From Kiritimatiellia bacterium (GTDB lineage: Bacteria > Verrucomicrobiota > Kiritimatiellia > JAAZAB01): a stretch of DNA of 64,000 nt. This document shows positions 1 through 64,000 of this stretch, one piece after another; the stretch's first letter is position 1, and every line of letters begins with the position of its first letter. The stretch covers positions 1-64,000 of the forward strand of contig JAXGPF010000008.1 in assembly GCA_040767085.1 (NCBI GenBank), read 5' to 3'. Under the pieces are notes generated by a model. The model was given only the letters and a program-made list of their open reading frames with translations, was not told the origin of the DNA and made no database searches. Position numbers and translations under genes: made by a program.

Positions 1-252
1 ACTCCGCGGTATGACGATGTGCCCGGGCGCATCCAGGAATACCGGTTCGCCTATCACGGCCGCATCCATTACAATGGGGCGCCGGGCGTGGTCCGGCATT
101 TCACGGAACTGATGTCCGGCGCGCGCCAGCCGTTTACCACGGTGGCGCAGGCCTTTACCGCCGAACTCATCGGCTGCGCCGCCTACAGTTCGCAAGGCGG
201 CGCCTGGGTGGACTTGCAGGCGATGTTGCCGGCGGATCTGGCGGATGCCTGA
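1..252 (+). CDS. 3' end of a gene running in from the left edge, possibly a Gfo/Idh/MocA-like oxidoreductase C-terminus
   Basis: Frame open from base 1 (TPRYDDVPGRIQ...) to TGA at 250-252; the HF...AELIGCAAY pattern loosely resembles oxidoreductase C-terminal helices. Confidence 0.45.
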   Translation, partial: TPRYDDVPGRIQEYRFAYHGRIHYNGAPGVVRHFTELMSGARQPFTTVAQAFTAELIGCAAYSSQGGAWVDLQAMLPADLADA

Positions 253-286
253 GTTTGGCCGGCTCTGGCGGCGGGGCGCGCGCCGG

Positions 287-1192
287 TCAACGGCATAACA
301 AGCCGGCGCGGCAGAACCAGGCGTCATCCACGTCGGACTTGTACAATTCGCCGGCGCTGTTGCTGACTTCGTACCGGCGGTCTATCTCCATGCCGCCGCC
401 CAGGTGCATCCATAATGCGCCGGACAGGTTGTATTCCAACCCGGCGCCTATGCGCCAGCATTCCAGCTTGAAGTCGAAATCACCGGGCTCGCCGTCCACG
501 CGCACGTTCCACTTGTCGCCGGCCGGCCGGGCATCGGCGTAAACCAGCAGCTTCCGGTGCGGGCGCCAGGCGACAGCCGGGGCGGGCAGGATCAGGCTGA
601 CCAACCACTGGGAGTGGGCCCGCCAGATCAATCCGCCCAGAGGATACAAGTCATCGTCGCCGAAGGCGCTGTCGTAAGCCAGGCCGGCGGCGAGGTGCAA
701 CTGCGGCAGCCAGCGATACAGGGCCATGCCGTGCAACTGCGTCTTGTAATCGTCGCGGTTCAAGCCTTCCAGGTCGCTGAAGAGGCCGGGGGTGACGTTG
801 CCCCAGAACATCCAATCGCCGCCCGCGTCGTGGATGTAGTCCAGCGGCAGACGCAGGGCGTAAACGTTTTCATCGCCCAAGTCCAAGTTTTGAAATTCAA
901 AACGGTTGTATTTCACGCCCGCGCCCGCCAGCAGGGTATGCGCCCCGGCATTCCAATACGGCAGCGCGGCCAGGCCTTCCCACTCATGCATGCGGGCGCG
1001 CGAATCGGATTGGCCGGTGTCGGCTTCTTTCAGGTCGGCTTCGCCGATATAAGTGTACATGGCGAAAGCATACGGGTCCGACGGGAAATTAGTGACAGAC
1101 AAATCCGCCGCGATTTCCGCCGCCCGGAGGCCGCCGCAGGCCGCCAGCAGCCAGCCCAACAAGCTCCAGAATAATTTTGGACGCTGATTCAT
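287..1192 (-). CDS. Outer-membrane beta-barrel protein (DUF6268-like)
   Basis: Signal peptide, alternating amphipathic beta-strands (AGAGVKYNRF, LHLAAGLAYD, PLGGLIW, IGAGLEY); start overlaps the upstream stop codon. Confidence 0.7.
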   Translation of the reverse strand: MNQRPKLFWSLLGWLLAACGGLRAAEIAADLSVTNFPSDPYAFAMYTYIGEADLKEADTGQSDSRARMHEWEGLAALPYWNAGAHTLLAGAGVKYNRFEFQNLDLGDENVYALRLPLDYIHDAGGDWMFWGNVTPGLFSDLEGLNRDDYKTQLHGMALYRWLPQLHLAAGLAYDSAFGDDDLYPLGGLIWRAHSQWLVSLILPAPAVAWRPHRKLLVYADARPAGDKWNVRVDGEPGDFDFKLECWRIGAGLEYNLSGALWMHLGGGMEIDRRYEVSNSAGELYKSDVDDAWFCRAGLLCR

Positions 1193-2262
1193 AAACGCAC
1201 CTCTCGGCCGGTTTTCGCGGATTTATAGATGGCATCCAGGATTTGCTGGACCACCAGCGCCTGAGCCATGGTGACATCCGGCTTGTCCCGGCCCAGGATC
1301 ACATCCAGCCAATGCCCCTGGCGGCTGGCCGCCGGATGGCGCAGCGGAATGTTTTGCGGCTCGACCACCTCGTATTCTCCAGGTTTTTTGCCGTAGCGGA
1401 AAACCTTTGCGGCGAAGGCTTCGGCCCCGGCTTCCGTGCCGAACAGTTCCAGGCCGCTTTTGTTGTCCTGCTCGGCATGCCGCGCCCAACTGGCTTCCAG
1501 GGACAGCGTCACGCCGCCGGCCAGCCGGATGAAGGCGATGCCGGAATCGTCCACATCAAACCGGTTTTTGCCGATGTCGCTTTTGCCCCACCGGCCTTCG
1601 CCCAGCCCGCGCGGACCGAACTTGGAATAAATGGCCCCGGAAACGGCCAGGGGCCGCCAGTTGTCCAGCAGGTACAGCGCCGCGTCCAGGGCATGCACGC
1701 CGATGTCCAGAATTGCGCCGCCGCCGGCAAATTGCTTTTGCCCGAACCAGGTCCCGAAACGGGGGCAGCCGCTGCGCCGCAGCCAGTAAGCCTTGGCCTG
1801 GTAAAACTCGCCGAATTCGCCGCGCTGGGCCAGCGCCTTGATGGTCTGGATTTTCCGGTTGAACCGCATGTTCATTGCCGGCATCAGGACGCGTTTGTGT
1901 TTGCGCGCGGCCTCGGCGATCCGCCGCGCCTCGCCGTAATTCAGCGCCATGGGTTTTTCCAGCAGCACGTGCTTGCCGGCGGATAGCGCCGCCAGGCTGA
2001 CCGGCAGGTGGAGGTAATTCGGCAGTCCCACGATCACGGCGTCAATTTCCGGGTCGGCGATCAGCTTCCGGAGGTCGGTGTAAACCTTGGGTATCTGGAA
2101 TTTATCCGCCAGGGCGCGGCAGCGTTCGGCGCTGCTGTCGGCTATGGCCGCCACCTGCGCTCCGCCGTAAGCCTGGACGCCGTTGGCATGATCAACGGCA
2201 ATGGCGCCCGCGCCGATGATGCCGACGTTAATGATTTGCGAAGCTGCTGCCGGTTTTTTCAT
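1189..2262 (-). CDS. Gfo/Idh/MocA family oxidoreductase
   Basis: VGIIGAGAIA Rossmann motif, GKHVLLEKPMA, GGGAILDIGVHALD. Confidence 0.95.
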   Translation of the reverse strand: MKKPAAASQIINVGIIGAGAIAVDHANGVQAYGGAQVAAIADSSAERCRALADKFQIPKVYTDLRKLIADPEIDAVIVGLPNYLHLPVSLAALSAGKHVLLEKPMALNYGEARRIAEAARKHKRVLMPAMNMRFNRKIQTIKALAQRGEFGEFYQAKAYWLRRSGCPRFGTWFGQKQFAGGGAILDIGVHALDAALYLLDNWRPLAVSGAIYSKFGPRGLGEGRWGKSDIGKNRFDVDDSGIAFIRLAGGVTLSLEASWARHAEQDNKSGLELFGTEAGAEAFAAKVFRYGKKPGEYEVVEPQNIPLRHPAASRQGHWLDVILGRDKPDVTMAQALVVQQILDAIYKSAKTGREVRL

Positions 2263-2283
2263 TATTTCTCCCTCGACTGGCGG

Positions 2284-3039
2284 TTAAACTTTTCCCATCC
2301 GGCGCAATGCTTCCAGGGAGCGCCGGACGCTTTCCATGGGCGGGTATGGGCGGTATTCTTCCTCCACGATGTACCATTGCGTGCCACCGATGGTTTCGCA
2401 TAACTCGAAAACAGATGGCCAGGGGACGTCGCCTTCGCCGATCAGGGCTTTGGACTTGGCGGCGGAATATTCCTTGAGATGCACGGTTTCCGCCCGGCCG
2501 GCATAGCGCCGCAGGTAGTCGGGGGCCAGCCCGCCGCCGCGCAAGGCATTGCCGGTGTCGAATTGCATGATGACATCCCGGCGGGTGGCGTCAAAGAAGA
2601 TATCCCAGGGCCGCCGGCCTTCCAGCAGTTCGAACTCCATCCAGTGATTGTGGTAGCCGACGCGCATGTGGCGCCGCGCCGCTTTGTCCGCCAGGTCGTT
2701 GAAGAAATCCGCCAGGCGCCGCCAGTCGTCAAGGGTCTTGCGGCGCTCCGCCGGGATGCCGGGGACAATCAGGTACTGGTTGCCCAGGGCCTGGTTGAAG
2801 TCGGCGTTGGCCTCCCAGTTGTCCGGCTCGAACTGGGCGAAAGGGATATGGGCCCCGGCCAACCGCAGCCCGTTATCCGCCAGCATTTGTTTCAAGGCGG
2901 CGGCAGTGTGATTGTGCCATCCCGCAAATTCCACCCCGGCATAACCCATGGCCGCGACGCTCTTGAGGGTGCCGGCCAAATCACTGGCGCAATCTTCGCG
3001 TACGGAATAAAGCTGCAATGCGATCGGGATACGGGCCAT
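2284..3039 (-). CDS. Sugar phosphate isomerase/epimerase (xylose isomerase-like TIM barrel)
   Basis: IALQLYSVR, GYAGVEFAG, GYHNHWMEF, QFDTGN, VHLKE, YIVEEE; AAGGAG RBS. Confidence 0.93.
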   Translation of the reverse strand: MARIPIALQLYSVREDCASDLAGTLKSVAAMGYAGVEFAGWHNHTAAALKQMLADNGLRLAGAHIPFAQFEPDNWEANADFNQALGNQYLIVPGIPAERRKTLDDWRRLADFFNDLADKAARRHMRVGYHNHWMEFELLEGRRPWDIFFDATRRDVIMQFDTGNALRGGGLAPDYLRRYAGRAETVHLKEYSAAKSKALIGEGDVPWPSVFELCETIGGTQWYIVEEEYRPYPPMESVRRSLEALRRMGKV

Positions 3040-3317
3040 TTTACTCCTTTTACGTTACCGGGTTGATCAAATATGATAAATACTCAGCCAGAATACCTGG
3101 CGGTCCGGGCTGGTCTCGCCCGTGTTTATGCGCATTGTTTAACAGAATTCTGCTTGTAGTCAAGCGGCGACTGATGATTCTTGCACCCAGTATCAATCTT
3201 TGTTAATTGCTTTCATAATTACTTATTGCCATTATTAAAATGTTTATATATGTTCCATTCATGGGCTGTGTGTCCAAAACAACGTCAAAACAAAGCTTAA
3301 GCAAGAAGGATTTAATT

Positions 3318-4013
3318 ATGAGTGCGCCAACCGCTGTTTTGCTGGCACTGCTTGGAATTTCGTCATGGATTTATGCCGCGGATGATCAATCGTTTTATGT
3401 GGGGGTGTCAGGGGGCCTGGTCATGCCCATGGATATGCTGGAAGAGTGGAGTTGGGAGGAGTTGGGGCAATCGGCTGATTTGAAGGAAAAAATGAAGAAT
3501 GGGTTCATGCTTGGCCTCAAGCTCGGTTTCCGGCCGGAAGCCTTGAAAATACTGGCAATTGAGGTTGAATATACTTACCAGCGCGCGGAATTCGATAAGA
3601 TCATGTCGCCGGGTTTTAACGCCGGCCCGTACATTGTGGATGGATTTTACTCGGATGCGAATGATTCTTACATGACCTTTAATTCACTCTTCTTAAACAT
3701 TATCGCCAGATATCCTGAAGGGCGCATGCATCCCTACGTAGGCATCGGGCCCGGCATGACCCGTGCTTATGTTTCATTCAACGAGCCCAATCTAACCACG
3801 GAAGGCTTTGGCTTTCAGGAAAGCGGCGACGACGACATTTTCTGCTATCAGATTATCGCCGGCGTTGACTATGACGTCGATGCATCCTTTTCCATCGGGG
3901 CGGGATACAAGTACTTTGCGGCAAAACCTACAATCACGTGGGCGAACGGCACGCAGAGCGATTACGACCCGGTGACGCACAGCTTTGTTTTGGATGTGAA
4001 GTATAAGTTTTAG
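3318..4013 (+). CDS. Small outer-membrane beta-barrel (OmpA/OmpW/porin-like) protein
   Basis: AAGGA RBS before ATG 3318, signal peptide, FYVGVSGG, HPYVGIGPG, IGAGYKYF, C-terminal VKYKF Bam signal; locally lower GC. Confidence 0.85.
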   Translation: MSAPTAVLLALLGISSWIYAADDQSFYVGVSGGLVMPMDMLEEWSWEELGQSADLKEKMKNGFMLGLKLGFRPEALKILAIEVEYTYQRAEFDKIMSPGFNAGPYIVDGFYSDANDSYMTFNSLFLNIIARYPEGRMHPYVGIGPGMTRAYVSFNEPNLTTEGFGFQESGDDDIFCYQIIAGVDYDVDASFSIGAGYKYFAAKPTITWANGTQSDYDPVTHSFVLDVKYKF

Positions 4014-4154
4014 TCTTATGCAAGCGTGCCGCTGGCCGGTGATCGTTGCCGTTAAACTGCTGGAGTCACAGGACGCCCTTGACACGCACCGCTTTGTCCT
4101 TGAGTCAAGTCAACCAAGCGAGATGATGGTTAAAGGAAGCAAATCAACCAGGAG

Positions 4155-4805
4155 ATGCGCATGAAATTTCTGCAAACCATGTCGGCTGCCATCCTGCTCG
4201 GGTTTTGTGGCTGCAGCACCATCTACTACGGCGCCATGGAAAAACTGGGGGTGCACAAGCGCGAAATCATGGTGGACCGCGTCAAGGCGGCGCGCGACTC
4301 CCAGGATGAAGCGAAAAAGCAGTTTGTCTCGGCCATGGATCAGTTCAAGAGCATTGTCAACTTCAAGGGCGGCGACCTGGAAAAGGAGTACAATCGGCTC
4401 AATGCGACCCTCCAGAAAAGCGAAGCCAGGGCCGCCGACGTGCGCAGCCGCATCCAGGCCGTAGAGGATGTATCGCAAGCCCTCTTCAAAGAATGGCGTT
4501 CGGAAATCAAGCAATACGCCAGCGATTCGCTGCGGAAATCCAGTCAGCGTAAATACGATGCGACGAAGGCGAAGTACGAGGAACTGATCGAGGCCATGCG
4601 GCAGGCCGAATCCAAGCTGGAACCGGCGCTGGTGCCGCTGCGCGACCAGGTCCTGTTCATGAAGCACAACCTGAATGCCAAGGCGATCGCCGGCCTGAGC
4701 GGCGAACTGGCCAGCGTCCAGGTGAATGTTGACACGCTTGTGCGCGACATCGAGACTTCCATCACCCAGGCCGATGCGTTCATTTCCGCGCTGCAGGCGG
4801 AATGA
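4155..4805 (+). CDS. DUF2959 family lipoprotein
   Basis: Lipobox-like FCGC; YYGAMEKLGVHKREIMVDRV and LRDQVLFMKHNLNAKAI motifs. Confidence 0.9.
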   Translation: MRMKFLQTMSAAILLGFCGCSTIYYGAMEKLGVHKREIMVDRVKAARDSQDEAKKQFVSAMDQFKSIVNFKGGDLEKEYNRLNATLQKSEARAADVRSRIQAVEDVSQALFKEWRSEIKQYASDSLRKSSQRKYDATKAKYEELIEAMRQAESKLEPALVPLRDQVLFMKHNLNAKAIAGLSGELASVQVNVDTLVRDIETSITQADAFISALQAE

Positions 4806-4904
4806 TGTTTGACCGCGCCGGCAGGGCGCCGGCAAGTTCCCGGAAAGACGCCGGGCCCAGGGCCCCGGCACGGTTATCGAACAACCCGGGAGAAAAGGAG
4901 CCAA

Positions 4905-5252
4905 ATGAGCTGGCATTGGATGACAATCATATTGATTTCGGGCTTGGCTGCGGGCTGCGCTTCAACCGGCGTCCGCCGCCAATCGGATGCAATGGCCCAG
5001 GGCGATCTCTTATCATATCAAACGGTGGTCCTGACGGTCCACGGCCTAAGTTGCCCGCTTTGTTCCAACAACCTGGACGGCCAACTCCGGCGTATCGACG
5101 GAGTGCAGGAAGCCCGGATCGACTTGCAGACCGGCGCGGTATCGGTGCGGCTGCGCGAAGGCCATACCGTATCGCGGCGGGATCTTGCCCGCGCGGTGGA
5201 AGACGCCGGGTTCACGCTGAAGAAAATCGAACCCGGAGACGCCGGCGAATGA
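4905..5252 (+). CDS. Heavy-metal-associated (HMA) domain lipoprotein
   Basis: AAGGAG RBS before ATG 4905, lipobox LAAGC, VHGLSCPLC metal motif, AVEDAGF C-terminus. Confidence 0.88.
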   Translation: MSWHWMTIILISGLAAGCASTGVRRQSDAMAQGDLLSYQTVVLTVHGLSCPLCSNNLDGQLRRIDGVQEARIDLQTGAVSVRLREGHTVSRRDLARAVEDAGFTLKKIEPGDAGE

Positions 5253-6019
5253 AACCCAGGCAGATCACTGCCTTTGCGCTGCTGCTCGTTGCGATGTCGG
5301 CCGCCGCTATTGCACAGGAACCGACCTTTATGGATGCGGCAACACATCCCGGGGCGGGACAGTTATATTCCCGTTGCCTTGTTTCCTGCTTGGAATACAA
5401 GGAGGCGGGCGCGGATGCGGAGTTGACCGCCGCCATTATCAAGCTGGCCTATGGGATAGAGTCAACCCTGGCGTTATTGTTGGAGGGGGAGTTTGCGCAC
5501 TTGTCCCAAGACGCTCATGACGAGACCGGTCTCGGGCGGACAACGCTTCAGCTCAAGTACCGTGTTTTCAAGCATGATTTTGGCCCCCTGGACACCTGGC
5601 GCGCTTCGTTGCTCGGCGGCGCAACGATTCCCGGAGATATGACTGCCTACGGCCAGTCCCATGCTTACCCGCGTGGTTCGCTTGTCTCAACCGCCATTCT
5701 TGGGCGGCATGGTTTGAATGCCGCCGTTGGGTGGGAGGAATGCGGCGATGAGCCGGATCGTATTGCCGTCAACGGATCGTATCTATACCGCCTTGCGCCT
5801 TCCGTTTATACAGCCGCTACCCGCGGCGCCTGGTACAGCATGGTTGAAAGTCTTAATGACTGGGCCGAAGCGGGGGATTATCGCTGCCGCCTGGCCCTGG
5901 GGCTGCTGTACGAAGCGCGCCGCTGGGCTTGGGAAATCAGCGGCCGGCTGCCCGTAGCCCAGGTTTGGCAGAGGGAGACGCATTATACAATTGCCATGGG
6001 ACTGCGCTGGTTGCCTTGA
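5249..6019 (+). CDS. Putative outer-membrane beta-barrel transporter
   Basis: ATGA overlap with the HMA gene; signal peptide; GLGRTTLQLKYRVF, LGLLYEA and terminal MGLRWLP beta-strand patterns. Confidence 0.65.
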   Translation: MKPRQITAFALLLVAMSAAAIAQEPTFMDAATHPGAGQLYSRCLVSCLEYKEAGADAELTAAIIKLAYGIESTLALLLEGEFAHLSQDAHDETGLGRTTLQLKYRVFKHDFGPLDTWRASLLGGATIPGDMTAYGQSHAYPRGSLVSTAILGRHGLNAAVGWEECGDEPDRIAVNGSYLYRLAPSVYTAATRGAWYSMVESLNDWAEAGDYRCRLALGLLYEARRWAWEISGRLPVAQVWQRETHYTIAMGLRWLP

Positions 6020-6170
6020 CCGTGCCGGCGAAACGGTATGCAAACTCCTCGAACATGCCGCCTCCGGGGCAGCGGCTGCCAGCAGCCGGGCGTACCGGCT
6101 TCCGGGCGCCTGGTAAATATAATTGCGCGCCGCCCTCCGGCGGGCTGGCGCGTACAGGGTAGGGGCTAAG

Positions 6171-6656
6171 ATGAGAATCCGCCCGCTGGCTGTTATATTC
6201 CTGGGCGCGGCGCTGGCCGCCCGTGCCGAGCCTATGCCATCATCGGTTGAATCGTGGGAAGGCGTCTTTACACAGACCGCTTCGCCGGTTGCCATCCGGA
6301 TGGACGGCTTGCCGCCTTTGCAATTGTGGCTGTATCAGCTCGACACGGGCTCCCGGGGAACTTGCGTCGGTTTTGCCCGGGAAGACGGCGGCCTGCTGCT
6401 GGCGCCGGTTCCGAACGGCCAAGGCGTTCAGCCAGTATATACCGGCTACTCCGTGATCTTGGAGCAAGCGCCTGCCGCGCGGATCATCGTGATGTACGAC
6501 ATTCAAGGCAATGGCCGGATGCGGATGGTGGAAGCATATCGCTATGATGGGCGCCAGGTAACACTCGCGTCCCACAGCGTGTTCCATGGCAAACATGATC
6601 CGGTCTGGCGAAAGCCCGGGCGCGTGCCAGACCTGTCCCGTTCCAAAGGAGATTGA
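6171..6656 (+). CDS. Hypothetical secreted protein
   Basis: Signal peptide MRIRPLAVIFLGAALAARA; protein-like composition. Confidence 0.6.
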   Translation: MRIRPLAVIFLGAALAARAEPMPSSVESWEGVFTQTASPVAIRMDGLPPLQLWLYQLDTGSRGTCVGFAREDGGLLLAPVPNGQGVQPVYTGYSVILEQAPAARIIVMYDIQGNGRMRMVEAYRYDGRQVTLASHSVFHGKHDPVWRKPGRVPDLSRSKGD

Positions 6657-7140
6657 ACGCTATGATCGCAAAATCCGCCGGCATGCCCGCGGCGCGCGCG
6701 CATATCACGGGAGGCATCCGGACCGGCGCGTTGCTGGCAGCTCCAGATCGCGGCCTGCTCCGCGCCGGCCGGCAACCTTGACATCCAGGTCGAAGGCGGC
6801 GGCGTCTGGTTCAGCCGGAACGATGACGAAGTTTACACTTTCGCCTGGGTGCACTACGCGCAGGCGGCGGCAGGCTGCCGGTTCTGATCCGGCCGCGCCA
6901 TTCGTTTTCCCGGCCGGAGGTTGGCTGGCCGGCTGCTTCGATTAGCGGGCCGAGTTTGTGAATATCCCCCCCCGGCGGGCCGGCATGGGTGCGAAATCGT
7001 TTGCAATGGCATTCCTGGCTGTGATACAAATACAAAAACCTGAATACACGATTTGCATCCAAAGCATCTCCCGCCGTTAGGCGGTGTCAAACGCGATTTA
7101 CATTAATTAGGAAGAACCCCGGCAGGTCGGGAAAAACAAT

Positions 7141-7941
7141 ATGCGAAATGCCATCCCTGTAATCTTGCTGCTGGTCTTTTCCGCATCCGCCGTCCATGCC
7201 TTGCCGCCGGTTATCTCGCAGGGATGGCGGCTGGTGTGGTCCGATGAGTTCAACGGCACAGCGCTGGATACCACGAAGTGGGAGCATGCGCCGGAGTGGA
7301 AGCGCAGGGAAACACAGTGGTGGTCGGACCAGGACGCCTACCTGGACGGCGCCAACCACCTGGTGTTGCGCATGCGGCGGGATGACGGCAAAATCTACGC
7401 CGGCGCTGTCCGGACGCGGCGCGACTGGCCTTATGACAACCAATTTCTTTTCGAACGTAAGCATGGGTATTTTGAAATCCGGACGACATTCCCGGTGATA
7501 CCGGGCGGCTGGAGCGCCTTCTGGCTGATGCCATCCGGCGTCGATCCCTACGGAGCCACGAACGGCAGCGCGGGCTCCGAAATAGATATTTTCGAAACCA
7601 TACATTCCACCAAGGACTGGATCAATCACGCCATCTACTGGGGCGCTTACGGCGCCAGCAGTGATGTGGCCGACATGCCCGGCCTGTACGAGGGCTTTCA
7701 CACGGTTGGGCTGCTCTGGACGGAGTCGGAATATGTGTTTTACGTGGATGACGTGGAGACCTGGCGCACCACCGCCGGCAACGGCGTCATGCAGGTGCCG
7801 GCCTATCTGAAAATCACGATGGAAGCGAACCCGGGCGCATATGACCATTTAACCGAGCCCAAGACCATGTTTGTAGACTACGTCCGGGTCTATGCCCCGC
7901 CGCCGCCCGGCACCATTATCGGCATTGCACAGAGGCGATGA
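7141..7941 (+). CDS. Glycoside hydrolase family 16 protein
   Basis: Signal peptide, WRLVWSDEFNG, WSAFWL, catalytic EIDIFE, FHTVGLLW, MFVDYVRVY. Confidence 0.95.
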   Translation: MRNAIPVILLLVFSASAVHALPPVISQGWRLVWSDEFNGTALDTTKWEHAPEWKRRETQWWSDQDAYLDGANHLVLRMRRDDGKIYAGAVRTRRDWPYDNQFLFERKHGYFEIRTTFPVIPGGWSAFWLMPSGVDPYGATNGSAGSEIDIFETIHSTKDWINHAIYWGAYGASSDVADMPGLYEGFHTVGLLWTESEYVFYVDDVETWRTTAGNGVMQVPAYLKITMEANPGAYDHLTEPKTMFVDYVRVYAPPPPGTIIGIAQRR

Positions 7942-8180
7942 TGCCGGCACAAGACCGCCATACGGGATTCTGGGCGCCGGGGCGCGCCGCCTTCGCTGAA
8001 GAGTTGGCGCAACAGGCAAAGGCCAGGCTGGCGCCGCTGCGGTTGGAACTGAAAACTGCCTCCGACCCGGCGCGCAGGGCGGAACTCAAACGGCGGATCG
8101 CCGCCGTCAAGGATGAATTCCGCGCCCGGCGCCGGCATGCGTCCTACAGCTTGTTTGCAAAAGCGCCCCGGGAAGACTGA
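7938..8180 (+). CDS. Small hypothetical helical protein
   Basis: ATGA overlap with the GH16 stop; charged coiled-coil-like sequence. Confidence 0.45.
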   Translation: MMPAQDRHTGFWAPGRAAFAEELAQQAKARLAPLRLELKTASDPARRAELKRRIAAVKDEFRARRRHASYSLFAKAPRED

Positions 8181-8244
8181 CCGGTGGCACATATACCGCT
8201 TCAATAATTTCGTCCTGCTTCTCGCGTACCGGGCAAGTTGTTTT

Positions 8245-8847
8245 TTAATTCAAGGAACCGGCCGCCTTTATCAGCGTCGCCAGTGATTCCGCAAGCCGCC
8301 TGTACCCGCTGGCGTTCGGATGGACTTGATCGCTCTTGAGCCCGGGAGTTGACAGGATTTTGGCGATCGAGTCGGCATTGAAGGGGATGTTGTGCCTGGC
8401 CGCGATTTTTCGGTAAAAAGGAGGCGCTCTCAGAAGCAATCCCGGCTTGGGAACGCCGACCAGGATGACGTCGGCGCCCGCGTCCTTCGCCATGATGATC
8501 ATCGCGGAGAGATTTGCGATGGTGATGTCTTGCGGCTCTTTCCGCAACATATCATTCCCCCCGTGACAGAGGATGACGAGTTGCGGCTTCGCTTCCGCCA
8601 GCGCCCCGGCAAGCCGGCTGCGCCCGGCCGTGGTGTCCTCGCCCGGCTGGCCGGCGTTGATCACCTGGCATCCGAGCATCCTGGAGAGCACGGCCGGATA
8701 GCTCTCGGCACTGTTGGCGCCGGTGCCGGCGGTCAGGCTGTCGCCGAAGGCGAGCACGACCGAGGACTCGGACACTTTCCTGATTTTGGGCTGGCTCCCG
8801 CACCCGACGCAAAGTGCAAGCAGGCAAAGTAGGACGATGGATTTCAT
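8245..8847 (-). CDS. Arylesterase / GDSL-SGNH lipase (TesA-like) lipoprotein
   Basis: AFGDSLTAG, INAGQPGE, GGND, DQVHPN; lipobox CVGC. Confidence 0.93.
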   Translation of the reverse strand: MKSIVLLCLLALCVGCGSQPKIRKVSESSVVLAFGDSLTAGTGANSAESYPAVLSRMLGCQVINAGQPGEDTTAGRSRLAGALAEAKPQLVILCHGGNDMLRKEPQDITIANLSAMIIMAKDAGADVILVGVPKPGLLLRAPPFYRKIAARHNIPFNADSIAKILSTPGLKSDQVHPNASGYRRLAESLATLIKAAGSLN

Positions 8848-9342
8848 GTAAACCTAAACTTTTCTCACGGCCGCCGGCATCCCATTCGATCCGCTCCGCC
8901 GGCCTTGGTGTTCCTGGCGCCTTGGCGTAAGGCGCTCATCCTGGTTGCTCGGGATGAATTTACCCCAATTTTCCAGACTTGCCCGCCACAATCTAAATAA
9001 TAGGCGACGCCCCATCCAAACCGCAATCTTTTTATGGCATAGGATGGCGGTTTTTGCCGGCCTGATGCAAATCGAAATAAAACTTGACCGACCCCATGCT
9101 CGACCCCATACTCTGGGAAAGTCCTATCTCAAGGCCCAAAACCATTAAATTACTGCCATCTACCGGAAAGATCACGCCACGCCTCACCCGCACCCAGCCC
9201 CAATTGTCAAGGGCTGACTCTCGCCGCTCCGTTAATTCCTGGAGCCGGGACGTCCTCGTCCCGGTCTGCCTCCGCTGCAGGGCGAATGTCCCGCGAGCCA
9301 TCTGCTCCGACTTGTTAATTTTCTCGAAATTGTCTCGCGTTT

Positions 9343-9369
9343 GGTAGGGCGGTCAGTCCCTTGACCGCC
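9343..9369 (+). repeat. GTAG-type REP-like palindrome
   Basis: GGTAGGGCGGTCAGTCCCTTGACCGCC; near-identical reverse-complement copy at 40363-40388. Confidence 0.7.
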
Positions 9370-9391
9370 ACGCACCGAATGAAAGAAACAA

Positions 9392-9604
9392 AATCCACAG
9401 ATTACGCAGATTAACGCAGAAGCCGGATTCGCCGATAATAATCTGCGAAAACCTGCGCAATCTGCGGATGATCATTCCGAATGCTGGCGCTTAATGGGGA
9501 AAGTAATCCACAGATTACGCAGATTAACGCAGATGCCGGATTCACCCGTAATAATCTGCGAAAACCTGCGCAATCTGCGGATGATCATTCCGAATGCTGG
9601 CGCT
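9392..9604. repeat. Tandem duplication (113-bp period) of an internally palindromic unit
   Basis: Copies at 9392-9491 and 9505-9604; each has CCACAGATTACGCAGATTAACGCAGA paired with TCTGCGAAAACCTGCGCAATCTGCGG. Confidence 0.9.
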
Positions 9605-9755
9605 GAAGGCGGGGATGAAGGGCAGGGGGTCAGTCCGTGATTCTTGGCGTATTTTTTCAGATTCTGCCGCAATCGCCCATAGATTATAAGGAGGAACCAA
9701 CATTGTTTTAAGACTCTTATTCAGTTCGTATCACGGAATGCTGAAGGAGGACAAT

Positions 9756-10523
9756 ATGCGTGCGCGACATCTGCTGTTTTGCGGGTTGATGGCGGCCGGC
9801 CTCGCCGCCGCGGCTGAACCGGAAATTGAGGTTGAGGTCCGCTTTATGGAAATCAGCGCAACGGCGCCGGCTCCCGCCGGGGTCGCGTGGCAACTCGACG
9901 GTTCCAAGCTGCCGGCGATCGGAGAAGGTGACGCCACAAATATGCTTGCCGCATTGGAGTTTTCCAGTGCGGCCAACCTTATCAGCGCGCCCAAGGTCAG
10001 GGTGAAGTCCGGCACGAACACAACCATCAAGGTCGTCAAGGAATTAATTTATCCAGCCGGATTCGATATCCGGAGCGAATCAGTGACCAACGGCGCGGTC
10101 ATCAGCAGCGTTTTGGCCATCGTCCCTTGTAATTTCACGAACCGCGACGCCGGCGTAACGCTCAATGTTGCGCCCGTATTCGATGCCCGGCGGGACATGA
10201 TTGATTTGCAAATGACGGCGGAAATTGTCGAGTTGACCGAATGGAAGGAATATCCAGCCGCCTGCGAGGGAACGGATGGTTCCAGACATACGCTTGCTAT
10301 TGCCCAGCCGGTCTTCCATACCCGCCGCGTCGCTCCTAACATCTCGATCCGCAACGGATCAACCGCCGTGGTGGGTGGCCTGATCACCACCGGGACAAAG
10401 CGGGAGGAAGACCGAGTGCCGGTGTTGGGCGCCATCCCCTGGCTGGGGCGCCTTTTCCGGAGCAGCCGGGAAGTCAGCGAAAGGCGGCATCTGGTGATTA
10501 CCGTCCGCGCCAGGACGATTTAG
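9756..10523 (+). CDS. Short type II/III secretion secretin-domain protein
   Basis: AAGGAGG RBS; signal peptide; EIEVEVRFMEI, LISAPKVRVKSG, GVTLNVAP, NGSTAVVGGLI, RVPVLGAIPWLGRLFRS, LVITVRARTI. Confidence 0.9.
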   Translation: MRARHLLFCGLMAAGLAAAAEPEIEVEVRFMEISATAPAPAGVAWQLDGSKLPAIGEGDATNMLAALEFSSAANLISAPKVRVKSGTNTTIKVVKELIYPAGFDIRSESVTNGAVISSVLAIVPCNFTNRDAGVTLNVAPVFDARRDMIDLQMTAEIVELTEWKEYPAACEGTDGSRHTLAIAQPVFHTRRVAPNISIRNGSTAVVGGLITTGTKREEDRVPVLGAIPWLGRLFRSSREVSERRHLVITVRARTI

Positions 10524-10639
10524 GAGGGGCGGGGGCAGGCCCGGATCGGGATCGGAGGCGCGTGTGGCCCCATACCTCCTGTCTGACGGGGCGCCCTGAG
10601 ATTTTGCGCCGGGCATGATGGCGCGGTGCCGTCCCGACG

Positions 10640-10708
10640 CACGTATTCGACTTCCGTGTACTCGTTCGGGTTTTCCCGTTCCTGGTCGGTCAATGGGATG
10701 TCAGGCAT
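10640..10708 (-). pseudogene. Probable truncated 5' fragment, weakly resembling a type I restriction HsdR N-terminus
   Basis: MPDIPLTDQERENPNEYTEVEY directly downstream of fic, then loss of protein-like character. Confidence 0.3.
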
Positions 10709-10824
10709 ATGCACCCCCGACGGCCAATTTCAACGTATCCACGGCATGGATGCTTTGCGCCGACGTGTCCACGACGTGGACATGTTCCGGGAACGTGTCC
10801 AAATCAGGACCGGATTTCGACATG

Positions 10825-11910
10825 TCATTTCGCGAGCAATTCATAGAGGCGCACGTTCAGGTAGAGGTTCTCTTTGCCCACTTTCCGGCTCTTCAGCACA
10901 CCGATCCGCTCCAGTTCCTGCAGGTAGTCGGCAGCGGTCTTCCGTTCCGCAATGCCGGCATCCACGACAAACTGCCCCTTGGTGTAAGGCTGGCAGAAGA
11001 TCAACTCGATGAGGTCCTTTGAGTATACGCGCGCCGGCAGTTTGCTCTTGGTCAGAGCGAGGGTTTCGTCCAGGAGCGCGCGAATGGCGAGGATGCGTTG
11101 TCGGGTGAAACCGGCTGTGCTCTCTACCGCCTCCAGCATATAGAGCACCCACGCGTCCCAATCGCCGTTCTCCGTCACCCGGCGCAGGTGGTGATAGTAT
11201 TCGGATTTCCGGTCGATGATGTATTTGCTCAGGTACAACACCGGCTGTTCGAGCAAACCCTTGTGAACCATATACAGGATGTTGACGAGCCTTCCTGTCC
11301 GGCCGTTGCCGTCGAAGAAGGGGTGAATGGCCTCGAACTGGTAGTGGACTAGGGCCAGTTTCACCAGAGGGTCGAGTGCATCGTCGGTATGGATGAACCG
11401 CTCCAAGTCGTCGAGTTTGCGGCGGATGAGCCGTTCCCCCTCCGGTGGGGTATAGATGACCTCCCGCGTTCTGGCATTGCCGATCACCGTTCCCGGGCGA
11501 TTGCGGATGCCTTGGGAATCTTCCTTAATGGTTTGCACAAGATGAACGAACAGATCGGCCGTCAAACGGCCCTTGTCCTTCACCCGGTTGAAGCCCGCCC
11601 AGAGCGCCTCGCGGTAGCGCAGGACTTCCTTGGTCGCCGGGTCCGTCGCCCCGGCGCTGCTGGCCATAGCCCGGAACAGGGCGTCGTTGGTGGTGATGAT
11701 GTTCTCTATTTCCGAACTCGCCCGCGCTTCCTGCAGAACCAGCGTATTGACCAGCATCGCCTGGTTGGGAATCACGTCGCCCACGCCTTTAAGTTCCGCC
11801 ACTGCCCGCGCCGCCGAGATGGCCTTTTTGAGCACTGCCCGTGTTTCTACGTCCATTTTGGGCGGTAGCGGCGGCAGTTCGTTGTAGGGTCGGTTGGGAT
11901 CGAAGGTCAT
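10825..11910 (-). CDS. Fic family protein adenylyltransferase (Fic/DOC N-terminal plus C-terminal HTH)
   Basis: FDPNRPYNELPPLPP, EARASSEIENIITT inhibitory-type motif, HPFFDGNGRTGR catalytic motif. Confidence 0.95.
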   Translation of the reverse strand: MTFDPNRPYNELPPLPPKMDVETRAVLKKAISAARAVAELKGVGDVIPNQAMLVNTLVLQEARASSEIENIITTNDALFRAMASSAGATDPATKEVLRYREALWAGFNRVKDKGRLTADLFVHLVQTIKEDSQGIRNRPGTVIGNARTREVIYTPPEGERLIRRKLDDLERFIHTDDALDPLVKLALVHYQFEAIHPFFDGNGRTGRLVNILYMVHKGLLEQPVLYLSKYIIDRKSEYYHHLRRVTENGDWDAWVLYMLEAVESTAGFTRQRILAIRALLDETLALTKSKLPARVYSKDLIELIFCQPYTKGQFVVDAGIAERKTAADYLQELERIGVLKSRKVGKENLYLNVRLYELLAK

Positions 11911-11996
11911 GTCTTTCCCTGCCTTTCCATTGGCCTTCATCGGCACGTGGACATGCCCTCTCAAAAAGTCCCGCATGGGTCCCTGTTTCATCAATC

Positions 11997-12269
11997 TCAT
12001 CCGGGTTCGAGGAAGCGCAGAGTGAAGGTTCCGCGCTGCTCCATGCCGCTGAGATTGCACTCAATCTGCCACTTCGGGCACTTGAACACCAATGACCCGT
12101 CGCCGGCAGGACCGAAATCCATATCGCCGCTTCGGCACCTGCGTTCAGCCAAAAGGACAGTTGTCGTCTCCAATGTCCGCCGATGCTCTATGTTGACTCG
12201 GCTCGCTTTCGGCGAGTTCGTTGCAGCGGTGAGCCCGCTCATAGCCCACGCGTAGCGATACGCTAGCAC
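11997..12269 (-). pseudogene. Possible 3' remnant of a truncated gene, or a small hypothetical CDS
   Basis: Protein-like frame ending TGA upstream of fic, with no clear RBS or start. Confidence 0.3.
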
Positions 12270-12324
12270 GCCGATTCCGATTGCACAAGATTAAACGGCA
12301 TAAACAACATGAAAGCGCGTTGAA

Positions 12325-12371
12325 GAAAAAAAGAAAATAAAATTGACTTTTGAGCGCTTCTGATGGATAAA
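12325..12371 (+). promoter_or_regulatory. Putative sigma70 promoter of the ispE superoperon
   Basis: A-tract, TTGACT (12343-12348), 17-bp spacer, GATAAA directly preceded by TG. Confidence 0.45.
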
Positions 12372-12414
12372 GCGCGGTTTCAGTTGATGCGAATACCCCT
12401 GGAGATCGGCGGTT

Positions 12415-13335
12415 GTGCGCAAGGAAATCCGCGCTTACGCGAAAATAAACTTGTTCCTGGAAGTGCTGGGCCTGCGTTCGGATGGATTCCATGATATCCG
12501 GAGCGTTTTGGCGCCGGTAACCCTGGCCGACCGCCTGGAAATCGAACTGACGGACGGCGCGCTGGAATTATCGACGCCCAGCCTGGTGCAATTTGACGGC
12601 ATGCCCGATTCGGTCGCCATCTGTCCGCCGCAGGACAATTTGGTGTTCAAAGTCGCCAGCCTGCTCCGTGAAACCACCGGGTGCCGGCGCGGCGCCCGCA
12701 TTGTGCTGGAAAAGAAAATCCCGATTGCCGGCGGCCTGGGCGGCGGCAGCGCTGATGCCGCCGCGGCTTTACTGGTGTTGAACCAATTGTGGCAAACCGG
12801 GCTGACCCGGCCGGAGTTGATGGAACTGGCCAGCCGGCTGGGGTGCGACATCCCGGCGCTGGTGCATGGGGGCGCGGTGCGTGTCGCCGGCCGGGGCGAA
12901 CTGGTCAACCCGGCGCCCTGGCGCGCGGACTGGCGGCCATGGCTCTTACTGGTCAACCCCGGGTTCGGCGTGTCTACGGGGGATATCTATAAAAGATACA
13001 AGCCGGACTTGACTTCTGAGCGGCAACCGGATACATTTAAAAACTTGCTCGCCGTTTTAGAGCGCGGCGAGGCGGCGGGTTTGGCGGCCGGCCTGCATAA
13101 CGACCTGCAACGGACGGTCTTCGACAAGTATCCGTTACTGGAGCTGATTGCGGGCCGCCTGGCCGAACTCGGTGCGCGGGCGGTGTTGCTGTCCGGCTCC
13201 GGGGCGACGCTTTTTGCGCTGGTGCGCGATGCGGAACACGGCCGGGAATTGGCGGCGGGGTTACGGCGCGCCATGGATTGCCAGTTGTGGACCAGCGTGG
13301 TTCAAATTGCGGGCGACTTGCGCCCTGAATTTTAA
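12415..13335 (+). CDS. ispE: 4-diphosphocytidyl-2C-methyl-D-erythritol kinase
   Basis: AYAKINLFLEV, KKIPIAGGLGGGSADAAA, LGCDIP, HNDLQ, LSGSGATLF. Confidence 0.97.
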   Translation: MRKEIRAYAKINLFLEVLGLRSDGFHDIRSVLAPVTLADRLEIELTDGALELSTPSLVQFDGMPDSVAICPPQDNLVFKVASLLRETTGCRRGARIVLEKKIPIAGGLGGGSADAAAALLVLNQLWQTGLTRPELMELASRLGCDIPALVHGGAVRVAGRGELVNPAPWRADWRPWLLLVNPGFGVSTGDIYKRYKPDLTSERQPDTFKNLLAVLERGEAAGLAAGLHNDLQRTVFDKYPLLELIAGRLAELGARAVLLSGSGATLFALVRDAEHGRELAAGLRRAMDCQLWTSVVQIAGDLRPEF

Positions 13336-13375
13336 TCTCCGGCCGCGCGCGGCGCGGCCGGCGGGCCAAGGCGAT

Positions 13376-13446
13376 TGCCCGATGGTGTAATGGCAGCACA
13401 CGGCCCTTTGGAGGCCAGAGTCCAGGTTCGAGTCCTGGTCGGGCAA
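13376..13446 (+). tRNA. trnQ: tRNA-Gln(TTG), CCA not encoded
   Basis: Acceptor stem TGCCCGA/TCGGGCA, anticodon loop CTTTGGA, T-arm GGTTCGAGTCC; classic ispE-tRNA-Gln-prs position. Confidence 0.97.
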
Positions 13447-13517
13447 CGGTGATAGTTGATGCGCGCGGGCGCAGCGGCAGGCGCCGTTCCGCGCGGTTGA
13501 CGAAAAACGTTAGGAGC

Positions 13518-14450
13518 ATGATGAAAATATTTACCGGCAGCGCCAACCCCCGTTTGGCCGAAGGCATCGCCCGCAACCTGGGCATTCCGCTGGGCGACAT
13601 CAAGATCGTGCGGTTTCCGGACGGCGAGATTTCCGTCAAGATCGCCGAAAATATCCGCGGCAAGGATGTTTTTATCATTCAGCCAACCTGCTACCCGGCG
13701 AATGAGAACATCATGGAACTGCTGATCGTCATTGACGCCATGCGCCGCGCCTCCGCCGCCCGTATCACGGCCGTGGTGCCCTTTTACGGCTACGGCCGCC
13801 AGGACCGCAAAGACCAGCCCCGCGTGCCGATTTCCGCCAAACTGGTGGCCAACCTGCTGACCGCCGCCGGCGCGAACCGCCTGTTGGCCATGGACTTCCA
13901 TGCCCAGCAAATCCAGGGATTTTTCGATATTCCGGTGGATCACCTGTACGCCTCCCCGGTGCTCGTGAAGTACCTGCGCGACAAAAATCTGGACAACCTG
14001 GTGGTGGTTTCGCCCGATCCCGGCGGCATGAAGATGGCCTACAGCTATTCCCGCATGCTGCATTCCGGACTGGCCATCGTGGCCAAGCAGCGCACCAGCC
14101 CTTCGGAAGTGGAAGCTTTCAACCTGGTCGGCGAGGTCGAAGGAAAAACCGCCGTCCTGGTGGACGATTTAATCACCACCGGCGGCACCTTGAGCGCCGC
14201 GGCGTCGCTGCTGCGGCGGCACGGCGCGGTGGAAGTCTATGCCGCCGTGACGCACCCGGTGTTCGTCCCGCTGGCATTCGAGCGTTTGGCGGGCTGCGCC
14301 ATCAAGGAATTCGTGGTCACGGACAGCGTGCCGCTGCGGCAGTCCACGGACAAAATCAAAATCACCGTGTTGACGGTGGCCGACCTGCTGGCGGAAGCCA
14401 TCCGGCGCATTCACAGCAACCAGTCGGTATCGTCGCTGTTTCACATTTAG
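13518..14450 (+). CDS. prs: Ribose-phosphate pyrophosphokinase
   Basis: MKIFTGSANP, FPDGEI, YGYGRQDRK, VVSPDPGG, VLVDDLITTGGTL. Confidence 0.98.
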   Translation: MMKIFTGSANPRLAEGIARNLGIPLGDIKIVRFPDGEISVKIAENIRGKDVFIIQPTCYPANENIMELLIVIDAMRRASAARITAVVPFYGYGRQDRKDQPRVPISAKLVANLLTAAGANRLLAMDFHAQQIQGFFDIPVDHLYASPVLVKYLRDKNLDNLVVVSPDPGGMKMAYSYSRMLHSGLAIVAKQRTSPSEVEAFNLVGEVEGKTAVLVDDLITTGGTLSAAASLLRRHGAVEVYAAVTHPVFVPLAFERLAGCAIKEFVVTDSVPLRQSTDKIKITVLTVADLLAEAIRRIHSNQSVSSLFHI

Positions 14451-14469
14451 CTAGGAAAGGATACGCAAT

Positions 14470-15234
14470 ATGGCCAAGGAAATGGAAGTTATCAAACTGG
14501 AAGCCCAGCGTCGCCCCGAACTGGGCTCGAGTGCGGTCCACCGCCTGCGCCGCGCCGGCTGGCTGCCGGCGGTGGTTTATGACGCCCACGGCAAATCGCA
14601 GCCGGTGAAATTCAATCGCCATGCCTTCGAATTGATGGTGCGGCGGCACGGCGGCCAAAACCTGGTGCTGGATATGCAACTCGACGGCGCCGATGCCCTG
14701 AAAGTGCTGTTGAAGGATGTGCAGCGCGACAGCATTCACGACCATATGCTCCACGTGGATTTACTGGAAATTTCCATGACCCGCAAGTTGCGGATTGAAG
14801 TGGCCATCCGGCTCGTCGGCGAGCCGGTGGGCGTCACCCAGCAGGCGGGCATCCTGGAGCAGTTGCTGCGAGTGGTACAGGTGGAATGTCTGCCTGCGGA
14901 TATTATCCAGGAACTGCCCCTGGATGTCAGCGGCCTGCATCTTGATGAAAGCCTGTTTGTCCGCGACTTGAAAACACCGTCCAATCAAACCGTGCTGACG
15001 CCGGGTCATATCGCGGTGGCCTCCGTCCACCTGCCGGCGGCGGAAGAGGAAGCCAAGCCCGCGGAAGCTGAGGAAGCGGCGGAAGGCGCGGCGCCGGCGG
15101 AAGGCGCGGCGCCAGCGGAGGGCGCGGCGGATGCCAAGGCGGCCAAGGATGGCAAGGAGCCGGCCAAGGATGCCAAAACGGCCGCCAAGGATGGCAAGGA
15201 GCCGGAGAAGAAGGATAAGAAGGAGAAGAAATAA
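14470..15234 (+). CDS. rplY: 50S ribosomal protein L25/Ctc with low-complexity tail
   Basis: RLRRAGWLPAVVY, KDVQRD...HVDL, VECLPADI; GAAPAE and AAKDGKEP repeats at the C-terminus. Confidence 0.95.
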   Translation: MAKEMEVIKLEAQRRPELGSSAVHRLRRAGWLPAVVYDAHGKSQPVKFNRHAFELMVRRHGGQNLVLDMQLDGADALKVLLKDVQRDSIHDHMLHVDLLEISMTRKLRIEVAIRLVGEPVGVTQQAGILEQLLRVVQVECLPADIIQELPLDVSGLHLDESLFVRDLKTPSNQTVLTPGHIAVASVHLPAAEEEAKPAEAEEAAEGAAPAEGAAPAEGAADAKAAKDGKEPAKDAKTAAKDGKEPEKKDKKEKK

Positions 15235-15299
15235 TCGCCGTGAAATTCGCGTGGGCATGGCCGCCATGGGCGGCCGGCCAGCCGGACAGCCGGGGCGGC

Positions 15300-15878
15300 A
15301 TGAACATTCAATTGGTGGTGGGACTGGGCAATCCCGGCCGGCGGTATGCCGGCACGCCGCATAATGTCGGTTTTGCGGTGGTGGAACACCTGGCCGGCCT
15401 TTGGGGGTGCCGCCTGCGCCGCAGCTGGCGCTGGCACGCCCTGGTGGCCAGAAGCGCCAGGAATGCGCGGCCGGTGTGGCTGGCGCAGCCTCTGTCCTAC
15501 ATGAATAACAGCGGCGCGGTCGTGAGCGCCATCATGCGGCAGGCCGGCATCGCGCCGGAGAACCTCGTGGTGGTGCTGGACGATGTAGATTTGCCGCTGG
15601 GCCGCATCCGCGTGCGCGCCGGCGGCGGCGACGGCGGGCACCGGGGGTTGCGATCGGTGCGGGAATGCGTGGGCAGTTCGGATTTCACGCGCATCCGTTT
15701 GGGAGTGGGGCGCGCGGAGCGCGAGGGCGGCCTGGTGGAGTACGTGCTGACCCCATTCCCGGCGGCGGCGCGGCCGGCTGTGGCGCAAATGGTGGCCACG
15801 GCGGGTGAAGCGGTGGGCATGGTTTTGGACAGCGGCGCGGCGGCGGCCATGAACGAATATAACGCCCGGCAGATTTAA
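15300..15878 (+). CDS. pth: Peptidyl-tRNA hydrolase
   Basis: LVVGLGNPG, TPHNVGF, YMNNSG, DDVDLPLG, GGHRGLRS, RIRLGVGR. Confidence 0.96.
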   Translation: MNIQLVVGLGNPGRRYAGTPHNVGFAVVEHLAGLWGCRLRRSWRWHALVARSARNARPVWLAQPLSYMNNSGAVVSAIMRQAGIAPENLVVVLDDVDLPLGRIRVRAGGGDGGHRGLRSVRECVGSSDFTRIRLGVGRAEREGGLVEYVLTPFPAAARPAVAQMVATAGEAVGMVLDSGAAAAMNEYNARQI

Positions 15879-15894
15879 ATCAAGGAGGTAGGCG

Positions 15895-16230
15895 GTGAAG
15901 AAATACGAAGGCATGTTCATATTCCATCCGGTGGCGGATGATCAGTTGGATGACAGGATCAACAAGGCCGGCGCGGAGATTGCCAGGCTGGGCGGCAAGG
16001 TAGGCGCCGTCACCCGCATGGGGCGCAGTTCCTTCGCGCGGCCCATGCACAAAAAGGACGCGGGTATCTACGTCCTCGTTGCCTTCGAACTGGATCCGCT
16101 GCAGGTGGATGCGTTGCGCAAGCGCTACCGTTTGAACGAAGACTTGATCCGGGTGCAGGTTTTTCAGGCAGACGCACACCGTGCGCCGCCGGCGGACGCG
16201 CCCCGGGAAGCCGCCGGCGCTTCCGCCTGA
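15895..16230 (+). CDS. rpsF: 30S ribosomal protein S6
   Basis: AAGGAGG RBS, GTG start, KKYEGMFIFHP, GIYVLVAF, LNEDLIR. Confidence 0.95.
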   Translation: MKKYEGMFIFHPVADDQLDDRINKAGAEIARLGGKVGAVTRMGRSSFARPMHKKDAGIYVLVAFELDPLQVDALRKRYRLNEDLIRVQVFQADAHRAPPADAPREAAGASA

Positions 16231-16281
16231 AGCCCGCTCTTGCCGCCGGCGCATGGCCGGCAATGTTTAAAGGAGGTCAGA

Positions 16282-16527
16282 TTGAAAAAAACAAAAAGAA
16301 CGCCGCGTAAACCGCGCAGCACTTTCGGCTTTTTTGCCGAAGAGAAACGATCGCGTTATCTGCAGGGCATTACCCGTGTGGATTACAAGGACCATGAATT
16401 GCTGCGCAAGTTCATGACGGAACACGGTAAAATGATTCCTTGCCGCATTTCCGGCAACACAACCAAGCAGCAGCGCCAGTTGAAACGCGCCATCCGGCGC
16501 GCGCGCACCGTTGGTTTGGTGATGTAA
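16282..16527 (+). CDS. rpsR: 30S ribosomal protein S18
   Basis: AAGGAGG RBS before TTG 16282; VDYKD...[25 protein letters not shown]. Confidence 0.95.
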
Positions 16528-16548
16528 AAAAGGCCTGGGGGATTTGCT

Positions 16549-17010
16549 ATGTCGCGCGAATTAATTTTAATGTCGGATGTGGACGGTTTGGGCCTCGAAG
16601 GCAGCATCGTTAAGGTCAGCGAAGGCTATGCCCGGAATTATTTGATTCCCCGCAAACTGGCGGTGCCGATGGATAAGGCCGCGCTGCGGCGCCTGGAGAA
16701 GAACCGCAAGGAGCGCGAAGACCGCCAGGGCCGCGAACTGGCCGCCGCGCGCGCCAAGGCCGAAGCGCTGGAAAAGATCTCCTGCACCATTACCGTCAAG
16801 GTGGGCGAGGGCGAAAAAATCTTCGGCTCGGTTACGGTGTCGGATATCATGGAAGCGCTGAAAGCCCAGGGCTTTGAAATCGAGCGCCGCCGCATCCTGC
16901 TGGCGGAGCCGATCCGCGAACTGGGCGTTTACAGCGTCAAAATCCGTTTGCACCAGGAAGTCGAGGCGGCGGTCAAGGTGTGGGTTGTGGATGAGGCGCT
17001 GCCGCGCTGA
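16549..17010 (+). CDS. rplI: 50S ribosomal protein L9
   Basis: VKVSEGYARNYLIP, KIFGSVT, PIRELG. Confidence 0.97.
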   Translation: MSRELILMSDVDGLGLEGSIVKVSEGYARNYLIPRKLAVPMDKAALRRLEKNRKEREDRQGRELAAARAKAEALEKISCTITVKVGEGEKIFGSVTVSDIMEALKAQGFEIERRRILLAEPIRELGVYSVKIRLHQEVEAAVKVWVVDEALPR

Positions 17011-17093
17011 GCGGGGCCGCGCCGGCCGCGGGTTTGAAAATTGAACGTCGGCGCGTGGCCGCCTGCCGCGCCGTCTTTTGCCGGGAGGGCGCC

Positions 17094-18527
17094 ATGCCGG
17101 TCGCTGCCGCTCCAGTCGCCAATACCTCCGTTGCCGGCGTCCGCCGGCCGCTTTTCAGCGGCGATGCCGAGCGCGGCGTGCTGGGGTCGATCCTGCTGGA
17201 TTGGCAGAAGGTGCTCGACTTCTGCGTGGAAAAGCAGTTGACGCCCGAATCGTTTTACCTGCGCCCGCACCAGGCGATTTTCGAGACCATGCTGGATATG
17301 TCGCGCGATGGCCGGCCGATCGACGTGCTGACCCTCGGCGAGCGCCTGAATGCCGCCGGCCGGCTGGAAGAAGTCGGCGGCGTCACTTTCCTGAATCAGT
17401 TGCTGGACGCCACGCCCACCGCCGCGCACGCCGAGTATTACGTGGACATCGTCCGCCAGCACCACCTGCTGCGCCGCATCGTGGACTGCGCCCGCGCTTC
17501 GGAGAACACCTGCTACGCGTCGGAGGAGAGCGCCGACACCGTGCTGGCCAAGGTGGAACAGGATTTTTTCGATATTTCCGAACAGCGCCATGATGCCATG
17601 CTGCACTGGCCGCGCGCGGTGGACGAGTCGGTGGAGGCGATCAACCACATCCTCGACATGAAAAAGGGCATCACCGGCATTCCCACCGGTTATCCCGACC
17701 TGGATGAAAAACTCTCGGGATTGCATGCCGGCGAAATGATCGTCCTGGCCGCCCGGCCTTCCATGGGCAAGACTTCGCTGGCCATGAATATTGTGGAAAA
17801 CGTCGCCCTCGGTGTCACCGACCATCAGCCGCGCCCGGTCGCCATTTTCAGCCTGGAAATGTCGCGCGAACAGTTGATCATCCGCATGCTGGGCAGTCAT
17901 GCGCGCATTCCGGCCCACCGCATCGCCTCCGGCTACCTGACGCCCGCCAATCACGGCCTGCTGATGCAGGCGGCGGACGTGCTGAAAAAAGCCCCCATTT
18001 ACCTGGACGACACCGGCGGACTGGACATCCTGGAATTGCGCGCGCGCGCCCGCCGGCTGAAACGCAAATACGACATTGCCTTGTTCGTGATCGATTACCT
18101 CCAGTTGCTCAACTCGCACGACCACCGCCGCGACGGCCGCCAGTTGGAAGTCGCGCACATCTCCGGCTCGATTAAGAACATGGCCAAGGAATTGAAGGCG
18201 CCCGTGCTCGTGCTCAGCCAGTTGAACCGCTCTCCTGAAGCCCGCGAACGCGGCGAGCCGCGCCTGGCGGACCTGCGCGATTCGGGCTCCATCGAGCAGG
18301 ATGCCGACGTGGTTTGCCTGCTGCGCCGTCCTTCCAAATATAATGACGACCAGGACACCGCGGCCGGTGTCAGCAACAAGGCAATCGTGGACATTGCCAA
18401 GCAGCGCAACGGACCGACCGGCGAGGTGGAATTGGTGTTCCGGGATGAAATCATGCGCTTCGAGAGCCTGGCCCGGGGCGCCTTCAACGAAAATACCGCG
18501 CCCGCCGCGGCGGATGGCCGGGAATAA
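17094..18527 (+). CDS. dnaB: Replicative DNA helicase
   Basis: AERGVLGSIL, LAARPSMGKT, FSLEMS, VIDYLQL, LSQLNR, DLRDSGSIEQDAD, AKQRNGPTG. Confidence 0.98.
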   Translation: MPVAAAPVANTSVAGVRRPLFSGDAERGVLGSILLDWQKVLDFCVEKQLTPESFYLRPHQAIFETMLDMSRDGRPIDVLTLGERLNAAGRLEEVGGVTFLNQLLDATPTAAHAEYYVDIVRQHHLLRRIVDCARASENTCYASEESADTVLAKVEQDFFDISEQRHDAMLHWPRAVDESVEAINHILDMKKGITGIPTGYPDLDEKLSGLHAGEMIVLAARPSMGKTSLAMNIVENVALGVTDHQPRPVAIFSLEMSREQLIIRMLGSHARIPAHRIASGYLTPANHGLLMQAADVLKKAPIYLDDTGGLDILELRARARRLKRKYDIALFVIDYLQLLNSHDHRRDGRQLEVAHISGSIKNMAKELKAPVLVLSQLNRSPEARERGEPRLADLRDSGSIEQDADVVCLLRRPSKYNDDQDTAAGVSNKAIVDIAKQRNGPTGEVELVFRDEIMRFESLARGAFNENTAPAAADGRE

Positions 18528-18539
18528 AGGGACAGGACC

Positions 18540-20903
18540 ATGTTTTGCAAAATCAATCCGCTGCTGCCGGCGCTTGCCGGACTGCTGCTTTCCGCCTGCG
18601 CGCTCCCGGCCGCGGTGATCCGGGAAATCCGGGTGGAAGCCGTGGATGTGCATTTCAACGACCGGGATTTCGTGATGGCGGCCACCCAGGTGCGCCCGGG
18701 CGACCAGGTGGATCAGCGCCGCATCTCCCGGGACGTGAAAACCCTCATGGGGACCGGCCGCTTTTCCTTCGTGGACAGCGAGTTGGTGGCTGCGGGTGCG
18801 GATTTCGACCTGGTTTACCGCGTGGCCGTCAAGCCGCGCCTGGAAAAACCGGTCACGGTGGAAGGCGCCGAGGACATGGGCGAACGCCATATCCGCAAGT
18901 GGCTGGGATTGGAACCGGGCGACGCGGTGGATGACGCCATCCTGAGCATGCGTTCCCGCAAGGTCCGGGAGGAGTATCACCGCCGGTTTTATCCCGACGT
19001 CAAGCTTGCCTGGGAGATCATCACCGAGCCGGCCACCGGATTCGCCCGGGTGATCTACCGCGTGCAGGAAGGCGGCCGCGCCACGCTGCGCCGCGTGAAA
19101 TTCACCGGCAACACCTACCAGCCGCCCGGCTGGGGCGAACGGTTTGCCGCCGGCCTGCGCCGGAGAGAAGCCGTTTCCCCGGCATCCGTGCCGCCGGAAC
19201 AGCTCGAAACCGTCATGCAGCCGCGCCTCTGGCATGTTTTTTCGTTTTTCACCAAGCGTGGCGCTTACAATCCAGACGATCTGGACGCCGACCGCGAGGC
19301 CTTGCGCGTGCTTTACTTGAACCGGGGCTATCTCGACGCGCGGATCGACGCGCCGGAAGTAAACTATTACCAGCCGCGCAAACTGGAAGCGGTGTACCAC
19401 ATCACGGAAGGGCCGCAATACCGCCTGGGTGAAATCAACTTGCGGGAGCATACCCGCTTCCCCGCCGCGGAACTCCAACCGCTGGTCAAACTGCGGCCGG
19501 GCGATATCGCCGGCATGGGCGCCATTAACCGCGCGGCGGATGCCCTCCGCGATTACTACTGGAACCGCGGTTATATGCGCGCCAGCGTACGCCCCCGCTT
19601 GCGGCCCCGTCCGTCGGACCCGGTGGTGGACGTGGAATTCCAGTTTCACGAGGGCGACGTGGTCAATATCCGTTACGTGGATATCCGCGGCAATACCCGC
19701 ACGAAAGACCGTGTCATCCGCCGGGAATTGGCGGTTTATCCGGGCGAACTCTACAACATGGTCAAGGTCCGGCAAAGCGAGCGCATCCTGCGCAACCTGG
19801 GTTTCTTTTCCAATGTCAGCAGCTATCCGCGCGAGACGGGCGAGTCGTACCGCGACGACCTGGTGTTTGAAGTCGAGGAAACGCGCACCGGCCAGTTCAT
19901 GCTGGGCGCCGGTTATTCCAGCATTGACGAGATCATCGGGTTTGTCGAGGTGTCCCAGGGCAATTTCGATCTTTTCGGCTGGCCGAAGTTCACCGGCGCC
20001 GGCCAGAAATTGCGCTTGCGCGCCCAGGTCGGCAGCGAAACCGAGGAATACCTGATGTCGCTGACGGAGCCCTGGTTTTTGGGCCGCAAACTTTCGCTGG
20101 GCGGGGAGCTTTACCGCAATGTCCATAAGAACCTGAGCGATTATTACAACGAGCGGCGGTTGGGCGGGGCCATCACCCTGGGGAAACCGTTGCGGGGATT
20201 CTTCCACCGCGCCAACCTGCGTTATGGCCTGGAAGAAATCACCATTTACGACGTATCCTCCAACGCCGTCCAGCGCATCCAGGACGAGGAAGGCAGCCGC
20301 CTGGTCAGTTCCCTCAAGCTCACTTTGATCCATGATACCCGCGACAATTACTTCGTGCCGACCCGCGGGGTGCGCGCCACGGTGGCCAGCCGCCTGGCCG
20401 GCGGCCCTCTGGCCGGCGACGTGGATATGTACGGCCTGGAAGCCGATGCTTCCGCCTATTACCCGCTCTGGTTCGGCCACGTCTTCAACCTGCGCGGCTG
20501 GGCCGCCGTGGTGCAGGAATACGGCAAGGACGACGATGTGCGCATTTTCGACCGCCTGTTCCTGGGCGGCGCGCGCACCCTGCGCGGATTCAAATACCGG
20601 TACGTCAGCCCCTACGAGGAAGGCGAGCCGATCGGCGGCAAGACCGCCGCCCTGGCGGCGGCGGAATACACCGTGCCGATCACCCGCAAGATTCTGCGCG
20701 CCGCGGTGTTTTACGAACTGGGCAATGTCTGGATGGACGCCTACGAAATGGATACAACCTATTGTTCCGACGCCGGCATTGGCCTGCGCCTGGATATCCC
20801 CGGTTTTCCCATCCGCGTGGATTATGCCTGGCCCCTGGAAATCAGCGGCGACGTGGAACGCACTTCGGCCCGGTTTAATTTCTGGCTGGGATATGGATTC
20901 TAA
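18540..20903 (+). CDS. bamA: Outer membrane protein assembly factor BamA
   Basis: POTRA repeats, GNTRTKDRVIRRE, LGGARTLRGF, PIRVDYAWP, C-terminal F. Confidence 0.97.
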   Translation: MFCKINPLLPALAGLLLSACALPAAVIREIRVEAVDVHFNDRDFVMAATQVRPGDQVDQRRISRDVKTLMGTGRFSFVDSELVAAGADFDLVYRVAVKPRLEKPVTVEGAEDMGERHIRKWLGLEPGDAVDDAILSMRSRKVREEYHRRFYPDVKLAWEIITEPATGFARVIYRVQEGGRATLRRVKFTGNTYQPPGWGERFAAGLRRREAVSPASVPPEQLETVMQPRLWHVFSFFTKRGAYNPDDLDADREALRVLYLNRGYLDARIDAPEVNYYQPRKLEAVYHITEGPQYRLGEINLREHTRFPAAELQPLVKLRPGDIAGMGAINRAADALRDYYWNRGYMRASVRPRLRPRPSDPVVDVEFQFHEGDVVNIRYVDIRGNTRTKDRVIRRELAVYPGELYNMVKVRQSERILRNLGFFSNVSSYPRETGESYRDDLVFEVEETRTGQFMLGAGYSSIDEIIGFVEVSQGNFDLFGWPKFTGAGQKLRLRAQVGSETEEYLMSLTEPWFLGRKLSLGGELYRNVHKNLSDYYNERRLGGAITLGKPLRGFFHRANLRYGLEEITIYDVSSNAVQRIQDEEGSRLVSSLKLTLIHDTRDNYFVPTRGVRATVASRLAGGPLAGDVDMYGLEADASAYYPLWFGHVFNLRGWAAVVQEYGKDDDVRIFDRLFLGGARTLRGFKYRYVSPYEEGEPIGGKTAALAAAEYTVPITRKILRAAVFYELGNVWMDAYEMDTTYCSDAGIGLRLDIPGFPIRVDYAWPLEISGDVERTSARFNFWLGYGF

Positions 20904-20920
20904 GAAAAGGAGCAACAATC

Positions 20921-21508
20921 ATGCGCCAACATTTGATCGGAACTTGCGCGGCCCTGGCGGCGGCGTTTTTAACCGGCGCGCCGGCGCCGTCCGCCGGCGG
21001 GGCGGAGTTGAAGGTGGCGACGGTCTCCATGGAACGCCTGTTCGACAACTACCACCGGACCCAGACGTTTAACGCGGATTTGAAGAAACGCGCCGCGGCG
21101 TTAGAAAACAAACGCGACCAGCTGGTGCTGGAGGCCAAGACCAAGCAACGCGCGCTGGAAACCGTCGCGGAGGAAGCGCGCGACCGTTCCCTGAGCGAGA
21201 GCGAGCGCGAACGCAAGAAGCGCGAAGCCGAGGAGGCTTATGCCCGCGCGCGCGCCGCGGAGGAAGCGGTGGCGGAGTTCGATCGCACGGAAAAGCGCCG
21301 GTTCAGCGAGGAAATGCGCGATGCCCAGCAGGAACTGGTCAAGGAGATCCGGCAGGTGATCCGCGAGTATGCCGCGCAGAAGGGTTATACCCTGGTGCTG
21401 GATCTCTCGGGCAAAACGCTGAACGGCGTGGAGGCGGTGGTGCATGCCGATCCGGGATTTGAAATCACCGAGCCGGTGTTGGAACTCTTGAACAAGAAAG
21501 GCCAATGA
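20921..21508 (+). CDS. skp: OmpH/Skp periplasmic chaperone
   Basis: Signal peptide, [11 protein letters not shown], coiled coil, [15 protein letters not shown]; lies between bamA and lpxD. Confidence 0.92.
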
Positions 21509-21509
21509 T

Positions 21510-22574
21510 ATGCCAGCGTCTCTGACCGTGACGGAAATCGCCGAGCGCCTCGGCGGGCTTTTGGAAGGCGATGGACATGCGGTCATCACCGGCCTGGCCG
21601 GCATCCGCGAGGCCCAGGCCGGCCAGTTGAGCTTCGTGGCGAACCCCCAGTATGCCGCCGCCGCTGCCGCGACGCAGGCCAGCGCGGTCATTGTCGCCGC
21701 GGATTGGTCGCGGCCGTGTTCCGCGGCGCTGATCCGGGTGAATAATCCCGACAAGGCGTTCGCGGCGGCCGCCCAGTGGTTTGCGCCGCCCGCGCCGCCG
21801 CCCCTGACGGGGGTGCATCCCACGGCTATCGTGGCGCCGGATGTCATCCTGGGCGGCGGGGCGGCTCTGGGTCCGTATTGCGTGGTGGAAGCGGGCGCGC
21901 GGATCGGCGAACGCGCCATCTTGCATGCCGGCTGTTATATCGGGCATGGCGCGGCCGTGGGCGCCGATTGCCGGTTGTATCCCCATGTTTCCATCCGCGA
22001 ATATTGCCGGCTGGGCGACCGCTGTATCCTGCATAACGGCGTGGTTATCGGCAGCGACGGGTTCGGCTATGTCCAGGAAGGCGCCATCCGCCGCAAAATC
22101 CCTCAAATCGGGATTGTGGTCATCGGCGACGATGTGGAAATCGGCGCCAACACCACGGTGGACCGCGCCCGCTTCGGCCAGACCCGCATCGGCAATGGCG
22201 TCAAGATTGACAACCTGGTACAGATTGCCCACAACGTGATCATCGGCGATAATGCCGTGATTGTCGCGCAGGTGGGCATTTCCGGCAGCAGCACTATCGG
22301 CGCGCGCGCAATCCTGGCGGGCCAGGTGGGCATTGCCGGGCATTTGACCATCGGGGAGGATGTGATCATCGGCGCCCAGTCGGGTGTGAGCAAAAGCATC
22401 CCGGCGAAATCATTCGTGCTGGGCAGTCCGGCCCAGCCTTACGAGAAGACGGTGAAAATTCACGCCATGACCATGCGCCTGCCGGAATTGAAAGAAAAAC
22501 TGGCGGCGCTGGAGCAGCGCCTGGCGGCCTTGGAAAAACCGCCTGCCGCCGCCGGCCAGCGTCCTCGCGCCTGA
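21510..22574 (+). CDS. lpxD: UDP-3-O-(3-hydroxyacyl)glucosamine N-acyltransferase
   Basis: Hexapeptide repeats, [32 protein letters not shown]. Confidence 0.98.
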
Positions 22575-22600
22575 GCCGGCGCGCTCTTGCGCCGCCGCGC

Positions 22601-24295
22601 TCAATGGCGCGCGGGGAAGGCATCCCGGCGGAGACGCGGCGGCACGCCCTGGTTATAGCCGGCGAAAAACGCCGTCACATCAGCGGGCGCGGTCCAGCCC
22701 CGGCTGGCGAGACAATCGCCGACGCGGAACAAATCGCGCCCGGCGCGGCGGCGGGATACCCGCCATTGCCGACGCACCCCGTCCAGGTCCACCGCCCACA
22801 GCCTGGCCGGCGCGCCGCCGGCCATGACGTTTTCGTGTTTCAAGTCGCGGTTGGAATATTGGTTGCCGTGAAACGCCGCGGCCAGACGCCCGTAGGCGGC
22901 CATCAAGCCGGCGCGTTCCGCGGCCGGCATACCCGGCCGCGCCAGCCGGTCCGCCAGCGGCTCGGCGGGCAGTTCGGCCGTCAGCAGGTATTCCGCAACA
23001 CGCCGGCCTCTCCGCCACACGGCGCACCATCCCAGGGGGGGCGCCGTGGGTATGGCAGCGGCGTCAAGCCGCCGCGCCATTTCGAAGCCGTGGCGGGCCC
23101 GGCCGGCGCGGAACAGGGTTTGCCATCCGCGCCATAGCCCGCGGCGCGGCCAATAGGTTTTGATGACCAGTCCATCCAGAGCGGCCACGCGGCAGCCGTG
23201 GTAATGTTTCAATACGCGTCCCGCATCCCCGGCCTGGGTGAAGGGCAGCGGCCCGGATGCGGCGGCAGGCCAGTGGCGCGCGAGCCATGCGCGCAGGGCG
23301 TCCGCCTGTTCGGGAGCGGCCTGCCAGACCCAGCCGCGATGGCGGAAGGAGCGGGACGGCGGAACCGGGCGCGGACGCCGGAGCATGACCGTTGCCGCCA
23401 GCAGCGCCAGCAGCATAATGGCGGCCAACAGGGCGTCGGTGAAATCCGCCAGCGTGCCGAACCAGATGGAAGGCGGCCGGGCGTGATTTGTCTCGGTGAA
23501 AAAGTGGTGGAATTTAATCACCCAGACCCAGGCGGCATGGGCGCCGATGCTTTGCCATAAGCCGCCGGTGCGCATGAGAAAGGCGCACAAAACGATTCCC
23601 AGCAGCGTCAGGTTGCAGAAGCGCAGGAGGAAGGCATCGGTCCGCGGTATATTGGCGAAAGTGTCGAGGTACACCTGCCAGACGGCGGCGCCCGGGGTAG
23701 CGGCTTCAAACGCTTCCAGCGCGGGGCTGAGGAAATGCGCCAGCGCGAAAATGGCGCTGGAAATCACCGCCGCCGGCCACGCCCGCCAGAGCCGCGCGCC
23801 GATGCGGAATAAAATGCCCCGGCAGACGATTTCTTCCAGCAGGCCGACGGTAATGCCGGAAAGCAGGAAAGACAGCGTTTTATCGGGCATGACGGCCCAG
23901 TCCGCCGGCGGCGTGATAATCCGGAAGTCCAGCAGCCAGGCGGCGACGCTCATGCCGCCGAGCGTTATCAGGCCGATCAGCATCCCCAGTCCGAGTTCCC
24001 GCCGCCAGCGCGGTCCGAGGTTGAAACCGCAGTCGCGCCAGCCCCGCCATCCGGCGATTTTCAGAAACAGTCCCAGAAAAATCAGACCGACCGCCAGAAT
24101 GCACCGGCGCATCACCCGGTCGGCGCCCTTTTCCATCAGGAATTCCGCCGCCGGACCGCCCACACGGGCTGCGCCTTCCATAATCCATACCGCCGCGAAC
24201 GCCGCCAGGCCGATGCCGGCCGTCAGCAAGAGGGCCAGCAGCGCGAAAAGTTGCCAGCCGGGCGGGCGTGAGGATGCGGTATGGTTTTGATGCAT
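22601..24295 (-). CDS. CPBP (Abi/type II CAAX) intramembrane metalloprotease fused to an LPS-kinase (Kdo/InaA-like) domain
   Basis: EEIVCRG, FALAHF and GAHAAW CPBP motifs among multiple TM helices, then VIKTY, NRDLKHENV and AVDLDG kinase motifs. Confidence 0.85.
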   Translation of the reverse strand: MHQNHTASSRPPGWQLFALLALLLTAGIGLAAFAAVWIMEGAARVGGPAAEFLMEKGADRVMRRCILAVGLIFLGLFLKIAGWRGWRDCGFNLGPRWRRELGLGMLIGLITLGGMSVAAWLLDFRIITPPADWAVMPDKTLSFLLSGITVGLLEEIVCRGILFRIGARLWRAWPAAVISSAIFALAHFLSPALEAFEAATPGAAVWQVYLDTFANIPRTDAFLLRFCNLTLLGIVLCAFLMRTGGLWQSIGAHAAWVWVIKFHHFFTETNHARPPSIWFGTLADFTDALLAAIMLLALLAATVMLRRPRPVPPSRSFRHRGWVWQAAPEQADALRAWLARHWPAAASGPLPFTQAGDAGRVLKHYHGCRVAALDGLVIKTYWPRRGLWRGWQTLFRAGRARHGFEMARRLDAAAIPTAPPLGWCAVWRRGRRVAEYLLTAELPAEPLADRLARPGMPAAERAGLMAAYGRLAAAFHGNQYSNRDLKHENVMAGGAPARLWAVDLDGVRRQWRVSRRRAGRDLFRVGDCLASRGWTAPADVTAFFAGYNQGVPPRLRRDAFPARH

Positions 24296-24335
24296 GCGTC
24301 TTCCGTTCAGCGTCCGGCGCCAGCTTGCATTCCGA

Positions 24336-25634
24336 TTAACGCGGGGCTTTGGCCATGGCGCAAATCTTATGGTACACCGATTCCGCGATGATTTGCAAGC
24401 CTTTCTGGCGGAAATGGATGCCATCGCGGGAAAAATACTGGTCGAATTCCGGCGCGGCGCCGAGCGCATGCAAATCCAGCAGTTCGGCGCCGGTGCGTCC
24501 GGCTACTTGCCTGGTCAAATCCGCGTAGGCATCGTGCACCGCATTGAAGTCAATGCCGGCGGCCGCTTCCCGAAACTTGTACTGGTTGGCCTCCACCTCG
24601 CGGCGGGGCGCGGTGATCAGCAGGGGGCGGGCGCCCGCCGCCCGGATTTCCTTGACGAATTCGGTCAGAATGTCGGTATACTCCTCCGGCGGCACGCGGA
24701 AGCCCGGCTGGTCCCGCACCGGAAGCCCCTGGTTGCCATTGGCGAACAAATTAAAGAGCAACATGAAACAGCGCTTGCGCTTTAACAGGTTATACATGGC
24801 GCCCTGCCAGGGTTCGACCTTGATGGCCATGCGGTTGCGGTCGGTCTGCATTTCCAGCCAGTGATCGTTCCAGCCGAAAAAAATGGTGACGATGTCCGGC
24901 TGCAACTGGCGGGCCTGGGTTTTGAACACTTTTAATCCCTGGGCCGAGGAATACCCGTAAACCGCCATGTTGAAAGCGTCCCAGCGGTTGGAGGTCGGAG
25001 GCGCCGCCGCCAGCAGGTTGTTCAGCAACTGGCTGTAGGGCGGGTGGCCCTGGGCCGTCACGGAATCCCCCATGCAGATGACGCGCATGCCGCCGGGCGG
25101 TTTGACGGGGTCCACCTCCCGGTCGCGGTACCCCAGGCGGTTGATCAGAAGCTTGTCATAGCGTTTGCCGGGATGGAATTTCCAGAGCAGTTCCGGATCC
25201 GAGTATCCCTCGTTGCGGGCTTGCGCGCCATCTTCATCCGTGGTCTCGAAGATTACCGGCGCCATTTCGACATGGAAGCCGGACCGGCCCAGCAGCCATT
25301 CCAGGGCGCCCACCGCGGCGTAGAGCGACAGCAGGGCCAGCACGGCCTGGCGCGGCCAGAAACCGTCCAGCAGACCGCGGAGCGGCCGCCCGCGCCGACG
25401 GGCCCATGCCTTGAGGGCGATCCGCGCCGCCAGCAGGAGTGCGATCGCCAGCCAGGGTTTGAAGTTAGAGTTGACGGTCAGTTTGAAAGGTCCCGCGCGG
25501 AGCAGCAGCGGGTCCAGCAGCCAGGCCGCCGGCAGCACCAGCAGGGCCGCCAGGCAGGACCAATCCAGGGCAGCCAGCCAGCCGGCCAAACCGCCGTGCC
25601 TGGAGGCGGAGGGTGGGCGGAGCGTATTCATCAT
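24336..25634 (-). CDS. Membrane-anchored SGNH/GDSL hydrolase
   Basis: Three N-terminal TM helices, INRLGYRD, CMGDSVT, AVYGYSSAQG, FGWND, DGIHF; TGATG coupling to the upstream gene. Confidence 0.88.
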   Translation of the reverse strand: MMNTLRPPSASRHGGLAGWLAALDWSCLAALLVLPAAWLLDPLLLRAGPFKLTVNSNFKPWLAIALLLAARIALKAWARRRGRPLRGLLDGFWPRQAVLALLSLYAAVGALEWLLGRSGFHVEMAPVIFETTDEDGAQARNEGYSDPELLWKFHPGKRYDKLLINRLGYRDREVDPVKPPGGMRVICMGDSVTAQGHPPYSQLLNNLLAAAPPTSNRWDAFNMAVYGYSSAQGLKVFKTQARQLQPDIVTIFFGWNDHWLEMQTDRNRMAIKVEPWQGAMYNLLKRKRCFMLLFNLFANGNQGLPVRDQPGFRVPPEEYTDILTEFVKEIRAAGARPLLITAPRREVEANQYKFREAAAGIDFNAVHDAYADLTRQVAGRTGAELLDLHALGAAPEFDQYFSRDGIHFRQKGLQIIAESVYHKICAMAKAPR

Positions 25635-25795
25635 CAGAAGAGGGTGTAAATAAACGGCGCCACGGCCTGGCTGCTGACCACCAACAGCCCCGCCAGCAGC
25701 AGCAGCAGGAAGACGGGGATGATCCACCATTGCTTCTGGCGCCAGGCGAAGCCGAAAAATTGCCTAATCAGAATCCACAGGTGTTTGAAAAACAT
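25634..25795 (-). CDS. DUF5989 (SxtK-like) small membrane protein
   Basis: AAGGAGG RBS; KQWWIIP...AVAPFIYTLF signature. Confidence 0.9.
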   Translation of the reverse strand: MFFKHLWILIRQFFGFAWRQKQWWIIPVFLLLLLAGLLVVSSQAVAPFIYTLF

Positions 25796-25803
25796 ATGCC
25801 TCC

Positions 25804-27633
25804 TTAATCCAATACATAGTCCTTGCGCCAATCCATGGTTTCCGTCCAGGGCGGCTGGTCAGTCTTTTTCAAGATATACCCGCCCAGCGCCAGGCAATCC
25901 ATTTCCGTGCGCATGAAACACCGGTAGGCGTCTTCCGGCGTGCAGACGATCGGTTCGCCGCGCACGTTGAAGGAAGTGTTGATGATGGCGCCGCAGCCGG
26001 TCAATTCCTCGAAGGCCTTGATCAGGTCGTAGTATTCCGGGTTGGTGGCGCGGTTGACCGTCTGCACCCGGGCGGAATAGTCCACGTGGGTAATGGCGGG
26101 GACATCGGAGCGCGCCTGGTTGATGCGCTCGCGCAGCGGCAGCCGGGCGGCGTCTTCCTTGTTGACGCAGCGCGCCGCGCGCACGGGCGCCACCAGCAGC
26201 ATGTAGGGCGACGGCCGGTCCAGTTCGAAGAAATCGCCGACGCGCTCTTCCAGGCAGGTGGGCGCAAAAGGCCGGAACGATTCGCGGTACTTGATCTTCA
26301 GGTTCATGGTGGACTGCATCTTTGGCGAACGCGCATCGCCGATGATGGAGCGGTTGCCCAGGGCGCGCGGGCCGAATTCCATCCGCCCCTGCAACAGCCC
26401 GATGACTTGCTGGGCGGCGATCAGTTCGGCGATGCGCCGCGCGCGTTGGGCGGCATCCGGCAGATGTTCGGCGGGATAGCCCCGGGCCTGCAGCCAGGCG
26501 CCGATTTCCGCGTCGCTGAAGGCGGGCCCGAGATATGCGCCGCGCATGGCGTCGTGCCGCCCGTCCGGCTGGCGCGCGCCGCCGCAAACCTGGTGCCAGA
26601 CGGCCAGGGCCGCGCCCAGGGCGCCGCCGGCATCGCCGGCGGCAGGCTGAATCCATATGTCGGCGAAAGGCCCCTCGCGCAGCAGCCGGCCGTTGGCCAC
26701 GCAATTCAGCGCCACGCCGCCGGCGAGGCAGGCGGCGGAGCAGCCGGTGATCCGGCGGGCATGGCGCGCCATGCGCAGGACCACTTCCTCGGTGACATCC
26801 TGGATGGACCGCGCCAGGTCCATCTCGCGCCGGGTGATTTCCGATTCCGGGGAACGCGGCGGGCCGTCGAACAGCCCGTCGAATTTACGGTTGGTCATCC
26901 GCAGACCGTCCAGGTAGCCGAAATAATCGAGGTTCAGCCGGAAAGAGCCGTCCTCTTTCAGGTCGAGCAGGTTATCCAGGATGCGCTGCCGGTAAACCGG
27001 CTCGCCGAACGGCGCCAATCCCATGAGCTTGTACTCGCCGGAGTTTACCTTGAACCCGGTGAAGTAGGTGAAAGCCGAGTAGAGCAGGCCCAGCGAATGG
27101 GGGAAACGCAATTCCTTCAGCAGCCGCAATTGGTTGCCGCTGCCATGGCCGATTGTGCTGGTAGCCCATTCGCCGACGCCGTCCAGCGTCAGAATGGCGG
27201 CCTCGCGGAAAGGCGACGGGTAAAAGGCGCTGGCGGCGTGCGATTCATGATGTTCGGGGAAATAGAGCCGATAGCCGGATATGCCCAGTTGCGCCAGGGT
27301 GCGTTCGATTTCCAGGGGAATCCAGAGTTTGCGGCGCAGCCATAGCGGCACGGCCATCATGAACGAACGCAGGCCGCGGGGGGCGACGGCGAAATAGGTT
27401 TCAAGAATCCGCGCGAATTTGGTGATGGGTTTGTCGTAAAACGCCACCGCGTCCAGCTGGCGGCCGGTCAGGCCGCCGGCTTGCAGGCAGTAGCGCACGG
27501 CATTGACCGGGAAGCCGGCGTCGTGCTTGCGGCGGCTGAAGCGCTCTTCCTGCGCCGCGGCGATAATCTCCCCGTCGCGCAGCAGGGCGGCGGCGGAATC
27601 GTGGTAAAATGCGCTGATGCCCAGGATGTTCAT
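25804..27633 (-). CDS. Carbamoyltransferase (NodU/CmcH family)
   Basis: ILGISAFYHDSAA, QEERFSRRKHD, EHHESHAASAF, GEYKLMGLA, AGGVALNC, EFGPRALGNRS, INTSFNVRGEPIV. Confidence 0.97.
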   Translation of the reverse strand: MNILGISAFYHDSAAALLRDGEIIAAAQEERFSRRKHDAGFPVNAVRYCLQAGGLTGRQLDAVAFYDKPITKFARILETYFAVAPRGLRSFMMAVPLWLRRKLWIPLEIERTLAQLGISGYRLYFPEHHESHAASAFYPSPFREAAILTLDGVGEWATSTIGHGSGNQLRLLKELRFPHSLGLLYSAFTYFTGFKVNSGEYKLMGLAPFGEPVYRQRILDNLLDLKEDGSFRLNLDYFGYLDGLRMTNRKFDGLFDGPPRSPESEITRREMDLARSIQDVTEEVVLRMARHARRITGCSAACLAGGVALNCVANGRLLREGPFADIWIQPAAGDAGGALGAALAVWHQVCGGARQPDGRHDAMRGAYLGPAFSDAEIGAWLQARGYPAEHLPDAAQRARRIAELIAAQQVIGLLQGRMEFGPRALGNRSIIGDARSPKMQSTMNLKIKYRESFRPFAPTCLEERVGDFFELDRPSPYMLLVAPVRAARCVNKEDAARLPLRERINQARSDVPAITHVDYSARVQTVNRATNPEYYDLIKAFEELTGCGAIINTSFNVRGEPIVCTPEDAYRCFMRTEMDCLALGGYILKKTDQPPWTETMDWRKDYVLD

Positions 27634-27634
27634 G

Positions 27635-28096
27635 TCAGTATTGCCGCGACCAGTGCTCCGGATCGGTAATTGGCGCGCGGTCATCCCAGTACGTGCCGGC
27701 CCGCGGATCCCACCGGCGCCGCAGCGGATCGCGGCCGCGCAGCCGCAAACCCAGCCGGCCCAGCCCGAAAACCGTGTAAAAAATCGGCGCCAGCAGCAGC
27801 CAGGTCGTGGCCGTGCCGGCTGTCCGCCCCAGCCAGGCGCCGGCGCGGTCGAATCCCGCCAGGATTTTCGGGCAGCCCAGGATGCCCGCCAGCATCAATC
27901 CGGCCAGCATCCAGACCAGGCTGCCCGCGAGGCGGTGCTGCAGGCCGAAAAACAGGCCGGCGCCCGCGATGAGCATGACGGCAATTTGCGCCAGGCGCCG
28001 GCGGGTTACAGTAGTGGCGGCAGCCGCATTGGAGGATGGGGGCGCGACCGGCGGAATTTCACGCCAGGCCCATGCGGTGTTGCGGCTTTTTGACAT
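27635..28096 (-). CDS. SxtJ family membrane protein
   Basis: TM helices, LLAPIFYTVF..G, GRDPLRRRWD...TYW, ends RQY; adjacent to the carbamoyltransferase. Confidence 0.85.
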   Translation of the reverse strand: MSKSRNTAWAWREIPPVAPPSSNAAAATTVTRRRLAQIAVMLIAGAGLFFGLQHRLAGSLVWMLAGLMLAGILGCPKILAGFDRAGAWLGRTAGTATTWLLLAPIFYTVFGLGRLGLRLRGRDPLRRRWDPRAGTYWDDRAPITDPEHWSRQY

Positions 28097-28240
28097 ACAA
28101 TGATTATTTCTCTGGCGCGGATTTCAAATTAGCCGGGGATTCTCGCAAAACATGCGCGAACAGACAAGCATATTTGTCGGAAAACTGAAAAAAATTACCA
28201 GCGGACACGCAGGCGCATCCGGGGAAGAGGACGCGGCGGA

Positions 28241-29884
28241 TCAACGCGGTGCGGCGGCGCCTGGCCGCGGCTGATGCGCGCGGCGCAGCAGCAGGTAAAA
28301 GCGGCCGGCATATTCCTGGTTGAAGACCGGCTGCCAGTCCGGCAGGACTTCAGCGAAATCCGCGGGATCTCTGCCCGGCGGGTAGGAGACGATCAGGGCA
28401 AAGGCCGCGGCGCCGGACTGTGCCGGCAAGGCGCGCAAGTCATCAAACGGGCGGGCGGGGTGTCCGTAAAAAATCAACGCTCCCGCCGTGTTCTCGCTCA
28501 GCTTGTACCCCCACAATTCGGCTTCCGCCGGCAGATGCCGTTCCAGGGCGGCCATCAGTGGTTTCATGCTTTTGCATTGATTCAAGTACGGTTCCCATGA
28601 CCAGCCCAGCGTCAGCCCGGCGCCCACTGCCATGCCGGCCAAGGCCCGCCACATCACGCGCCATTCCCGCCGGAGCATGCCGCGGCAGGTGTAAAATCCC
28701 GCCACGGCCATCCCGGCAGCCAGCACGGCGCCGCCGGCCAGCCGTTCGCCTGTCAGCCACATCGGGGCCAGCGGCAAGGCCAGGCTCACCAGCGTGGCCA
28801 ATACGGCGAACAGGCGCGTGGTATGCAGCCGCCAGCCGCTTGGCGGCATGCTGCCCGCGAATGTCGCCTCCACCCAGGCGCCGGCAAAAACCGCCAGGGG
28901 CGGCAACAAGGGCAGGAGGTATTGTTGTCCTTTTTCACCGGCGATATTCAAAACCAGATACATGGCGCCAACCCACCAGAGCAGGAAGAGCGCGAAGCGG
29001 CGCAGGACGGGGTTGTTTGCGCTTTGCCCCCGCAGGTGCTGGATGCCGGCGGGAATGACCAGTGTCCAGGGCATGGCGACGGCCAGAAGGTAGGGCAGGT
29101 AATACCAGCGCACCTTGATCGGCTCGAATGTGCCGGCCAGGCGCTGACAGTGATTGTGGATGAAAAATATCTTGAAATATTCCGCCCCGCCGCGCTGCCA
29201 GAGCGCCAGCAGCCAGGCGCCGGCCAGGGCGCCAAAAATCAAGAAGCCGGCGGCGGGCGACAGTCTTGGAATTTTATGCCACTGGCGCGCATGCGTCAGG
29301 TAGCCGCACAAGGCGGCGCCGATCAGCACCACGCCTACGCCGCCCTTGCAGAGAAACGCCATCCCGGCGGAAGCGGCGAAGGCCGCTGCCGCCCAGCGCC
29401 GCCGCCGCGGCAATTCGGTTTCCAGCGCCGTGAAAGCCGCCCACATGGCCGCCAGCATGAAAAACACCAGGCCGTTATCCACCATGGCGCCGTGGTTGAC
29501 TTCCAGAAACAGCGCCATAGTGCCCAGGGCAATCACCGATGCCTGCGCGGCGCGCGGCGGCAGCGCGGCGCGCGCCAGGCCGTAAACCGCCGCCAGCGTG
29601 GCCAGCGTGAAGAACAGCACGGGCAGCCGCACCGCCCAGTCCTGGTACCCGAAGACCAGCAAGGGTCCGGCCATCAGCCAGGTGTAAAGCGGGGGTTTTT
29701 CCAGGAATGGCCGGCCGTTTAAATGCGTTGCCACCCAGTTGCCGTTTTCAATCATTTCCCGGGCGATGCCGGCTTCGCGCGCCTCGGCCGGCCGCCACAA
29801 ATCATGGTTGAAAGTGCCGAAGATATACAAAGGCGCCGCGACCAGCAACGCGCCCCAGATGCCGCGGCTGAATTTATGCAGCAT
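28241..29884 (-). CDS. ArnT/PMT-like glycosyltransferase (GT83/GT39)
   Basis: EAREAGIAREM, FLEKPPLYTW, AVRLP, FLCKG, YLLPLLPPLA; many TM helices. Confidence 0.92.
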   Translation of the reverse strand: MLHKFSRGIWGALLVAAPLYIFGTFNHDLWRPAEAREAGIAREMIENGNWVATHLNGRPFLEKPPLYTWLMAGPLLVFGYQDWAVRLPVLFFTLATLAAVYGLARAALPPRAAQASVIALGTMALFLEVNHGAMVDNGLVFFMLAAMWAAFTALETELPRRRRWAAAAFAASAGMAFLCKGGVGVVLIGAALCGYLTHARQWHKIPRLSPAAGFLIFGALAGAWLLALWQRGGAEYFKIFFIHNHCQRLAGTFEPIKVRWYYLPYLLAVAMPWTLVIPAGIQHLRGQSANNPVLRRFALFLLWWVGAMYLVLNIAGEKGQQYLLPLLPPLAVFAGAWVEATFAGSMPPSGWRLHTTRLFAVLATLVSLALPLAPMWLTGERLAGGAVLAAGMAVAGFYTCRGMLRREWRVMWRALAGMAVGAGLTLGWSWEPYLNQCKSMKPLMAALERHLPAEAELWGYKLSENTAGALIFYGHPARPFDDLRALPAQSGAAAFALIVSYPPGRDPADFAEVLPDWQPVFNQEYAGRFYLLLRRAHQPRPGAAAPR

Positions 29885-29913
29885 GAATAGAAACTCCCTT
29901 GCGTGGTTTTTGA

Positions 29914-29941
29914 GTGTTCAGTGTTCGGTGTTCAGTTTTCG
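29914..29941. repeat. Four tandem heptamers GT(G/T)TTC(A/G)
   Basis: GTGTTCA GTGTTCG GTGTTCA GTTTTCG upstream of the ArnT-like gene. Confidence 0.7.
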
Positions 29942-30074
29942 GCAGTTAACCGCAATCGGAATCAATGCTGATCCCAATTTCGATTTGCGTGTGTGGGCGC
30001 AAGCTCACGTTAGCCTGCATATTTTTCGATTTTATGGAAAATAGTCAATTTAAAATTTTGTCCGGCCAGAAGCC

Positions 30075-30456
30075 GGGTGTAAGACAAAATTGTTGATGAT
30101 ATGTGTAAACTTTAATTTCGCGTAGGATTCAGTGTGTTTTATGAGTCCGCTATAGATACAACCCTTTAAATTCCGGTAATTTCGGCCAGGTTACACTATC
30201 CTGGCCGAAATTGGGCCACCGCGTTGCGAATTCCGCTCCCCGAGCTTGTCGAGGGGTTCGAAAAGACAAGGCAAGTTTGGGGTGGATGCGTGGGCGCAGG
30301 CGATGGCGCTAATCTCTTGATTGCGCCATCGCCTGCAACCACGCCCGCAGGGTCCGCGCAGCGGACAGACGCCCCAAAATGGCCGCCGTTCTTTTCGAAC
30401 GGAATTCGCTACGCATCCCTGCCGCCGCACTACCCCAACTAATTTGTCTTACATCC
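30075..30456. mobile_element. Non-autonomous MITE (copy A) carrying a structured core
   Basis: TIRs GGGTGTAAGACAAA / TTTGTCTTACATCC; flanks CAGAAGCC and CGGAAGCC (8-bp TSD, one mismatch); structured core at 30221-30414. Confidence 0.75.
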
Positions 30457-30581
30457 CGGAAGCCGTCCATCCAAATTTTCAGCGGTCCGGCCAAGCGGCC
30501 GATTAGCAGAAGATGCGAAAGCACTTTCCGTCAAGTAGAACATGCTTGACTTCAATGATCCAATCCATAAATCTGGATGAG

Positions 30582-33500
30582 ATGGCGATGCGTATATTCA
30601 TCACAATGATTGTCTTATGCCTGGCGGCGGCCGGCGGCGCGGCCGCGCCGCCGGCTGCCGTTTCCAGCGCATTTTATACCCGGTGGCAAGCCGGCGCGGC
30701 GCTGGCGCTGCTGGCCGGAAATCCCGCCCAGGCGGAACGCGCGCTGGCGGACCTGGCGGAATCCGGCGCGGGCTTGCCGGCCGCCGAGCGGCCCGATGCG
30801 GCGCGATTCCTGCAGGCGGCCATTTGTCACGCGGCGCGCCGGCCGGCCACGAACGCGCTGCACATTTTCGCCCCCGGCATGGATGCCCGCCGCGCGGCGC
30901 TCTGGGATGTTCTGGAGCGCCTGCCGTGGACCGGCGGCCGGCGCGCTGCCTGGGACGGATTGCTGCGGGACCTGGCGGACAACGGCATCTGGTACGATTC
31001 CGCCATGCTCCGGCTGCCGGGTTTCCTGGAGCTTTGCCGGGAACAGCGCGCGGCGCCGGAACAGTTGTCTGCCCTGGCGGCCGGCCTGGGCGCGGCGCCG
31101 GCGGGATTGTTGGATGCGCTTTGGCTGGCGCGGAGTTTATACCCGCGTCAGGCGGAGCAATGGCGGGAATTATTCGCCGCGCGCCTGAGCGGCGAACGCG
31201 ATCCGGGAGTTTTACTGGCGGTGTTTGCGGGATTGGACGCCGGGCATTGGCGGCAGTTGCCCCGGCCGCGGGCGGAGTACCAGGCGGCGCTGGCGGAGTG
31301 GCTGTTGGGCAATATCTCCGCCGACCAGTGGCCGGCCCTGGACCGGGAGATGCTGCTGGCCATGGCGCGCGCCGGGCCCGCGCCGCTGGGGGAATGGGAA
31401 CGCATGTTGGCGGCCGCGCTGGCGGCCGCGCCGGAGGCCGCCGCCATCCGGGGCTGCCTCGACGCGCTGGTCAAGGCGCACGCGGCGCCGCGGGAAACCT
31501 TCGCGGCCATCGCGCCCTTGCTGGCCGAACACCAGGCGCTCTTCTGTCTGCTGCATGCTCCGACCAACGGCGTGATGGATACCTTGAACCGCGATCCGCG
31601 CAACCGCGAGGCGGCGCGCCGCATGCTGGCAGCCTTTCTGGCGCCCGAACGCGAAGCGGCATGGGATGCGCGCCTGGCCGGCCTGCTGCCCTTTTATTAC
31701 CAGACGGCGCGGCGCCGCGCCCAGGACGATTTATATGCGGAGGTAGTGCGCCCGATTGTCGGCGCGCGCTTGGCCCCGGATTTCGATCCGGCCCGCGCGG
31801 CCAACCCGGTCCGCCGGCAATTGACTTCCGCCTTGACCGGGCCGGAAGCTTATCTGGCGCCGCGCCATGGCCGGGATTTGGCCGCTGCGTTTCAGGCCGG
31901 GCTGGATTGGGAAGCCGGGATCGAACTGGCAACCGGCGCGGCGCCCAATTACCGTTTCGTGGCGGAGACCCTGTTGGCGTTGGGGCCGCGTTGGCTGGAG
32001 GATGACGCGACGCGCCATGACGGCATGCTTTATGCCGCGGCGCTGGCGCGCTGGACGGATTGGATGCTGCGCGGCGGACTGGAGCGGCCGGCAACGCTGC
32101 GGTTTGACTCGCCCGGCGTGGATGCCAGCCTGCGCGCGGTAGCGCGCGCCTGGCGCGAGACGCGGAACCGGTTTAAATTGCGGCAGCATGAAGTGGATTT
32201 GCAGGCCTTGTTCGCAGGCCTGACCGAAGAATTGTCCGCCGCGGCGGCGGAGTTTCGCCGCAAGGGCGGCGATTATGATGCCGGACGCGCCCGCCGGGAA
32301 CGGCTGGTGCAGGCGCTGCGGCTGACGCTGACCATCAGCGCCTTGATCGAAGACACCTCGCAATTGGAGACAGTGCTGGCTGTCATGCGCGGCCAGATTT
32401 TTGCGCTGCCGGAGTCCGGCGCCGCCCCGGCGCGCGTCCGGACTGAGGATGTGCTGCGGGAAGAAGTGGAACTTTTCCGGATGCTGGATGACGACCTGGC
32501 CGGATGCCTGCAGGGCCTGGCGCAGGCGCCCGGCGCCGCGCGCGAGTTGCAGGAACTGCTGCGTGATTTCGCGGTGCGCTACCACCATGAAGTGCAACTC
32601 GGCCTGCTGGCGACCGACGGTTTTCTCGCCCGGCTGCATGCCGTGGATGGACAGTTGACACCTTTCCGCCGCCTGCTGCAGGCCGGGCCGGCGGCGCATC
32701 CCTGCGCCCTGCCCGGCGCGGCGGCGCGGGAATCCTTTATTCAACTGGCCGCGCTGCTGGACCGCAGCCGTTTTTTAAATGCCGGCGATGGCTTGCCGGC
32801 ACTGCTGGAAATTTACCGCGCCCGGTTGCAGTTGTCCTTCTGGCGCAATCCGCTGCTCTGCGGCTTGAATGCGAACGTCGGGTTGCCGGTTTTGTTTCAA
32901 ATGCTGCGGGATGAGCCTTTGCCATCGCCGGCGGAGTTGCCGCCCGCGGCGGCGGAGGGCGATTGGCCGGCCCCGCATTTCCTGCCCGTGCTGGATGCGC
33001 TTCGGGCCGGCCTGGCAGCCGGGCCGGAGCGTGTGTTGGTCCGGCGGGTGCAGTATGACGATGCCGGCCGCGCCGTGCGCACGGAACTGCACGATCTCCA
33101 TGAATATATCTGGCGCGCCGACCGGCTGCTGCGCGCCCAGGAACTGCTGTCGTTCCCCGTCGCTCTGGCAGAAGGATCGCCGGGCGGCGCCGCGCCGCCG
33201 GATGACGCGCCGGTGTTTGCCTTGGCCAAGGCCGCGGTTTCGGCCAACCGGGCCGGCGATATACCGGCGCTGGCATTGCCGGGCGGCGCGGCGCCGCGCC
33301 GCCGGCTGGATGGCGCGCGCCGTGCGGAATTATGCCGGGTGGCCCTGCAATATGCCCGGACGCTTGACGACGCCATCGCCGCCGCGGAATGCGCCGTGAT
33401 GCTGCCGAATGCGCCGGAAAACGCGGCGGAACCCGGCCGGTTGGAGGCGTATGACAAACTGCGCCGGGCGGCGTTTGAGCGTTTGAGCGCGGCCATGGAT

Positions 33501-35561
33501 GCCGAGGCATATTCCGAGCGTCTGGCGGATGGATTGATCGCCATGCTGCGGCTGGAAGTCAGCCTGCGCGGCCGGGGCCGGGCGCTGGGCGCCCGGCAAG
33601 CCGCGGGGGCATGGTCGGCCCGGCTCGATCCCGCCGGGCGTTGGCGTCTGCTGGTGGAGCAATGGTCCATGCAGAATCATTTTCCAGCTTCCGCCGCCGC
33701 CGTCAAATCCTGCCGGGAACATTCTTTGCCGTCGGTGGAATGCCGGGCTTGCCGGGATGCCGTGGCGGCCGCCCTGGATGCGCGCGGCAACGAGTTGGAG
33801 GATTTGCGGCGGTTCTGCGCCGCGCAGGCTGGCGCCGCGCCAGCCGCGGCGCCGCGCAACCGCTGGGAAGCCATCGCGCAGTTGGCAGTGTTCCTGCGCC
33901 GCCTGGATAACGTGGCCGCGGAAATTGCCGCCATCGGTCCGGATACGGTGAAGTCGGCCTGGTACCTGTCGTCGCAGGCGCGCCGCGCCATGGAACTCGT
34001 GCCGCCGCACTGGACGGCCCGGCCGGCCTGGACCGACTTGATTGATCCGGAGGAGCCGCTGGCGGCCGCCATGGTGCGGGTGGCCCGGTTTTACGCGGTC
34101 ACCTTCAGCGAATTATTGCCCATTCATGGCAACATTGCGCAGGCGGACTTGCTGGGCGATGATGCCGGCCGGCCGGCCAATGGCGACGCTCTGGCGGTTT
34201 TCAGCATGCTGGATGCCGGGATCAAGTCGTTTTTGCTGGATGTTGCGGCCTTGGAGCGGCGTTTGCCGCCAGCCGCCGGCGCCGCCGATACCCTGGCGCC
34301 CGTGGGCACGCTGGCGCCGCGCGAGTTGGTGGCGGTGCATTCGGCCATGCAGCCGCTGCTGGCGCTCGGCGTGTGGTCGCACGGGACGAATGCTGTTCAG
34401 GGCGGCGGCACGCTGATGCAGTTTGTGGTGGAAGGCCGGCAATACGCGGAAACATATTTCGACCTGGATATCGTCCTGGAAACCGGCGGGTCGTTTACCC
34501 TGGCGCCGCGCGGCATGTTCGAAGAATCCCTCCGGTCGTGGGACTTGCTGATGGCGGCGGCGGACCCGGTCAACGGCGATGAATTTATTTATAACGCCTG
34601 GTTCGGCGACCTGCGCCGGACCCTGGCCGGCGCGGGCGGCAGCCTTCCCGATCAATTCAATCTGGATGCCTTTTTGATCGCGGCTTCCGAGATCATGGAG
34701 GACACCCGTTATGAAACTGCCAGGCTGGCCCACCTGCGGGCGATGGCCTCAACCTTTCAGGGGGAGTTGTCCGCCTGGCTGGATGGCGGCGGCGGCGCGG
34801 CCATGGGCCGCGGATTCGCCGCGGCGCGCACCCCGATGGTGCTGGCCGCCATCGCGGAAAGGATGGCGGATCGCCTGGGATTGTATCGTCCGGAAGGCGC
34901 GGACGGATTAGCGGCGCTGGAAGGCCGGCGGCGGGAGGCCTATGCCGGATTCTGCCGGCATTGCCTGTTCGATACTGGCGCCGGGCAGCCGGTTTTCCCG
35001 GCGATCGTGCGCGAATCGCTCGCCGCCGGCTTTGCCGGCGGTTTGGCTGCGGAACTTGCCGGCGCCACCAACGGCTTGCAACTGGCCCGCGCGCGCTTTG
35101 CCGCTTTATTCGATCCATATGCCCCGCCAGCCGCCGCGCCTGGCAACGCTGACGCCGGCCCGACATCGCCGCGCTCCAGCGGTATAACCGGTTTGTATAG
35201 CCGGGCGTTGGCGGATGCTGCCGGCAATCCCGGTTATTGGTTTGCGGGGGATTTTACCCAGGCCTACATGCATCTGGCATCGGAAATATATTGGCGTGGA
35301 GCGCGGGGGAGAGATGGCGCCGGCGCGGCGCCGACGGTGAGCCATCCCTGGCGGCTGGATGAAAATGGGCGCGCTTACATCAGCGCGGCCGCTCCGGAAG
35401 ATGCCCTGGCGGCGCTGGCGCTCCATGCGGCGGAGGTCCGCGAGCATCTGGTCTGGCGCGCCGCATGCGCCGGGCGTTATGCCGGAGTGCCGTTTATCCG
35501 CCGGTTTTTCGGCGGCCGGCCGCTGCCGCCGGCGCCGGCCGGGGATGCCGCCGGGAAATAA
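30582..35561 (+). CDS. Very large secreted Ala/Leu-rich, probably all-alpha hypothetical protein (about 1660 aa)
   Basis: Long uninterrupted ORF with GC3 bias, signal peptide MRIFITMIVLCLAAAGGAAA; no family recognised. Confidence 0.8.
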   Translation: MAMRIFITMIVLCLAAAGGAAAPPAAVSSAFYTRWQAGAALALLAGNPAQAERALADLAESGAGLPAAERPDAARFLQAAICHAARRPATNALHIFAPGMDARRAALWDVLERLPWTGGRRAAWDGLLRDLADNGIWYDSAMLRLPGFLELCREQRAAPEQLSALAAGLGAAPAGLLDALWLARSLYPRQAEQWRELFAARLSGERDPGVLLAVFAGLDAGHWRQLPRPRAEYQAALAEWLLGNISADQWPALDREMLLAMARAGPAPLGEWERMLAAALAAAPEAAAIRGCLDALVKAHAAPRETFAAIAPLLAEHQALFCLLHAPTNGVMDTLNRDPRNREAARRMLAAFLAPEREAAWDARLAGLLPFYYQTARRRAQDDLYAEVVRPIVGARLAPDFDPARAANPVRRQLTSALTGPEAYLAPRHGRDLAAAFQAGLDWEAGIELATGAAPNYRFVAETLLALGPRWLEDDATRHDGMLYAAALARWTDWMLRGGLERPATLRFDSPGVDASLRAVARAWRETRNRFKLRQHEVDLQALFAGLTEELSAAAAEFRRKGGDYDAGRARRERLVQALRLTLTISALIEDTSQLETVLAVMRGQIFALPESGAAPARVRTEDVLREEVELFRMLDDDLAGCLQGLAQAPGAARELQELLRDFAVRYHHEVQLGLLATDGFLARLHAVDGQLTPFRRLLQAGPAAHPCALPGAAARESFIQLAALLDRSRFLNAGDGLPALLEIYRARLQLSFWRNPLLCGLNANVGLPVLFQMLRDEPLPSPAELPPAAAEGDWPAPHFLPVLDALRAGLAAGPERVLVRRVQYDDAGRAVRTELHDLHEYIWRADRLLRAQELLSFPVALAEGSPGGAAPPDDAPVFALAKAAVSANRAGDIPALALPGGAAPRRRLDGARRAELCRVALQYARTLDDAIAAAECAVMLPNAPENAAEPGRLEAYDKLRRAAFERLSAAMDAEAYSERLADGLIAMLRLEVSLRGRGRALGARQAAGAWSARLDPAGRWRLLVEQWSMQNHFPASAAAVKSCREHSLPSVECRACRDAVAAALDARGNELEDLRRFCAAQAGAAPAAAPRNRWEAIAQLAVFLRRLDNVAAEIAAIGPDTVKSAWYLSSQARRAMELVPPHWTARPAWTDLIDPEEPLAAAMVRVARFYAVTFSELLPIHGNIAQADLLGDDAGRPANGDALAVFSMLDAGIKSFLLDVAALERRLPPAAGAADTLAPVGTLAPRELVAVHSAMQPLLALGVWSHGTNAVQGGGTLMQFVVEGRQYAETYFDLDIVLETGGSFTLAPRGMFEESLRSWDLLMAAADPVNGDEFIYNAWFGDLRRTLAGAGGSLPDQFNLDAFLIAASEIMEDTRYETARLAHLRAMASTFQGELSAWLDGGGGAAMGRGFAAARTPMVLAAIAERMADRLGLYRPEGADGLAALEGRRREAYAGFCRHCLFDTGAGQPVFPAIVRESLAAGFAGGLAAELAGATNGLQLARARFAALFDPYAPPAAAPGNADAGPTSPRSSGITGLYSRALADAAGNPGYWFAGDFTQAYMHLASEIYWRGARGRDGAGAAPTVSHPWRLDENGRAYISAAAPEDALAALALHAAEVREHLVWRAACAGRYAGVPFIRRFFGGRPLPPAPAGDAAGK

Positions 35562-35582
35562 AAGCGGGTCCGGAAATCCGAT

Positions 35583-36986
35583 ATGCGTAAAAATGAGATC
35601 ATAAACCTGATGCGAGGCCTGTGCGCCTGGGCGTTGCTGGCGCTGGGCTTGGCCGCCGGCCGGGCGCAGGGGATCGTCGGCCTGCATGGCGCGGAACTGG
35701 GGGGGATGGAACCCTGGGATATTCCACTCCCCGAAACGCCGATGGATGACGGGATGGCGCGCCGCATCGCGGAAGTTGCATATCCGCATCTCCTGCGCCT
35801 GGACGCGCGCGAATCGCTGTTGAGCGGAGCGGCCACCAATGTCTGGCTCGATCCGGCCCGCGCCCTGGACGCGCTGGAGGAAATGCAGCCGGAACTGGCG
35901 CGGGATATTTTGACGGTTGCCGCCTTGCTCGGCAAGCATGCCGCGGAAGTCAGCGGTTGGGAAGCCGGGATCGCTTCCAACCTGGCTCTCGGCGCGCCCT
36001 GGACGGCAGCGGCCTTGAGCCAGGCCTTGAATCTCAAGCCCGACGGGACTGCCGCATCCGATCCTGTCGCCCGCCGGCATTGGCTGGCCGCCGCCTGGGC
36101 ACCGGTGGCGGCGGGATTGAATCTGTCGGAGCCGGCGCGGCAAGTCGTGGCCGCGCTGGGATTGTCGGCCGAAGCGCATGCCGCCGATCCGGCCTGGTCC
36201 TGGCTGGCATTCCTGGCCGCTTTGCGCCGGACCGCGGCGGATGCCGGGGCCCGGACCTATGCTGCGCCGTCCTTACAGGCTTTGCTGGGCGACTTGCGAT
36301 CAACCATGCTCGCGCCGCATGCCCTCGGGGACTTGGCGGAGGCGGCGGATTTCCATGAGCGCATGGAAGCGCTGATCGGCGGGCAGGCGGTCGCCGGGCT
36401 GTTCCGGCCGGAATTGCTGGACCGCTGGGTGCTGGAAGGCGGTGATTTCATCTATGAAGCTTTCTGCGCGCAGGCGGGCGGTGCGGTGCGCGCCGCCCTC
36501 GATGGCGCCGTCTTGTCGGCCGTTTTAAGCGATGGTTTTGTCTGGCAGGAAAACGCGGCGGAGGTTGTGGCGGCGGGCTATGAAGTCCGGGCCGCCCGTT
36601 ACGCGGTGCTGGCGGGAGAGTTGGGCGCGCGGCTGGCCGCGGGGAACGCGGGCGGGCCGGACGCAGGACGGCTGTATGGTTATTATCTCATGCTTTTGGC
36701 GCGTTTCCCGCCTTGCCTGTCGCCTTTCCGCGTCGAACTGGTGAATCCGAACTGGCTGAGGTTTGTCGAGGAAAATCCCGCCTTCGGCGCGGAAATGGCG
36801 TCTGCCCGCCCCGCAACGCCGGCGGCAGCCGATGCCGCGGCGCCGCCGCCCATGCCCATGCTATGCCTGCTGCAGTCCGATGCCTGGCAGGATGAAACCG
36901 GCCTGTGGCAATGGCGGCCGCGCGTCGCCGGCCGGCGGCATCGCCTGGATCAATACCTGCGGCGCCCAGCGGAAAACAGGGAGTGA
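35583..36986 (+). CDS. Secreted hypothetical protein
   Basis: Signal peptide (ALLALGLAAGRAQ), helical composition, 21 bp downstream of the previous gene. Confidence 0.78.
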   Translation: MRKNEIINLMRGLCAWALLALGLAAGRAQGIVGLHGAELGGMEPWDIPLPETPMDDGMARRIAEVAYPHLLRLDARESLLSGAATNVWLDPARALDALEEMQPELARDILTVAALLGKHAAEVSGWEAGIASNLALGAPWTAAALSQALNLKPDGTAASDPVARRHWLAAAWAPVAAGLNLSEPARQVVAALGLSAEAHAADPAWSWLAFLAALRRTAADAGARTYAAPSLQALLGDLRSTMLAPHALGDLAEAADFHERMEALIGGQAVAGLFRPELLDRWVLEGGDFIYEAFCAQAGGAVRAALDGAVLSAVLSDGFVWQENAAEVVAAGYEVRAARYAVLAGELGARLAAGNAGGPDAGRLYGYYLMLLARFPPCLSPFRVELVNPNWLRFVEENPAFGAEMASARPATPAAADAAAPPPMPMLCLLQSDAWQDETGLWQWRPRVAGRRHRLDQYLRRPAENRE

Positions 36987-36994
36987 TATTGCAG

Positions 36995-37051
36995 TTCCGT
37001 TTCGACTTGATACATTTTTGCGTAGCAAAAATGTATCAAGCCGCAATGGAG
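36995..37051 (+). repeat. Long hairpin (16-bp perfect core, GTA loop) just after a stop codon
   Basis: CTTGATACATTTTTGC-GTA-GCAAAAATGTATCAAG; homologous hairpin at 43141-43195. Confidence 0.75.
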
Positions 37052-37200
37052 TTTGGATAGAATTCATCGTGGTGCTTAATGGCCATGCTGATAAAAGCAT
37101 GCCCATCGTTGGAGAGGCGCCAACGTCTGGAGTGTGCGGATTTTGAAATCAAAAAAGCAAGACATGGGAGATGGAAGATTGACAAGGTGGTGGCGAGAAA

Positions 37201-37430
37201 AAGGCGGGTTGACGCAGGCGTCAGCCACTTGTCATGCGTAGCGCCGCGCGAAGCATGATGCCACCGTGGTTTGAATTCGGGCGCCCGTAGTCCGCGGAGG
37301 GATTCGAAAAGGCAAGGCAAGCTTGCCCCAGATGCGGGTAAGATCGCCGCCACCCTTTTCGAACCGAATTCAAAACACAACGATGGAGAGGAAGCAAAAC
37401 AAAATTGGGTTGCGGGCATACGCCCGCCTT
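37201..37430 (+). repeat. Structured repeat element copy B (internally deleted)
   Basis: Homologous to 43261-43564; short IR AAGGCGGG/CCCGCCTT; core TTTGAATTCGG...CAAGGCAAG...CCGAATTCAAA. Confidence 0.8.
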
Positions 37431-37434
37431 GTAT

Positions 37435-39909
37435 ATGCGCATTTTTTTACAGATTATCTTCGCGGCCGCTTGCGCGGCATTGCTGGCGGCGGGATTCCAG
37501 CGCGGCTGGTGGCAGGCGCTGGCTGATATGCCGCCCGCCGGACGCCAGGTCTGGCAGCAGGGATTGTGGCCGGTACAGGACCAGGTGGCGGCGGAAATCG
37601 GCACGCGCGCCAAGGCTGCCGGCGCCACCCGCGAACAGCCGCTGCGGGTAGCCCTGCGCATGGATGGGTCCGCTATCCCGGGTTTGCGTTTCGCGCCGTT
37701 GCGTTCGGCGGACTGGGAGCGGATGCTGGAACGCGCGGAGGCGGCCGGCGGCGCTGTTGTCATGGTCGCACCGGATGCCGGGCCACCGCCCGATTTGTCA
37801 GTGGCGTTGATCTGGCAATCATATGCCCGGGGCGGAACTACCGACGAATTGACGGGCATGATCCGCTATCAATCCGCGGCGGACCGGGACGCGCCGGAAG
37901 CGTCCGGCGGGGCGGCTTTCCGGGCGGTATGTCCGGCGCATGGCCGGAATTGGTTTGTGCGGCCGGCACGGCAGTTGCCATGGTGGTGCATGCTGGCTGC
38001 GTTGGCAGCCATGGCCGCCGCCGGCGGCCTGGGGGTCTGGGCGGCCTGGCAGACGTTTACCGGCCAGTTTGACCGGTCATTCTGCATGAATGTCTGCGCG
38101 GGATTGACTTTGATCCTGTTTCTTATGTTGATGTTGACGGATATAGCGCCGGCTGGCTACGGCCAGTTCGGCATTCCACGCTGGAGCGTGCGGATTGCCG
38201 TAGACACCAGCGATGCGGTGCGTTTCCCGCTGCCTGATCAGGCGCTACGGCCGGATGCGCCCGGCACGGCGGCCGAGTCCGGCCCGGCGGCCGAGTCCGG
38301 CCCGGCGGCCGCGCCGGTGATGAACGATGTTGGCCGGTTTATGGAACAGAGCATCCGGCGCATTGCCCAGGCGGTGCATTCTGACAGCGCCCCGGCGGGC
38401 GCGGGATTCAAGGCCTGGCTGCGTTATACCTGGCAAAATCTGGGCCGGTCGCGCCTGCGTTCCGGGTTGTTGCATGCCTCGGAAACCGTGCGGATTTTTC
38501 ACGGATTGCCCTTGGCCGGCCTGGCGCAGGATGCGGCCGGACAAGCCCCCGGCACCGCATCGCTGGAGGGATTGCCGGACTTGCTGCGGGCCGGCCAGCG
38601 CGGCCAGGCGCCAGGCTTCTTCCTGCCCTGGGCGGCCATACCGCCCGGCGCGGACAACGAATTGATCGTGGCGTTTTGCACTGGCGAGCCTGCCTCGCCG
38701 CGCCAGGCGGAATGGTTGGCCGCGGAGCGCGCGCGGCTGCGCGCGGCGAAACCCGCGGGCTTGCGCGTGTTGACGGTGTTGCTGCCGGCCTGGCCGCGCA
38801 GCGACCATCATGGCTGGACCACGGCCGAGCGGCTGCGCAACGCGGCGGCGGTGAGCGATGCGGTTTTGGCAACATATCCGCTGGACGGGCAGGAAGCCGC
38901 GCCCGCCGGTTTGCCGGCGCCGGTCGCATGGCTGCGGGTGTTCTCTGCCGTGGGAACCAATCCGCCGGCGCCCAAAGCGGATTTGGATGCGGCGCGCTCC
39001 AGCCAGTTCCGCGCGGATGCCGGCCGGATACGCGCGGCGGCGGCGCGGATTGCCGAAAAGGTGCAGGGGTTGAGCGATGTGCGCAGCAGCGCGACTTTTC
39101 AAACGGCGCCGGCGGCGCTGATCCTGGGAGTATGCGCTGCGGCCGGACTGCTGCTTTTTTTGCGGCTGCAGCGTGAAATCCGGCTGCTGGATCGGCGCCG
39201 GCCGGCGGGCAACCTGGAATGGCTGGGCGCCTTGTGCGGCGGGGGCATGGGCATAGGCGCGGCCTTGCTGATCGCCTACATGGCGTCCGAACCGCTGCGT
39301 TGGCGCACGCTGACCAGCCCGGGTTTGGCGTTATGGGCCGTGGTGTGCCTGTGGTATGCGGCGGTCTGGCTGCCGATGCTGCTGGGACGCGGACTGGGAT
39401 TTTTGCCGGCGCCGGAAAAAATGCTGCGCGTGCGCCACCTGGCCGGATGGTTTGTGGCGTTGGCGGCGGCGGCTGGTTTGGCGGCCGGCGCCGGCGTCTG
39501 CTGGGCGCTGCTGACGGGCGGAGAACCGCCGGCCTGGGTGGCGTTAACCGGCATGGGCCTGACAGCGGCCGCCAGCCTGGCATTGGCCCTGCGCTACCAG
39601 TGGGTCAGTTTCTGGCGGCGGTCGCGCCGGCGCACCTGGGGCCTGGGCGCGGCCGGGCTGGCCCTGCTGATCGGGTTGCCGGTCTGGAGTATAGCGGGAG
39701 GCGAGGCCGGGACGTTGACGCCCTGGTGCTGGGCCGGAACTATCATGGCCGCATGCGCCCTGCCCGCCGCGGGCGCGTTGTCTGCCCGCTGGCGGTGGGG
39801 CCACCGCGGCCTCCGCCCGCAGCCCGGCCTGGGGTGGTCGGGGCTGGTTTACGGGTTGATAATCGGAGTGTTGGTCCCCCTGGCGCTGCTCTGCCCCTGG
39901 CCAAATTAG
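37435..39909 (+). CDS. Multi-pass membrane protein with a degenerate vWA-like domain (BatA/BatB-like layout)
   Basis: TM segments, then VRIAVDTSDA (DxSxS-like), ELIVAFCTGE and LRVLTVLL strands, then several C-terminal TM helices; upstream of MoxR. Confidence 0.6.
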   Translation: MRIFLQIIFAAACAALLAAGFQRGWWQALADMPPAGRQVWQQGLWPVQDQVAAEIGTRAKAAGATREQPLRVALRMDGSAIPGLRFAPLRSADWERMLERAEAAGGAVVMVAPDAGPPPDLSVALIWQSYARGGTTDELTGMIRYQSAADRDAPEASGGAAFRAVCPAHGRNWFVRPARQLPWWCMLAALAAMAAAGGLGVWAAWQTFTGQFDRSFCMNVCAGLTLILFLMLMLTDIAPAGYGQFGIPRWSVRIAVDTSDAVRFPLPDQALRPDAPGTAAESGPAAESGPAAAPVMNDVGRFMEQSIRRIAQAVHSDSAPAGAGFKAWLRYTWQNLGRSRLRSGLLHASETVRIFHGLPLAGLAQDAAGQAPGTASLEGLPDLLRAGQRGQAPGFFLPWAAIPPGADNELIVAFCTGEPASPRQAEWLAAERARLRAAKPAGLRVLTVLLPAWPRSDHHGWTTAERLRNAAAVSDAVLATYPLDGQEAAPAGLPAPVAWLRVFSAVGTNPPAPKADLDAARSSQFRADAGRIRAAAARIAEKVQGLSDVRSSATFQTAPAALILGVCAAAGLLLFLRLQREIRLLDRRRPAGNLEWLGALCGGGMGIGAALLIAYMASEPLRWRTLTSPGLALWAVVCLWYAAVWLPMLLGRGLGFLPAPEKMLRVRHLAGWFVALAAAAGLAAGAGVCWALLTGGEPPAWVALTGMGLTAAASLALALRYQWVSFWRRSRRRTWGLGAAGLALLIGLPVWSIAGGEAGTLTPWCWAGTIMAACALPAAGALSARWRWGHRGLRPQPGLGWSGLVYGLIIGVLVPLALLCPWPN

Positions 39910-40038
39910 CAGCAATAGATTACCGCGCGCCATTCCAGCAGCAGGACTGCGTCATTCTCGGAAAAGACGGCTCGGTACGGCTTGCCCTACATAGCTTCAG
40001 CGAAGTCCGTCAAAGCCGGACGCAGCCCGCAGGGAGAC

Positions 40039-40388
40039 CTCGCCCTACCATTGCATAAACATTTGCCATGGGTAGGGCGAGACCTCGCTCAAAGCGGGGT
40101 AAACCTCCGGCTTGTCCCGCCTGGAGCGGGAGCGAGCCGCTGAACATGACGCAGCCCGTTCCAGGAGAGGGCAAATAAATTCCTCCGTGACAGTGCCGCC
40201 CGTTCGTGGTAATAATATCAAGCGCGTTAACGCCAGCGCTGACGCCCGCCGGCAGAGCATCGCGCGGGCCGCTTCCGGCATAATTTAATGTATGGGAATT
40301 TCAATCTTAGGTAGGGCGCGCAGTGCCGCCAGCGCGGCCCGCGCCTTGCGCGCCGTCCGGAAGCGGCCAAGGGACTGGCCGCCCTACC
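40039..40388. repeat. Cluster of GTAG-type REP-like elements
   Basis: CTCGCCCTACC (40039-40049) / GGTAGGGCGAG (40071-40081); GGTAGGGCG (40310) ... CGCCCTACC (40388). Confidence 0.7.
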
Positions 40389-40456
40389 AAAAACAGTTTG
40401 GAAAAAAAGTCGTTCGGCGGCGGCCGCCGACCTAACTTGAACGAAAGAAATTTTCA

Positions 40457-42067
40457 ATGCCAACGTTTTTACAGCAGCTTTGCCGGCTGGCCCGGGAGAC
40501 GCCGGCGTCGGATTTGCCGGTCCCGGAATGCCGGGATTTGCTGCGCCGGCTGTTCGAGCAGATGCGGTCGGACGGCGAGTCGTCCGAACTGGCGCGGATG
40601 AAGGGCTTGCGCATCATCGGCCAGGATGCGCTGATCGAGCGCGCAATCATGACCCTCGTCATGAACGAACATCTCCTGCTGGAAGGGCTGCCCGGCGTGG
40701 CCAAAACGCAGGCGGTGAAATTCCTGGCGGATGACACCGGCATGGTGTACCTGCGGGTGCAGTTCCTGCCGGACATGCTGCCGTCGGACCTGATCGGCAA
40801 GAGCGCGTTCGACGTCCGCGCGCTCCAGGCGGTCGCGCAGGCTGCCGTCCCGGAGGCGGTGGACGTGGAGCATTGGCATAATGGTCCGCTGTTCGCCAAC
40901 CTGCTCGTGGCGGACGAGATCAACCGCGCGCCATCCAAGGTCCAGGCGGCGCTCCTGGAGGCCATGGGCGAGCGGCAGATTACACCGCTGGGCCACAGCA
41001 CGCATGTCATCCGTTCGAATCGCGAGTGGGAGATGTGGCTGCGGCATATCCGCGCGCTCGAAATCCAGCAAATCGTCGCGGGCGACATCTGGGGCCGGTA
41101 TGCCGACGGCATCGGCCGCCAGCCGCCGGACGAATTGACAGCCGCGCTGCTGCAGCCCGCCGTCAGGGCCCTGTGCAATCAGCGTTTCGAGCGGTTTGGC
41201 CCGGATTTCCCCTTCGGCCGGCATGGCTGGCGCGATCCGGCGCCGCTGTTTGGCGCCACGGGCATTACCCTGGATTCCGGCGTGGACGCCCAGTTCACCG
41301 TGTTTGCCACGCAGAATCCCATCGAGCAGGCCGGCACCTATCCCATGAGCGAGGCCCAGGTGGATCGTTTCAATATGAAACATTCCGTGCCGTATCCCGA
41401 TCACGCCAGCATGCTGGCCATTACCAGGATGATCAACCGGCCCCGCCGGCAGCAGGATCCCGACCTGGCCTTCACCCTGCCGCCCGAATTGGAGCGTACG
41501 CCCGCCCAGCGCGCCCAGCGCGACCTGGCCATCCGGGCTTCGCTTTACTTTTTCCGGCGCTGCCGCGAATTGCTCTACGGTCCGCCCGGCCGCATTGACG
41601 GCAGCGCGCTGGCGGAGTTGCTGTCGGATGCCGCGACGGCGCCGCGCGGGCCGGCCGGCAAGATGCTGCGCCTGGTGTTTTATACCCACTTGAAACTGAC
41701 CCGCACGACCCGGCCCTCGGAAGCCCTGTCGCTGTTGTGCGATCGCGAGCAGCAGGACCGCCTGCGCTGGCTGTACCGCGATCCGGCATTGCGCGACGAT
41801 TTGCGCGTGCTGACGCGCAGCGAGGTGTTCGAATACATCAACAGCGGCGCCAGCCCGCGCGGCATGCTCAGCCTGGCGCGCACCAGCCTGGCGCGCGCCT
41901 TTTTGCATGGCGGCGGTCCACAAATCGCCGTGTCGGACGGCGACATCCGCGCCGTGGCGGAAAACGTTCTCGGCCACCGCGTCCGCCTGAATTCCCAGGC
42001 GCGCGTCCGCGATTTGAACGCCCGCAAGCTTTTGGAAGCGCTCATGGAACAGGTTTTGGAGCATTAG
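40457..42067 (+). CDS. MoxR-family AAA+ ATPase with large insertions
   Basis: IIGQ, LLEGLPGVAKT Walker A, RVQFLPDMLPSDLIG, ADEINRAPSKVQAALLEAMGERQIT, ATQNPIEQAGTYPMSEAQVDRF, GASPRG, VLGHRV. Confidence 0.95.
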   Translation: MPTFLQQLCRLARETPASDLPVPECRDLLRRLFEQMRSDGESSELARMKGLRIIGQDALIERAIMTLVMNEHLLLEGLPGVAKTQAVKFLADDTGMVYLRVQFLPDMLPSDLIGKSAFDVRALQAVAQAAVPEAVDVEHWHNGPLFANLLVADEINRAPSKVQAALLEAMGERQITPLGHSTHVIRSNREWEMWLRHIRALEIQQIVAGDIWGRYADGIGRQPPDELTAALLQPAVRALCNQRFERFGPDFPFGRHGWRDPAPLFGATGITLDSGVDAQFTVFATQNPIEQAGTYPMSEAQVDRFNMKHSVPYPDHASMLAITRMINRPRRQQDPDLAFTLPPELERTPAQRAQRDLAIRASLYFFRRCRELLYGPPGRIDGSALAELLSDAATAPRGPAGKMLRLVFYTHLKLTRTTRPSEALSLLCDREQQDRLRWLYRDPALRDDLRVLTRSEVFEYINSGASPRGMLSLARTSLARAFLHGGGPQIAVSDGDIRAVAENVLGHRVRLNSQARVRDLNARKLLEALMEQVLEH

Positions 42068-42092
42068 CCGCGCCGCCGGAAATTCTGCAACC

Positions 42093-43136
42093 ATGCACGG
42101 ATACAGCTTGATGCGAACGCCATCTCCAGGCCAGTTATTGGAAGCCAACCGCGCGGCCCTGCGCCTGGCTAATGACGAGATTGCGCTCTACGCCGGCGAA
42201 TTGGCCCATCATTTTCTGGCCGGCTGCTTCCCGACCATGATGTACGTCGAGCGCTCTTCGGAGGTAGCCGAGCCCGGCCCGTTCGATCTGAGCATGGAGC
42301 CGGAACGCCTGGAAACCCGCCGCATGACCGCCCGGCACTGGCAGCGGTTTGACCTCTCCCTCATCAGCGGCGACTTGCTGGCCCGGCGGTACGTGCGGGA
42401 ACTGGAATATGAATTCGTGCTGGTGCTGGATATCAGCCGGTCGCTGACCGGCGGCTGGCTGGCCAGCGTGGCCGCGGGCAATTGGCGCGGGGATATCTGC
42501 TACCGCTTGAAGTACCTGGCCTGCGCGCTTTTGAATTCGGCGGTGGCCCAGGATTTCGCCTGCCGGGTGGTGTTTGTGGACCAGGGCCGCACCAGCGAAT
42601 TGTCGGCCCGGGACGACGAAGCCATTGCCTATGCCGTGCTGGAACAGATGGATGAATTGATTGCCTTGCGGCCCGATCCGCCCGAGCGGCTCTGGCTGCT
42701 GGAGGGCGTGCTGCAGGAACTGGCCGCGTCGCCCGCCAACCTGCTGGTGGCCGTGGTCTCGGATTTCCTCGATCCGGCCCAGGATCATGGCGGGAACGAG
42801 GAATTGATGCTCAGCGCCCTGTCGCGGCTGAGGCATGGCAAGCGCCTGATGGCGCTCCAGGTCAACCGCGAACGCGATCTGCATCAAAGCCGGCTGCACC
42901 CGGAATCGCCGGCCGACCTGACTGGCCGGGAAGAAGTCAGCCGGCGCAAATTTTCGCTGGTGGAGACGGCGGAACGCCGCGCGCGCTATTGCCGGTGGCT
43001 GGGCGGCGCCGACGGCGGCGCCGGCCGCCTGGAAACCCACCTGGCCACGGAAAACGTGCCTTTTCAGAAATTTTTCAGGCCGGACGATATCAATGCGCGC
43101 CTGGAAGAATTGGCCTGCGCCGTGTTGCAGGTATAG
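42093..43136 (+). CDS. Divergent DUF58 / vWA-fold MoxR partner protein
   Basis: RRYVRELEYEFVLVLDISRSL MIDAS motif, VAVVSDFLDP; immediately follows the MoxR gene. Confidence 0.8.
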   Translation: MHGYSLMRTPSPGQLLEANRAALRLANDEIALYAGELAHHFLAGCFPTMMYVERSSEVAEPGPFDLSMEPERLETRRMTARHWQRFDLSLISGDLLARRYVRELEYEFVLVLDISRSLTGGWLASVAAGNWRGDICYRLKYLACALLNSAVAQDFACRVVFVDQGRTSELSARDDEAIAYAVLEQMDELIALRPDPPERLWLLEGVLQELAASPANLLVAVVSDFLDPAQDHGGNEELMLSALSRLRHGKRLMALQVNRERDLHQSRLHPESPADLTGREEVSRRKFSLVETAERRARYCRWLGGADGGAGRLETHLATENVPFQKFFRPDDINARLEELACAVLQV

Positions 43137-43140
43137 ACCG

Positions 43141-43195
43141 TTCCTTCCAAACATGATACATTTCACGTAGCAAAATGTGTCGTGTCTGGAAAGAA
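43141..43195 (+). repeat. Hairpin homologous to 36995-37051
   Basis: ACATGATACATTT-CACGTAGCA-AAATGTGTCGTGT with G-U pairs on the plus strand. Confidence 0.65.
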
Positions 43196-43260
43196 TAAGT
43201 AATACCAAATGCAACCATGAGATTTTATTTAATAATATTACTGAATGATGATAAGACAGT

Positions 43261-43564
43261 GCGGGGTGGCGCAGGTATCAGGCAATTTTCATGCGTAGCG
43301 CGGCGCGAAGCATGATGCATGCGTGGTTTGAATTCGGGCGCCCGCAGGGATTCGAAAAGACAAGGCAAGCTTGCCCCAGATGCGGGCGCTCCGGGAGCGG
43401 GGCTAACCTCGTGGTTGCCCCGCTTCCGGGAAGCCCGCCCGCAGGGACGCCCCTCAGCGGGCGGCAGATGGGGCAAGATCGCCGCCGTCCTTTTCGAACC
43501 GAATTCAAACCACAACGGTGGAGAGGGAGAAAGCATGAATTGGGCTGAGGGCAAAGCCCGCCTT
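43261..43564 (+). repeat. Structured repeat element copy C (full-length core)
   Basis: Core 43322-43513 with nested stems and a GCTAACCTCGTGGTTGC apical hairpin; flanks homologous to copy B. Confidence 0.82.
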
Positions 43565-43574
43565 AGGAGCGCTT

Positions 43575-43985
43575 ATGTTTAAAGTCTTGAATCCATACAT
43601 GCTGGTCGCGGTGGACGCAATCCCGATCACCGACATTCAACCCGGGCCGACGCCGGAAAAGACCTTCGTCTATCTCGATCCGCGGCGGGAGGAGAATCAG
43701 GGGCGGACGGAATTGCGGGTGGCCTGGCCGGAATTCTGCACCATCCATTTCAAGGCCAGGGTCAACAAGCGCGAGCGGATTGTGACGGTGCCGGACGTGC
43801 TGCTGGAATATCTGGCCTGGTTGAACAAGGAACTGGGCGGATGGAAATCCCTGCCGCCCCGGCCGTGGGATCCGGATTCCGCCGTCGGGCGCTGGTTTTC
43901 GCCTTACCTGCGGGTGTCCAGTATGGAAGAATTGCGCCAGGGTTTGGCCGCCGATATGGCCTTGCTGCGCAGCATGCGCCGCTGA
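43575..43985 (+). CDS. Hypothetical protein
   Basis: AGGAG RBS, typical codon usage, 7 bp upstream of the next gene. Confidence 0.75.
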   Translation: MFKVLNPYMLVAVDAIPITDIQPGPTPEKTFVYLDPRREENQGRTELRVAWPEFCTIHFKARVNKRERIVTVPDVLLEYLAWLNKELGGWKSLPPRPWDPDSAVGRWFSPYLRVSSMEELRQGLAADMALLRSMRR

Positions 43986-43992
43986 TTTAACC

Positions 43993-45678
43993 ATGGGCAA
44001 AAATCGTTCATCGCAGCTTTACGACGCGCGGCAGCCGCCGCCGAAAATCGAACTGGATCGGGCTTTGCGCCCGGAGGAAGTGCCCGCCGCGCCGCCGCCG
44101 CGCCCGCCGCCGCGCCGCCGGCGGGCCGGACTGGCCGCGGCGCTGGCGCTGGCGCTGGCGGCCGGCGCGGGATATGGTCTCTGGCGCGCGCTCCGGACGG
44201 AATCCGCGCCGGACGCGCCGCCGGCGATTGCCCGCAAAACATCCCCTCCGCCCGCGAAGTTGCCGTTGCCGGCCGTGATTCCCGCCGCGTTGTCGGTCAC
44301 CGGGGCGCCGGCCAAGGCGGCGCGCCCCGGGCTGCTCCGGCATGGCGCATTGCGGCTGGCGGTGTCGGCGCCGGCACATGCGCAAGCCTACCTGGCCGCC
44401 ATTGAAAAAAGCGTGTGGGCGCGCCCGTTGTTCGCCAAGTCGGAGCTTCAGCCGGAACAGGAAGCCTGGCTCAGCATCAGGGAATTGCCCTGCATTTTGA
44501 CGAATCTGCCCGCCGGGTCGGCGGAGGTCGCCATCCGCATTTCGGGTTTTGACGTGGAAACGCCGGCCCGCCGCGTGCTGATTCCGGTGGGCGCGACCGC
44601 GGAAGTGGATTTTGCCGCCAGCCCCCGTCCGGCGACCCTGGCGGTGGATTGCAATGTCAAGCATGCCTCGATCGCATTGCAGGTTGCCGGGGAGGAGGAA
44701 ACCTTGCCGGTGTCGGTCAATGATTTAAAGCAGCCCGTGGCGGAAGTGCCGGCCTTGCGGCCGCTGCTGCTGAATGTGAGCGCGCCGGGGTACCTGCCCG
44801 AGACCATGGAACTCGCCGGGCTGGAACCGGATTTTTTCAACATCCAGAAGATCGTGCTGAAACCTGAGCCGCCGTTGGAACCACGGCGCAAGGCGGCGCC
44901 GCGGTACCGCCCCGAGCCGCCCTTGTTCCTGGACCTGGGCGGCGGGGTGACGATGGAATTAGTCTGGATTCCCCCGGGCGAATTCATCATGGGCAGCCCT
45001 GGCGCCGAACTGGGACGTTACGCCGATGAAGGCCCGCAGCATCTGGTGGAAATTACGCAGGGATTCTGGATGGGCCGATACGAAGTGACGCAGGCGCAGT
45101 GGCGGCAGGTCATGGACGCCAATCCCAGCCGGCAGCAGGATGCCGGCCATCCCGTCGAACAGGTGAGTTGGAAAGATTGCGCGGTGTTTCTCGATAAACT
45201 GGGGACGACGGTCAAAAAATGGCCGGATCAGCCGCTGGCATTCGCGCTGCCGTCGGAGGCGGAATGGGAGTACGCCTGCCGGGCGGGCACGGAGACCGCC
45301 CTCAACCATGGCGCGGAGTTGACCTCGCTCATGGGCCGCTGTCCGCGACTGGATCGGGTGGCGTGGTACTACAGTCCGAACAGCGATGCCCGGACACATC
45401 CGGTGGGGCGCAAGGAAGCCAACGCCTGGGGCTTATACGACATGCTGGGCAATGTCTGGGAATGGTGCCGCGACGGCAAGCGCATCTATGATCCGCTCCG
45501 GCAGACCGATCCGGAAGGCAAAAGCGAGGTGCGCGTGTCACGCGGCGGCAGCATGGGCGATTATGCCAGATTCTGCCGTTCCGCGACGCGCTATGCCCTG
45601 GTGCCGGCCGACAAGAATTTTTATCTCGGCTTGCGCGTGATTGCCCGCGCGCGTCCGGCGGACAAGGCTCGGAAATGA
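43993..45678 (+). CDS. Membrane-anchored FGE/SUMF1-domain protein with PEGA-like beta domains
   Basis: Pro-rich N-terminus, one TM helix, beta-rich middle; WIPPGEFIMGS, YEVTQAQW, LPSEAEWEYACRAG, GLYDMLGNVWEWC, RGGS. Confidence 0.92.
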   Translation: MGKNRSSQLYDARQPPPKIELDRALRPEEVPAAPPPRPPPRRRRAGLAAALALALAAGAGYGLWRALRTESAPDAPPAIARKTSPPPAKLPLPAVIPAALSVTGAPAKAARPGLLRHGALRLAVSAPAHAQAYLAAIEKSVWARPLFAKSELQPEQEAWLSIRELPCILTNLPAGSAEVAIRISGFDVETPARRVLIPVGATAEVDFAASPRPATLAVDCNVKHASIALQVAGEEETLPVSVNDLKQPVAEVPALRPLLLNVSAPGYLPETMELAGLEPDFFNIQKIVLKPEPPLEPRRKAAPRYRPEPPLFLDLGGGVTMELVWIPPGEFIMGSPGAELGRYADEGPQHLVEITQGFWMGRYEVTQAQWRQVMDANPSRQQDAGHPVEQVSWKDCAVFLDKLGTTVKKWPDQPLAFALPSEAEWEYACRAGTETALNHGAELTSLMGRCPRLDRVAWYYSPNSDARTHPVGRKEANAWGLYDMLGNVWEWCRDGKRIYDPLRQTDPEGKSEVRVSRGGSMGDYARFCRSATRYALVPADKNFYLGLRVIARARPADKARK

Positions 45679-45707
45679 GTTGGGCGGCATTGCCGCCGGC
45701 CGGTCGG

Positions 45708-46925
45708 TCAGCGCATATGGGCGATGATGTTGTCCGCGAATTCAGAGCACATGATGGCGGTTGCGCCTTCCATCAAGCGCGCGAAGTCATAAGTCACGCG
45801 TTTGGATGCGATGGCGCCGGCCAGGCCGGTTTCAATCATGTCCGCCGGATCGGTCCAGCCCAGATACCGCAGCATCATTGCCCCGGATAAAATCACCGAG
45901 CCGGGATTGACCTTGTCCAGGTTGGCGTATTTCGGCGCGGTGCCGTGGGTGGCTTCGAACACGGCATGGCCGGTGACGTAGTTGATGTTGCCGCCCGGCG
46001 CGATCCCGATGCCGCCCACCTGGGCCGCCAGGGCGTCGGACATGTAGTCGCCGTTCAAGTTCAGCGTGGCGATCACATCGAATTCTTCCGGCCGGGTCAG
46101 GATTTGCTGGAGGAAGATGTCGGCGATGACGTCCTTGATCAGAACCTGGCCGGGCGGGACCTGGCCCTGGCACTCCTCCCAACTGACTGCCTTGCCGGCA
46201 TATTCCTCGCGAGCCAGTTCATAGCCCCAGCGCATGAACGCGCCTTCGGTGAATTTCTGGATGTTGCCCTTGTGCACCAGGGTGACGGATTTGCGGTTGT
46301 TCCGCAAGGCGTATTCAATGGCCGCCCGCACCAGCCGCCGGGAACCGGTGCGGGAAACCGGCTTCAGGCCCAGGCCGGAATCCGGCCGGATGTCCCAGTT
46401 GAATTTTTGCTTCAGGAATTCCAGCAGGGCCGCGGCTTCGGGCGAGCCGGCCGGGACTTCCCGGCCGGCGTAAACATCTTCCGTGTTCTCGCGGAAAATC
46501 ACCATGTCCACCTTTTCCGGACGCTTGACGGGGGAGGGGGTGCCCGGGAAATAACGCACCGGGCGCAGGCAGACATAAAGATCCAGCGCCTGACGGAGCG
46601 CCACGTTCAGGCTGCGGATGCCGCCGCCCACCGGGGTGGTCAACGGGCCCTTGATGCCTACCAGGCACTCCCGGAACGCCTCCAGGGTGGCCGCGGGCAG
46701 CCAGTCGCCGGTCCGATCGAATGCCTTCTGGCCGGCCAGCACTTCCCGCCAGGCGATTTTTCTGGCGCCGCCGTAGGCCGCGGCGACGGCTGCGTCCAAG
46801 ACGCGGACCGCGGCGCGCCAGATGTCCGGGCCGATGCCGTCGCCTTCGATAAAAGGAATCACCGGATGATCGGGCACTTCCAGGCCGCGTGCGCCCATCC
46901 GGATTTTTTGTGCTTTAGTTGGCAT
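45708..46925 (-). CDS. icd: NADP-dependent isocitrate dehydrogenase
   Basis: [50 protein letters not shown]. Confidence 0.98.
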
Positions 46926-46973
46926 GATGCTCCCGCTGTAACGTTTTCGTTTCCCATCAACACGGACATGAAA

Positions 46974-48926
46974 TCAGCCGCCGGACGTTGCGCCGACCTG
47001 TAAATTCAGCCTGCCGCCGGCCAGGATGATGGCGCGTTCGCGTTCGTTCAGGCGGCATTGCACCGGGATGGCGATGCCGCGGGTGATATTCTGCAAGGTC
47101 AGCGCGCCGCGTTCCAACCCGGCCCGCAAACCGGCCAGTTCCAGGACGTCGCCTTGTTCCACGCGGGCGTAATCGCCGGGATCCTGGAATATCAGCGGCA
47201 GGATGCCGCAGTTGATCAGGTTGGCGGTATGAATGCGCTCAAAACTCCTGGCCGCCACCGCCCGCACGCCCAGAAACATCGGGCAGAGCGCGGCATGCTC
47301 GCGGCTGGAACCCTGGCCGTAAGACTCGCCGGCAATGATGAAGGAGACCCGCCCCTGCGCCCGGGCCGCTTTGCACCGCGCGGGAAAACCTGGATCCACC
47401 GGATGAAAAACATATTCGGCGTATTTGGGCACATTGGAGCGGAGCTTGAGAAAGGCGCCGGCCGGCATGATGTGGTCGGTGGTGACCTTGTCCCCGACCT
47501 TGATTTGCGCAATGCCGGCCAGAGTGTCGGGCGGCGGCACATTGCGCGGCAGCGCGCCGATGTTCGGGCCGCGGACGAGCGCGACCTGCGCCCGCGCGGC
47601 CGGCAGCGGTGGTTCGACGATCATCGCATCGTCCGTAATGAAGTGCGCCGGCTGTTTAATGAAGGGGTAGCGGCCGGCCCCCCAGCCGCGCGGATCGGTG
47701 AATTCGCCCGCGACGGCAGCCGCGGCGGCGGTTTCCACGGAAGCCAGGTACACGGCGGCATCCCGCGTGCCGCTGCGGCCGAGGAAGTTGCGGTTGGAAG
47801 TGCGGATGGAAACGGCGTTGGAACGCGGGGCATGGGAATTGCCGATGCAAAAACCGCAGGCGCTTTCCGCGATCCGCGCGCCGGCGGCGATCAGGTCGGC
47901 CAGGGCGCCGTTGCGGGCAATCATCTCCAGCACCTGCCGCGAACCCGGCGCCACCACCAGGCTGATGCCAGGGGCGATTTTTTTACCGGCCAGCATGCGG
48001 GCCGCCACCATCAGGTCCTTGTAGGATGAATTCGTGCAGGAACCGATGCACACCTGCTGCACGGCCAGCCCGGCGAGTTCCCGCACCGTTTTTACATTGT
48101 CCGGGTTATGCGGCGCGGCGGCCAGCGGTTCGATCTGCGACAAATCAATGTCAATCACCCGGTCGTAGCGGGCGCCCGGGTCGGCCTTGAGCGGCGTGTA
48201 ATCCGCCAGCCGGCCCTGCGCCTGTAAAAAACGGCGGGTGACATTGTCGGCCGGGAAAACCGAGGCCGTGACGCCCAGTTCGGCGCCCATGTTGGCGATG
48301 GTGGCGCGTTCCGGCACGCTCAAGGTGCGCACTCCCGGCCCGCCGTATTCCAGGGCCGTGCCGACGTTGCCCTTGGAAGTCAGCATTTGCAGCAAACGCA
48401 GAATGACATCCTTGGCCGAGACCCAGGGCGGCAGTCGGCCGGCCAGGCGGACCAGGCAGACCCGGGGACATTGCAAAGCGAAGGGTTGGCCGGCCATGGC
48501 CAGCGCCACGTCCAATCCGCCGGCGCCGATGGCCAGCATGCCGATCCCGCCGCCGGTGGGGGTATGGGAATCCGAGCCCAGCAGCGTCCGGCCGGGCTTG
48601 CCGAACCGCTCCAGGTGCACCTGGTGGCAGATGCCGTTGCCCGCACGGGAAAATTTCACGCCGAACCTGGCGGCCGCTGACTGCAGGTAGGCGTGGTCGT
48701 CGGCGTTTTCGAAACCGGACTGCACGGTGTTATGGTCCACATAACTGACCGAAAGTTCGGTTTTGACCGATCCGGCGCCCATCGCCTCGTATTGCAGGAA
48801 GGCCATGGTGCCGGTAGCATCCTGGGTCAAGGTCTGGTCAATGCGAATCTCAATATCCGCGCCCGGCGCCCAGGCGCCGCTGGCCAGGTGGCTGGTGATG
48901 AGTTTCTCGACGACGCCCCGCGGCAT
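46974..48926 (-). CDS. Aconitate hydratase (short, Aquifex-like type)
   Basis: DQTLTQDATGT, YVDHN, GICHQVH, GSDSHT, IGSCTNSS, CGFCIG, TTDHIMP, YGQGSSREHAA. Confidence 0.95.
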   Translation of the reverse strand: MPRGVVEKLITSHLASGAWAPGADIEIRIDQTLTQDATGTMAFLQYEAMGAGSVKTELSVSYVDHNTVQSGFENADDHAYLQSAAARFGVKFSRAGNGICHQVHLERFGKPGRTLLGSDSHTPTGGGIGMLAIGAGGLDVALAMAGQPFALQCPRVCLVRLAGRLPPWVSAKDVILRLLQMLTSKGNVGTALEYGGPGVRTLSVPERATIANMGAELGVTASVFPADNVTRRFLQAQGRLADYTPLKADPGARYDRVIDIDLSQIEPLAAAPHNPDNVKTVRELAGLAVQQVCIGSCTNSSYKDLMVAARMLAGKKIAPGISLVVAPGSRQVLEMIARNGALADLIAAGARIAESACGFCIGNSHAPRSNAVSIRTSNRNFLGRSGTRDAAVYLASVETAAAAAVAGEFTDPRGWGAGRYPFIKQPAHFITDDAMIVEPPLPAARAQVALVRGPNIGALPRNVPPPDTLAGIAQIKVGDKVTTDHIMPAGAFLKLRSNVPKYAEYVFHPVDPGFPARCKAARAQGRVSFIIAGESYGQGSSREHAALCPMFLGVRAVAARSFERIHTANLINCGILPLIFQDPGDYARVEQGDVLELAGLRAGLERGALTLQNITRGIAIPVQCRLNERERAIILAGGRLNLQVGATSGG

Positions 48927-49080
48927 ATATCCTGCTCCTTCCTGGCGCTTGATCAATGTCCAAAACCATCCAACTAGTTTGTCATATGGCCTTTTACGCT
49001 TGAGTAAGGTCAACCAAGCGTAATACAATACATCATTCTAAAAATGGCCGGGCCTGTCAAGATTGTTATGGAGTGCGCGC

Positions 49081-49671
49081 ATGCCGTCGCCGGTGGCACA
49101 TACCCTGATTGGAATTACGCTGGGCGCGGCCTGCTGCCTGCCGCGCGGCGGCGGCTGGCGCCGGCTGGGCGCCCGGCTGTGGCGCTGGCGCGGCTTGCTG
49201 CTGGTGTGCGCGTTGCTGGCCAATGCCCCGGATATTGACTACCTGTTCGGGTTGGCCGCCGGCGATTTGAACAGCCGGCATCAGTTGGTCACCCATACCC
49301 TGGGCTGGATTGCCGCCGTGGCCCTGGCCTTATGGTGGGCGCAGCGGTATTTCGCGCCCCGCGCGGTGCGGATGTCCGCCGCCTTGATTTTTCTGCTGCT
49401 GGCCAGCCATCTGGCGGCGGATTACCTCGGGCAGGACCTGGCTCCGCCTTTCGGCATCATGGCCTTCTGGCCGCTCTCGGACCGTTTTTATCTCTCGCCC
49501 TGGCCGTTGTTCCCGGCGCCCGCCAAGCGCGCGCTGGGCGAATTATGGTCGGCGCACAATTTGCGCGTGATGGCGTGGGAATTGGCGCTGCTCATGCCGG
49601 CGCTGCTGGCGGTCATGCTTTACAAGGCCCGCGGCTCCGCGGGGGATCCGCCGGCCGGCCATACTGGTTGA
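49081..49671 (+). CDS. Membrane metal-dependent hydrolase (YdjM-like)
   Basis: PSPVAH, APDID, HQLVTHT, SHLAAD, FWP motifs. Confidence 0.9.
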   Translation: MPSPVAHTLIGITLGAACCLPRGGGWRRLGARLWRWRGLLLVCALLANAPDIDYLFGLAAGDLNSRHQLVTHTLGWIAAVALALWWAQRYFAPRAVRMSAALIFLLLASHLAADYLGQDLAPPFGIMAFWPLSDRFYLSPWPLFPAPAKRALGELWSAHNLRVMAWELALLMPALLAVMLYKARGSAGDPPAGHTG

Positions 49672-50207
49672 GTTCGCGGCGGACGCTTTAGCATCCGCCG
49701 CCTTGCCAGGGTGACAGACACCAGCCAAAGCGCGATAAACGGCGCGGTTCCCAACAAGAATGGCATATAACTGAAGATCACTATCTCCAGCTCGTCGTCC
49801 ATGCCCAGCATTCTGATGACGGCGGAAAGCATCCCGGCCAGCAGCATCCGCCAGAGGGCGGACTTGAATGGATACCTGCAAAACAGGTATGCCAGGCAGG
49901 GAATGAACCATAAGCAGTTGATGATGTTGGTGGCAAACAGCCGCGGGGTGTCTTGGTAGAATCCCATCTCCATGTCCGGCGGCGGAAAAAAATTGATCAG
50001 CAACCCGGTTGCCAGCGCGGGGAGCAAGGCGGCTTTCAGCAGCGACCGCAGGCTGGGCGGGCGGCCTTCCATCAGGATGACCGCCAACGTTAAAAACCCG
50101 CCAAACAGACCGCCGCGTATGCCGAAGGCAAGCGGGTCGAAAATCCCGCTCAGCCATCCCGCGCCGGCGCCGATCAAAAGCAGCCAGGCCTTTTGCTTGA
50201 TATTCAT
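49620..50207 (-). CDS. Hypothetical membrane protein
   Basis: GGAGG RBS, ATGA overlap with the radical SAM gene, about six TM helices. Confidence 0.75.
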   Translation of the reverse strand: MNIKQKAWLLLIGAGAGWLSGIFDPLAFGIRGGLFGGFLTLAVILMEGRPPSLRSLLKAALLPALATGLLINFFPPPDMEMGFYQDTPRLFATNIINCLWFIPCLAYLFCRYPFKSALWRMLLAGMLSAVIRMLGMDDELEIVIFSYMPFLLGTAPFIALWLVSVTLARRRMLKRPPRTQPVWPAGGSPAEPRAL

Positions 50208-51508
50208 GTTTCCTCCGGGGATGTTTGTCCGTTGACCATGGCAAAGTAAGCGGGCAGCGGTTCCGGCGCCGTCTGCGCGCACACGATTTCGCTGAGTTCG
50301 GGCGGCAAAGGCAGGGCGTCCGCACGGTATCCGGCAAGCAGGCGGTGGTATTTACGGATGAAACAATCGCGCCGCGGATTGTTCCCCATCGCCTGGTTCA
50401 TCCGCCGCCAGATGCGGTCGAGCGCAGTATCCCTGACATTGCCGAACCCGAGCGGCGTGAAATCGCAGGGACAAACAACGCCGTTGGGTTGGATATACAA
50501 ATGCTGGGTGCCGGCGCCGCAACCGAAGATTTCCGGGCTTTCGATTTGATTGAAAGCACAGATTTTAGGGGCTATACCCCGCTGGTTCGTTTGCACATGA
50601 AAATCACGCAGCCGGGCGATCTGCCGGGCCGTCAGAAAGATTTCCGCCCCGGCCTGCGCCAGTTTGCCGCATGGCATCAGTTCCGCAATCCGGTATTCAT
50701 GAACCCCAAGCTTCCGGCCGAGCTCGTGGACGCGCGTATATACGCCATTTTCCACAAAAGCGCGGGTGGCGACGCTGCTGATCATGGTGTAAAAGCCATG
50801 GCGCCGGGAAAGCCGGATGGTTTCTAGCGCCTGCGTAAATATGCCCGGGATGCCCCGCATGCGGTCATGGTCTTCCGCGTTGTCGAAGTCCAGGCTGACG
50901 CAACACGCCCAGAGCCCGGCCTTTTTCAACCCCGCCATTTGCGCCGGCGTGACGCCCGCGCCGGAGGTGAAGAGGATGGATTCCAGCCCCAGGCGGCGGG
51001 TATGCCGCACGAGTTCGGGCAAGTCGCCGCGCAATAAAGGTTCCCCGCCGGTAAAGCCGATGATGCTGACGCCGAGATTCAGCAGTTGCCAAAGTACATC
51101 CTGCCATTCCGCCGTGGCCAGTTCCGTGTCCATCCGTCGGTCGGCGCTGCAATGGAAGCAGCGGCACGGGCATTGCGCCGTCACGGCCAGGAACGCCGAG
51201 ACAGGGCTGAGGTGACGTCCGGAAAACAGATTGTCAAACATCCGGTCGTATCCCGGTCCCGGGAAAGGCGGGATGAAAGAATTCAGGACCCAGCGCCCCT
51301 GGTGGCGGGTCAGCCTTTCGCCGTCCAACCATTGCCGGATGAAGGCGAGGGCCGCCCCCTTGCGTCGGCGTGGGCGCAGCGATTCGTAGACCCGGTCGGG
51401 GACGCGCCGGATGCCTTGGGCGCGCAATTTTGCCAATGCCCATAACGGCTTGGCGGTGATGCGCGGGTTGAGCATCACCCGCAGGAGCTGGAATGTCAGG
51501 CCGTTCAT
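50204..51508 (-). CDS. Radical SAM protein with SPASM/Twitch domain
   Basis: CPCRCFHC, FTGGEPLL, FGCGAG...NGVVCPCDF. Confidence 0.93.
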   Translation of the reverse strand: MNGLTFQLLRVMLNPRITAKPLWALAKLRAQGIRRVPDRVYESLRPRRRKGAALAFIRQWLDGERLTRHQGRWVLNSFIPPFPGPGYDRMFDNLFSGRHLSPVSAFLAVTAQCPCRCFHCSADRRMDTELATAEWQDVLWQLLNLGVSIIGFTGGEPLLRGDLPELVRHTRRLGLESILFTSGAGVTPAQMAGLKKAGLWACCVSLDFDNAEDHDRMRGIPGIFTQALETIRLSRRHGFYTMISSVATRAFVENGVYTRVHELGRKLGVHEYRIAELMPCGKLAQAGAEIFLTARQIARLRDFHVQTNQRGIAPKICAFNQIESPEIFGCGAGTQHLYIQPNGVVCPCDFTPLGFGNVRDTALDRIWRRMNQAMGNNPRRDCFIRKYHRLLAGYRADALPLPPELSEIVCAQTAPEPLPAYFAMVNGQTSPEET

Positions 51509-52383
51509 GATCTTTGCAGGATGCCCATGATGTAGTGGTGTCGTAGCGGCTGCGCCTGTGTGTGCAGGCAGTTTTCGAAATAGTCCGCCACATGCGGCTG
51601 ATCTTGCAGCGGCAGCATGTGGTCAAAGCCGGCCAGGACGCCGGTGCGCAGGAGCCATGGCGTACTGGCCTGATGCGCCGCGGCGACCGGCTGGCAACCC
51701 TCGGCATGCCACAACGCCTTCAAACCGCAAGCCGCGGCTTGGCGGGCGAACTGTTGCCAGGATTGCGGAAACCGCGGAAAGGCCAGCGCCTGGAGTTCGC
51801 CGGGGAAACGTTGCATGGTCCGGCGGAAGGCAATATATACGGGATACAGCGAGTCGCGCAAATTGACCACAAAGGCGAAAACGCCGCCGGGACATAAGAC
51901 GCGGCGCGCTTCCCGCAATACTGCCGGCGGATTGGCGTAACCGATGACCCAGGCCGACACAATCATTTGCGCCCTGGCCGATTGCTCAGTTTTCAAAAAA
52001 TCGCGCATATCCCCGGCCGCAAAAACGACATTATCCGCGGCGGCATTTTTGCGCGCCACGGCGAGCATGCCGTCCGAGATATCCTGCGCGATGATTTCCG
52101 CGTTGGGGTATCTGGCCGCCAGCTTGCCGGTCGTGTAGCCCGTGCCGCAGCCCAAATCCATGATTCTGCCGGCCGGGACATCCGGAAGTTGCGCCAATAG
52201 CCGGTCGGTTACACTGCGTAGACGGCATAACCAATTCGCATCGTAATCCGGGGCGATGCGGTCGTAACTGGCCTTGACCTGCCGGGGTCCAATCCAGCGG
52301 CAACGGACGAGCAACTGCGCCGCCCGCCAGTTCAGCCGCAGGCAATCGGAATATTTTCCAATATCCATCAGATTGGACCGCAT
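51505..52383 (-). CDS. Class I SAM-dependent methyltransferase
   Basis: YDRIAPDYD, MDLGCGTG, DISDGML, RVLCPGG; overlaps the radical SAM start. Confidence 0.92.
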   Translation of the reverse strand: MRSNLMDIGKYSDCLRLNWRAAQLLVRCRWIGPRQVKASYDRIAPDYDANWLCRLRSVTDRLLAQLPDVPAGRIMDLGCGTGYTTGKLAARYPNAEIIAQDISDGMLAVARKNAAADNVVFAAGDMRDFLKTEQSARAQMIVSAWVIGYANPPAVLREARRVLCPGGVFAFVVNLRDSLYPVYIAFRRTMQRFPGELQALAFPRFPQSWQQFARQAAACGLKALWHAEGCQPVAAAHQASTPWLLRTGVLAGFDHMLPLQDQPHVADYFENCLHTQAQPLRHHYIMGILQRS

Positions 52384-52522
52384 CCCGCCAACAGCATCGC
52401 CGTGCAGGCAAGCGCAAATCCCGCGATTCTACAACCATATGCCAAAACACAAGTTTGCATGGTTGGATGTTACAATTAGGGCCGGTGAAAGTAAACCGCT
52501 GTTTTCACGGCGGGGATTCCAA

Positions 52523-52928
52523 GGGCGTAAGTCATTTCCGTAGGGGTTTGCCGAAAGGTTTGTGTGGCGGTATGCCCCGACTATTTTGAATCATGCGGGA
52601 AAAGCTGATCCAATCGGACATGCCGGTGAAGTGTAGTTTAGAGAATGATTTATGTTTCCGGGAATTCCGGCATGGCGCTTGTGGCGCCATCGCCGGAATG
52701 GGCGTACCGCGTGGTGAATTCCGCTGCCCGGAGTCTGCGCAGGGATTTGAAAAAGCAAGGCAAGTTTGGGGTGGATGCGGGCGCGCCGCGCGCCAGACGC
52801 CCCAAAATCGCCGCCGCCTTTTTCAAACGGAATTCACTACGCATTCCCACGGGGATTGCCCGCCACCCGCACGTCAATACAGCATTACGTCTCCCCCACA
52901 AAAACCCCTAAGGAAGTGAAATGCGCCC
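52523..52928. mobile_element. Non-autonomous MITE (copy D) carrying the structured core
   Basis: 27-bp imperfect TIRs (52523-52549, 52902-52928); perfect 9-bp TSD GGATTCCAA (52514-52522, 52929-52937); core at 52709-52842. Confidence 0.88.
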
Positions 52929-52945
52929 GGATTCCAAGCTGCCAT

Positions 52946-53905
52946 TCAACTTATCCCGAAGTGCCGGCGCGGATTATGGACCAGCATTTGCCGGATTTGA
53001 CGCCGGGTGACTCCCAGCCTCTCCAGCGCGGGCGCCATCCGGGTGAATACGCTGCGATACGTGCGCCCGGGGTTGCCTTGCACGAGCCGCAGCGCGTTCT
53101 GCGGCCGGAACCCGGCGTCAACCGACAGCGTGATTTGGTCCAGGTATCCGCGGTCAATCAGCGCTTGCACCATCGCCATGGATGCGCGCACGCCCCGGCC
53201 GGAGTCCAGCCGGCCGCCGCCGCAGTTGAAGCTCAGGTTGGCGCCTTGATCCGCGGCCGGGAGAAGCTGGTCAATGGCGGTGATGCTTTTGCCGTCCGCA
53301 TGCCCGATGGTAATCGCGCCGGGCGCCACGCCGTGTTTAGTCAGCGCCCGCAGTTGTGCTGCCGGCTGATCGCCGCCCAGGTGCGTGGTGATGGGCAGGC
53401 CCGTCGCGTGGTGGGTTCGGGCCAAGGCTTCAAACCAGCGCGCGACGATGGCGTAATGGCGCCGCCGCCGGTCGGAGAGTTCATGCAGCGAAGTCGCCTT
53501 CAATACTCCGGGCCGGATGCCGCGGCCATCCATGCCATGGCGCGCTTCCGCCGTCCAACGCCGGGCGAGTTCCTTGACGGACGCGTTCAGCATCCACCAT
53601 GGTGATTTTTCCACGGTGTAAAAGCCGGTGGCAGCGATGATGTGAAACTTTGCCTGGCGCGCAATCTCCGCGTAAGTCTCCAGGTCCCGCCCTGTGGAAG
53701 CGCTGGGCGTGCATTCCACCAGGGCGTTGCATCGGTGTTTTTCGCGCAGCTCCCGCAGGCGGGGGACGATGAGGCGCAGCGCCTGCGTCCGGATGGCGAT
53801 GGACGCCTCGTTGGGACCGTAAAGCGTCAGGTGTTCATGCGTCAGGCACGCCTGCATTTGCTCCGGCCGGATCGCGCCCAATACTGTTTCAATCCTGGTT
53901 TACAT
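52946..53905 (-). CDS. Phosphotriesterase-homology amidohydrolase; in-frame TAA at codon 2 (possible pseudogene, or restart at TTG 53881)
   Basis: IETVLGAI, THEHL, VECTP, ATGFY, GVLK, ITTH, IGHAD, LSVD motifs. Confidence 0.85.
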
Positions 53906-53939
53906 CTTGACGGTTGTTGTGCGGCGTGCAGTCCCCATG

Positions 53940-55439
53940 TCACCGCGGGCATTCCAGCCGCGCGCCGCGCGTTTCGACCGCGCCCTTGAATTTGCCCCCG
54001 ATGCGCAGCCGGACGGAATGCACGTTCCGGGCCGGCAGGTCGAAGGTCTGCTGCGCCAGCCACCAGCCCTGGGCGCGCTTGAGGTTGGGCTCCTTGACCA
54101 TGAAGTGGCGGATGGTCTCGTATTCCGGCCGGAGCGGGTCGGGATTGCCGGAGTCGATCCGCTTGGTCAGCTCCACGACCAGCGCAATCGAGCCTTTGAA
54201 ATCAGGGCTCTTTTTAAACAGCGCCTGCATCATCAGTTTCGCGCCGTCTTTGACGTGAATTTCGGGCGATATCAGCCAGCATTCGGCGCGGGCATCCAGG
54301 GATTGGAAGGCAAATCCACCCTCGGATTCCGGCCGCGCGCGCCAGGCGATGGTTTGCCGGTAGCGGTTGTCCAGGTGGATGTCCCAGCCGGACAGCGGTT
54401 GATTGGGCGGGGTGGACGCGCCGGGGAATTCCAGGAAATTGCTGCCGGGCGCCATGTCGGCCCCGCGCACGACTTCCATCTTCAAGCCTGGGACAGCCAG
54501 GCGGCGCTGGTGGAAACGCCACCATTGCCAGCCCGCCACGCAGACGCCGGCGGAGATGAGCATCAACATGGCCAGGAAGAGCGTCTGCCACCGGCGCACC
54601 CGGCGTTTCAACTGCGCCAGGTACTGCACCGGCACTGTATCGCGCATGGCGCCGGCGGGCCGGGCGGGCGGACTGAAGTTCACGCGCTCGCGCAGCGGCG
54701 GCTGGAGCGCCCGCGGGGCCGCGTTCAGGAATGGCGCCGCCTCCAGCGGCAGCCCGGCCTTTTCCATCTCGGCGCGGTGGGCGTCCAGGTCGAAGGGCAC
54801 CTTGCGCCAGAATACGGAACCGGTATCCTCGTCAAATATGCAGTAGGTTGCCCGGTAATCACCGTCGCGCGGCTGGCCGACGGAGCCGACATTGACCAGG
54901 AAGCGTTTGCCTTCCTCCAGCATGAAATCTTCCGGCGGAATCAGGCGGGGTGTCTGGCTGCGGCCGATGACGAAAATACCTGGCTGATGGGTGTGCCCGA
55001 CGAACAGGAGCGGTTCCGACACTTTGCGCCAGCCGGCTACGGCATCCTGCGGCTCAAAAATATAATGGAACCCGGCCGGCTGGTCGAAATTGGCATGGGC
55101 GCAGCGGAAATTTTCGCCGGCCAGGCAGAGCGGCAGGCGCGACAGGAATTTTTTTGCCGGCTCGCCCAGTTGTAAGGCGGACCACTGGATGATGCCGCGG
55201 GCGGGTTCGCTGAAATATTTGGGATCGATTTTACCGCAGATGGCGGCGTCGTGGTTGCCCAACAGGAAATGATCCACGCTGGTGTAGAGCGCCTCCAGCA
55301 CTTCCCGGGGGCGGGGGCCGTAGCCGACCATGTCGCCCAGGCTGATGATGCTGTCAACCCCGGCGCTCCGGATATCCAGCAGCACGGCATTCCACGCCGC
55401 CAGGTTGGCGTGGATATCGGAAACCACGGCATACTTCAC
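53940..55439 (-). CDS. Metallophosphoesterase with TM helix and C-terminal extracytoplasmic beta domain
   Basis: SDIHAN, LGDMVGYG, GNHD, GHTH, NVGSVGQPRDG; TM LFLAMLMLISAGVCVAGW; GGAGG RBS before GTG. Confidence 0.9.
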   Translation of the reverse strand: MKYAVVSDIHANLAAWNAVLLDIRSAGVDSIISLGDMVGYGPRPREVLEALYTSVDHFLLGNHDAAICGKIDPKYFSEPARGIIQWSALQLGEPAKKFLSRLPLCLAGENFRCAHANFDQPAGFHYIFEPQDAVAGWRKVSEPLLFVGHTHQPGIFVIGRSQTPRLIPPEDFMLEEGKRFLVNVGSVGQPRDGDYRATYCIFDEDTGSVFWRKVPFDLDAHRAEMEKAGLPLEAAPFLNAAPRALQPPLRERVNFSPPARPAGAMRDTVPVQYLAQLKRRVRRWQTLFLAMLMLISAGVCVAGWQWWRFHQRRLAVPGLKMEVVRGADMAPGSNFLEFPGASTPPNQPLSGWDIHLDNRYRQTIAWRARPESEGGFAFQSLDARAECWLISPEIHVKDGAKLMMQALFKKSPDFKGSIALVVELTKRIDSGNPDPLRPEYETIRHFMVKEPNLKRAQGWWLAQQTFDLPARNVHSVRLRIGGKFKGAVETRGARLECPR

Positions 55440-55521
55440 GGGGCACCTCCGGCAGGGTTGGCGCAGTGCAGGTCAGTTGCTGCATCTTAGCAAACCGACG
55501 GCGGAATGTAAATGTCCGCCA

Positions 55522-56601
55522 TCATGGCAGCCGGCGCAGCCGGCCGGCGTATTCCGGCGCGGGGGTGAACCGTGCGGCGAAGGCGGGCGTGGCATGGAGT
55601 TCCAGGGGCTGGCGGTCCGGCACGAACAGGGCGGCATGGCCGGGGAAGTTCGTTTGCAGAAAACCGGCGCCGTGTTCCAGCCCCATGACAAACAACGTGG
55701 TCGAGAGGGCGTCGGCGTCCATGGCGGCGTCCGGGCCGGCGCCGATGACGGTTACGGACACCATGCCCTCCGCGGGGAGGCCGGTGCGCGGGTCGAGGAT
55801 ATGCGCGTAGCGCCGGCCGCCGATGATAACGAACCGTTCGTAATTACCGGAGGTGGCCGCGGCTTCGCCGTCCTGCAAGGCCAGCGTGCCCAGCACGCGC
55901 CCTGCCGCAAAAGGATTCTGGACGGCGATGCGCCAGGGGACGCCGGGCGCGGCGGCCCCCAGCGCGCGGAGATTGCCGCCCAGGTTGAGCAAGACGTTGG
56001 TGAGTCCATGTTTGACCATGATCCGGGCGACTTCATCCACGGCAAAACCCTTGGCAATGCCGCCGAGGTCCACCTGCATGCCCGGCCGCGCCAGCCGCGC
56101 CGTCTGGTTGCTGATTTCCAGGCGTCTGTAATCCACGCATCGCCGCGCCTCCTCCAAGGCGGCCGACGCCGGCGGCTGCCCCGGCGCCGTTCCGCCGCGC
56201 AGTCCCCAAATCCGCAGCAAGGGCGGCACGGTGACATCGAAGGCGCCGGCGCTTAATTCGCCGTAGCGGCGGGCGGCCTGCAGAATGACGATGGTTTCCC
56301 GCGCCAGGGGCGCCGGCGCGGCGCCGGCGGCCTGGTTGAGCCGCCCGATATCGCTATCGGGGTTGAAGAAACTCAAGCGGTTTTCCAGCCCGTACAACGC
56401 ATTGGCGCTGAGCACGCCGGCCGGCTCCAGGTAGTCGGCGCGGTCGGCCGGGAGCGTGACGGTAAAAACCGTGCCCATCGCCAGGAACATTTTGCGGGGC
56501 AGCGCCGCCGGCCGGCAGGCCGTCAATGCCAGCAGCAGGCCGCCCAGCAAGACGGCGGCGCCGACGGCTTTGATAGCTGGGGAAGAGGTGTGAAAATTCA
56601 T
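55522..56601 (-). CDS. apbE: FAD:protein FMN transferase
   Basis: Lipobox LTAC, AMGT, GAFDVTV, DLGGIAKGFAVD, ATSGNYER, HILDPRTG, ADALST. Confidence 0.96.
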   Translation of the reverse strand: MNFHTSSPAIKAVGAAVLLGGLLLALTACRPAALPRKMFLAMGTVFTVTLPADRADYLEPAGVLSANALYGLENRLSFFNPDSDIGRLNQAAGAAPAPLARETIVILQAARRYGELSAGAFDVTVPPLLRIWGLRGGTAPGQPPASAALEEARRCVDYRRLEISNQTARLARPGMQVDLGGIAKGFAVDEVARIMVKHGLTNVLLNLGGNLRALGAAAPGVPWRIAVQNPFAAGRVLGTLALQDGEAAATSGNYERFVIIGGRRYAHILDPRTGLPAEGMVSVTVIGAGPDAAMDADALSTTLFVMGLEHGAGFLQTNFPGHAALFVPDRQPLELHATPAFAARFTPAPEYAGRLRRLP

Positions 56602-56673
56602 GGGCGCAGTTTGCCAGAAGTCGGAGCAAAAGACACGTTTTAAAAGTTGCCCGGCGCCGCGCCGGGTCCAAGT

Positions 56674-58044
56674 TCATCCTGCATCCGGCGGCGCCAGGCG
56701 TGGCAGATGCTTCCGCTGCTCCGGTGGCGGTTCATCCAGCGCGCGGCGCCGCGCCGCGCGCTCCATCTCTTCCAGGGGCGGCAGTCCGGTGCGCTGCCGG
56801 TGGTCTGCGCTGACGCGGCTTTGCATGAATTGTTGCCAGATTTTACGCGCCATGGCGGCAGCTTCCGCCGCGCCGGCGGCATCACCGCGCGCCGCGCGGC
56901 GTGCACTTTGCACCAGGAACCCGTCAACCAGCGCAATAGCGTCCTCCCGGGGCGTTTCCGACAAATCGCCGGCAAGGCAGGCAGCCGCGAATTCGTCGAA
57001 TTCCGGATCGCCCTGCGGATTGGGATAGAGTGCGATCAATTTCGCATAAAGTTCGCGCGCCTCCCGGACTTGGCCGTAACAGTATAATATCACTGCCGCT
57101 TCCGCCAGGAAATTGGCATAAGCCATATGAAAGACGGGGATGTCGAAGCGCTGCAAGGCTTCTTCATGGGCGCGGATGGCGTGCGGCAGCAGCTCCAGGG
57201 CCGGCGTGGCCAGGTATTCTCCGGCCGCGGGATCAAACTGCAGGCGGCCATGCCGGAAAGACTCGTCCATGCATTGAAAAAACATCTGGTAACAGGCCCG
57301 CACACCGGCCTGGGACGCATCCGCCCGGCGCCCCTGGTCAGACCAGTAAAGCGCGTGGGTAGCCGGCAGCCGCCAATCCAACGGACCGTAATCGCGATCC
57401 AAGGCCGCCATCATGGCGGCATCCAGCTTGTAAACGGAGCGCGCTCTCTCGCCCGCGGGCCCGCCGGCAAGCGCCTGGTAATCCGGATGCGCGCCGCCCA
57501 GGAGTTCGGTCATTTCCTCCGCCAGCCTGATTTTGAAATGACGGTGGGCGGTATCCATGACGTAGCCGATTTTATGCTGGTAAATCCAGCCGAGTTCGCG
57601 GAGCAGGACGGGATGGCGCGGATTGAAAACCAGCGCGCGGTCGCGCAGGAGACGGAAACCGTGCCGGACCCAGCGCCAGCGGTCTTCCGGGTCGGTGAAC
57701 ATGATGCTGACGTTGTATGCCATGTTCCAGGCGTGGAAGGCCCAGACGGTGGTGAACTGCGGTTCGAGCGCGGTGATCCAGTCGCTGAGTTGGACGAGTT
57801 CCAGGACGCGGGCTTCTTCCTGCAGGTGGATGGCGCGCATCCAGAGCAGGTCCGCGATGATGCCCCGGAAGCCGCCCAGGGCCACGGTGGTGAAAATCAA
57901 GGCCGGCGGCATGTCTTCCGGCGGCGGCTGAAATTGCGGGCGCACGGCGCGGGGCTGCATGACGTGCGTCCGCCAGAGCGCCGCAGCCGCCAACAGCAAA
58001 ATCATGGCTGGCGCCAGGAACCAGTGTTTACGCAAAATTTTCAT
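56674..58044 (-). CDS. Conserved helical hypothetical protein associated with an ABC module (PVC-type)
   Basis: N-terminal TM, LGGFRGIIADLLWMRA, AWNMAYNVS, ELGWIYQHKIG, YGPLDWRLPATHALYW. Confidence 0.75.
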   Translation of the reverse strand: MKILRKHWFLAPAMILLLAAAALWRTHVMQPRAVRPQFQPPPEDMPPALIFTTVALGGFRGIIADLLWMRAIHLQEEARVLELVQLSDWITALEPQFTTVWAFHAWNMAYNVSIMFTDPEDRWRWVRHGFRLLRDRALVFNPRHPVLLRELGWIYQHKIGYVMDTAHRHFKIRLAEEMTELLGGAHPDYQALAGGPAGERARSVYKLDAAMMAALDRDYGPLDWRLPATHALYWSDQGRRADASQAGVRACYQMFFQCMDESFRHGRLQFDPAAGEYLATPALELLPHAIRAHEEALQRFDIPVFHMAYANFLAEAAVILYCYGQVREARELYAKLIALYPNPQGDPEFDEFAAACLAGDLSETPREDAIALVDGFLVQSARRAARGDAAGAAEAAAMARKIWQQFMQSRVSADHRQRTGLPPLEEMERAARRRALDEPPPEQRKHLPRLAPPDAG

Positions 58045-58050
58045 CCTAAA

Positions 58051-58160
58051 TCCGGCATTTGAAATTCAAAAATTGACATATGCAATTGAAAATACCAAAG
58101 ATCTGATTTCTGTCGCAAACATCTTTTGGGTGTAGGAAAATTTTTGAATTTCAAACCGGA
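58051..58160. repeat. AT-rich inverted repeat
   Basis: TTTGAAATTCAAAAATT (58058-58074) / AATTTTTGAATTTCAAA (58139-58155), extended by TCCGG/CCGGA. Confidence 0.75.
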
Positions 58161-58277
58161 AATTGGTTGGCGATTTTGCCGCATCTGCTTTGTTGGCAAG
58201 GGTTCGGAGTATACTAATACACCGTCACCCTTGCCGCCGCGCATCCGCGGCAAACTTGCCAACTGCCGGATTCAGGT

Positions 58278-59651
58278 TCATGTTCCCGCCATTCCCAATT
58301 GACGCCGGGCCAGCAACCAGGCGCCGGCTCCCGCCAGCAAGGCGGCGTAAAAGCACAGGACTATTCCAGCCTGCCCGGCGGCGGCCCAGGGAATCAGGCG
58401 CCCGCCGGTCAGCATGCCCACGGGGTCGAACCGGCCGAGCGCGGGCATCAGCAGCCGCACGATTTCGCTGGCGGCGGCTACGGCCAGGTCCAGCATGCGG
58501 ATGGGCCAGGCAGAGGCATCGCCTTGAAAAGCCCAGCGCACCCATTGGCGCCCGGCGGCATAGCGGAAACGGTTGAGCGTGTCAAGCAGCGGCATGGCGC
58601 CCGCCAGCAGCAATGCGACCGGGAAAGAAAACGCCGCGCCGGCGGTCAGGCCCAGCGCGGCCAGGAAAGCCAGGCGGGCGAAGATGATCAAGCCGGCGCG
58701 CAGCAGGTTGCCGGCAAAACTACCTGCGGGCGCGAGCAGGATCAATCCTTGCTGCCCGGGGAAGAGCAGCGTTGTCGTCGTTTCCGGATGTTGATTGGCG
58801 CAAGTGATTTCCAGCGCGCGGCCCGGCTGCAGCAAGTCGGCCGGCAAGTCCAGCCGGTGCGGCTTGCGGGGCGGCACGGAGATTTCGAAACGCCGGGGAT
58901 GGGGCGCTCCCGGCAGTCCAACCATCCAGACCATCGGGATGGCCGCCGTCTGGTCCGGCTGGGCGGTAATGAATTCAAACTGCAGTCCGCCGGGCCGGTT
59001 TTTCAGCATGGTGTCCGGCAGGTTGATGCGCCAGCGTCCGGCGCCGCCCGGGGGCACGGTCACGCCGGCGGCGCCGCTGTCCGGCTGATCGGTCAGGACG
59101 GCGGCGGGCAGGCTGACTTGGGCGGTCAACAGGGTATTGCGGAGCGCCGTCAGTTCGGCTGCCGGCTGGCTGGCGCCGCAGTTGAAGCGCCACATGCCGA
59201 TGCCCAGGGCCGCGCCGGCGAGGCCCAGCAAGGCGGCATTGACCAGGCTCAAACCCAGCCAGTTGCCGATCCAGATTTGCGCGGCGGCAACCGGTTTGAC
59301 GCGCACCAGTTGCAGACGGCCGGTGGCGTTTTCCAATGAAATGGCCGAGGCGCCGATGATCAGGGTGGCCGCGGAGAGCAGGAATGAAACCCATGCGATG
59401 GAGTAGGATAACCAGATGCGCGCCATCCCCGTTAAGGTGCCGTCGCCTTGAATCGCCAGGCGCAGGCCGCAGATGCCGGCCGTCAGCAGGACTGCCAGCA
59501 TCAGCCAGATGCCAGTGCGCCACAGGCGGCGCAATACCAGCGCCGCCGTGGCCCAGATTGGCAGAATATTTGAATTCACTATGTTCACTTTGACGCAGGC
59601 GCCTATCAACGCTCTTCCCGGCGCCGCCATGGCCGCTGTAAACCGCGCCAT
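58278..59651 (-). CDS. ABC transporter permease (ABC-2-like); true start may be about 60 bp downstream
   Basis: TM helices, LQLVRVKPV...IWIGNWLG, periplasmic beta insert, AAFSFPVA. Confidence 0.8.
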   Translation of the reverse strand: MARFTAAMAAPGRALIGACVKVNIVNSNILPIWATAALVLRRLWRTGIWLMLAVLLTAGICGLRLAIQGDGTLTGMARIWLSYSIAWVSFLLSAATLIIGASAISLENATGRLQLVRVKPVAAAQIWIGNWLGLSLVNAALLGLAGAALGIGMWRFNCGASQPAAELTALRNTLLTAQVSLPAAVLTDQPDSGAAGVTVPPGGAGRWRINLPDTMLKNRPGGLQFEFITAQPDQTAAIPMVWMVGLPGAPHPRRFEISVPPRKPHRLDLPADLLQPGRALEITCANQHPETTTTLLFPGQQGLILLAPAGSFAGNLLRAGLIIFARLAFLAALGLTAGAAFSFPVALLLAGAMPLLDTLNRFRYAAGRQWVRWAFQGDASAWPIRMLDLAVAAASEIVRLLMPALGRFDPVGMLTGGRLIPWAAAGQAGIVLCFYAALLAGAGAWLLARRQLGMAGT

Positions 59652-59703
59652 TCCCGCTCATGCCGCGCGGAAAAGGCGCCGGCCGGGCCGGCTCTGGTGA
59701 AAA

Positions 59704-60684
59704 TCATGGCTGGCCTGAGCGCAGGTATTCGGCGAGGTCCACCGCCGGCGCGACCGCCGCGCCATCTGCCCGTCCGGTCCCCGCCCGTTCCGGCGGGAGT
59801 TCGCCGGCTTCTCCGAGTTTCTGCAGAAAGAATTGTTCCAGGGTCCGGCAAGGCCGGTCCATTTCCGGATCGCTGCCGGTGATGCGGCGCAAAGCGTCCA
59901 CTATTTGCCGCTGGGTGGCGGTGTCCGGCGCGGGCACGGCAAAGCGGCAGAGCGCCGGATCTTCCAGCAGCGACCGGACGGCGCCCTGGACAATCACCCG
60001 GCCCTGGAACATGATCAGGATGCGTTGGCAGATATCTTCCACATCCGCGAGGAGGTGGGAGGATAAAATAACCGTTTTGCCCCGCTGGCGGAGCATGAGC
60101 AGCAGGTCTTTGACCTGGCGGCATGCCAGCGGGTCCAGGCCGGAGGTCGGCTCGTCCAGCACGATTAAGGCCGGATCGTTGATCAGCGCTTGCGCCAGGC
60201 CGATCCGGCGGGCCATTCCCTTGGAAAATTCGCCCACCCGGCGCCGGCGGGCGTGTTGCAGACCGGTCATTTCCAGCAGTTGGCGCGTGCGCCGCCGGCG
60301 TTCGCCGCGGTCGAGATTGAAAAGCCGGCCGTAAAAATCCAGGGTTTCCTCGGGTGTCAGTTGCGGGTAAACATGGTTTTCTTCCGGCAGGTAACCCAGC
60401 CGCGCGCAAACATCACGATGGCCGGGCGGCAGTCCGAAAATCCGCAACTCGCCGGCGTTGGGGCGCAGCAGGCCGAGCAGCATTTTCAGGGTGGTGCTTT
60501 TGCCCGAGCCGTTGGGTCCCAGCAGACCGAAAATCTCGCCCCGGCGGATTTCGAAGGAAACATCATGCACGGCTTCGACTTTCAGGCGTCCCCAGAAATC
60601 GCGGAAACTTTTGGCCAGACCGCGGGCGTCCAGCACCAGGTCGCCGCAGTCAGGGCTTGGCGTTTGTGGGTTTTCAGCTTGCAT
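59704..60684 (-). CDS. ABC transporter ATP-binding protein
   Basis: GPNGSGKST, FSKGMARR, VLDEPTSGLDP, SSHLL. Confidence 0.96.
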   Translation of the reverse strand: MQAENPQTPSPDCGDLVLDARGLAKSFRDFWGRLKVEAVHDVSFEIRRGEIFGLLGPNGSGKSTTLKMLLGLLRPNAGELRIFGLPPGHRDVCARLGYLPEENHVYPQLTPEETLDFYGRLFNLDRGERRRRTRQLLEMTGLQHARRRRVGEFSKGMARRIGLAQALINDPALIVLDEPTSGLDPLACRQVKDLLLMLRQRGKTVILSSHLLADVEDICQRILIMFQGRVIVQGAVRSLLEDPALCRFAVPAPDTATQRQIVDALRRITGSDPEMDRPCRTLEQFFLQKLGEAGELPPERAGTGRADGAAVAPAVDLAEYLRSGQP

Positions 60685-60809
60685 GGTGGTTGGCCGCCGC
60701 CTCGATTGAAAAACCCGTGCAGTATAATTTAAAAAAAACTCCAGCGCAAACAAAACCTTGCCAAAGCCGGCGGGGTTGTCATATCGTATGCGGGCGAGAG
60801 GAGGCGGAT

Positions 60810-61772
60810 ATGGCGCCGGAAATGCGCATTGTCTTCATGGGTTCGGCGGAGCTGGCGTGTCCCAGCCTGGAAATATTGCGGACGACGCCCGGGATGCGGT
60901 TGGTCGGCGTGGCGACCCAGCCGGAGCGGCCCAAGGGGCGCTCCCTGCGTCCGGCGGCCTGCCCGATCTGCGCGCACGTGGCGCGCCTGGGCATCCCGGT
61001 GCTGATGCCGGAAAAAATCAATACCCCTGAGACGCTTGCCGTCCTGCGCGACTTACGGCCGGATGCGATTGCCGTGGTGGCTTACGGGCAGATTCTGAAG
61101 CGCGCCATCCTTGATCTGCCGCCGCTGGGATGTGTCAACCTGCATGCTTCGCTGCTGCCGCGTTACCGCGGCGCGGCGCCGATCCAGTGGGCTATCGCCC
61201 GCGGTGAAAAGGTCACGGGCGTCACCACCATGTTCATGAACGAGGGCTTGGACGAAGGCGATATTATCTTTCAGGAGGAAGAGCCGATCCGCCCGGATGA
61301 CACCGCCGCCACCCTGCACGTCCGCCTGGCGCGCCGCGGGGCCGATCTGCTGGTCCGCACCTTGTTGGCCTTGCGCGCCGGGGAGGCCCCGCGCCGGCCC
61401 CAGGCGGCGGCCGGCGCTGCCACCTTCGCGCCCCGCTTGAAGAAATCTGACGGCCGGCTGGATTGGACGCGGCCGGCGGCAGAACTCTGCAACCATGTCC
61501 GCGGCTTCCATCCCTGGCCGGGCTGTTTCCTGGCGCTGCCCGGCCCGCGTTGCCAGTTGGTAAAAGTTCTGCAAGCCCGGACCGAGCCGGCCGCGCCGTC
61601 GGGCTCCGCCCCGGGCACGGTGCTGCAGGCGGCGGGAGAGGGCCCCTTGATCGGCGCCGGCCAGGCAGCGGTGCGGCTGCTGCAGGTTCAGCCGGAAGGC
61701 AAGAAGCCCATGAGCGGGGCCGCATTTCTGTGCGGCTATGGTTTGCGCGCGGGAATGGTGTTGCCGTCATAA
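60810..61772 (+). CDS. fmt: Methionyl-tRNA formyltransferase
   Basis: RIVFMGS, TQPERPKGR, VVAYGQIL, NLHASLLPRYRGAAPIQW, HPWPG, VQPEGKKPM. Confidence 0.98.
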   Translation: MAPEMRIVFMGSAELACPSLEILRTTPGMRLVGVATQPERPKGRSLRPAACPICAHVARLGIPVLMPEKINTPETLAVLRDLRPDAIAVVAYGQILKRAILDLPPLGCVNLHASLLPRYRGAAPIQWAIARGEKVTGVTTMFMNEGLDEGDIIFQEEEPIRPDDTAATLHVRLARRGADLLVRTLLALRAGEAPRRPQAAAGAATFAPRLKKSDGRLDWTRPAAELCNHVRGFHPWPGCFLALPGPRCQLVKVLQARTEPAAPSGSAPGTVLQAAGEGPLIGAGQAAVRLLQVQPEGKKPMSGAAFLCGYGLRAGMVLPS

Positions 61773-61775
61773 TTC

Positions 61776-63695
61776 ATGTTGTACCCCGTTTTATTTCTGG
61801 CGGTATTTCTGTTGCCCGGCTGGCTGATCGCCGGTATCCAGCGTTGCCGCGGGCCCCGCGTGCTCCTGGCGCTGGGATTTTCCTATGCCTTGGCGGCGCT
61901 GAACCTGCTGGTGCTGCAGACGTTGCATACGCCGCCGTCTCTTTTCACGCCCTTGCTGGCCGCGGAAATTGCGGCGCTGTTGCTCCTGGCCGGCTGGCGC
62001 CGGCGGAGCACAAGCCGGCCCCGGCCGCCTGGGCGCGCCTGGGCAGCCCTGGGCCCCGGCCTGATTGTGCTGGCGTCGGTGGCCGCCTATTTGCTGTGGG
62101 CCGGCCCATACCTGGAAATTCCCGCCGATGCCTGGGAACATCTGCGCCGCATCCAAACGCAGATGGAGATTCTGCGGGACAACGATTTCGGGCCGGCCAA
62201 AAAATGGCAGTTGTGGACCACCCAGGGGCAGGTCTGGTACTTGCTGCAGGCCATGCTCTGCCGGTGGAGCGGATTGAAAGTGCTGGATGCCGCACCCTAT
62301 GCTGTTGTAATGAACAGCCTGGCATGGACGGCGGGAATTTACCTGTTCGGCTTGAAATTGTTTGCGCCATTGCGGCGCGGGCGGCGGACGAAGGCCATGG
62401 CGGCGGCGCTGGCAACCCTGTTTTATACGGTGTCCTTCGGAGTCAGCGTGTTCGCCTATATGCGTTATTATCCGCTGGCGCCGACCATGTTGTCCTACGT
62501 AATTTACCTGGCCGCCATGATTTTCGTGATGGATTTATTGCGCCAGGACGCCTGGCGGTGGCGCCTGGCCTGGCCGCCGGCGCTGTTTTTCGTGGTCTTG
62601 AACGCAACGCATACGCAGGAAGCCTTGTTTGTTTTTTTCATGGCTTGGAGCGTCAGCCTGGCGGAAACCGTCCGGCGCTGGCCGGCCCTCCGCGCGGCAG
62701 CCTTACGCCGGCCGGCGGGAGTCCTGGGCCTGGCCGCGCTGCTGACCTGGCTGGGCTTGTTTATCTGGTCGCATGCCCGTCCGTTGTCGCCATACTGGGT
62801 TTACGGGGCCGTGCCGATTGAAAACCTGCTGCCGTTCCTGCGCGGCATGCTGGTGCAATCGCCGACGGCGCATTTCTATCCCGTCGTCGCGCTGTGGGGC
62901 TTGTGGGTCTATTTTCTGTTTGCCCGGCATTGGCGCGAATTCGCGCCAATGCCGCTGATCATGGCGGGCATGGCCATGCCGCTGCTGACGGTGTTCAATC
63001 CGGTCACCATGGATATCATGCTGCGGCATTTGCCCGATCCGACGGCGCTGTACCGGTTCAATTACCTGCTGCCGTTGCCGTATGTGGCCGCCTGGTGCGC
63101 CGTCCGCCACAGGCCGTGGGCGGCGGGCGGCGGCCGGCGCGGGCGCCGGCTGGCGGGCGCGGTGGTTTGGGCGGGATTGATTTTGTTTTTGTGCCCGGTG
63201 CATTGCGGGTATTTCGATTCCAGTTACAGCCGGTGGCCGACCTTGCGGAAAGTCAGGCCGGAGAATGACTGGCGTCACTGGCAGGATATGCTGGCCATGT
63301 TGCGGTCGCAGCCCGAGAGCGCCATCATCACCGATCCGGTGACGGCTTACATGCTGCGCGGCGCCACGCGCCATTTCATCCGCGGACAGCGGTTCGATTA
63401 CACCGAGTTTGCCTGGTGGCTGCGGCCGGAAATACCGGATTTGAATCTGGATCAAATCCGGCATTACCTGGACCGGGACCGGCGCTGGCTGCTGGTGATG
63501 AACCTGCGGGATGGCGCCGTGAGCGAGTCCGGCAGGCTTTCCGGGCATTGGCCGGCCAATGTTTTAAAGCTCGGACGCTACTACGCGCCGCGGACCGTAA
63601 AATGGGTGGAGGCGCGGCCCGAAAGCTTCCGCCTGCTTTGGGAGCGGGATCGGGTGCGGGTGTACGAGGTCAAGTTGACGCCCGGGCATCCATGA
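61776..63695 (+). CDS. Polytopic membrane protein, possibly a GT-C-fold glycosyltransferase
   Basis: About 13 TM helices, ADAWEH in the first loop, soluble C-terminal domain; lies next to a GT4 gene. Confidence 0.6.
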   Translation: MLYPVLFLAVFLLPGWLIAGIQRCRGPRVLLALGFSYALAALNLLVLQTLHTPPSLFTPLLAAEIAALLLLAGWRRRSTSRPRPPGRAWAALGPGLIVLASVAAYLLWAGPYLEIPADAWEHLRRIQTQMEILRDNDFGPAKKWQLWTTQGQVWYLLQAMLCRWSGLKVLDAAPYAVVMNSLAWTAGIYLFGLKLFAPLRRGRRTKAMAAALATLFYTVSFGVSVFAYMRYYPLAPTMLSYVIYLAAMIFVMDLLRQDAWRWRLAWPPALFFVVLNATHTQEALFVFFMAWSVSLAETVRRWPALRAAALRRPAGVLGLAALLTWLGLFIWSHARPLSPYWVYGAVPIENLLPFLRGMLVQSPTAHFYPVVALWGLWVYFLFARHWREFAPMPLIMAGMAMPLLTVFNPVTMDIMLRHLPDPTALYRFNYLLPLPYVAAWCAVRHRPWAAGGGRRGRRLAGAVVWAGLILFLCPVHCGYFDSSYSRWPTLRKVRPENDWRHWQDMLAMLRSQPESAIITDPVTAYMLRGATRHFIRGQRFDYTEFAWWLRPEIPDLNLDQIRHYLDRDRRWLLVMNLRDGAVSESGRLSGHWPANVLKLGRYYAPRTVKWVEARPESFRLLWERDRVRVYEVKLTPGHP

Positions 63696-64000
63696 TGCGC
63701 TCGTAGAGCGACTGCAGCCGTTCGATCGTGCGGCGGCCGTCGAAATCGGCGGCGCGGCGGCGGGCCTGCTCCCGCAGGCGGCCGCGCAAGTCCCCGTCAT
63801 CCAGCAGGCGCGCCAGTTGCGCGGACATGCGCGGGATGTCGCCCGGCGGAAACAGGAGCGCCGTCTCGCCGTCGGCGAGAATCTCGCCCTGGCCGTCGGC
63901 GGTGGAGGCGGCGATGGCCTGGCCGGCCGCCAGCGCTTCATAAAGGGTGTTGGGTGTGCCTTCCATCCGGCTGGGAAAGAGCTGGATGTCGAACGCCCGC
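63670..64000 (-). CDS. Glycosyltransferase family 4, C-terminal part (runs off the right edge)
   Basis: FDIQLFPSRMEGTPNTLYEALAAG, GEILADGETALLFPPGD. Confidence 0.92.
   Translation of the reverse strand, partial: RAFDIQLFPSRMEGTPNTLYEALAAGQAIAASTADGQGEILADGETALLFPPGDIPRMSAQLARLLDDGDLRGRLREQARRRAADFDGRRTIERLQSLYERIMDARAST

Follow-up and report, generated by a model that had tools for sequence, protein, structure and literature searches.

A structured intergenic repeat of Kiritimatiellia, present in four copies on three kinds of carrier

Why does the same multi-stem motif recur four times, in unlike flanks, within a short stretch of a Kiritimatiellia genome, and for whose benefit is its fold kept? 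Hardly any Kiritimatiellia have been cultured, and the non-coding part of their genomes is unexplored. The window analyzed here is the whole stretch of 64,000 nucleotides from contig JAXGPF010000008.1. A first-pass annotation had described four copies of a covarying motif, all in plus orientation, carried by different elements. A covariance model (R1) places all four on the plus strand as claimed, together with one partial relative:

30216..30419, + strand: core copy A, full length with apical domain (R1 224.4 bits, E 2.8e-52; RNA fold -118.7 kcal/mol, z -9.7)
37261..37383, + strand: core copy B, apical domain deleted (R1 108.5 bits; fold z -4.4)
43318..43518, + strand: core copy C, full length (R1 198 bits; fold -127.9 kcal/mol, z -10.8)
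52704..52847, + strand: core copy D, apical domain mostly deleted (R1 147.4 bits; fold z -5.4)
58169..58260, - strand: related 92-nt repeat with the inner core part only, model positions 55-169 (R1 36.7 bits, E 6.3e-6)

The folding energy of A, B, C and D is lower than that of all 200 shuffles (z -4.4 to -10.8). The P1, P2, P3 and apical sequences quoted earlier are correct for the window copies, and B and D, said to lack the apical domain while keeping their stems, both retain P1 to P3. The loop motifs CAAGGCAAG, ATSGCCGCC and GATGCG, described as invariant, are identical in the four window copies, but this holds only within the genus: in the family as a whole, near-invariance is limited to CAAGG and a small number of further positions. 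Matches to the inner part only, such as 58169-58260, occur 7 times in the genome. The repeat at 58169-58260 is followed by a TIR-like end, ...TTTTCCTACACCC.

The distribution of the element was analyzed beyond the window. The window's genome contains 26 BLAST loci and 22 strong R1 matches. Within the same bacterial family R1 has matches in 27 of the 33 genomes, representing 10 of the 14 genera, with up to 59 per genome; in a sample of 151 Kiritimatiellia genomes 18 have matches, including 8 genomes of 7 other families; and in a sample of 151 genomes of the phylum there are matches in two, both Kiritimatiellia. The core measures about 180 nt in the family at large and 205 nt in the window's genus; a common form of the element has 177-181 nt. 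A pattern match in a Clostridiales record (L045), where the surrounding sequence lacks the fold, was treated as chance. The earlier remark that the motif was not recognized as a known Rfam family is borne out: at gathering thresholds Rfam 15 finds only a tRNA (13376-13446) in the whole window, and when A and C are scanned permissively all matches stay below threshold (7.6-22.6 bits, for cut-offs of 40-162). In the part of the literature reached by our searches no description of the element was found. The four stretches are thus copies of a previously undescribed non-coding repeat of Kiritimatiellia, intergenic and present in up to dozens of copies per genome. At this copy number it fills a visible share of Kiritimatiellia intergenic space, and it breaks metagenome assemblies, since many matches lie at contig ends. 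It directly precedes housekeeping genes, e.g. recA, the RNase Y gene, gyrA and parA.

A single, defined strand of the core adopts a closed fold of several helices. The fold comprises P0/P1, the side hairpin P1a, P2, a 3-bp GGC/GCC helix with conserved internal loops on either side, P3, P4, P5 and the apical hairpin; its periphery is open to deletion and to nested hairpin insertions. The claim that the stems covary is borne out by two alignments. In the first, of 57 sequences, paired cells amount to 97.4% (36-46% when partners are slid) and both sides vary in 27 of 49 pairs. In the second, of 88 copies from other genera, paired cells amount to 95.2% (slid partners: 30-45%) and both sides vary in 57 of 60 pairs; the observed values are reached by none of 500 shuffles. 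Between homologues in other families nearly every P1 and P2 pair is replaced and the helices are kept. G-U cells outnumber A-C cells about 3:1 (84:22 and 222:78 in the two alignments); one strand is therefore the folded strand. Covariation and the excess of G-U together support the proposal that selection acts on a single-strand fold, and the core shows what is generally expected of a conserved structured nucleic acid, namely covariation beyond controls and a defined strand. The asymmetric conserved internal loops and the tandem G-A positions resemble features of functional RNAs.

We then consider what carries the core. The carriers in the window are as follows:

30075..30456, no strand assigned: ISKra4-type MITE of 382 bp carrying A (TIRs 30077-30095 and 30436-30454; 8-bp duplication 30067-30074 and 30457-30464)
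37203..37431, + strand: TIR-less composite unit around B, made up of a 5' hairpin (37233-37257), the core, a tail and a 3' hairpin (37412-37427), its limits being those of the stretch common to B and other copies
43260..43566, outer limits approximate, + strand: TIR-less composite unit around C, made up of a 5' hairpin (43290-43314), the core, a tail and a 3' hairpin (about 43542-43561), with limits taken from the alignment with B and other copies and from motif positions
52523..52928, no strand assigned: MITE of 406 bp carrying D (27-nt inverted ends 52523-52549 and 52902-52928, 81% complementary)

The duplication around A's MITE reads CAGAAGCC/CGGAAGCC (7 of 8 identical), and 0 matches of its TIRs are expected by chance; D's MITE is flanked by a perfect 9-bp duplication, GGATTCCAA, at 52514-52522 and 52929-52937. 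Both carriers have the attributes of MITEs: a target-site duplication, small size, no ORF and many copies. Ten MITEs of 131-437 bp in this genome lie between direct repeats about 8 bp long, which agree at 6-8 of 8 positions; one of these duplications seems to be 11 bp. Around B and C a check for TIRs and direct repeats returned only short pairs at chance level, i.e. neither TIR nor TSD, and the C unit is followed by a ribosome-binding site and an ATG at 43575. The earlier distinction between A and D, placed in TIR/TSD-bounded MITEs, and B and C, with another common flank, therefore stands. The TIR GTGTAAGACAAATTTGTTG occurs about 50 bp behind matches to an ISKra4-family transposase (NF033572) in three related genomes (G042:C166, G024:C65 and G041:C290; 3 of the 9 transposase matches listed), so that the ends of A's MITE match those of an ISKra4-family IS, as seen at the right end of the IS. 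The ends of D's carrier are related to those of A's. This parental link was obtained by transposase-first searches; beside solitary TIRs no autonomous parent was present, the ORFs at 7 of 8 full-length loci fetched being ordinary neighbours or without Pfam match, and the window's genome holds only relic ISKra4 fragments, none with a TIR nearby. The unit without TIRs or TSDs, with its own 5' and 3' hairpins, is the form of B, of C and of most copies in other genera. The core is a movable module with at least three carriers, as the annotation's image of a hitchhiker on several non-autonomous elements implied: two MITE types and a TIR-less unit carry the same core, which shows modular exchange between repeat families.

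Mobility is also visible at orthologous sites. A's site is empty in G003:C574, B is missing at the orthologous site of G004 and G001, and of 6 genomes belonging to one genus, 1 has the copy between gyrB and gyrA. Presence or absence is clear in these three cases, and MITE TSDs excepted the exact insertion borders and target are unreadable; the exact ends of TIR-less copies cannot be read because the flanks of empty sites are too diverged. In sister species the same intergenic site is occupied by different variants. At four loci common to G041 and G044 the genes are 76-91% identical, but 17-39% of aligned core positions differ and 39 pairs are compensatory. One pair of loci in G002 and G003 has flanks 99.8% identical and 13 differences in 200 core positions.

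From these observations we give about even weight to the view that the element represents a new family of mobile intergenic repeats, structured, modular and spread through the class, the fold being kept mainly for the element itself. The fold would then be maintained mainly as a requirement of the element to persist or spread, and a trans-acting factor would recognize it in single-stranded form, whether DNA or transcript. MITE-borne copies were presumably moved by an ISKra4-family DDE transposase. The asymmetric ends of the TIR-less unit, each with a hairpin, would fit a strand-specific single-strand mechanism such as that of REPIN or of IS200/IS605 derivatives. Any effects on neighbouring genes, through RNA structure in read-through transcripts, would be a by-product.

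The search for an enzyme linked to TIR-less copies covered Y1, IS110, TnpB and neighbouring ORFs and returned none. The window's genome has seven RAYT-like Y1 (HUH) transposase genes (Y1_Tnp ORFs); at the 4 of 7 loci searched there is no R1 match at E<=1 within about 1.5 kb. Y1 genes are present in 25 of the 27 genomes that have the element and in 3 of the 6 that lack it, small genomes having neither. Adjacency at the loci searched gives no sign of a RAYT link, and Y1 presence does not clearly track that of the element. For IS110 (PF01548) there are 0 matches in the window's genome, and for the TnpB zinc ribbon (PF07282) one match below the cut-off, at a locus without R1 match; an omega-RNA (TnpB/IscB) or an IS110 bridge RNA was set aside, there being no adjoining nuclease or recombinase gene in this genome. 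Nor does a candidate partner gene adjoin a copy at the loci whose ORFs were inspected. An integron attC site was set aside by eye: the copies occur one at a time at scattered sites, and they have a GAATTY-rich terminal helix.

The best surviving alternative, which we hold possible though doubtful, is a functional cis-acting RNA module in operon or leader transcripts, i.e. an mRNA stabilizer, an RNase processing site or a translation modulator, kept by the host, mobility explaining only its arrival. Host retention of this kind has been proposed for ERIC, BOX and Correia elements. The strand-specific fold with its excess of G-U and the conserved, asymmetric internal loops are in its favour, as is genomic context. 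Copies outside MITEs favour the sense orientation between co-directional genes, and only 2 of the 61 classified among them lie between divergent genes. Of the 53 between co-directional genes 38 are sense and 15 antisense, and most sense copies have their 3' end 5-100 nt before the next start codon. In the window, by the ORF calls of this analysis, A, B and C are each followed by a co-oriented ORF, at distances of 93, 21 and 56 nt, belonging to a plus-strand cluster with a MoxR ATPase gene, and D is antisense to both neighbouring genes. The reported association of three copies with MoxR-cluster genes is therefore correct as to position; the link is incidental, since the genes downstream of 53 other copies are functionally unrelated (44 with Pfam matches, among them RecA, RNase Y, ParA, S18, FtsW and MoxR). 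On this diversity, and on the 15 antisense copies, a riboswitch or dedicated cis-regulatory leader was rejected.

The same antisense copies argue against a cis-acting module more generally, as they are equally intact: in this bacterial family the mean R1 score, computed by hand, is 158 bits for antisense (n=11) and 157 bits for sense copies (n=34). The window's genome has 10 antisense, 4 divergent and 5 sense copies; B/C-type copies are sense in 4 of 5 cases and make up 4 of the 5 sense copies, in agreement with a cis-acting role, whereas MITE-borne copies are mostly antisense or divergent and copies in other families are mostly antisense. Evidence from orthologues is divided. The RNase Y, glycogen-synthase-like, aminotransferase and DUF1844 loci keep a copy in two species even though the copy differs. 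In four orthologous pairs of the window's genus core changes number 19 among 514 paired positions and 13 among 172 unpaired ones, compared to about 15% in the flanks; this slower change fits selection in place, for host use, at least as well as a selfish reading. Against a cis-acting module, stem substitutions in these pairs broke 10 base pairs and kept 6.

Could the element be an RNA with an activity of its own? The first-pass annotation had suggested an ncRNA, a ribozyme or a protein-recognition module. The single-strand fold and the carriage by different elements are supported, but no promoter or terminator signal exceeds chance and the antisense copies score equally well. One version, which we consider unlikely, is a new large class of functional RNA whose internal loops bind protein or carry catalytic or templating activity, driving the copying of TIR-less units; MITEs would have captured the core repeatedly because the module works wherever it lands. 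If true, non-autonomous bacterial repeats would have a new, RNA-dependent means of spreading. A second version, to which we attach a low probability, makes each intact copy its own small gene, the RNA being the scaffold, guide or catalytic partner of a protein, on the model of omega-RNA/HEARO RNA, bridge RNA and retron RNA. A complex 8-helix fold kept across the class with conserved unpaired nucleotides, intactness independent of the neighbours' orientation, and multi-copy association with mobile elements, by analogy with HEARO RNA, speak for it. However, sigma-70-like sites precede 6 of 78 copies compared to 6.8 in shuffles, a consensus that may not be the class's own; the window copies show neither a promoter signal beyond chance nor a terminator with a U-tract; IS110, TnpB over cut-off and a partner gene at inspected loci are lacking; and no Rfam ribozyme family matches. 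The sigma-70-type scans likewise lend no support to a portable promoter cassette, and candidate hexamers in the conserved leader have a spacing that varies from 14 to 18 nt. Very improbable, finally, is a double-stranded DNA site (cruciform or protein-binding palindrome) or a leftover foldback-MITE palindrome without selection on a single-strand fold. The imperfectly palindromic sequence and the MITE location of some copies speak for it, but the structure is asymmetric, with a side hairpin on the 5' arm only and non-palindromic loops, a duplex or cruciform predicts G-U and A-C at 1:1, not the 3:1 observed, and the core, which is distinct from the TIR, is also present where there is no TIR at all.

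With a covariance model ready for use and over 140 copies aligned, in which covariation is unusually rich, the element is a good test case for whether a fold is kept for the host (RNA) or, as we favour, for the element (ssDNA or RNA).

How does this repeat family compare with known systems? With HEARO/omega-RNA and IS110 bridge RNA it shares the status of a multi-copy, large, covarying structured RNA candidate tied to mobile DNA; it differs in having no Rfam match and no TnpB, IscB or IS110 partner in the window's genome, and its fold is closed by its own terminal helix, with no evident guide segment. ISKra4-family MITEs are matched by A's carrier, with its IS end and duplications of about 8 bp, and by D's, with related ends and a 9-bp duplication. 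Unlike in such MITEs, the structured core is an internal cargo distinct from the TIRs and the MITE is only a vehicle; the core is far more widespread without TIRs than inside MITEs.

REP/BIME and REPIN are mobilized by RAYT (Y1 HUH) transposases, REPs being simple hairpins of 20-40 nt, and PATEs derive from IS200/IS605. The resemblance lies in strand-specific hairpins, in B/C units without TIR/TSD and with a hairpin at each end, in exclusion from divergent promoter regions, in positions conserved between species while the copies differ, and in the RAYT-like genes of the window's genome; a 180-nt multi-helix core, with no copy beside a Y1 gene at the loci searched, is unlike a REP. PATEs are defined by different subterminal hairpins at the two ends, no TIR/TSD and a fixed target tetranucleotide: the TIR-less units have the 5' and 3' hairpins and lack TIR and TSD, their ends and target being unreadable in diverged flanks.

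ERIC/IRU, BOX and Correia (NEMIS) are structured, transcribed intergenic repeats of enterobacteria, pneumococci and Neisseria. Like them, the Kiritimatiellia element is non-coding, intergenic, present in tens of copies per genome and mostly located between co-directional genes; it is also a modular imperfect palindrome with internal indels, whose fold is kept by compensatory changes. Unlike Correia, most of its copies have no TIRs and TSDs. It has no sequence relation to these repeats and belongs to a different phylum; it is conserved across a whole class, and its larger core forms a branched 8-helix fold with conserved asymmetric loops instead of one long hairpin.

The four stretches singled out in the first-pass annotation were present as claimed, all on the plus strand and mutually alignable across a common core, a structured intergenic repeat module. 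The features of the window considered here are the following:

30075-30456: MITE (miniature transposon) of 382 bp with core copy A; 19-nt end motif
30216-30419, plus strand: core copy A
30513-39909: three long ORFs in the same orientation (1682, 467 and 834 aa), preceding the MoxR ATPase gene
36996-37050: hairpin with near-perfect 26-nt arms, upstream of copy B
37261-37383, plus strand: core copy B
37412-37427 and 43542-43561: 3'-hairpin motif
43318-43518, plus strand: core copy C
52523-52928: MITE with core copy D; 27-nt inverted ends related to those of the A carrier, and an exact duplication of 9 bp, GGATTCCAA
52704-52847, plus strand: core copy D
58169-58260, flank to about 58120, minus strand: 92-nt repeat akin to the inner core only, matched by R1, the covariance model of the core

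Folded as single-stranded RNA, copies A (-118.7 kcal/mol, z -9.7), C (-127.9 kcal/mol, z -10.8), B (-49.6 kcal/mol, z -4.4) and D (-71.3 kcal/mol, z -5.4) were each equalled by none of 200 shuffles, and the reverse complements were weaker than the given strand (B, -46.3 kcal/mol; D, -64.2 kcal/mol). The apical domain is indeed missing from B and D, while P1, P2 and P3 are retained. The 92-nt repeat resembles the inner segment GGC-AAG, P3, GAUGCG ... CAGAUG, P3' and AUCGCC of the core, is followed by a TIR-like end (...TTTTCCTACACCC), and is probably the cargo of a further MITE subfamily. The core as a whole is organized as follows:

P0/P1: terminal helix
P1a: side hairpin on the 5' arm only, freely variable in stem and loop
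P2: helix
3-bp helix GGC/GCC: between conserved unpaired nucleotides, about CAAGGCAAG facing AUCGCCGCC
P3, P4, P5 and apical hairpin: the latter with a conserved bulge
One or two extra hairpins: window's genus only

This fold is real, conserved and strand-specific. The proposed covariation of its stems was borne out in two alignments. In a MAFFT alignment of 57 copies, which was not fitted to a structure, standard pairs occupy 97.4% of the cells (36-46% with slid partners) and 27 of the 49 pairs show changes on both sides. The second alignment comprises 88 copies of other genera and families, and for it the structure was lengthened by two helices; 95.2% of cells are paired (slid partners, 30-45%) and both-sided changes occur at 57 of 60 pairs, values reached by none of 500 shuffles. 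As regards the original 49 pairs, this alignment had been fitted to the model and is to that extent biased toward the structure. Nearly all base pairs of P1 and P2 are exchanged in homologues of other families, with the helices kept. Since G-U cells exceed A-C cells (84:22 and 222:78), the given strand is the folding strand; the core is unlikely to act as a symmetric duplex or as a cruciform. Small GC-rich hairpins, several in some copies, are nested in the loops and junctions of copies in other genomes (loci L005, L010, L022, L023, L048, L061, L068 and L073), for example TACCCCGC-NNNN-GCGGGGTAAG and CCGCCATAGCCTTGGCGGCGGCGG. They are REP-like mini-repeat insertions, which leave the core helices intact.

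The family is multi-copy and class-wide. BLAST located 26 loci, on both strands, in the 4.08-Mb draft genome of the window. Of the 66 distinct copies available for building R1, 57 were used; the other nine (L005, L008, L022, L048, L052, L061, L068, L073 and L084) were left out for nested insertions. On the window's genome the model identified 22 copies with strong scores (E from 1e-23 to 3e-52), a single weak match of full length, one fragment, and seven matches to the 92-nt repeat that cover only the inner part of the model. Within the bacterial family to which the window belongs, 27 of 33 genomes, from 10 of 14 genera, gave matches, with a maximum of at least 59 per genome (74 candidates per genome scored). 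All genomes are drafts or metagenome assemblies, and the copy numbers are minimum values. A class-wide sample of 151 genomes yielded matches in 18, including eight from seven other families (1-4 copies each), and a phylum-wide sample of 151 genomes in 2, both of class Kiritimatiellia. Outside the window's genus the typical length is 177-181 nt. An exact-pattern scan of one genome per species (185,579 species), too narrow to inform on absence in other taxa, gave 46 loci, 45 of them in metagenome-assembled genomes labelled Kiritimatiellia, Verrucomicrobiota or Lentisphaeraceae. The 46th, in a Clostridiales record, has no structure and is a chance match.

The core travels in at least three kinds of carrier, namely two types of MITE and a unit that lacks TIRs. 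The inclusion of A and D in MITEs was confirmed by their end motifs or inverted ends and direct duplications. The end motif of A occurs twice in the window (0 expected); in the window's genome such motifs form pairs at 116-422 bp spacing, and direct repeats of about 8 bp lie on both sides of 10 A-type MITEs. In three related genomes the motif stands about 50 bp behind a match to NF033572, the ISKra4 transposase profile, and the subterminal sequence at those ends also matches the right end of the MITE. The window's genome retains only relic fragments of ISKra4 transposase, devoid of the end motif, and Pfam searches of ORFs at 7 of 8 full-length loci found no transposase at solitary end motifs beside ordinary genes.

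Copies B and C, for which a flank distinct from that of A and D had been reported, do share a composite unit, with no TIR or TSD. In this unit the core is preceded by a 5' hairpin in which the GUA and GAA loop strands are conserved and the stem covaries, being CATGC/GCATG in the window and CGGGC/GCCCG or TCCGCC/GGCGGA elsewhere. After the core come a tail and a 3' hairpin, GGGTTGCGGGCAnnGCCCGCC, which sits immediately ahead of the following gene's ribosome-binding site. The 3' hairpin, with the motif (A)TTGGGTTGCGGGCAnnGCCCGCC(TTGG), also occurs without the core at eight or more further sites, mostly ahead of start codons (contig positions C9:6145, C4:103187, C22:397843, C24:348638, C26:211544 and others in the window's genome), and thus the intergenic DNA is a mosaic of repeat modules. 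These core-free motifs mostly lie 5-40 nt ahead of a ribosome-binding site and start codon, one of them before a gene starting MQKFGFDTLALHAGH; the motif could be an insertion target, or else a mobile or regulatory 5'-UTR module in its own right. The hairpin upstream of B (…CTTGATACATTTTTGC / GCAAAAATGTATCAAG…) is another small repeat family, and a similar GATACATTTTCCGTAGCAAA string adjoins the 3'-hairpin motif at C9:6145.

Individual loci have gained, lost or exchanged copies. Among related genomes, the MITE of A is absent from the orthologous site in G003; B is absent in G004 and G001, and in G002 and G003 its site is taken up by unrelated filler. In one genus, a single genome out of six has a copy in the gyrB-gyrA spacer; the flanking genes are 83-93% identical. 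Orthologous copies were compared in 4 + 4 pairs. In the four pairs from the window's genus, whose flanks are about 85% identical, the core changed at 19 of 514 paired and 13 of 172 unpaired positions, the stem changes breaking 10 pairs and keeping 6. In a further pair, with flanks 99.8% identical, the core differs at 13 of 200 positions; this difference, within an otherwise identical stretch of G002 and G003, reflects either gene conversion among copies or repeat mis-assembly of metagenome-assembled genomes. Stretches of these two genomes, treated as different species, are 99.8-100% identical (L246 versus L243, L261 versus L145). In another genus, two species have copies before the same four genes (those for RNase Y, a glycogen-synthase-like protein, an aminotransferase and a DUF1844 protein), which are 76-91% identical between the species. 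In the cores of these copies, 17-39% of aligned positions differ, and 39 pairs are compensatory. The copy at each locus was therefore replaced or re-inserted and not inherited unchanged; as these are metagenome-assembled genomes, repeat mis-assembly may contribute to such differences. In one sister genus, short tandem oligomers (GAATGCAGAATGCAG..., GATTTAGTGATTGAGC..., CAGACGCCGGACGACAGACGCC...) fill the intergenic spacers, both between gyrB and gyrA (L006, L211-L215) and in many upstream flanks; these spacers cannot be aligned between species with flanking genes about 90% identical.

We give roughly even chances to a joint reading in which the fold is kept mainly for the element itself. A single strand of the core would be recognized in trans, serving the element's own persistence or spread; units without TIRs would move strand-specifically through their asymmetric hairpin-bearing ends, in the manner of REPINs or IS200/IS605; and MITE-borne copies would be moved by an ISKra4-family DDE transposase. 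The window's genome contains seven RAYT-like Y1 (HUH) transposase genes of ~270-480 codons with long C-terminal extensions (C25:227678-228757, C26:85460-86395, C22:153991-155007, C22:375211-376275, C24:12061-13518, C27:100951-101757 and C3:163180-163779); those on C25 and C26 are nearly identical, and an in-frame TAG occurs in one of the seven. Across the bacterial family, comparable ORFs with about 340-370 codons are frequent. No core was found within 1.5 kb of the Y1 genes at the four loci searched, and among the 33 family genomes Y1 gene presence does not separate carriers from non-carriers. The window's genome gave no IS110 gene and no TnpB match above the cut-off.

Gene context was analyzed with our own simple codon-usage gene finder, which reproduced the expected window genes. 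The 88 copies from other genera are distributed as follows: 38 are in sense and 15 in antisense between co-directional neighbours, 6 lie between convergent and 2 between divergent genes, and 27 have one or both neighbours uncalled. Sense copies mostly end 5-100 nt ahead of the next start codon. The 22 copies of the window's genome comprise 10 antisense, 5 sense (four of B/C type), 4 divergent and 3 undetermined. The main rival explanation, a cis-acting RNA structure kept by the host in read-through transcripts, we consider possible and somewhat doubtful. In its favour are the sense bias among the copies from other genera, the rarity of copies in divergent intergenic regions, their short distance to start codons and, in one genus, the slowly changing orthologous cores. 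Antisense copies are no less intact than sense copies within the bacterial family (hand-computed mean R1 scores of 158 bits, n=11, versus 157 bits, n=34). The 53 downstream co-oriented genes, 44 with a Pfam match, have unrelated functions (RecA, RNase Y, ParA, thymidylate kinase, S18, ScpA, FtsW, TsaE, MoxR and BatD, among others); the position of A, B and C before genes of the MoxR cluster, to which the first-pass annotation had drawn attention, is therefore incidental. At E<=0.001, Pfam assigns no domain to the three large ORFs that precede the MoxR ATPase gene. Sigma-70-type sites, from which the consensus of the class may differ, showed no enrichment in the 250 nt upstream, being found at 6 of 78 copies (6.8 in shuffles, 13 on the other strand), and promoter signals at the window copies were not above chance; this speaks only weakly against promoters. 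The proposed selection on structure stands, through covariation and on one strand. A stand-alone ncRNA or ribonucleoprotein partner, for which no positive support was found, is improbable. A riboswitch-like leader is ruled out by copy orientation and by the diversity of downstream genes.

As anticipated, no Rfam 15 family matched the core, including known ribozymes, HEARO RNA and repeat-like motifs, and full-text search listings of the literature gave no description of the repeat. In function-like behaviour it comes closest to the ERIC/IRU, BOX, Correia and REP/BIME/REPIN elements, and for A and D the nearest known systems are ISKra4-family MITEs. From all of these it differs in sequence and host phylum, in its branched eight-helix fold with conserved asymmetric loops, in its conservation across a class, and in the occurrence of one core as the cargo of several carriers.
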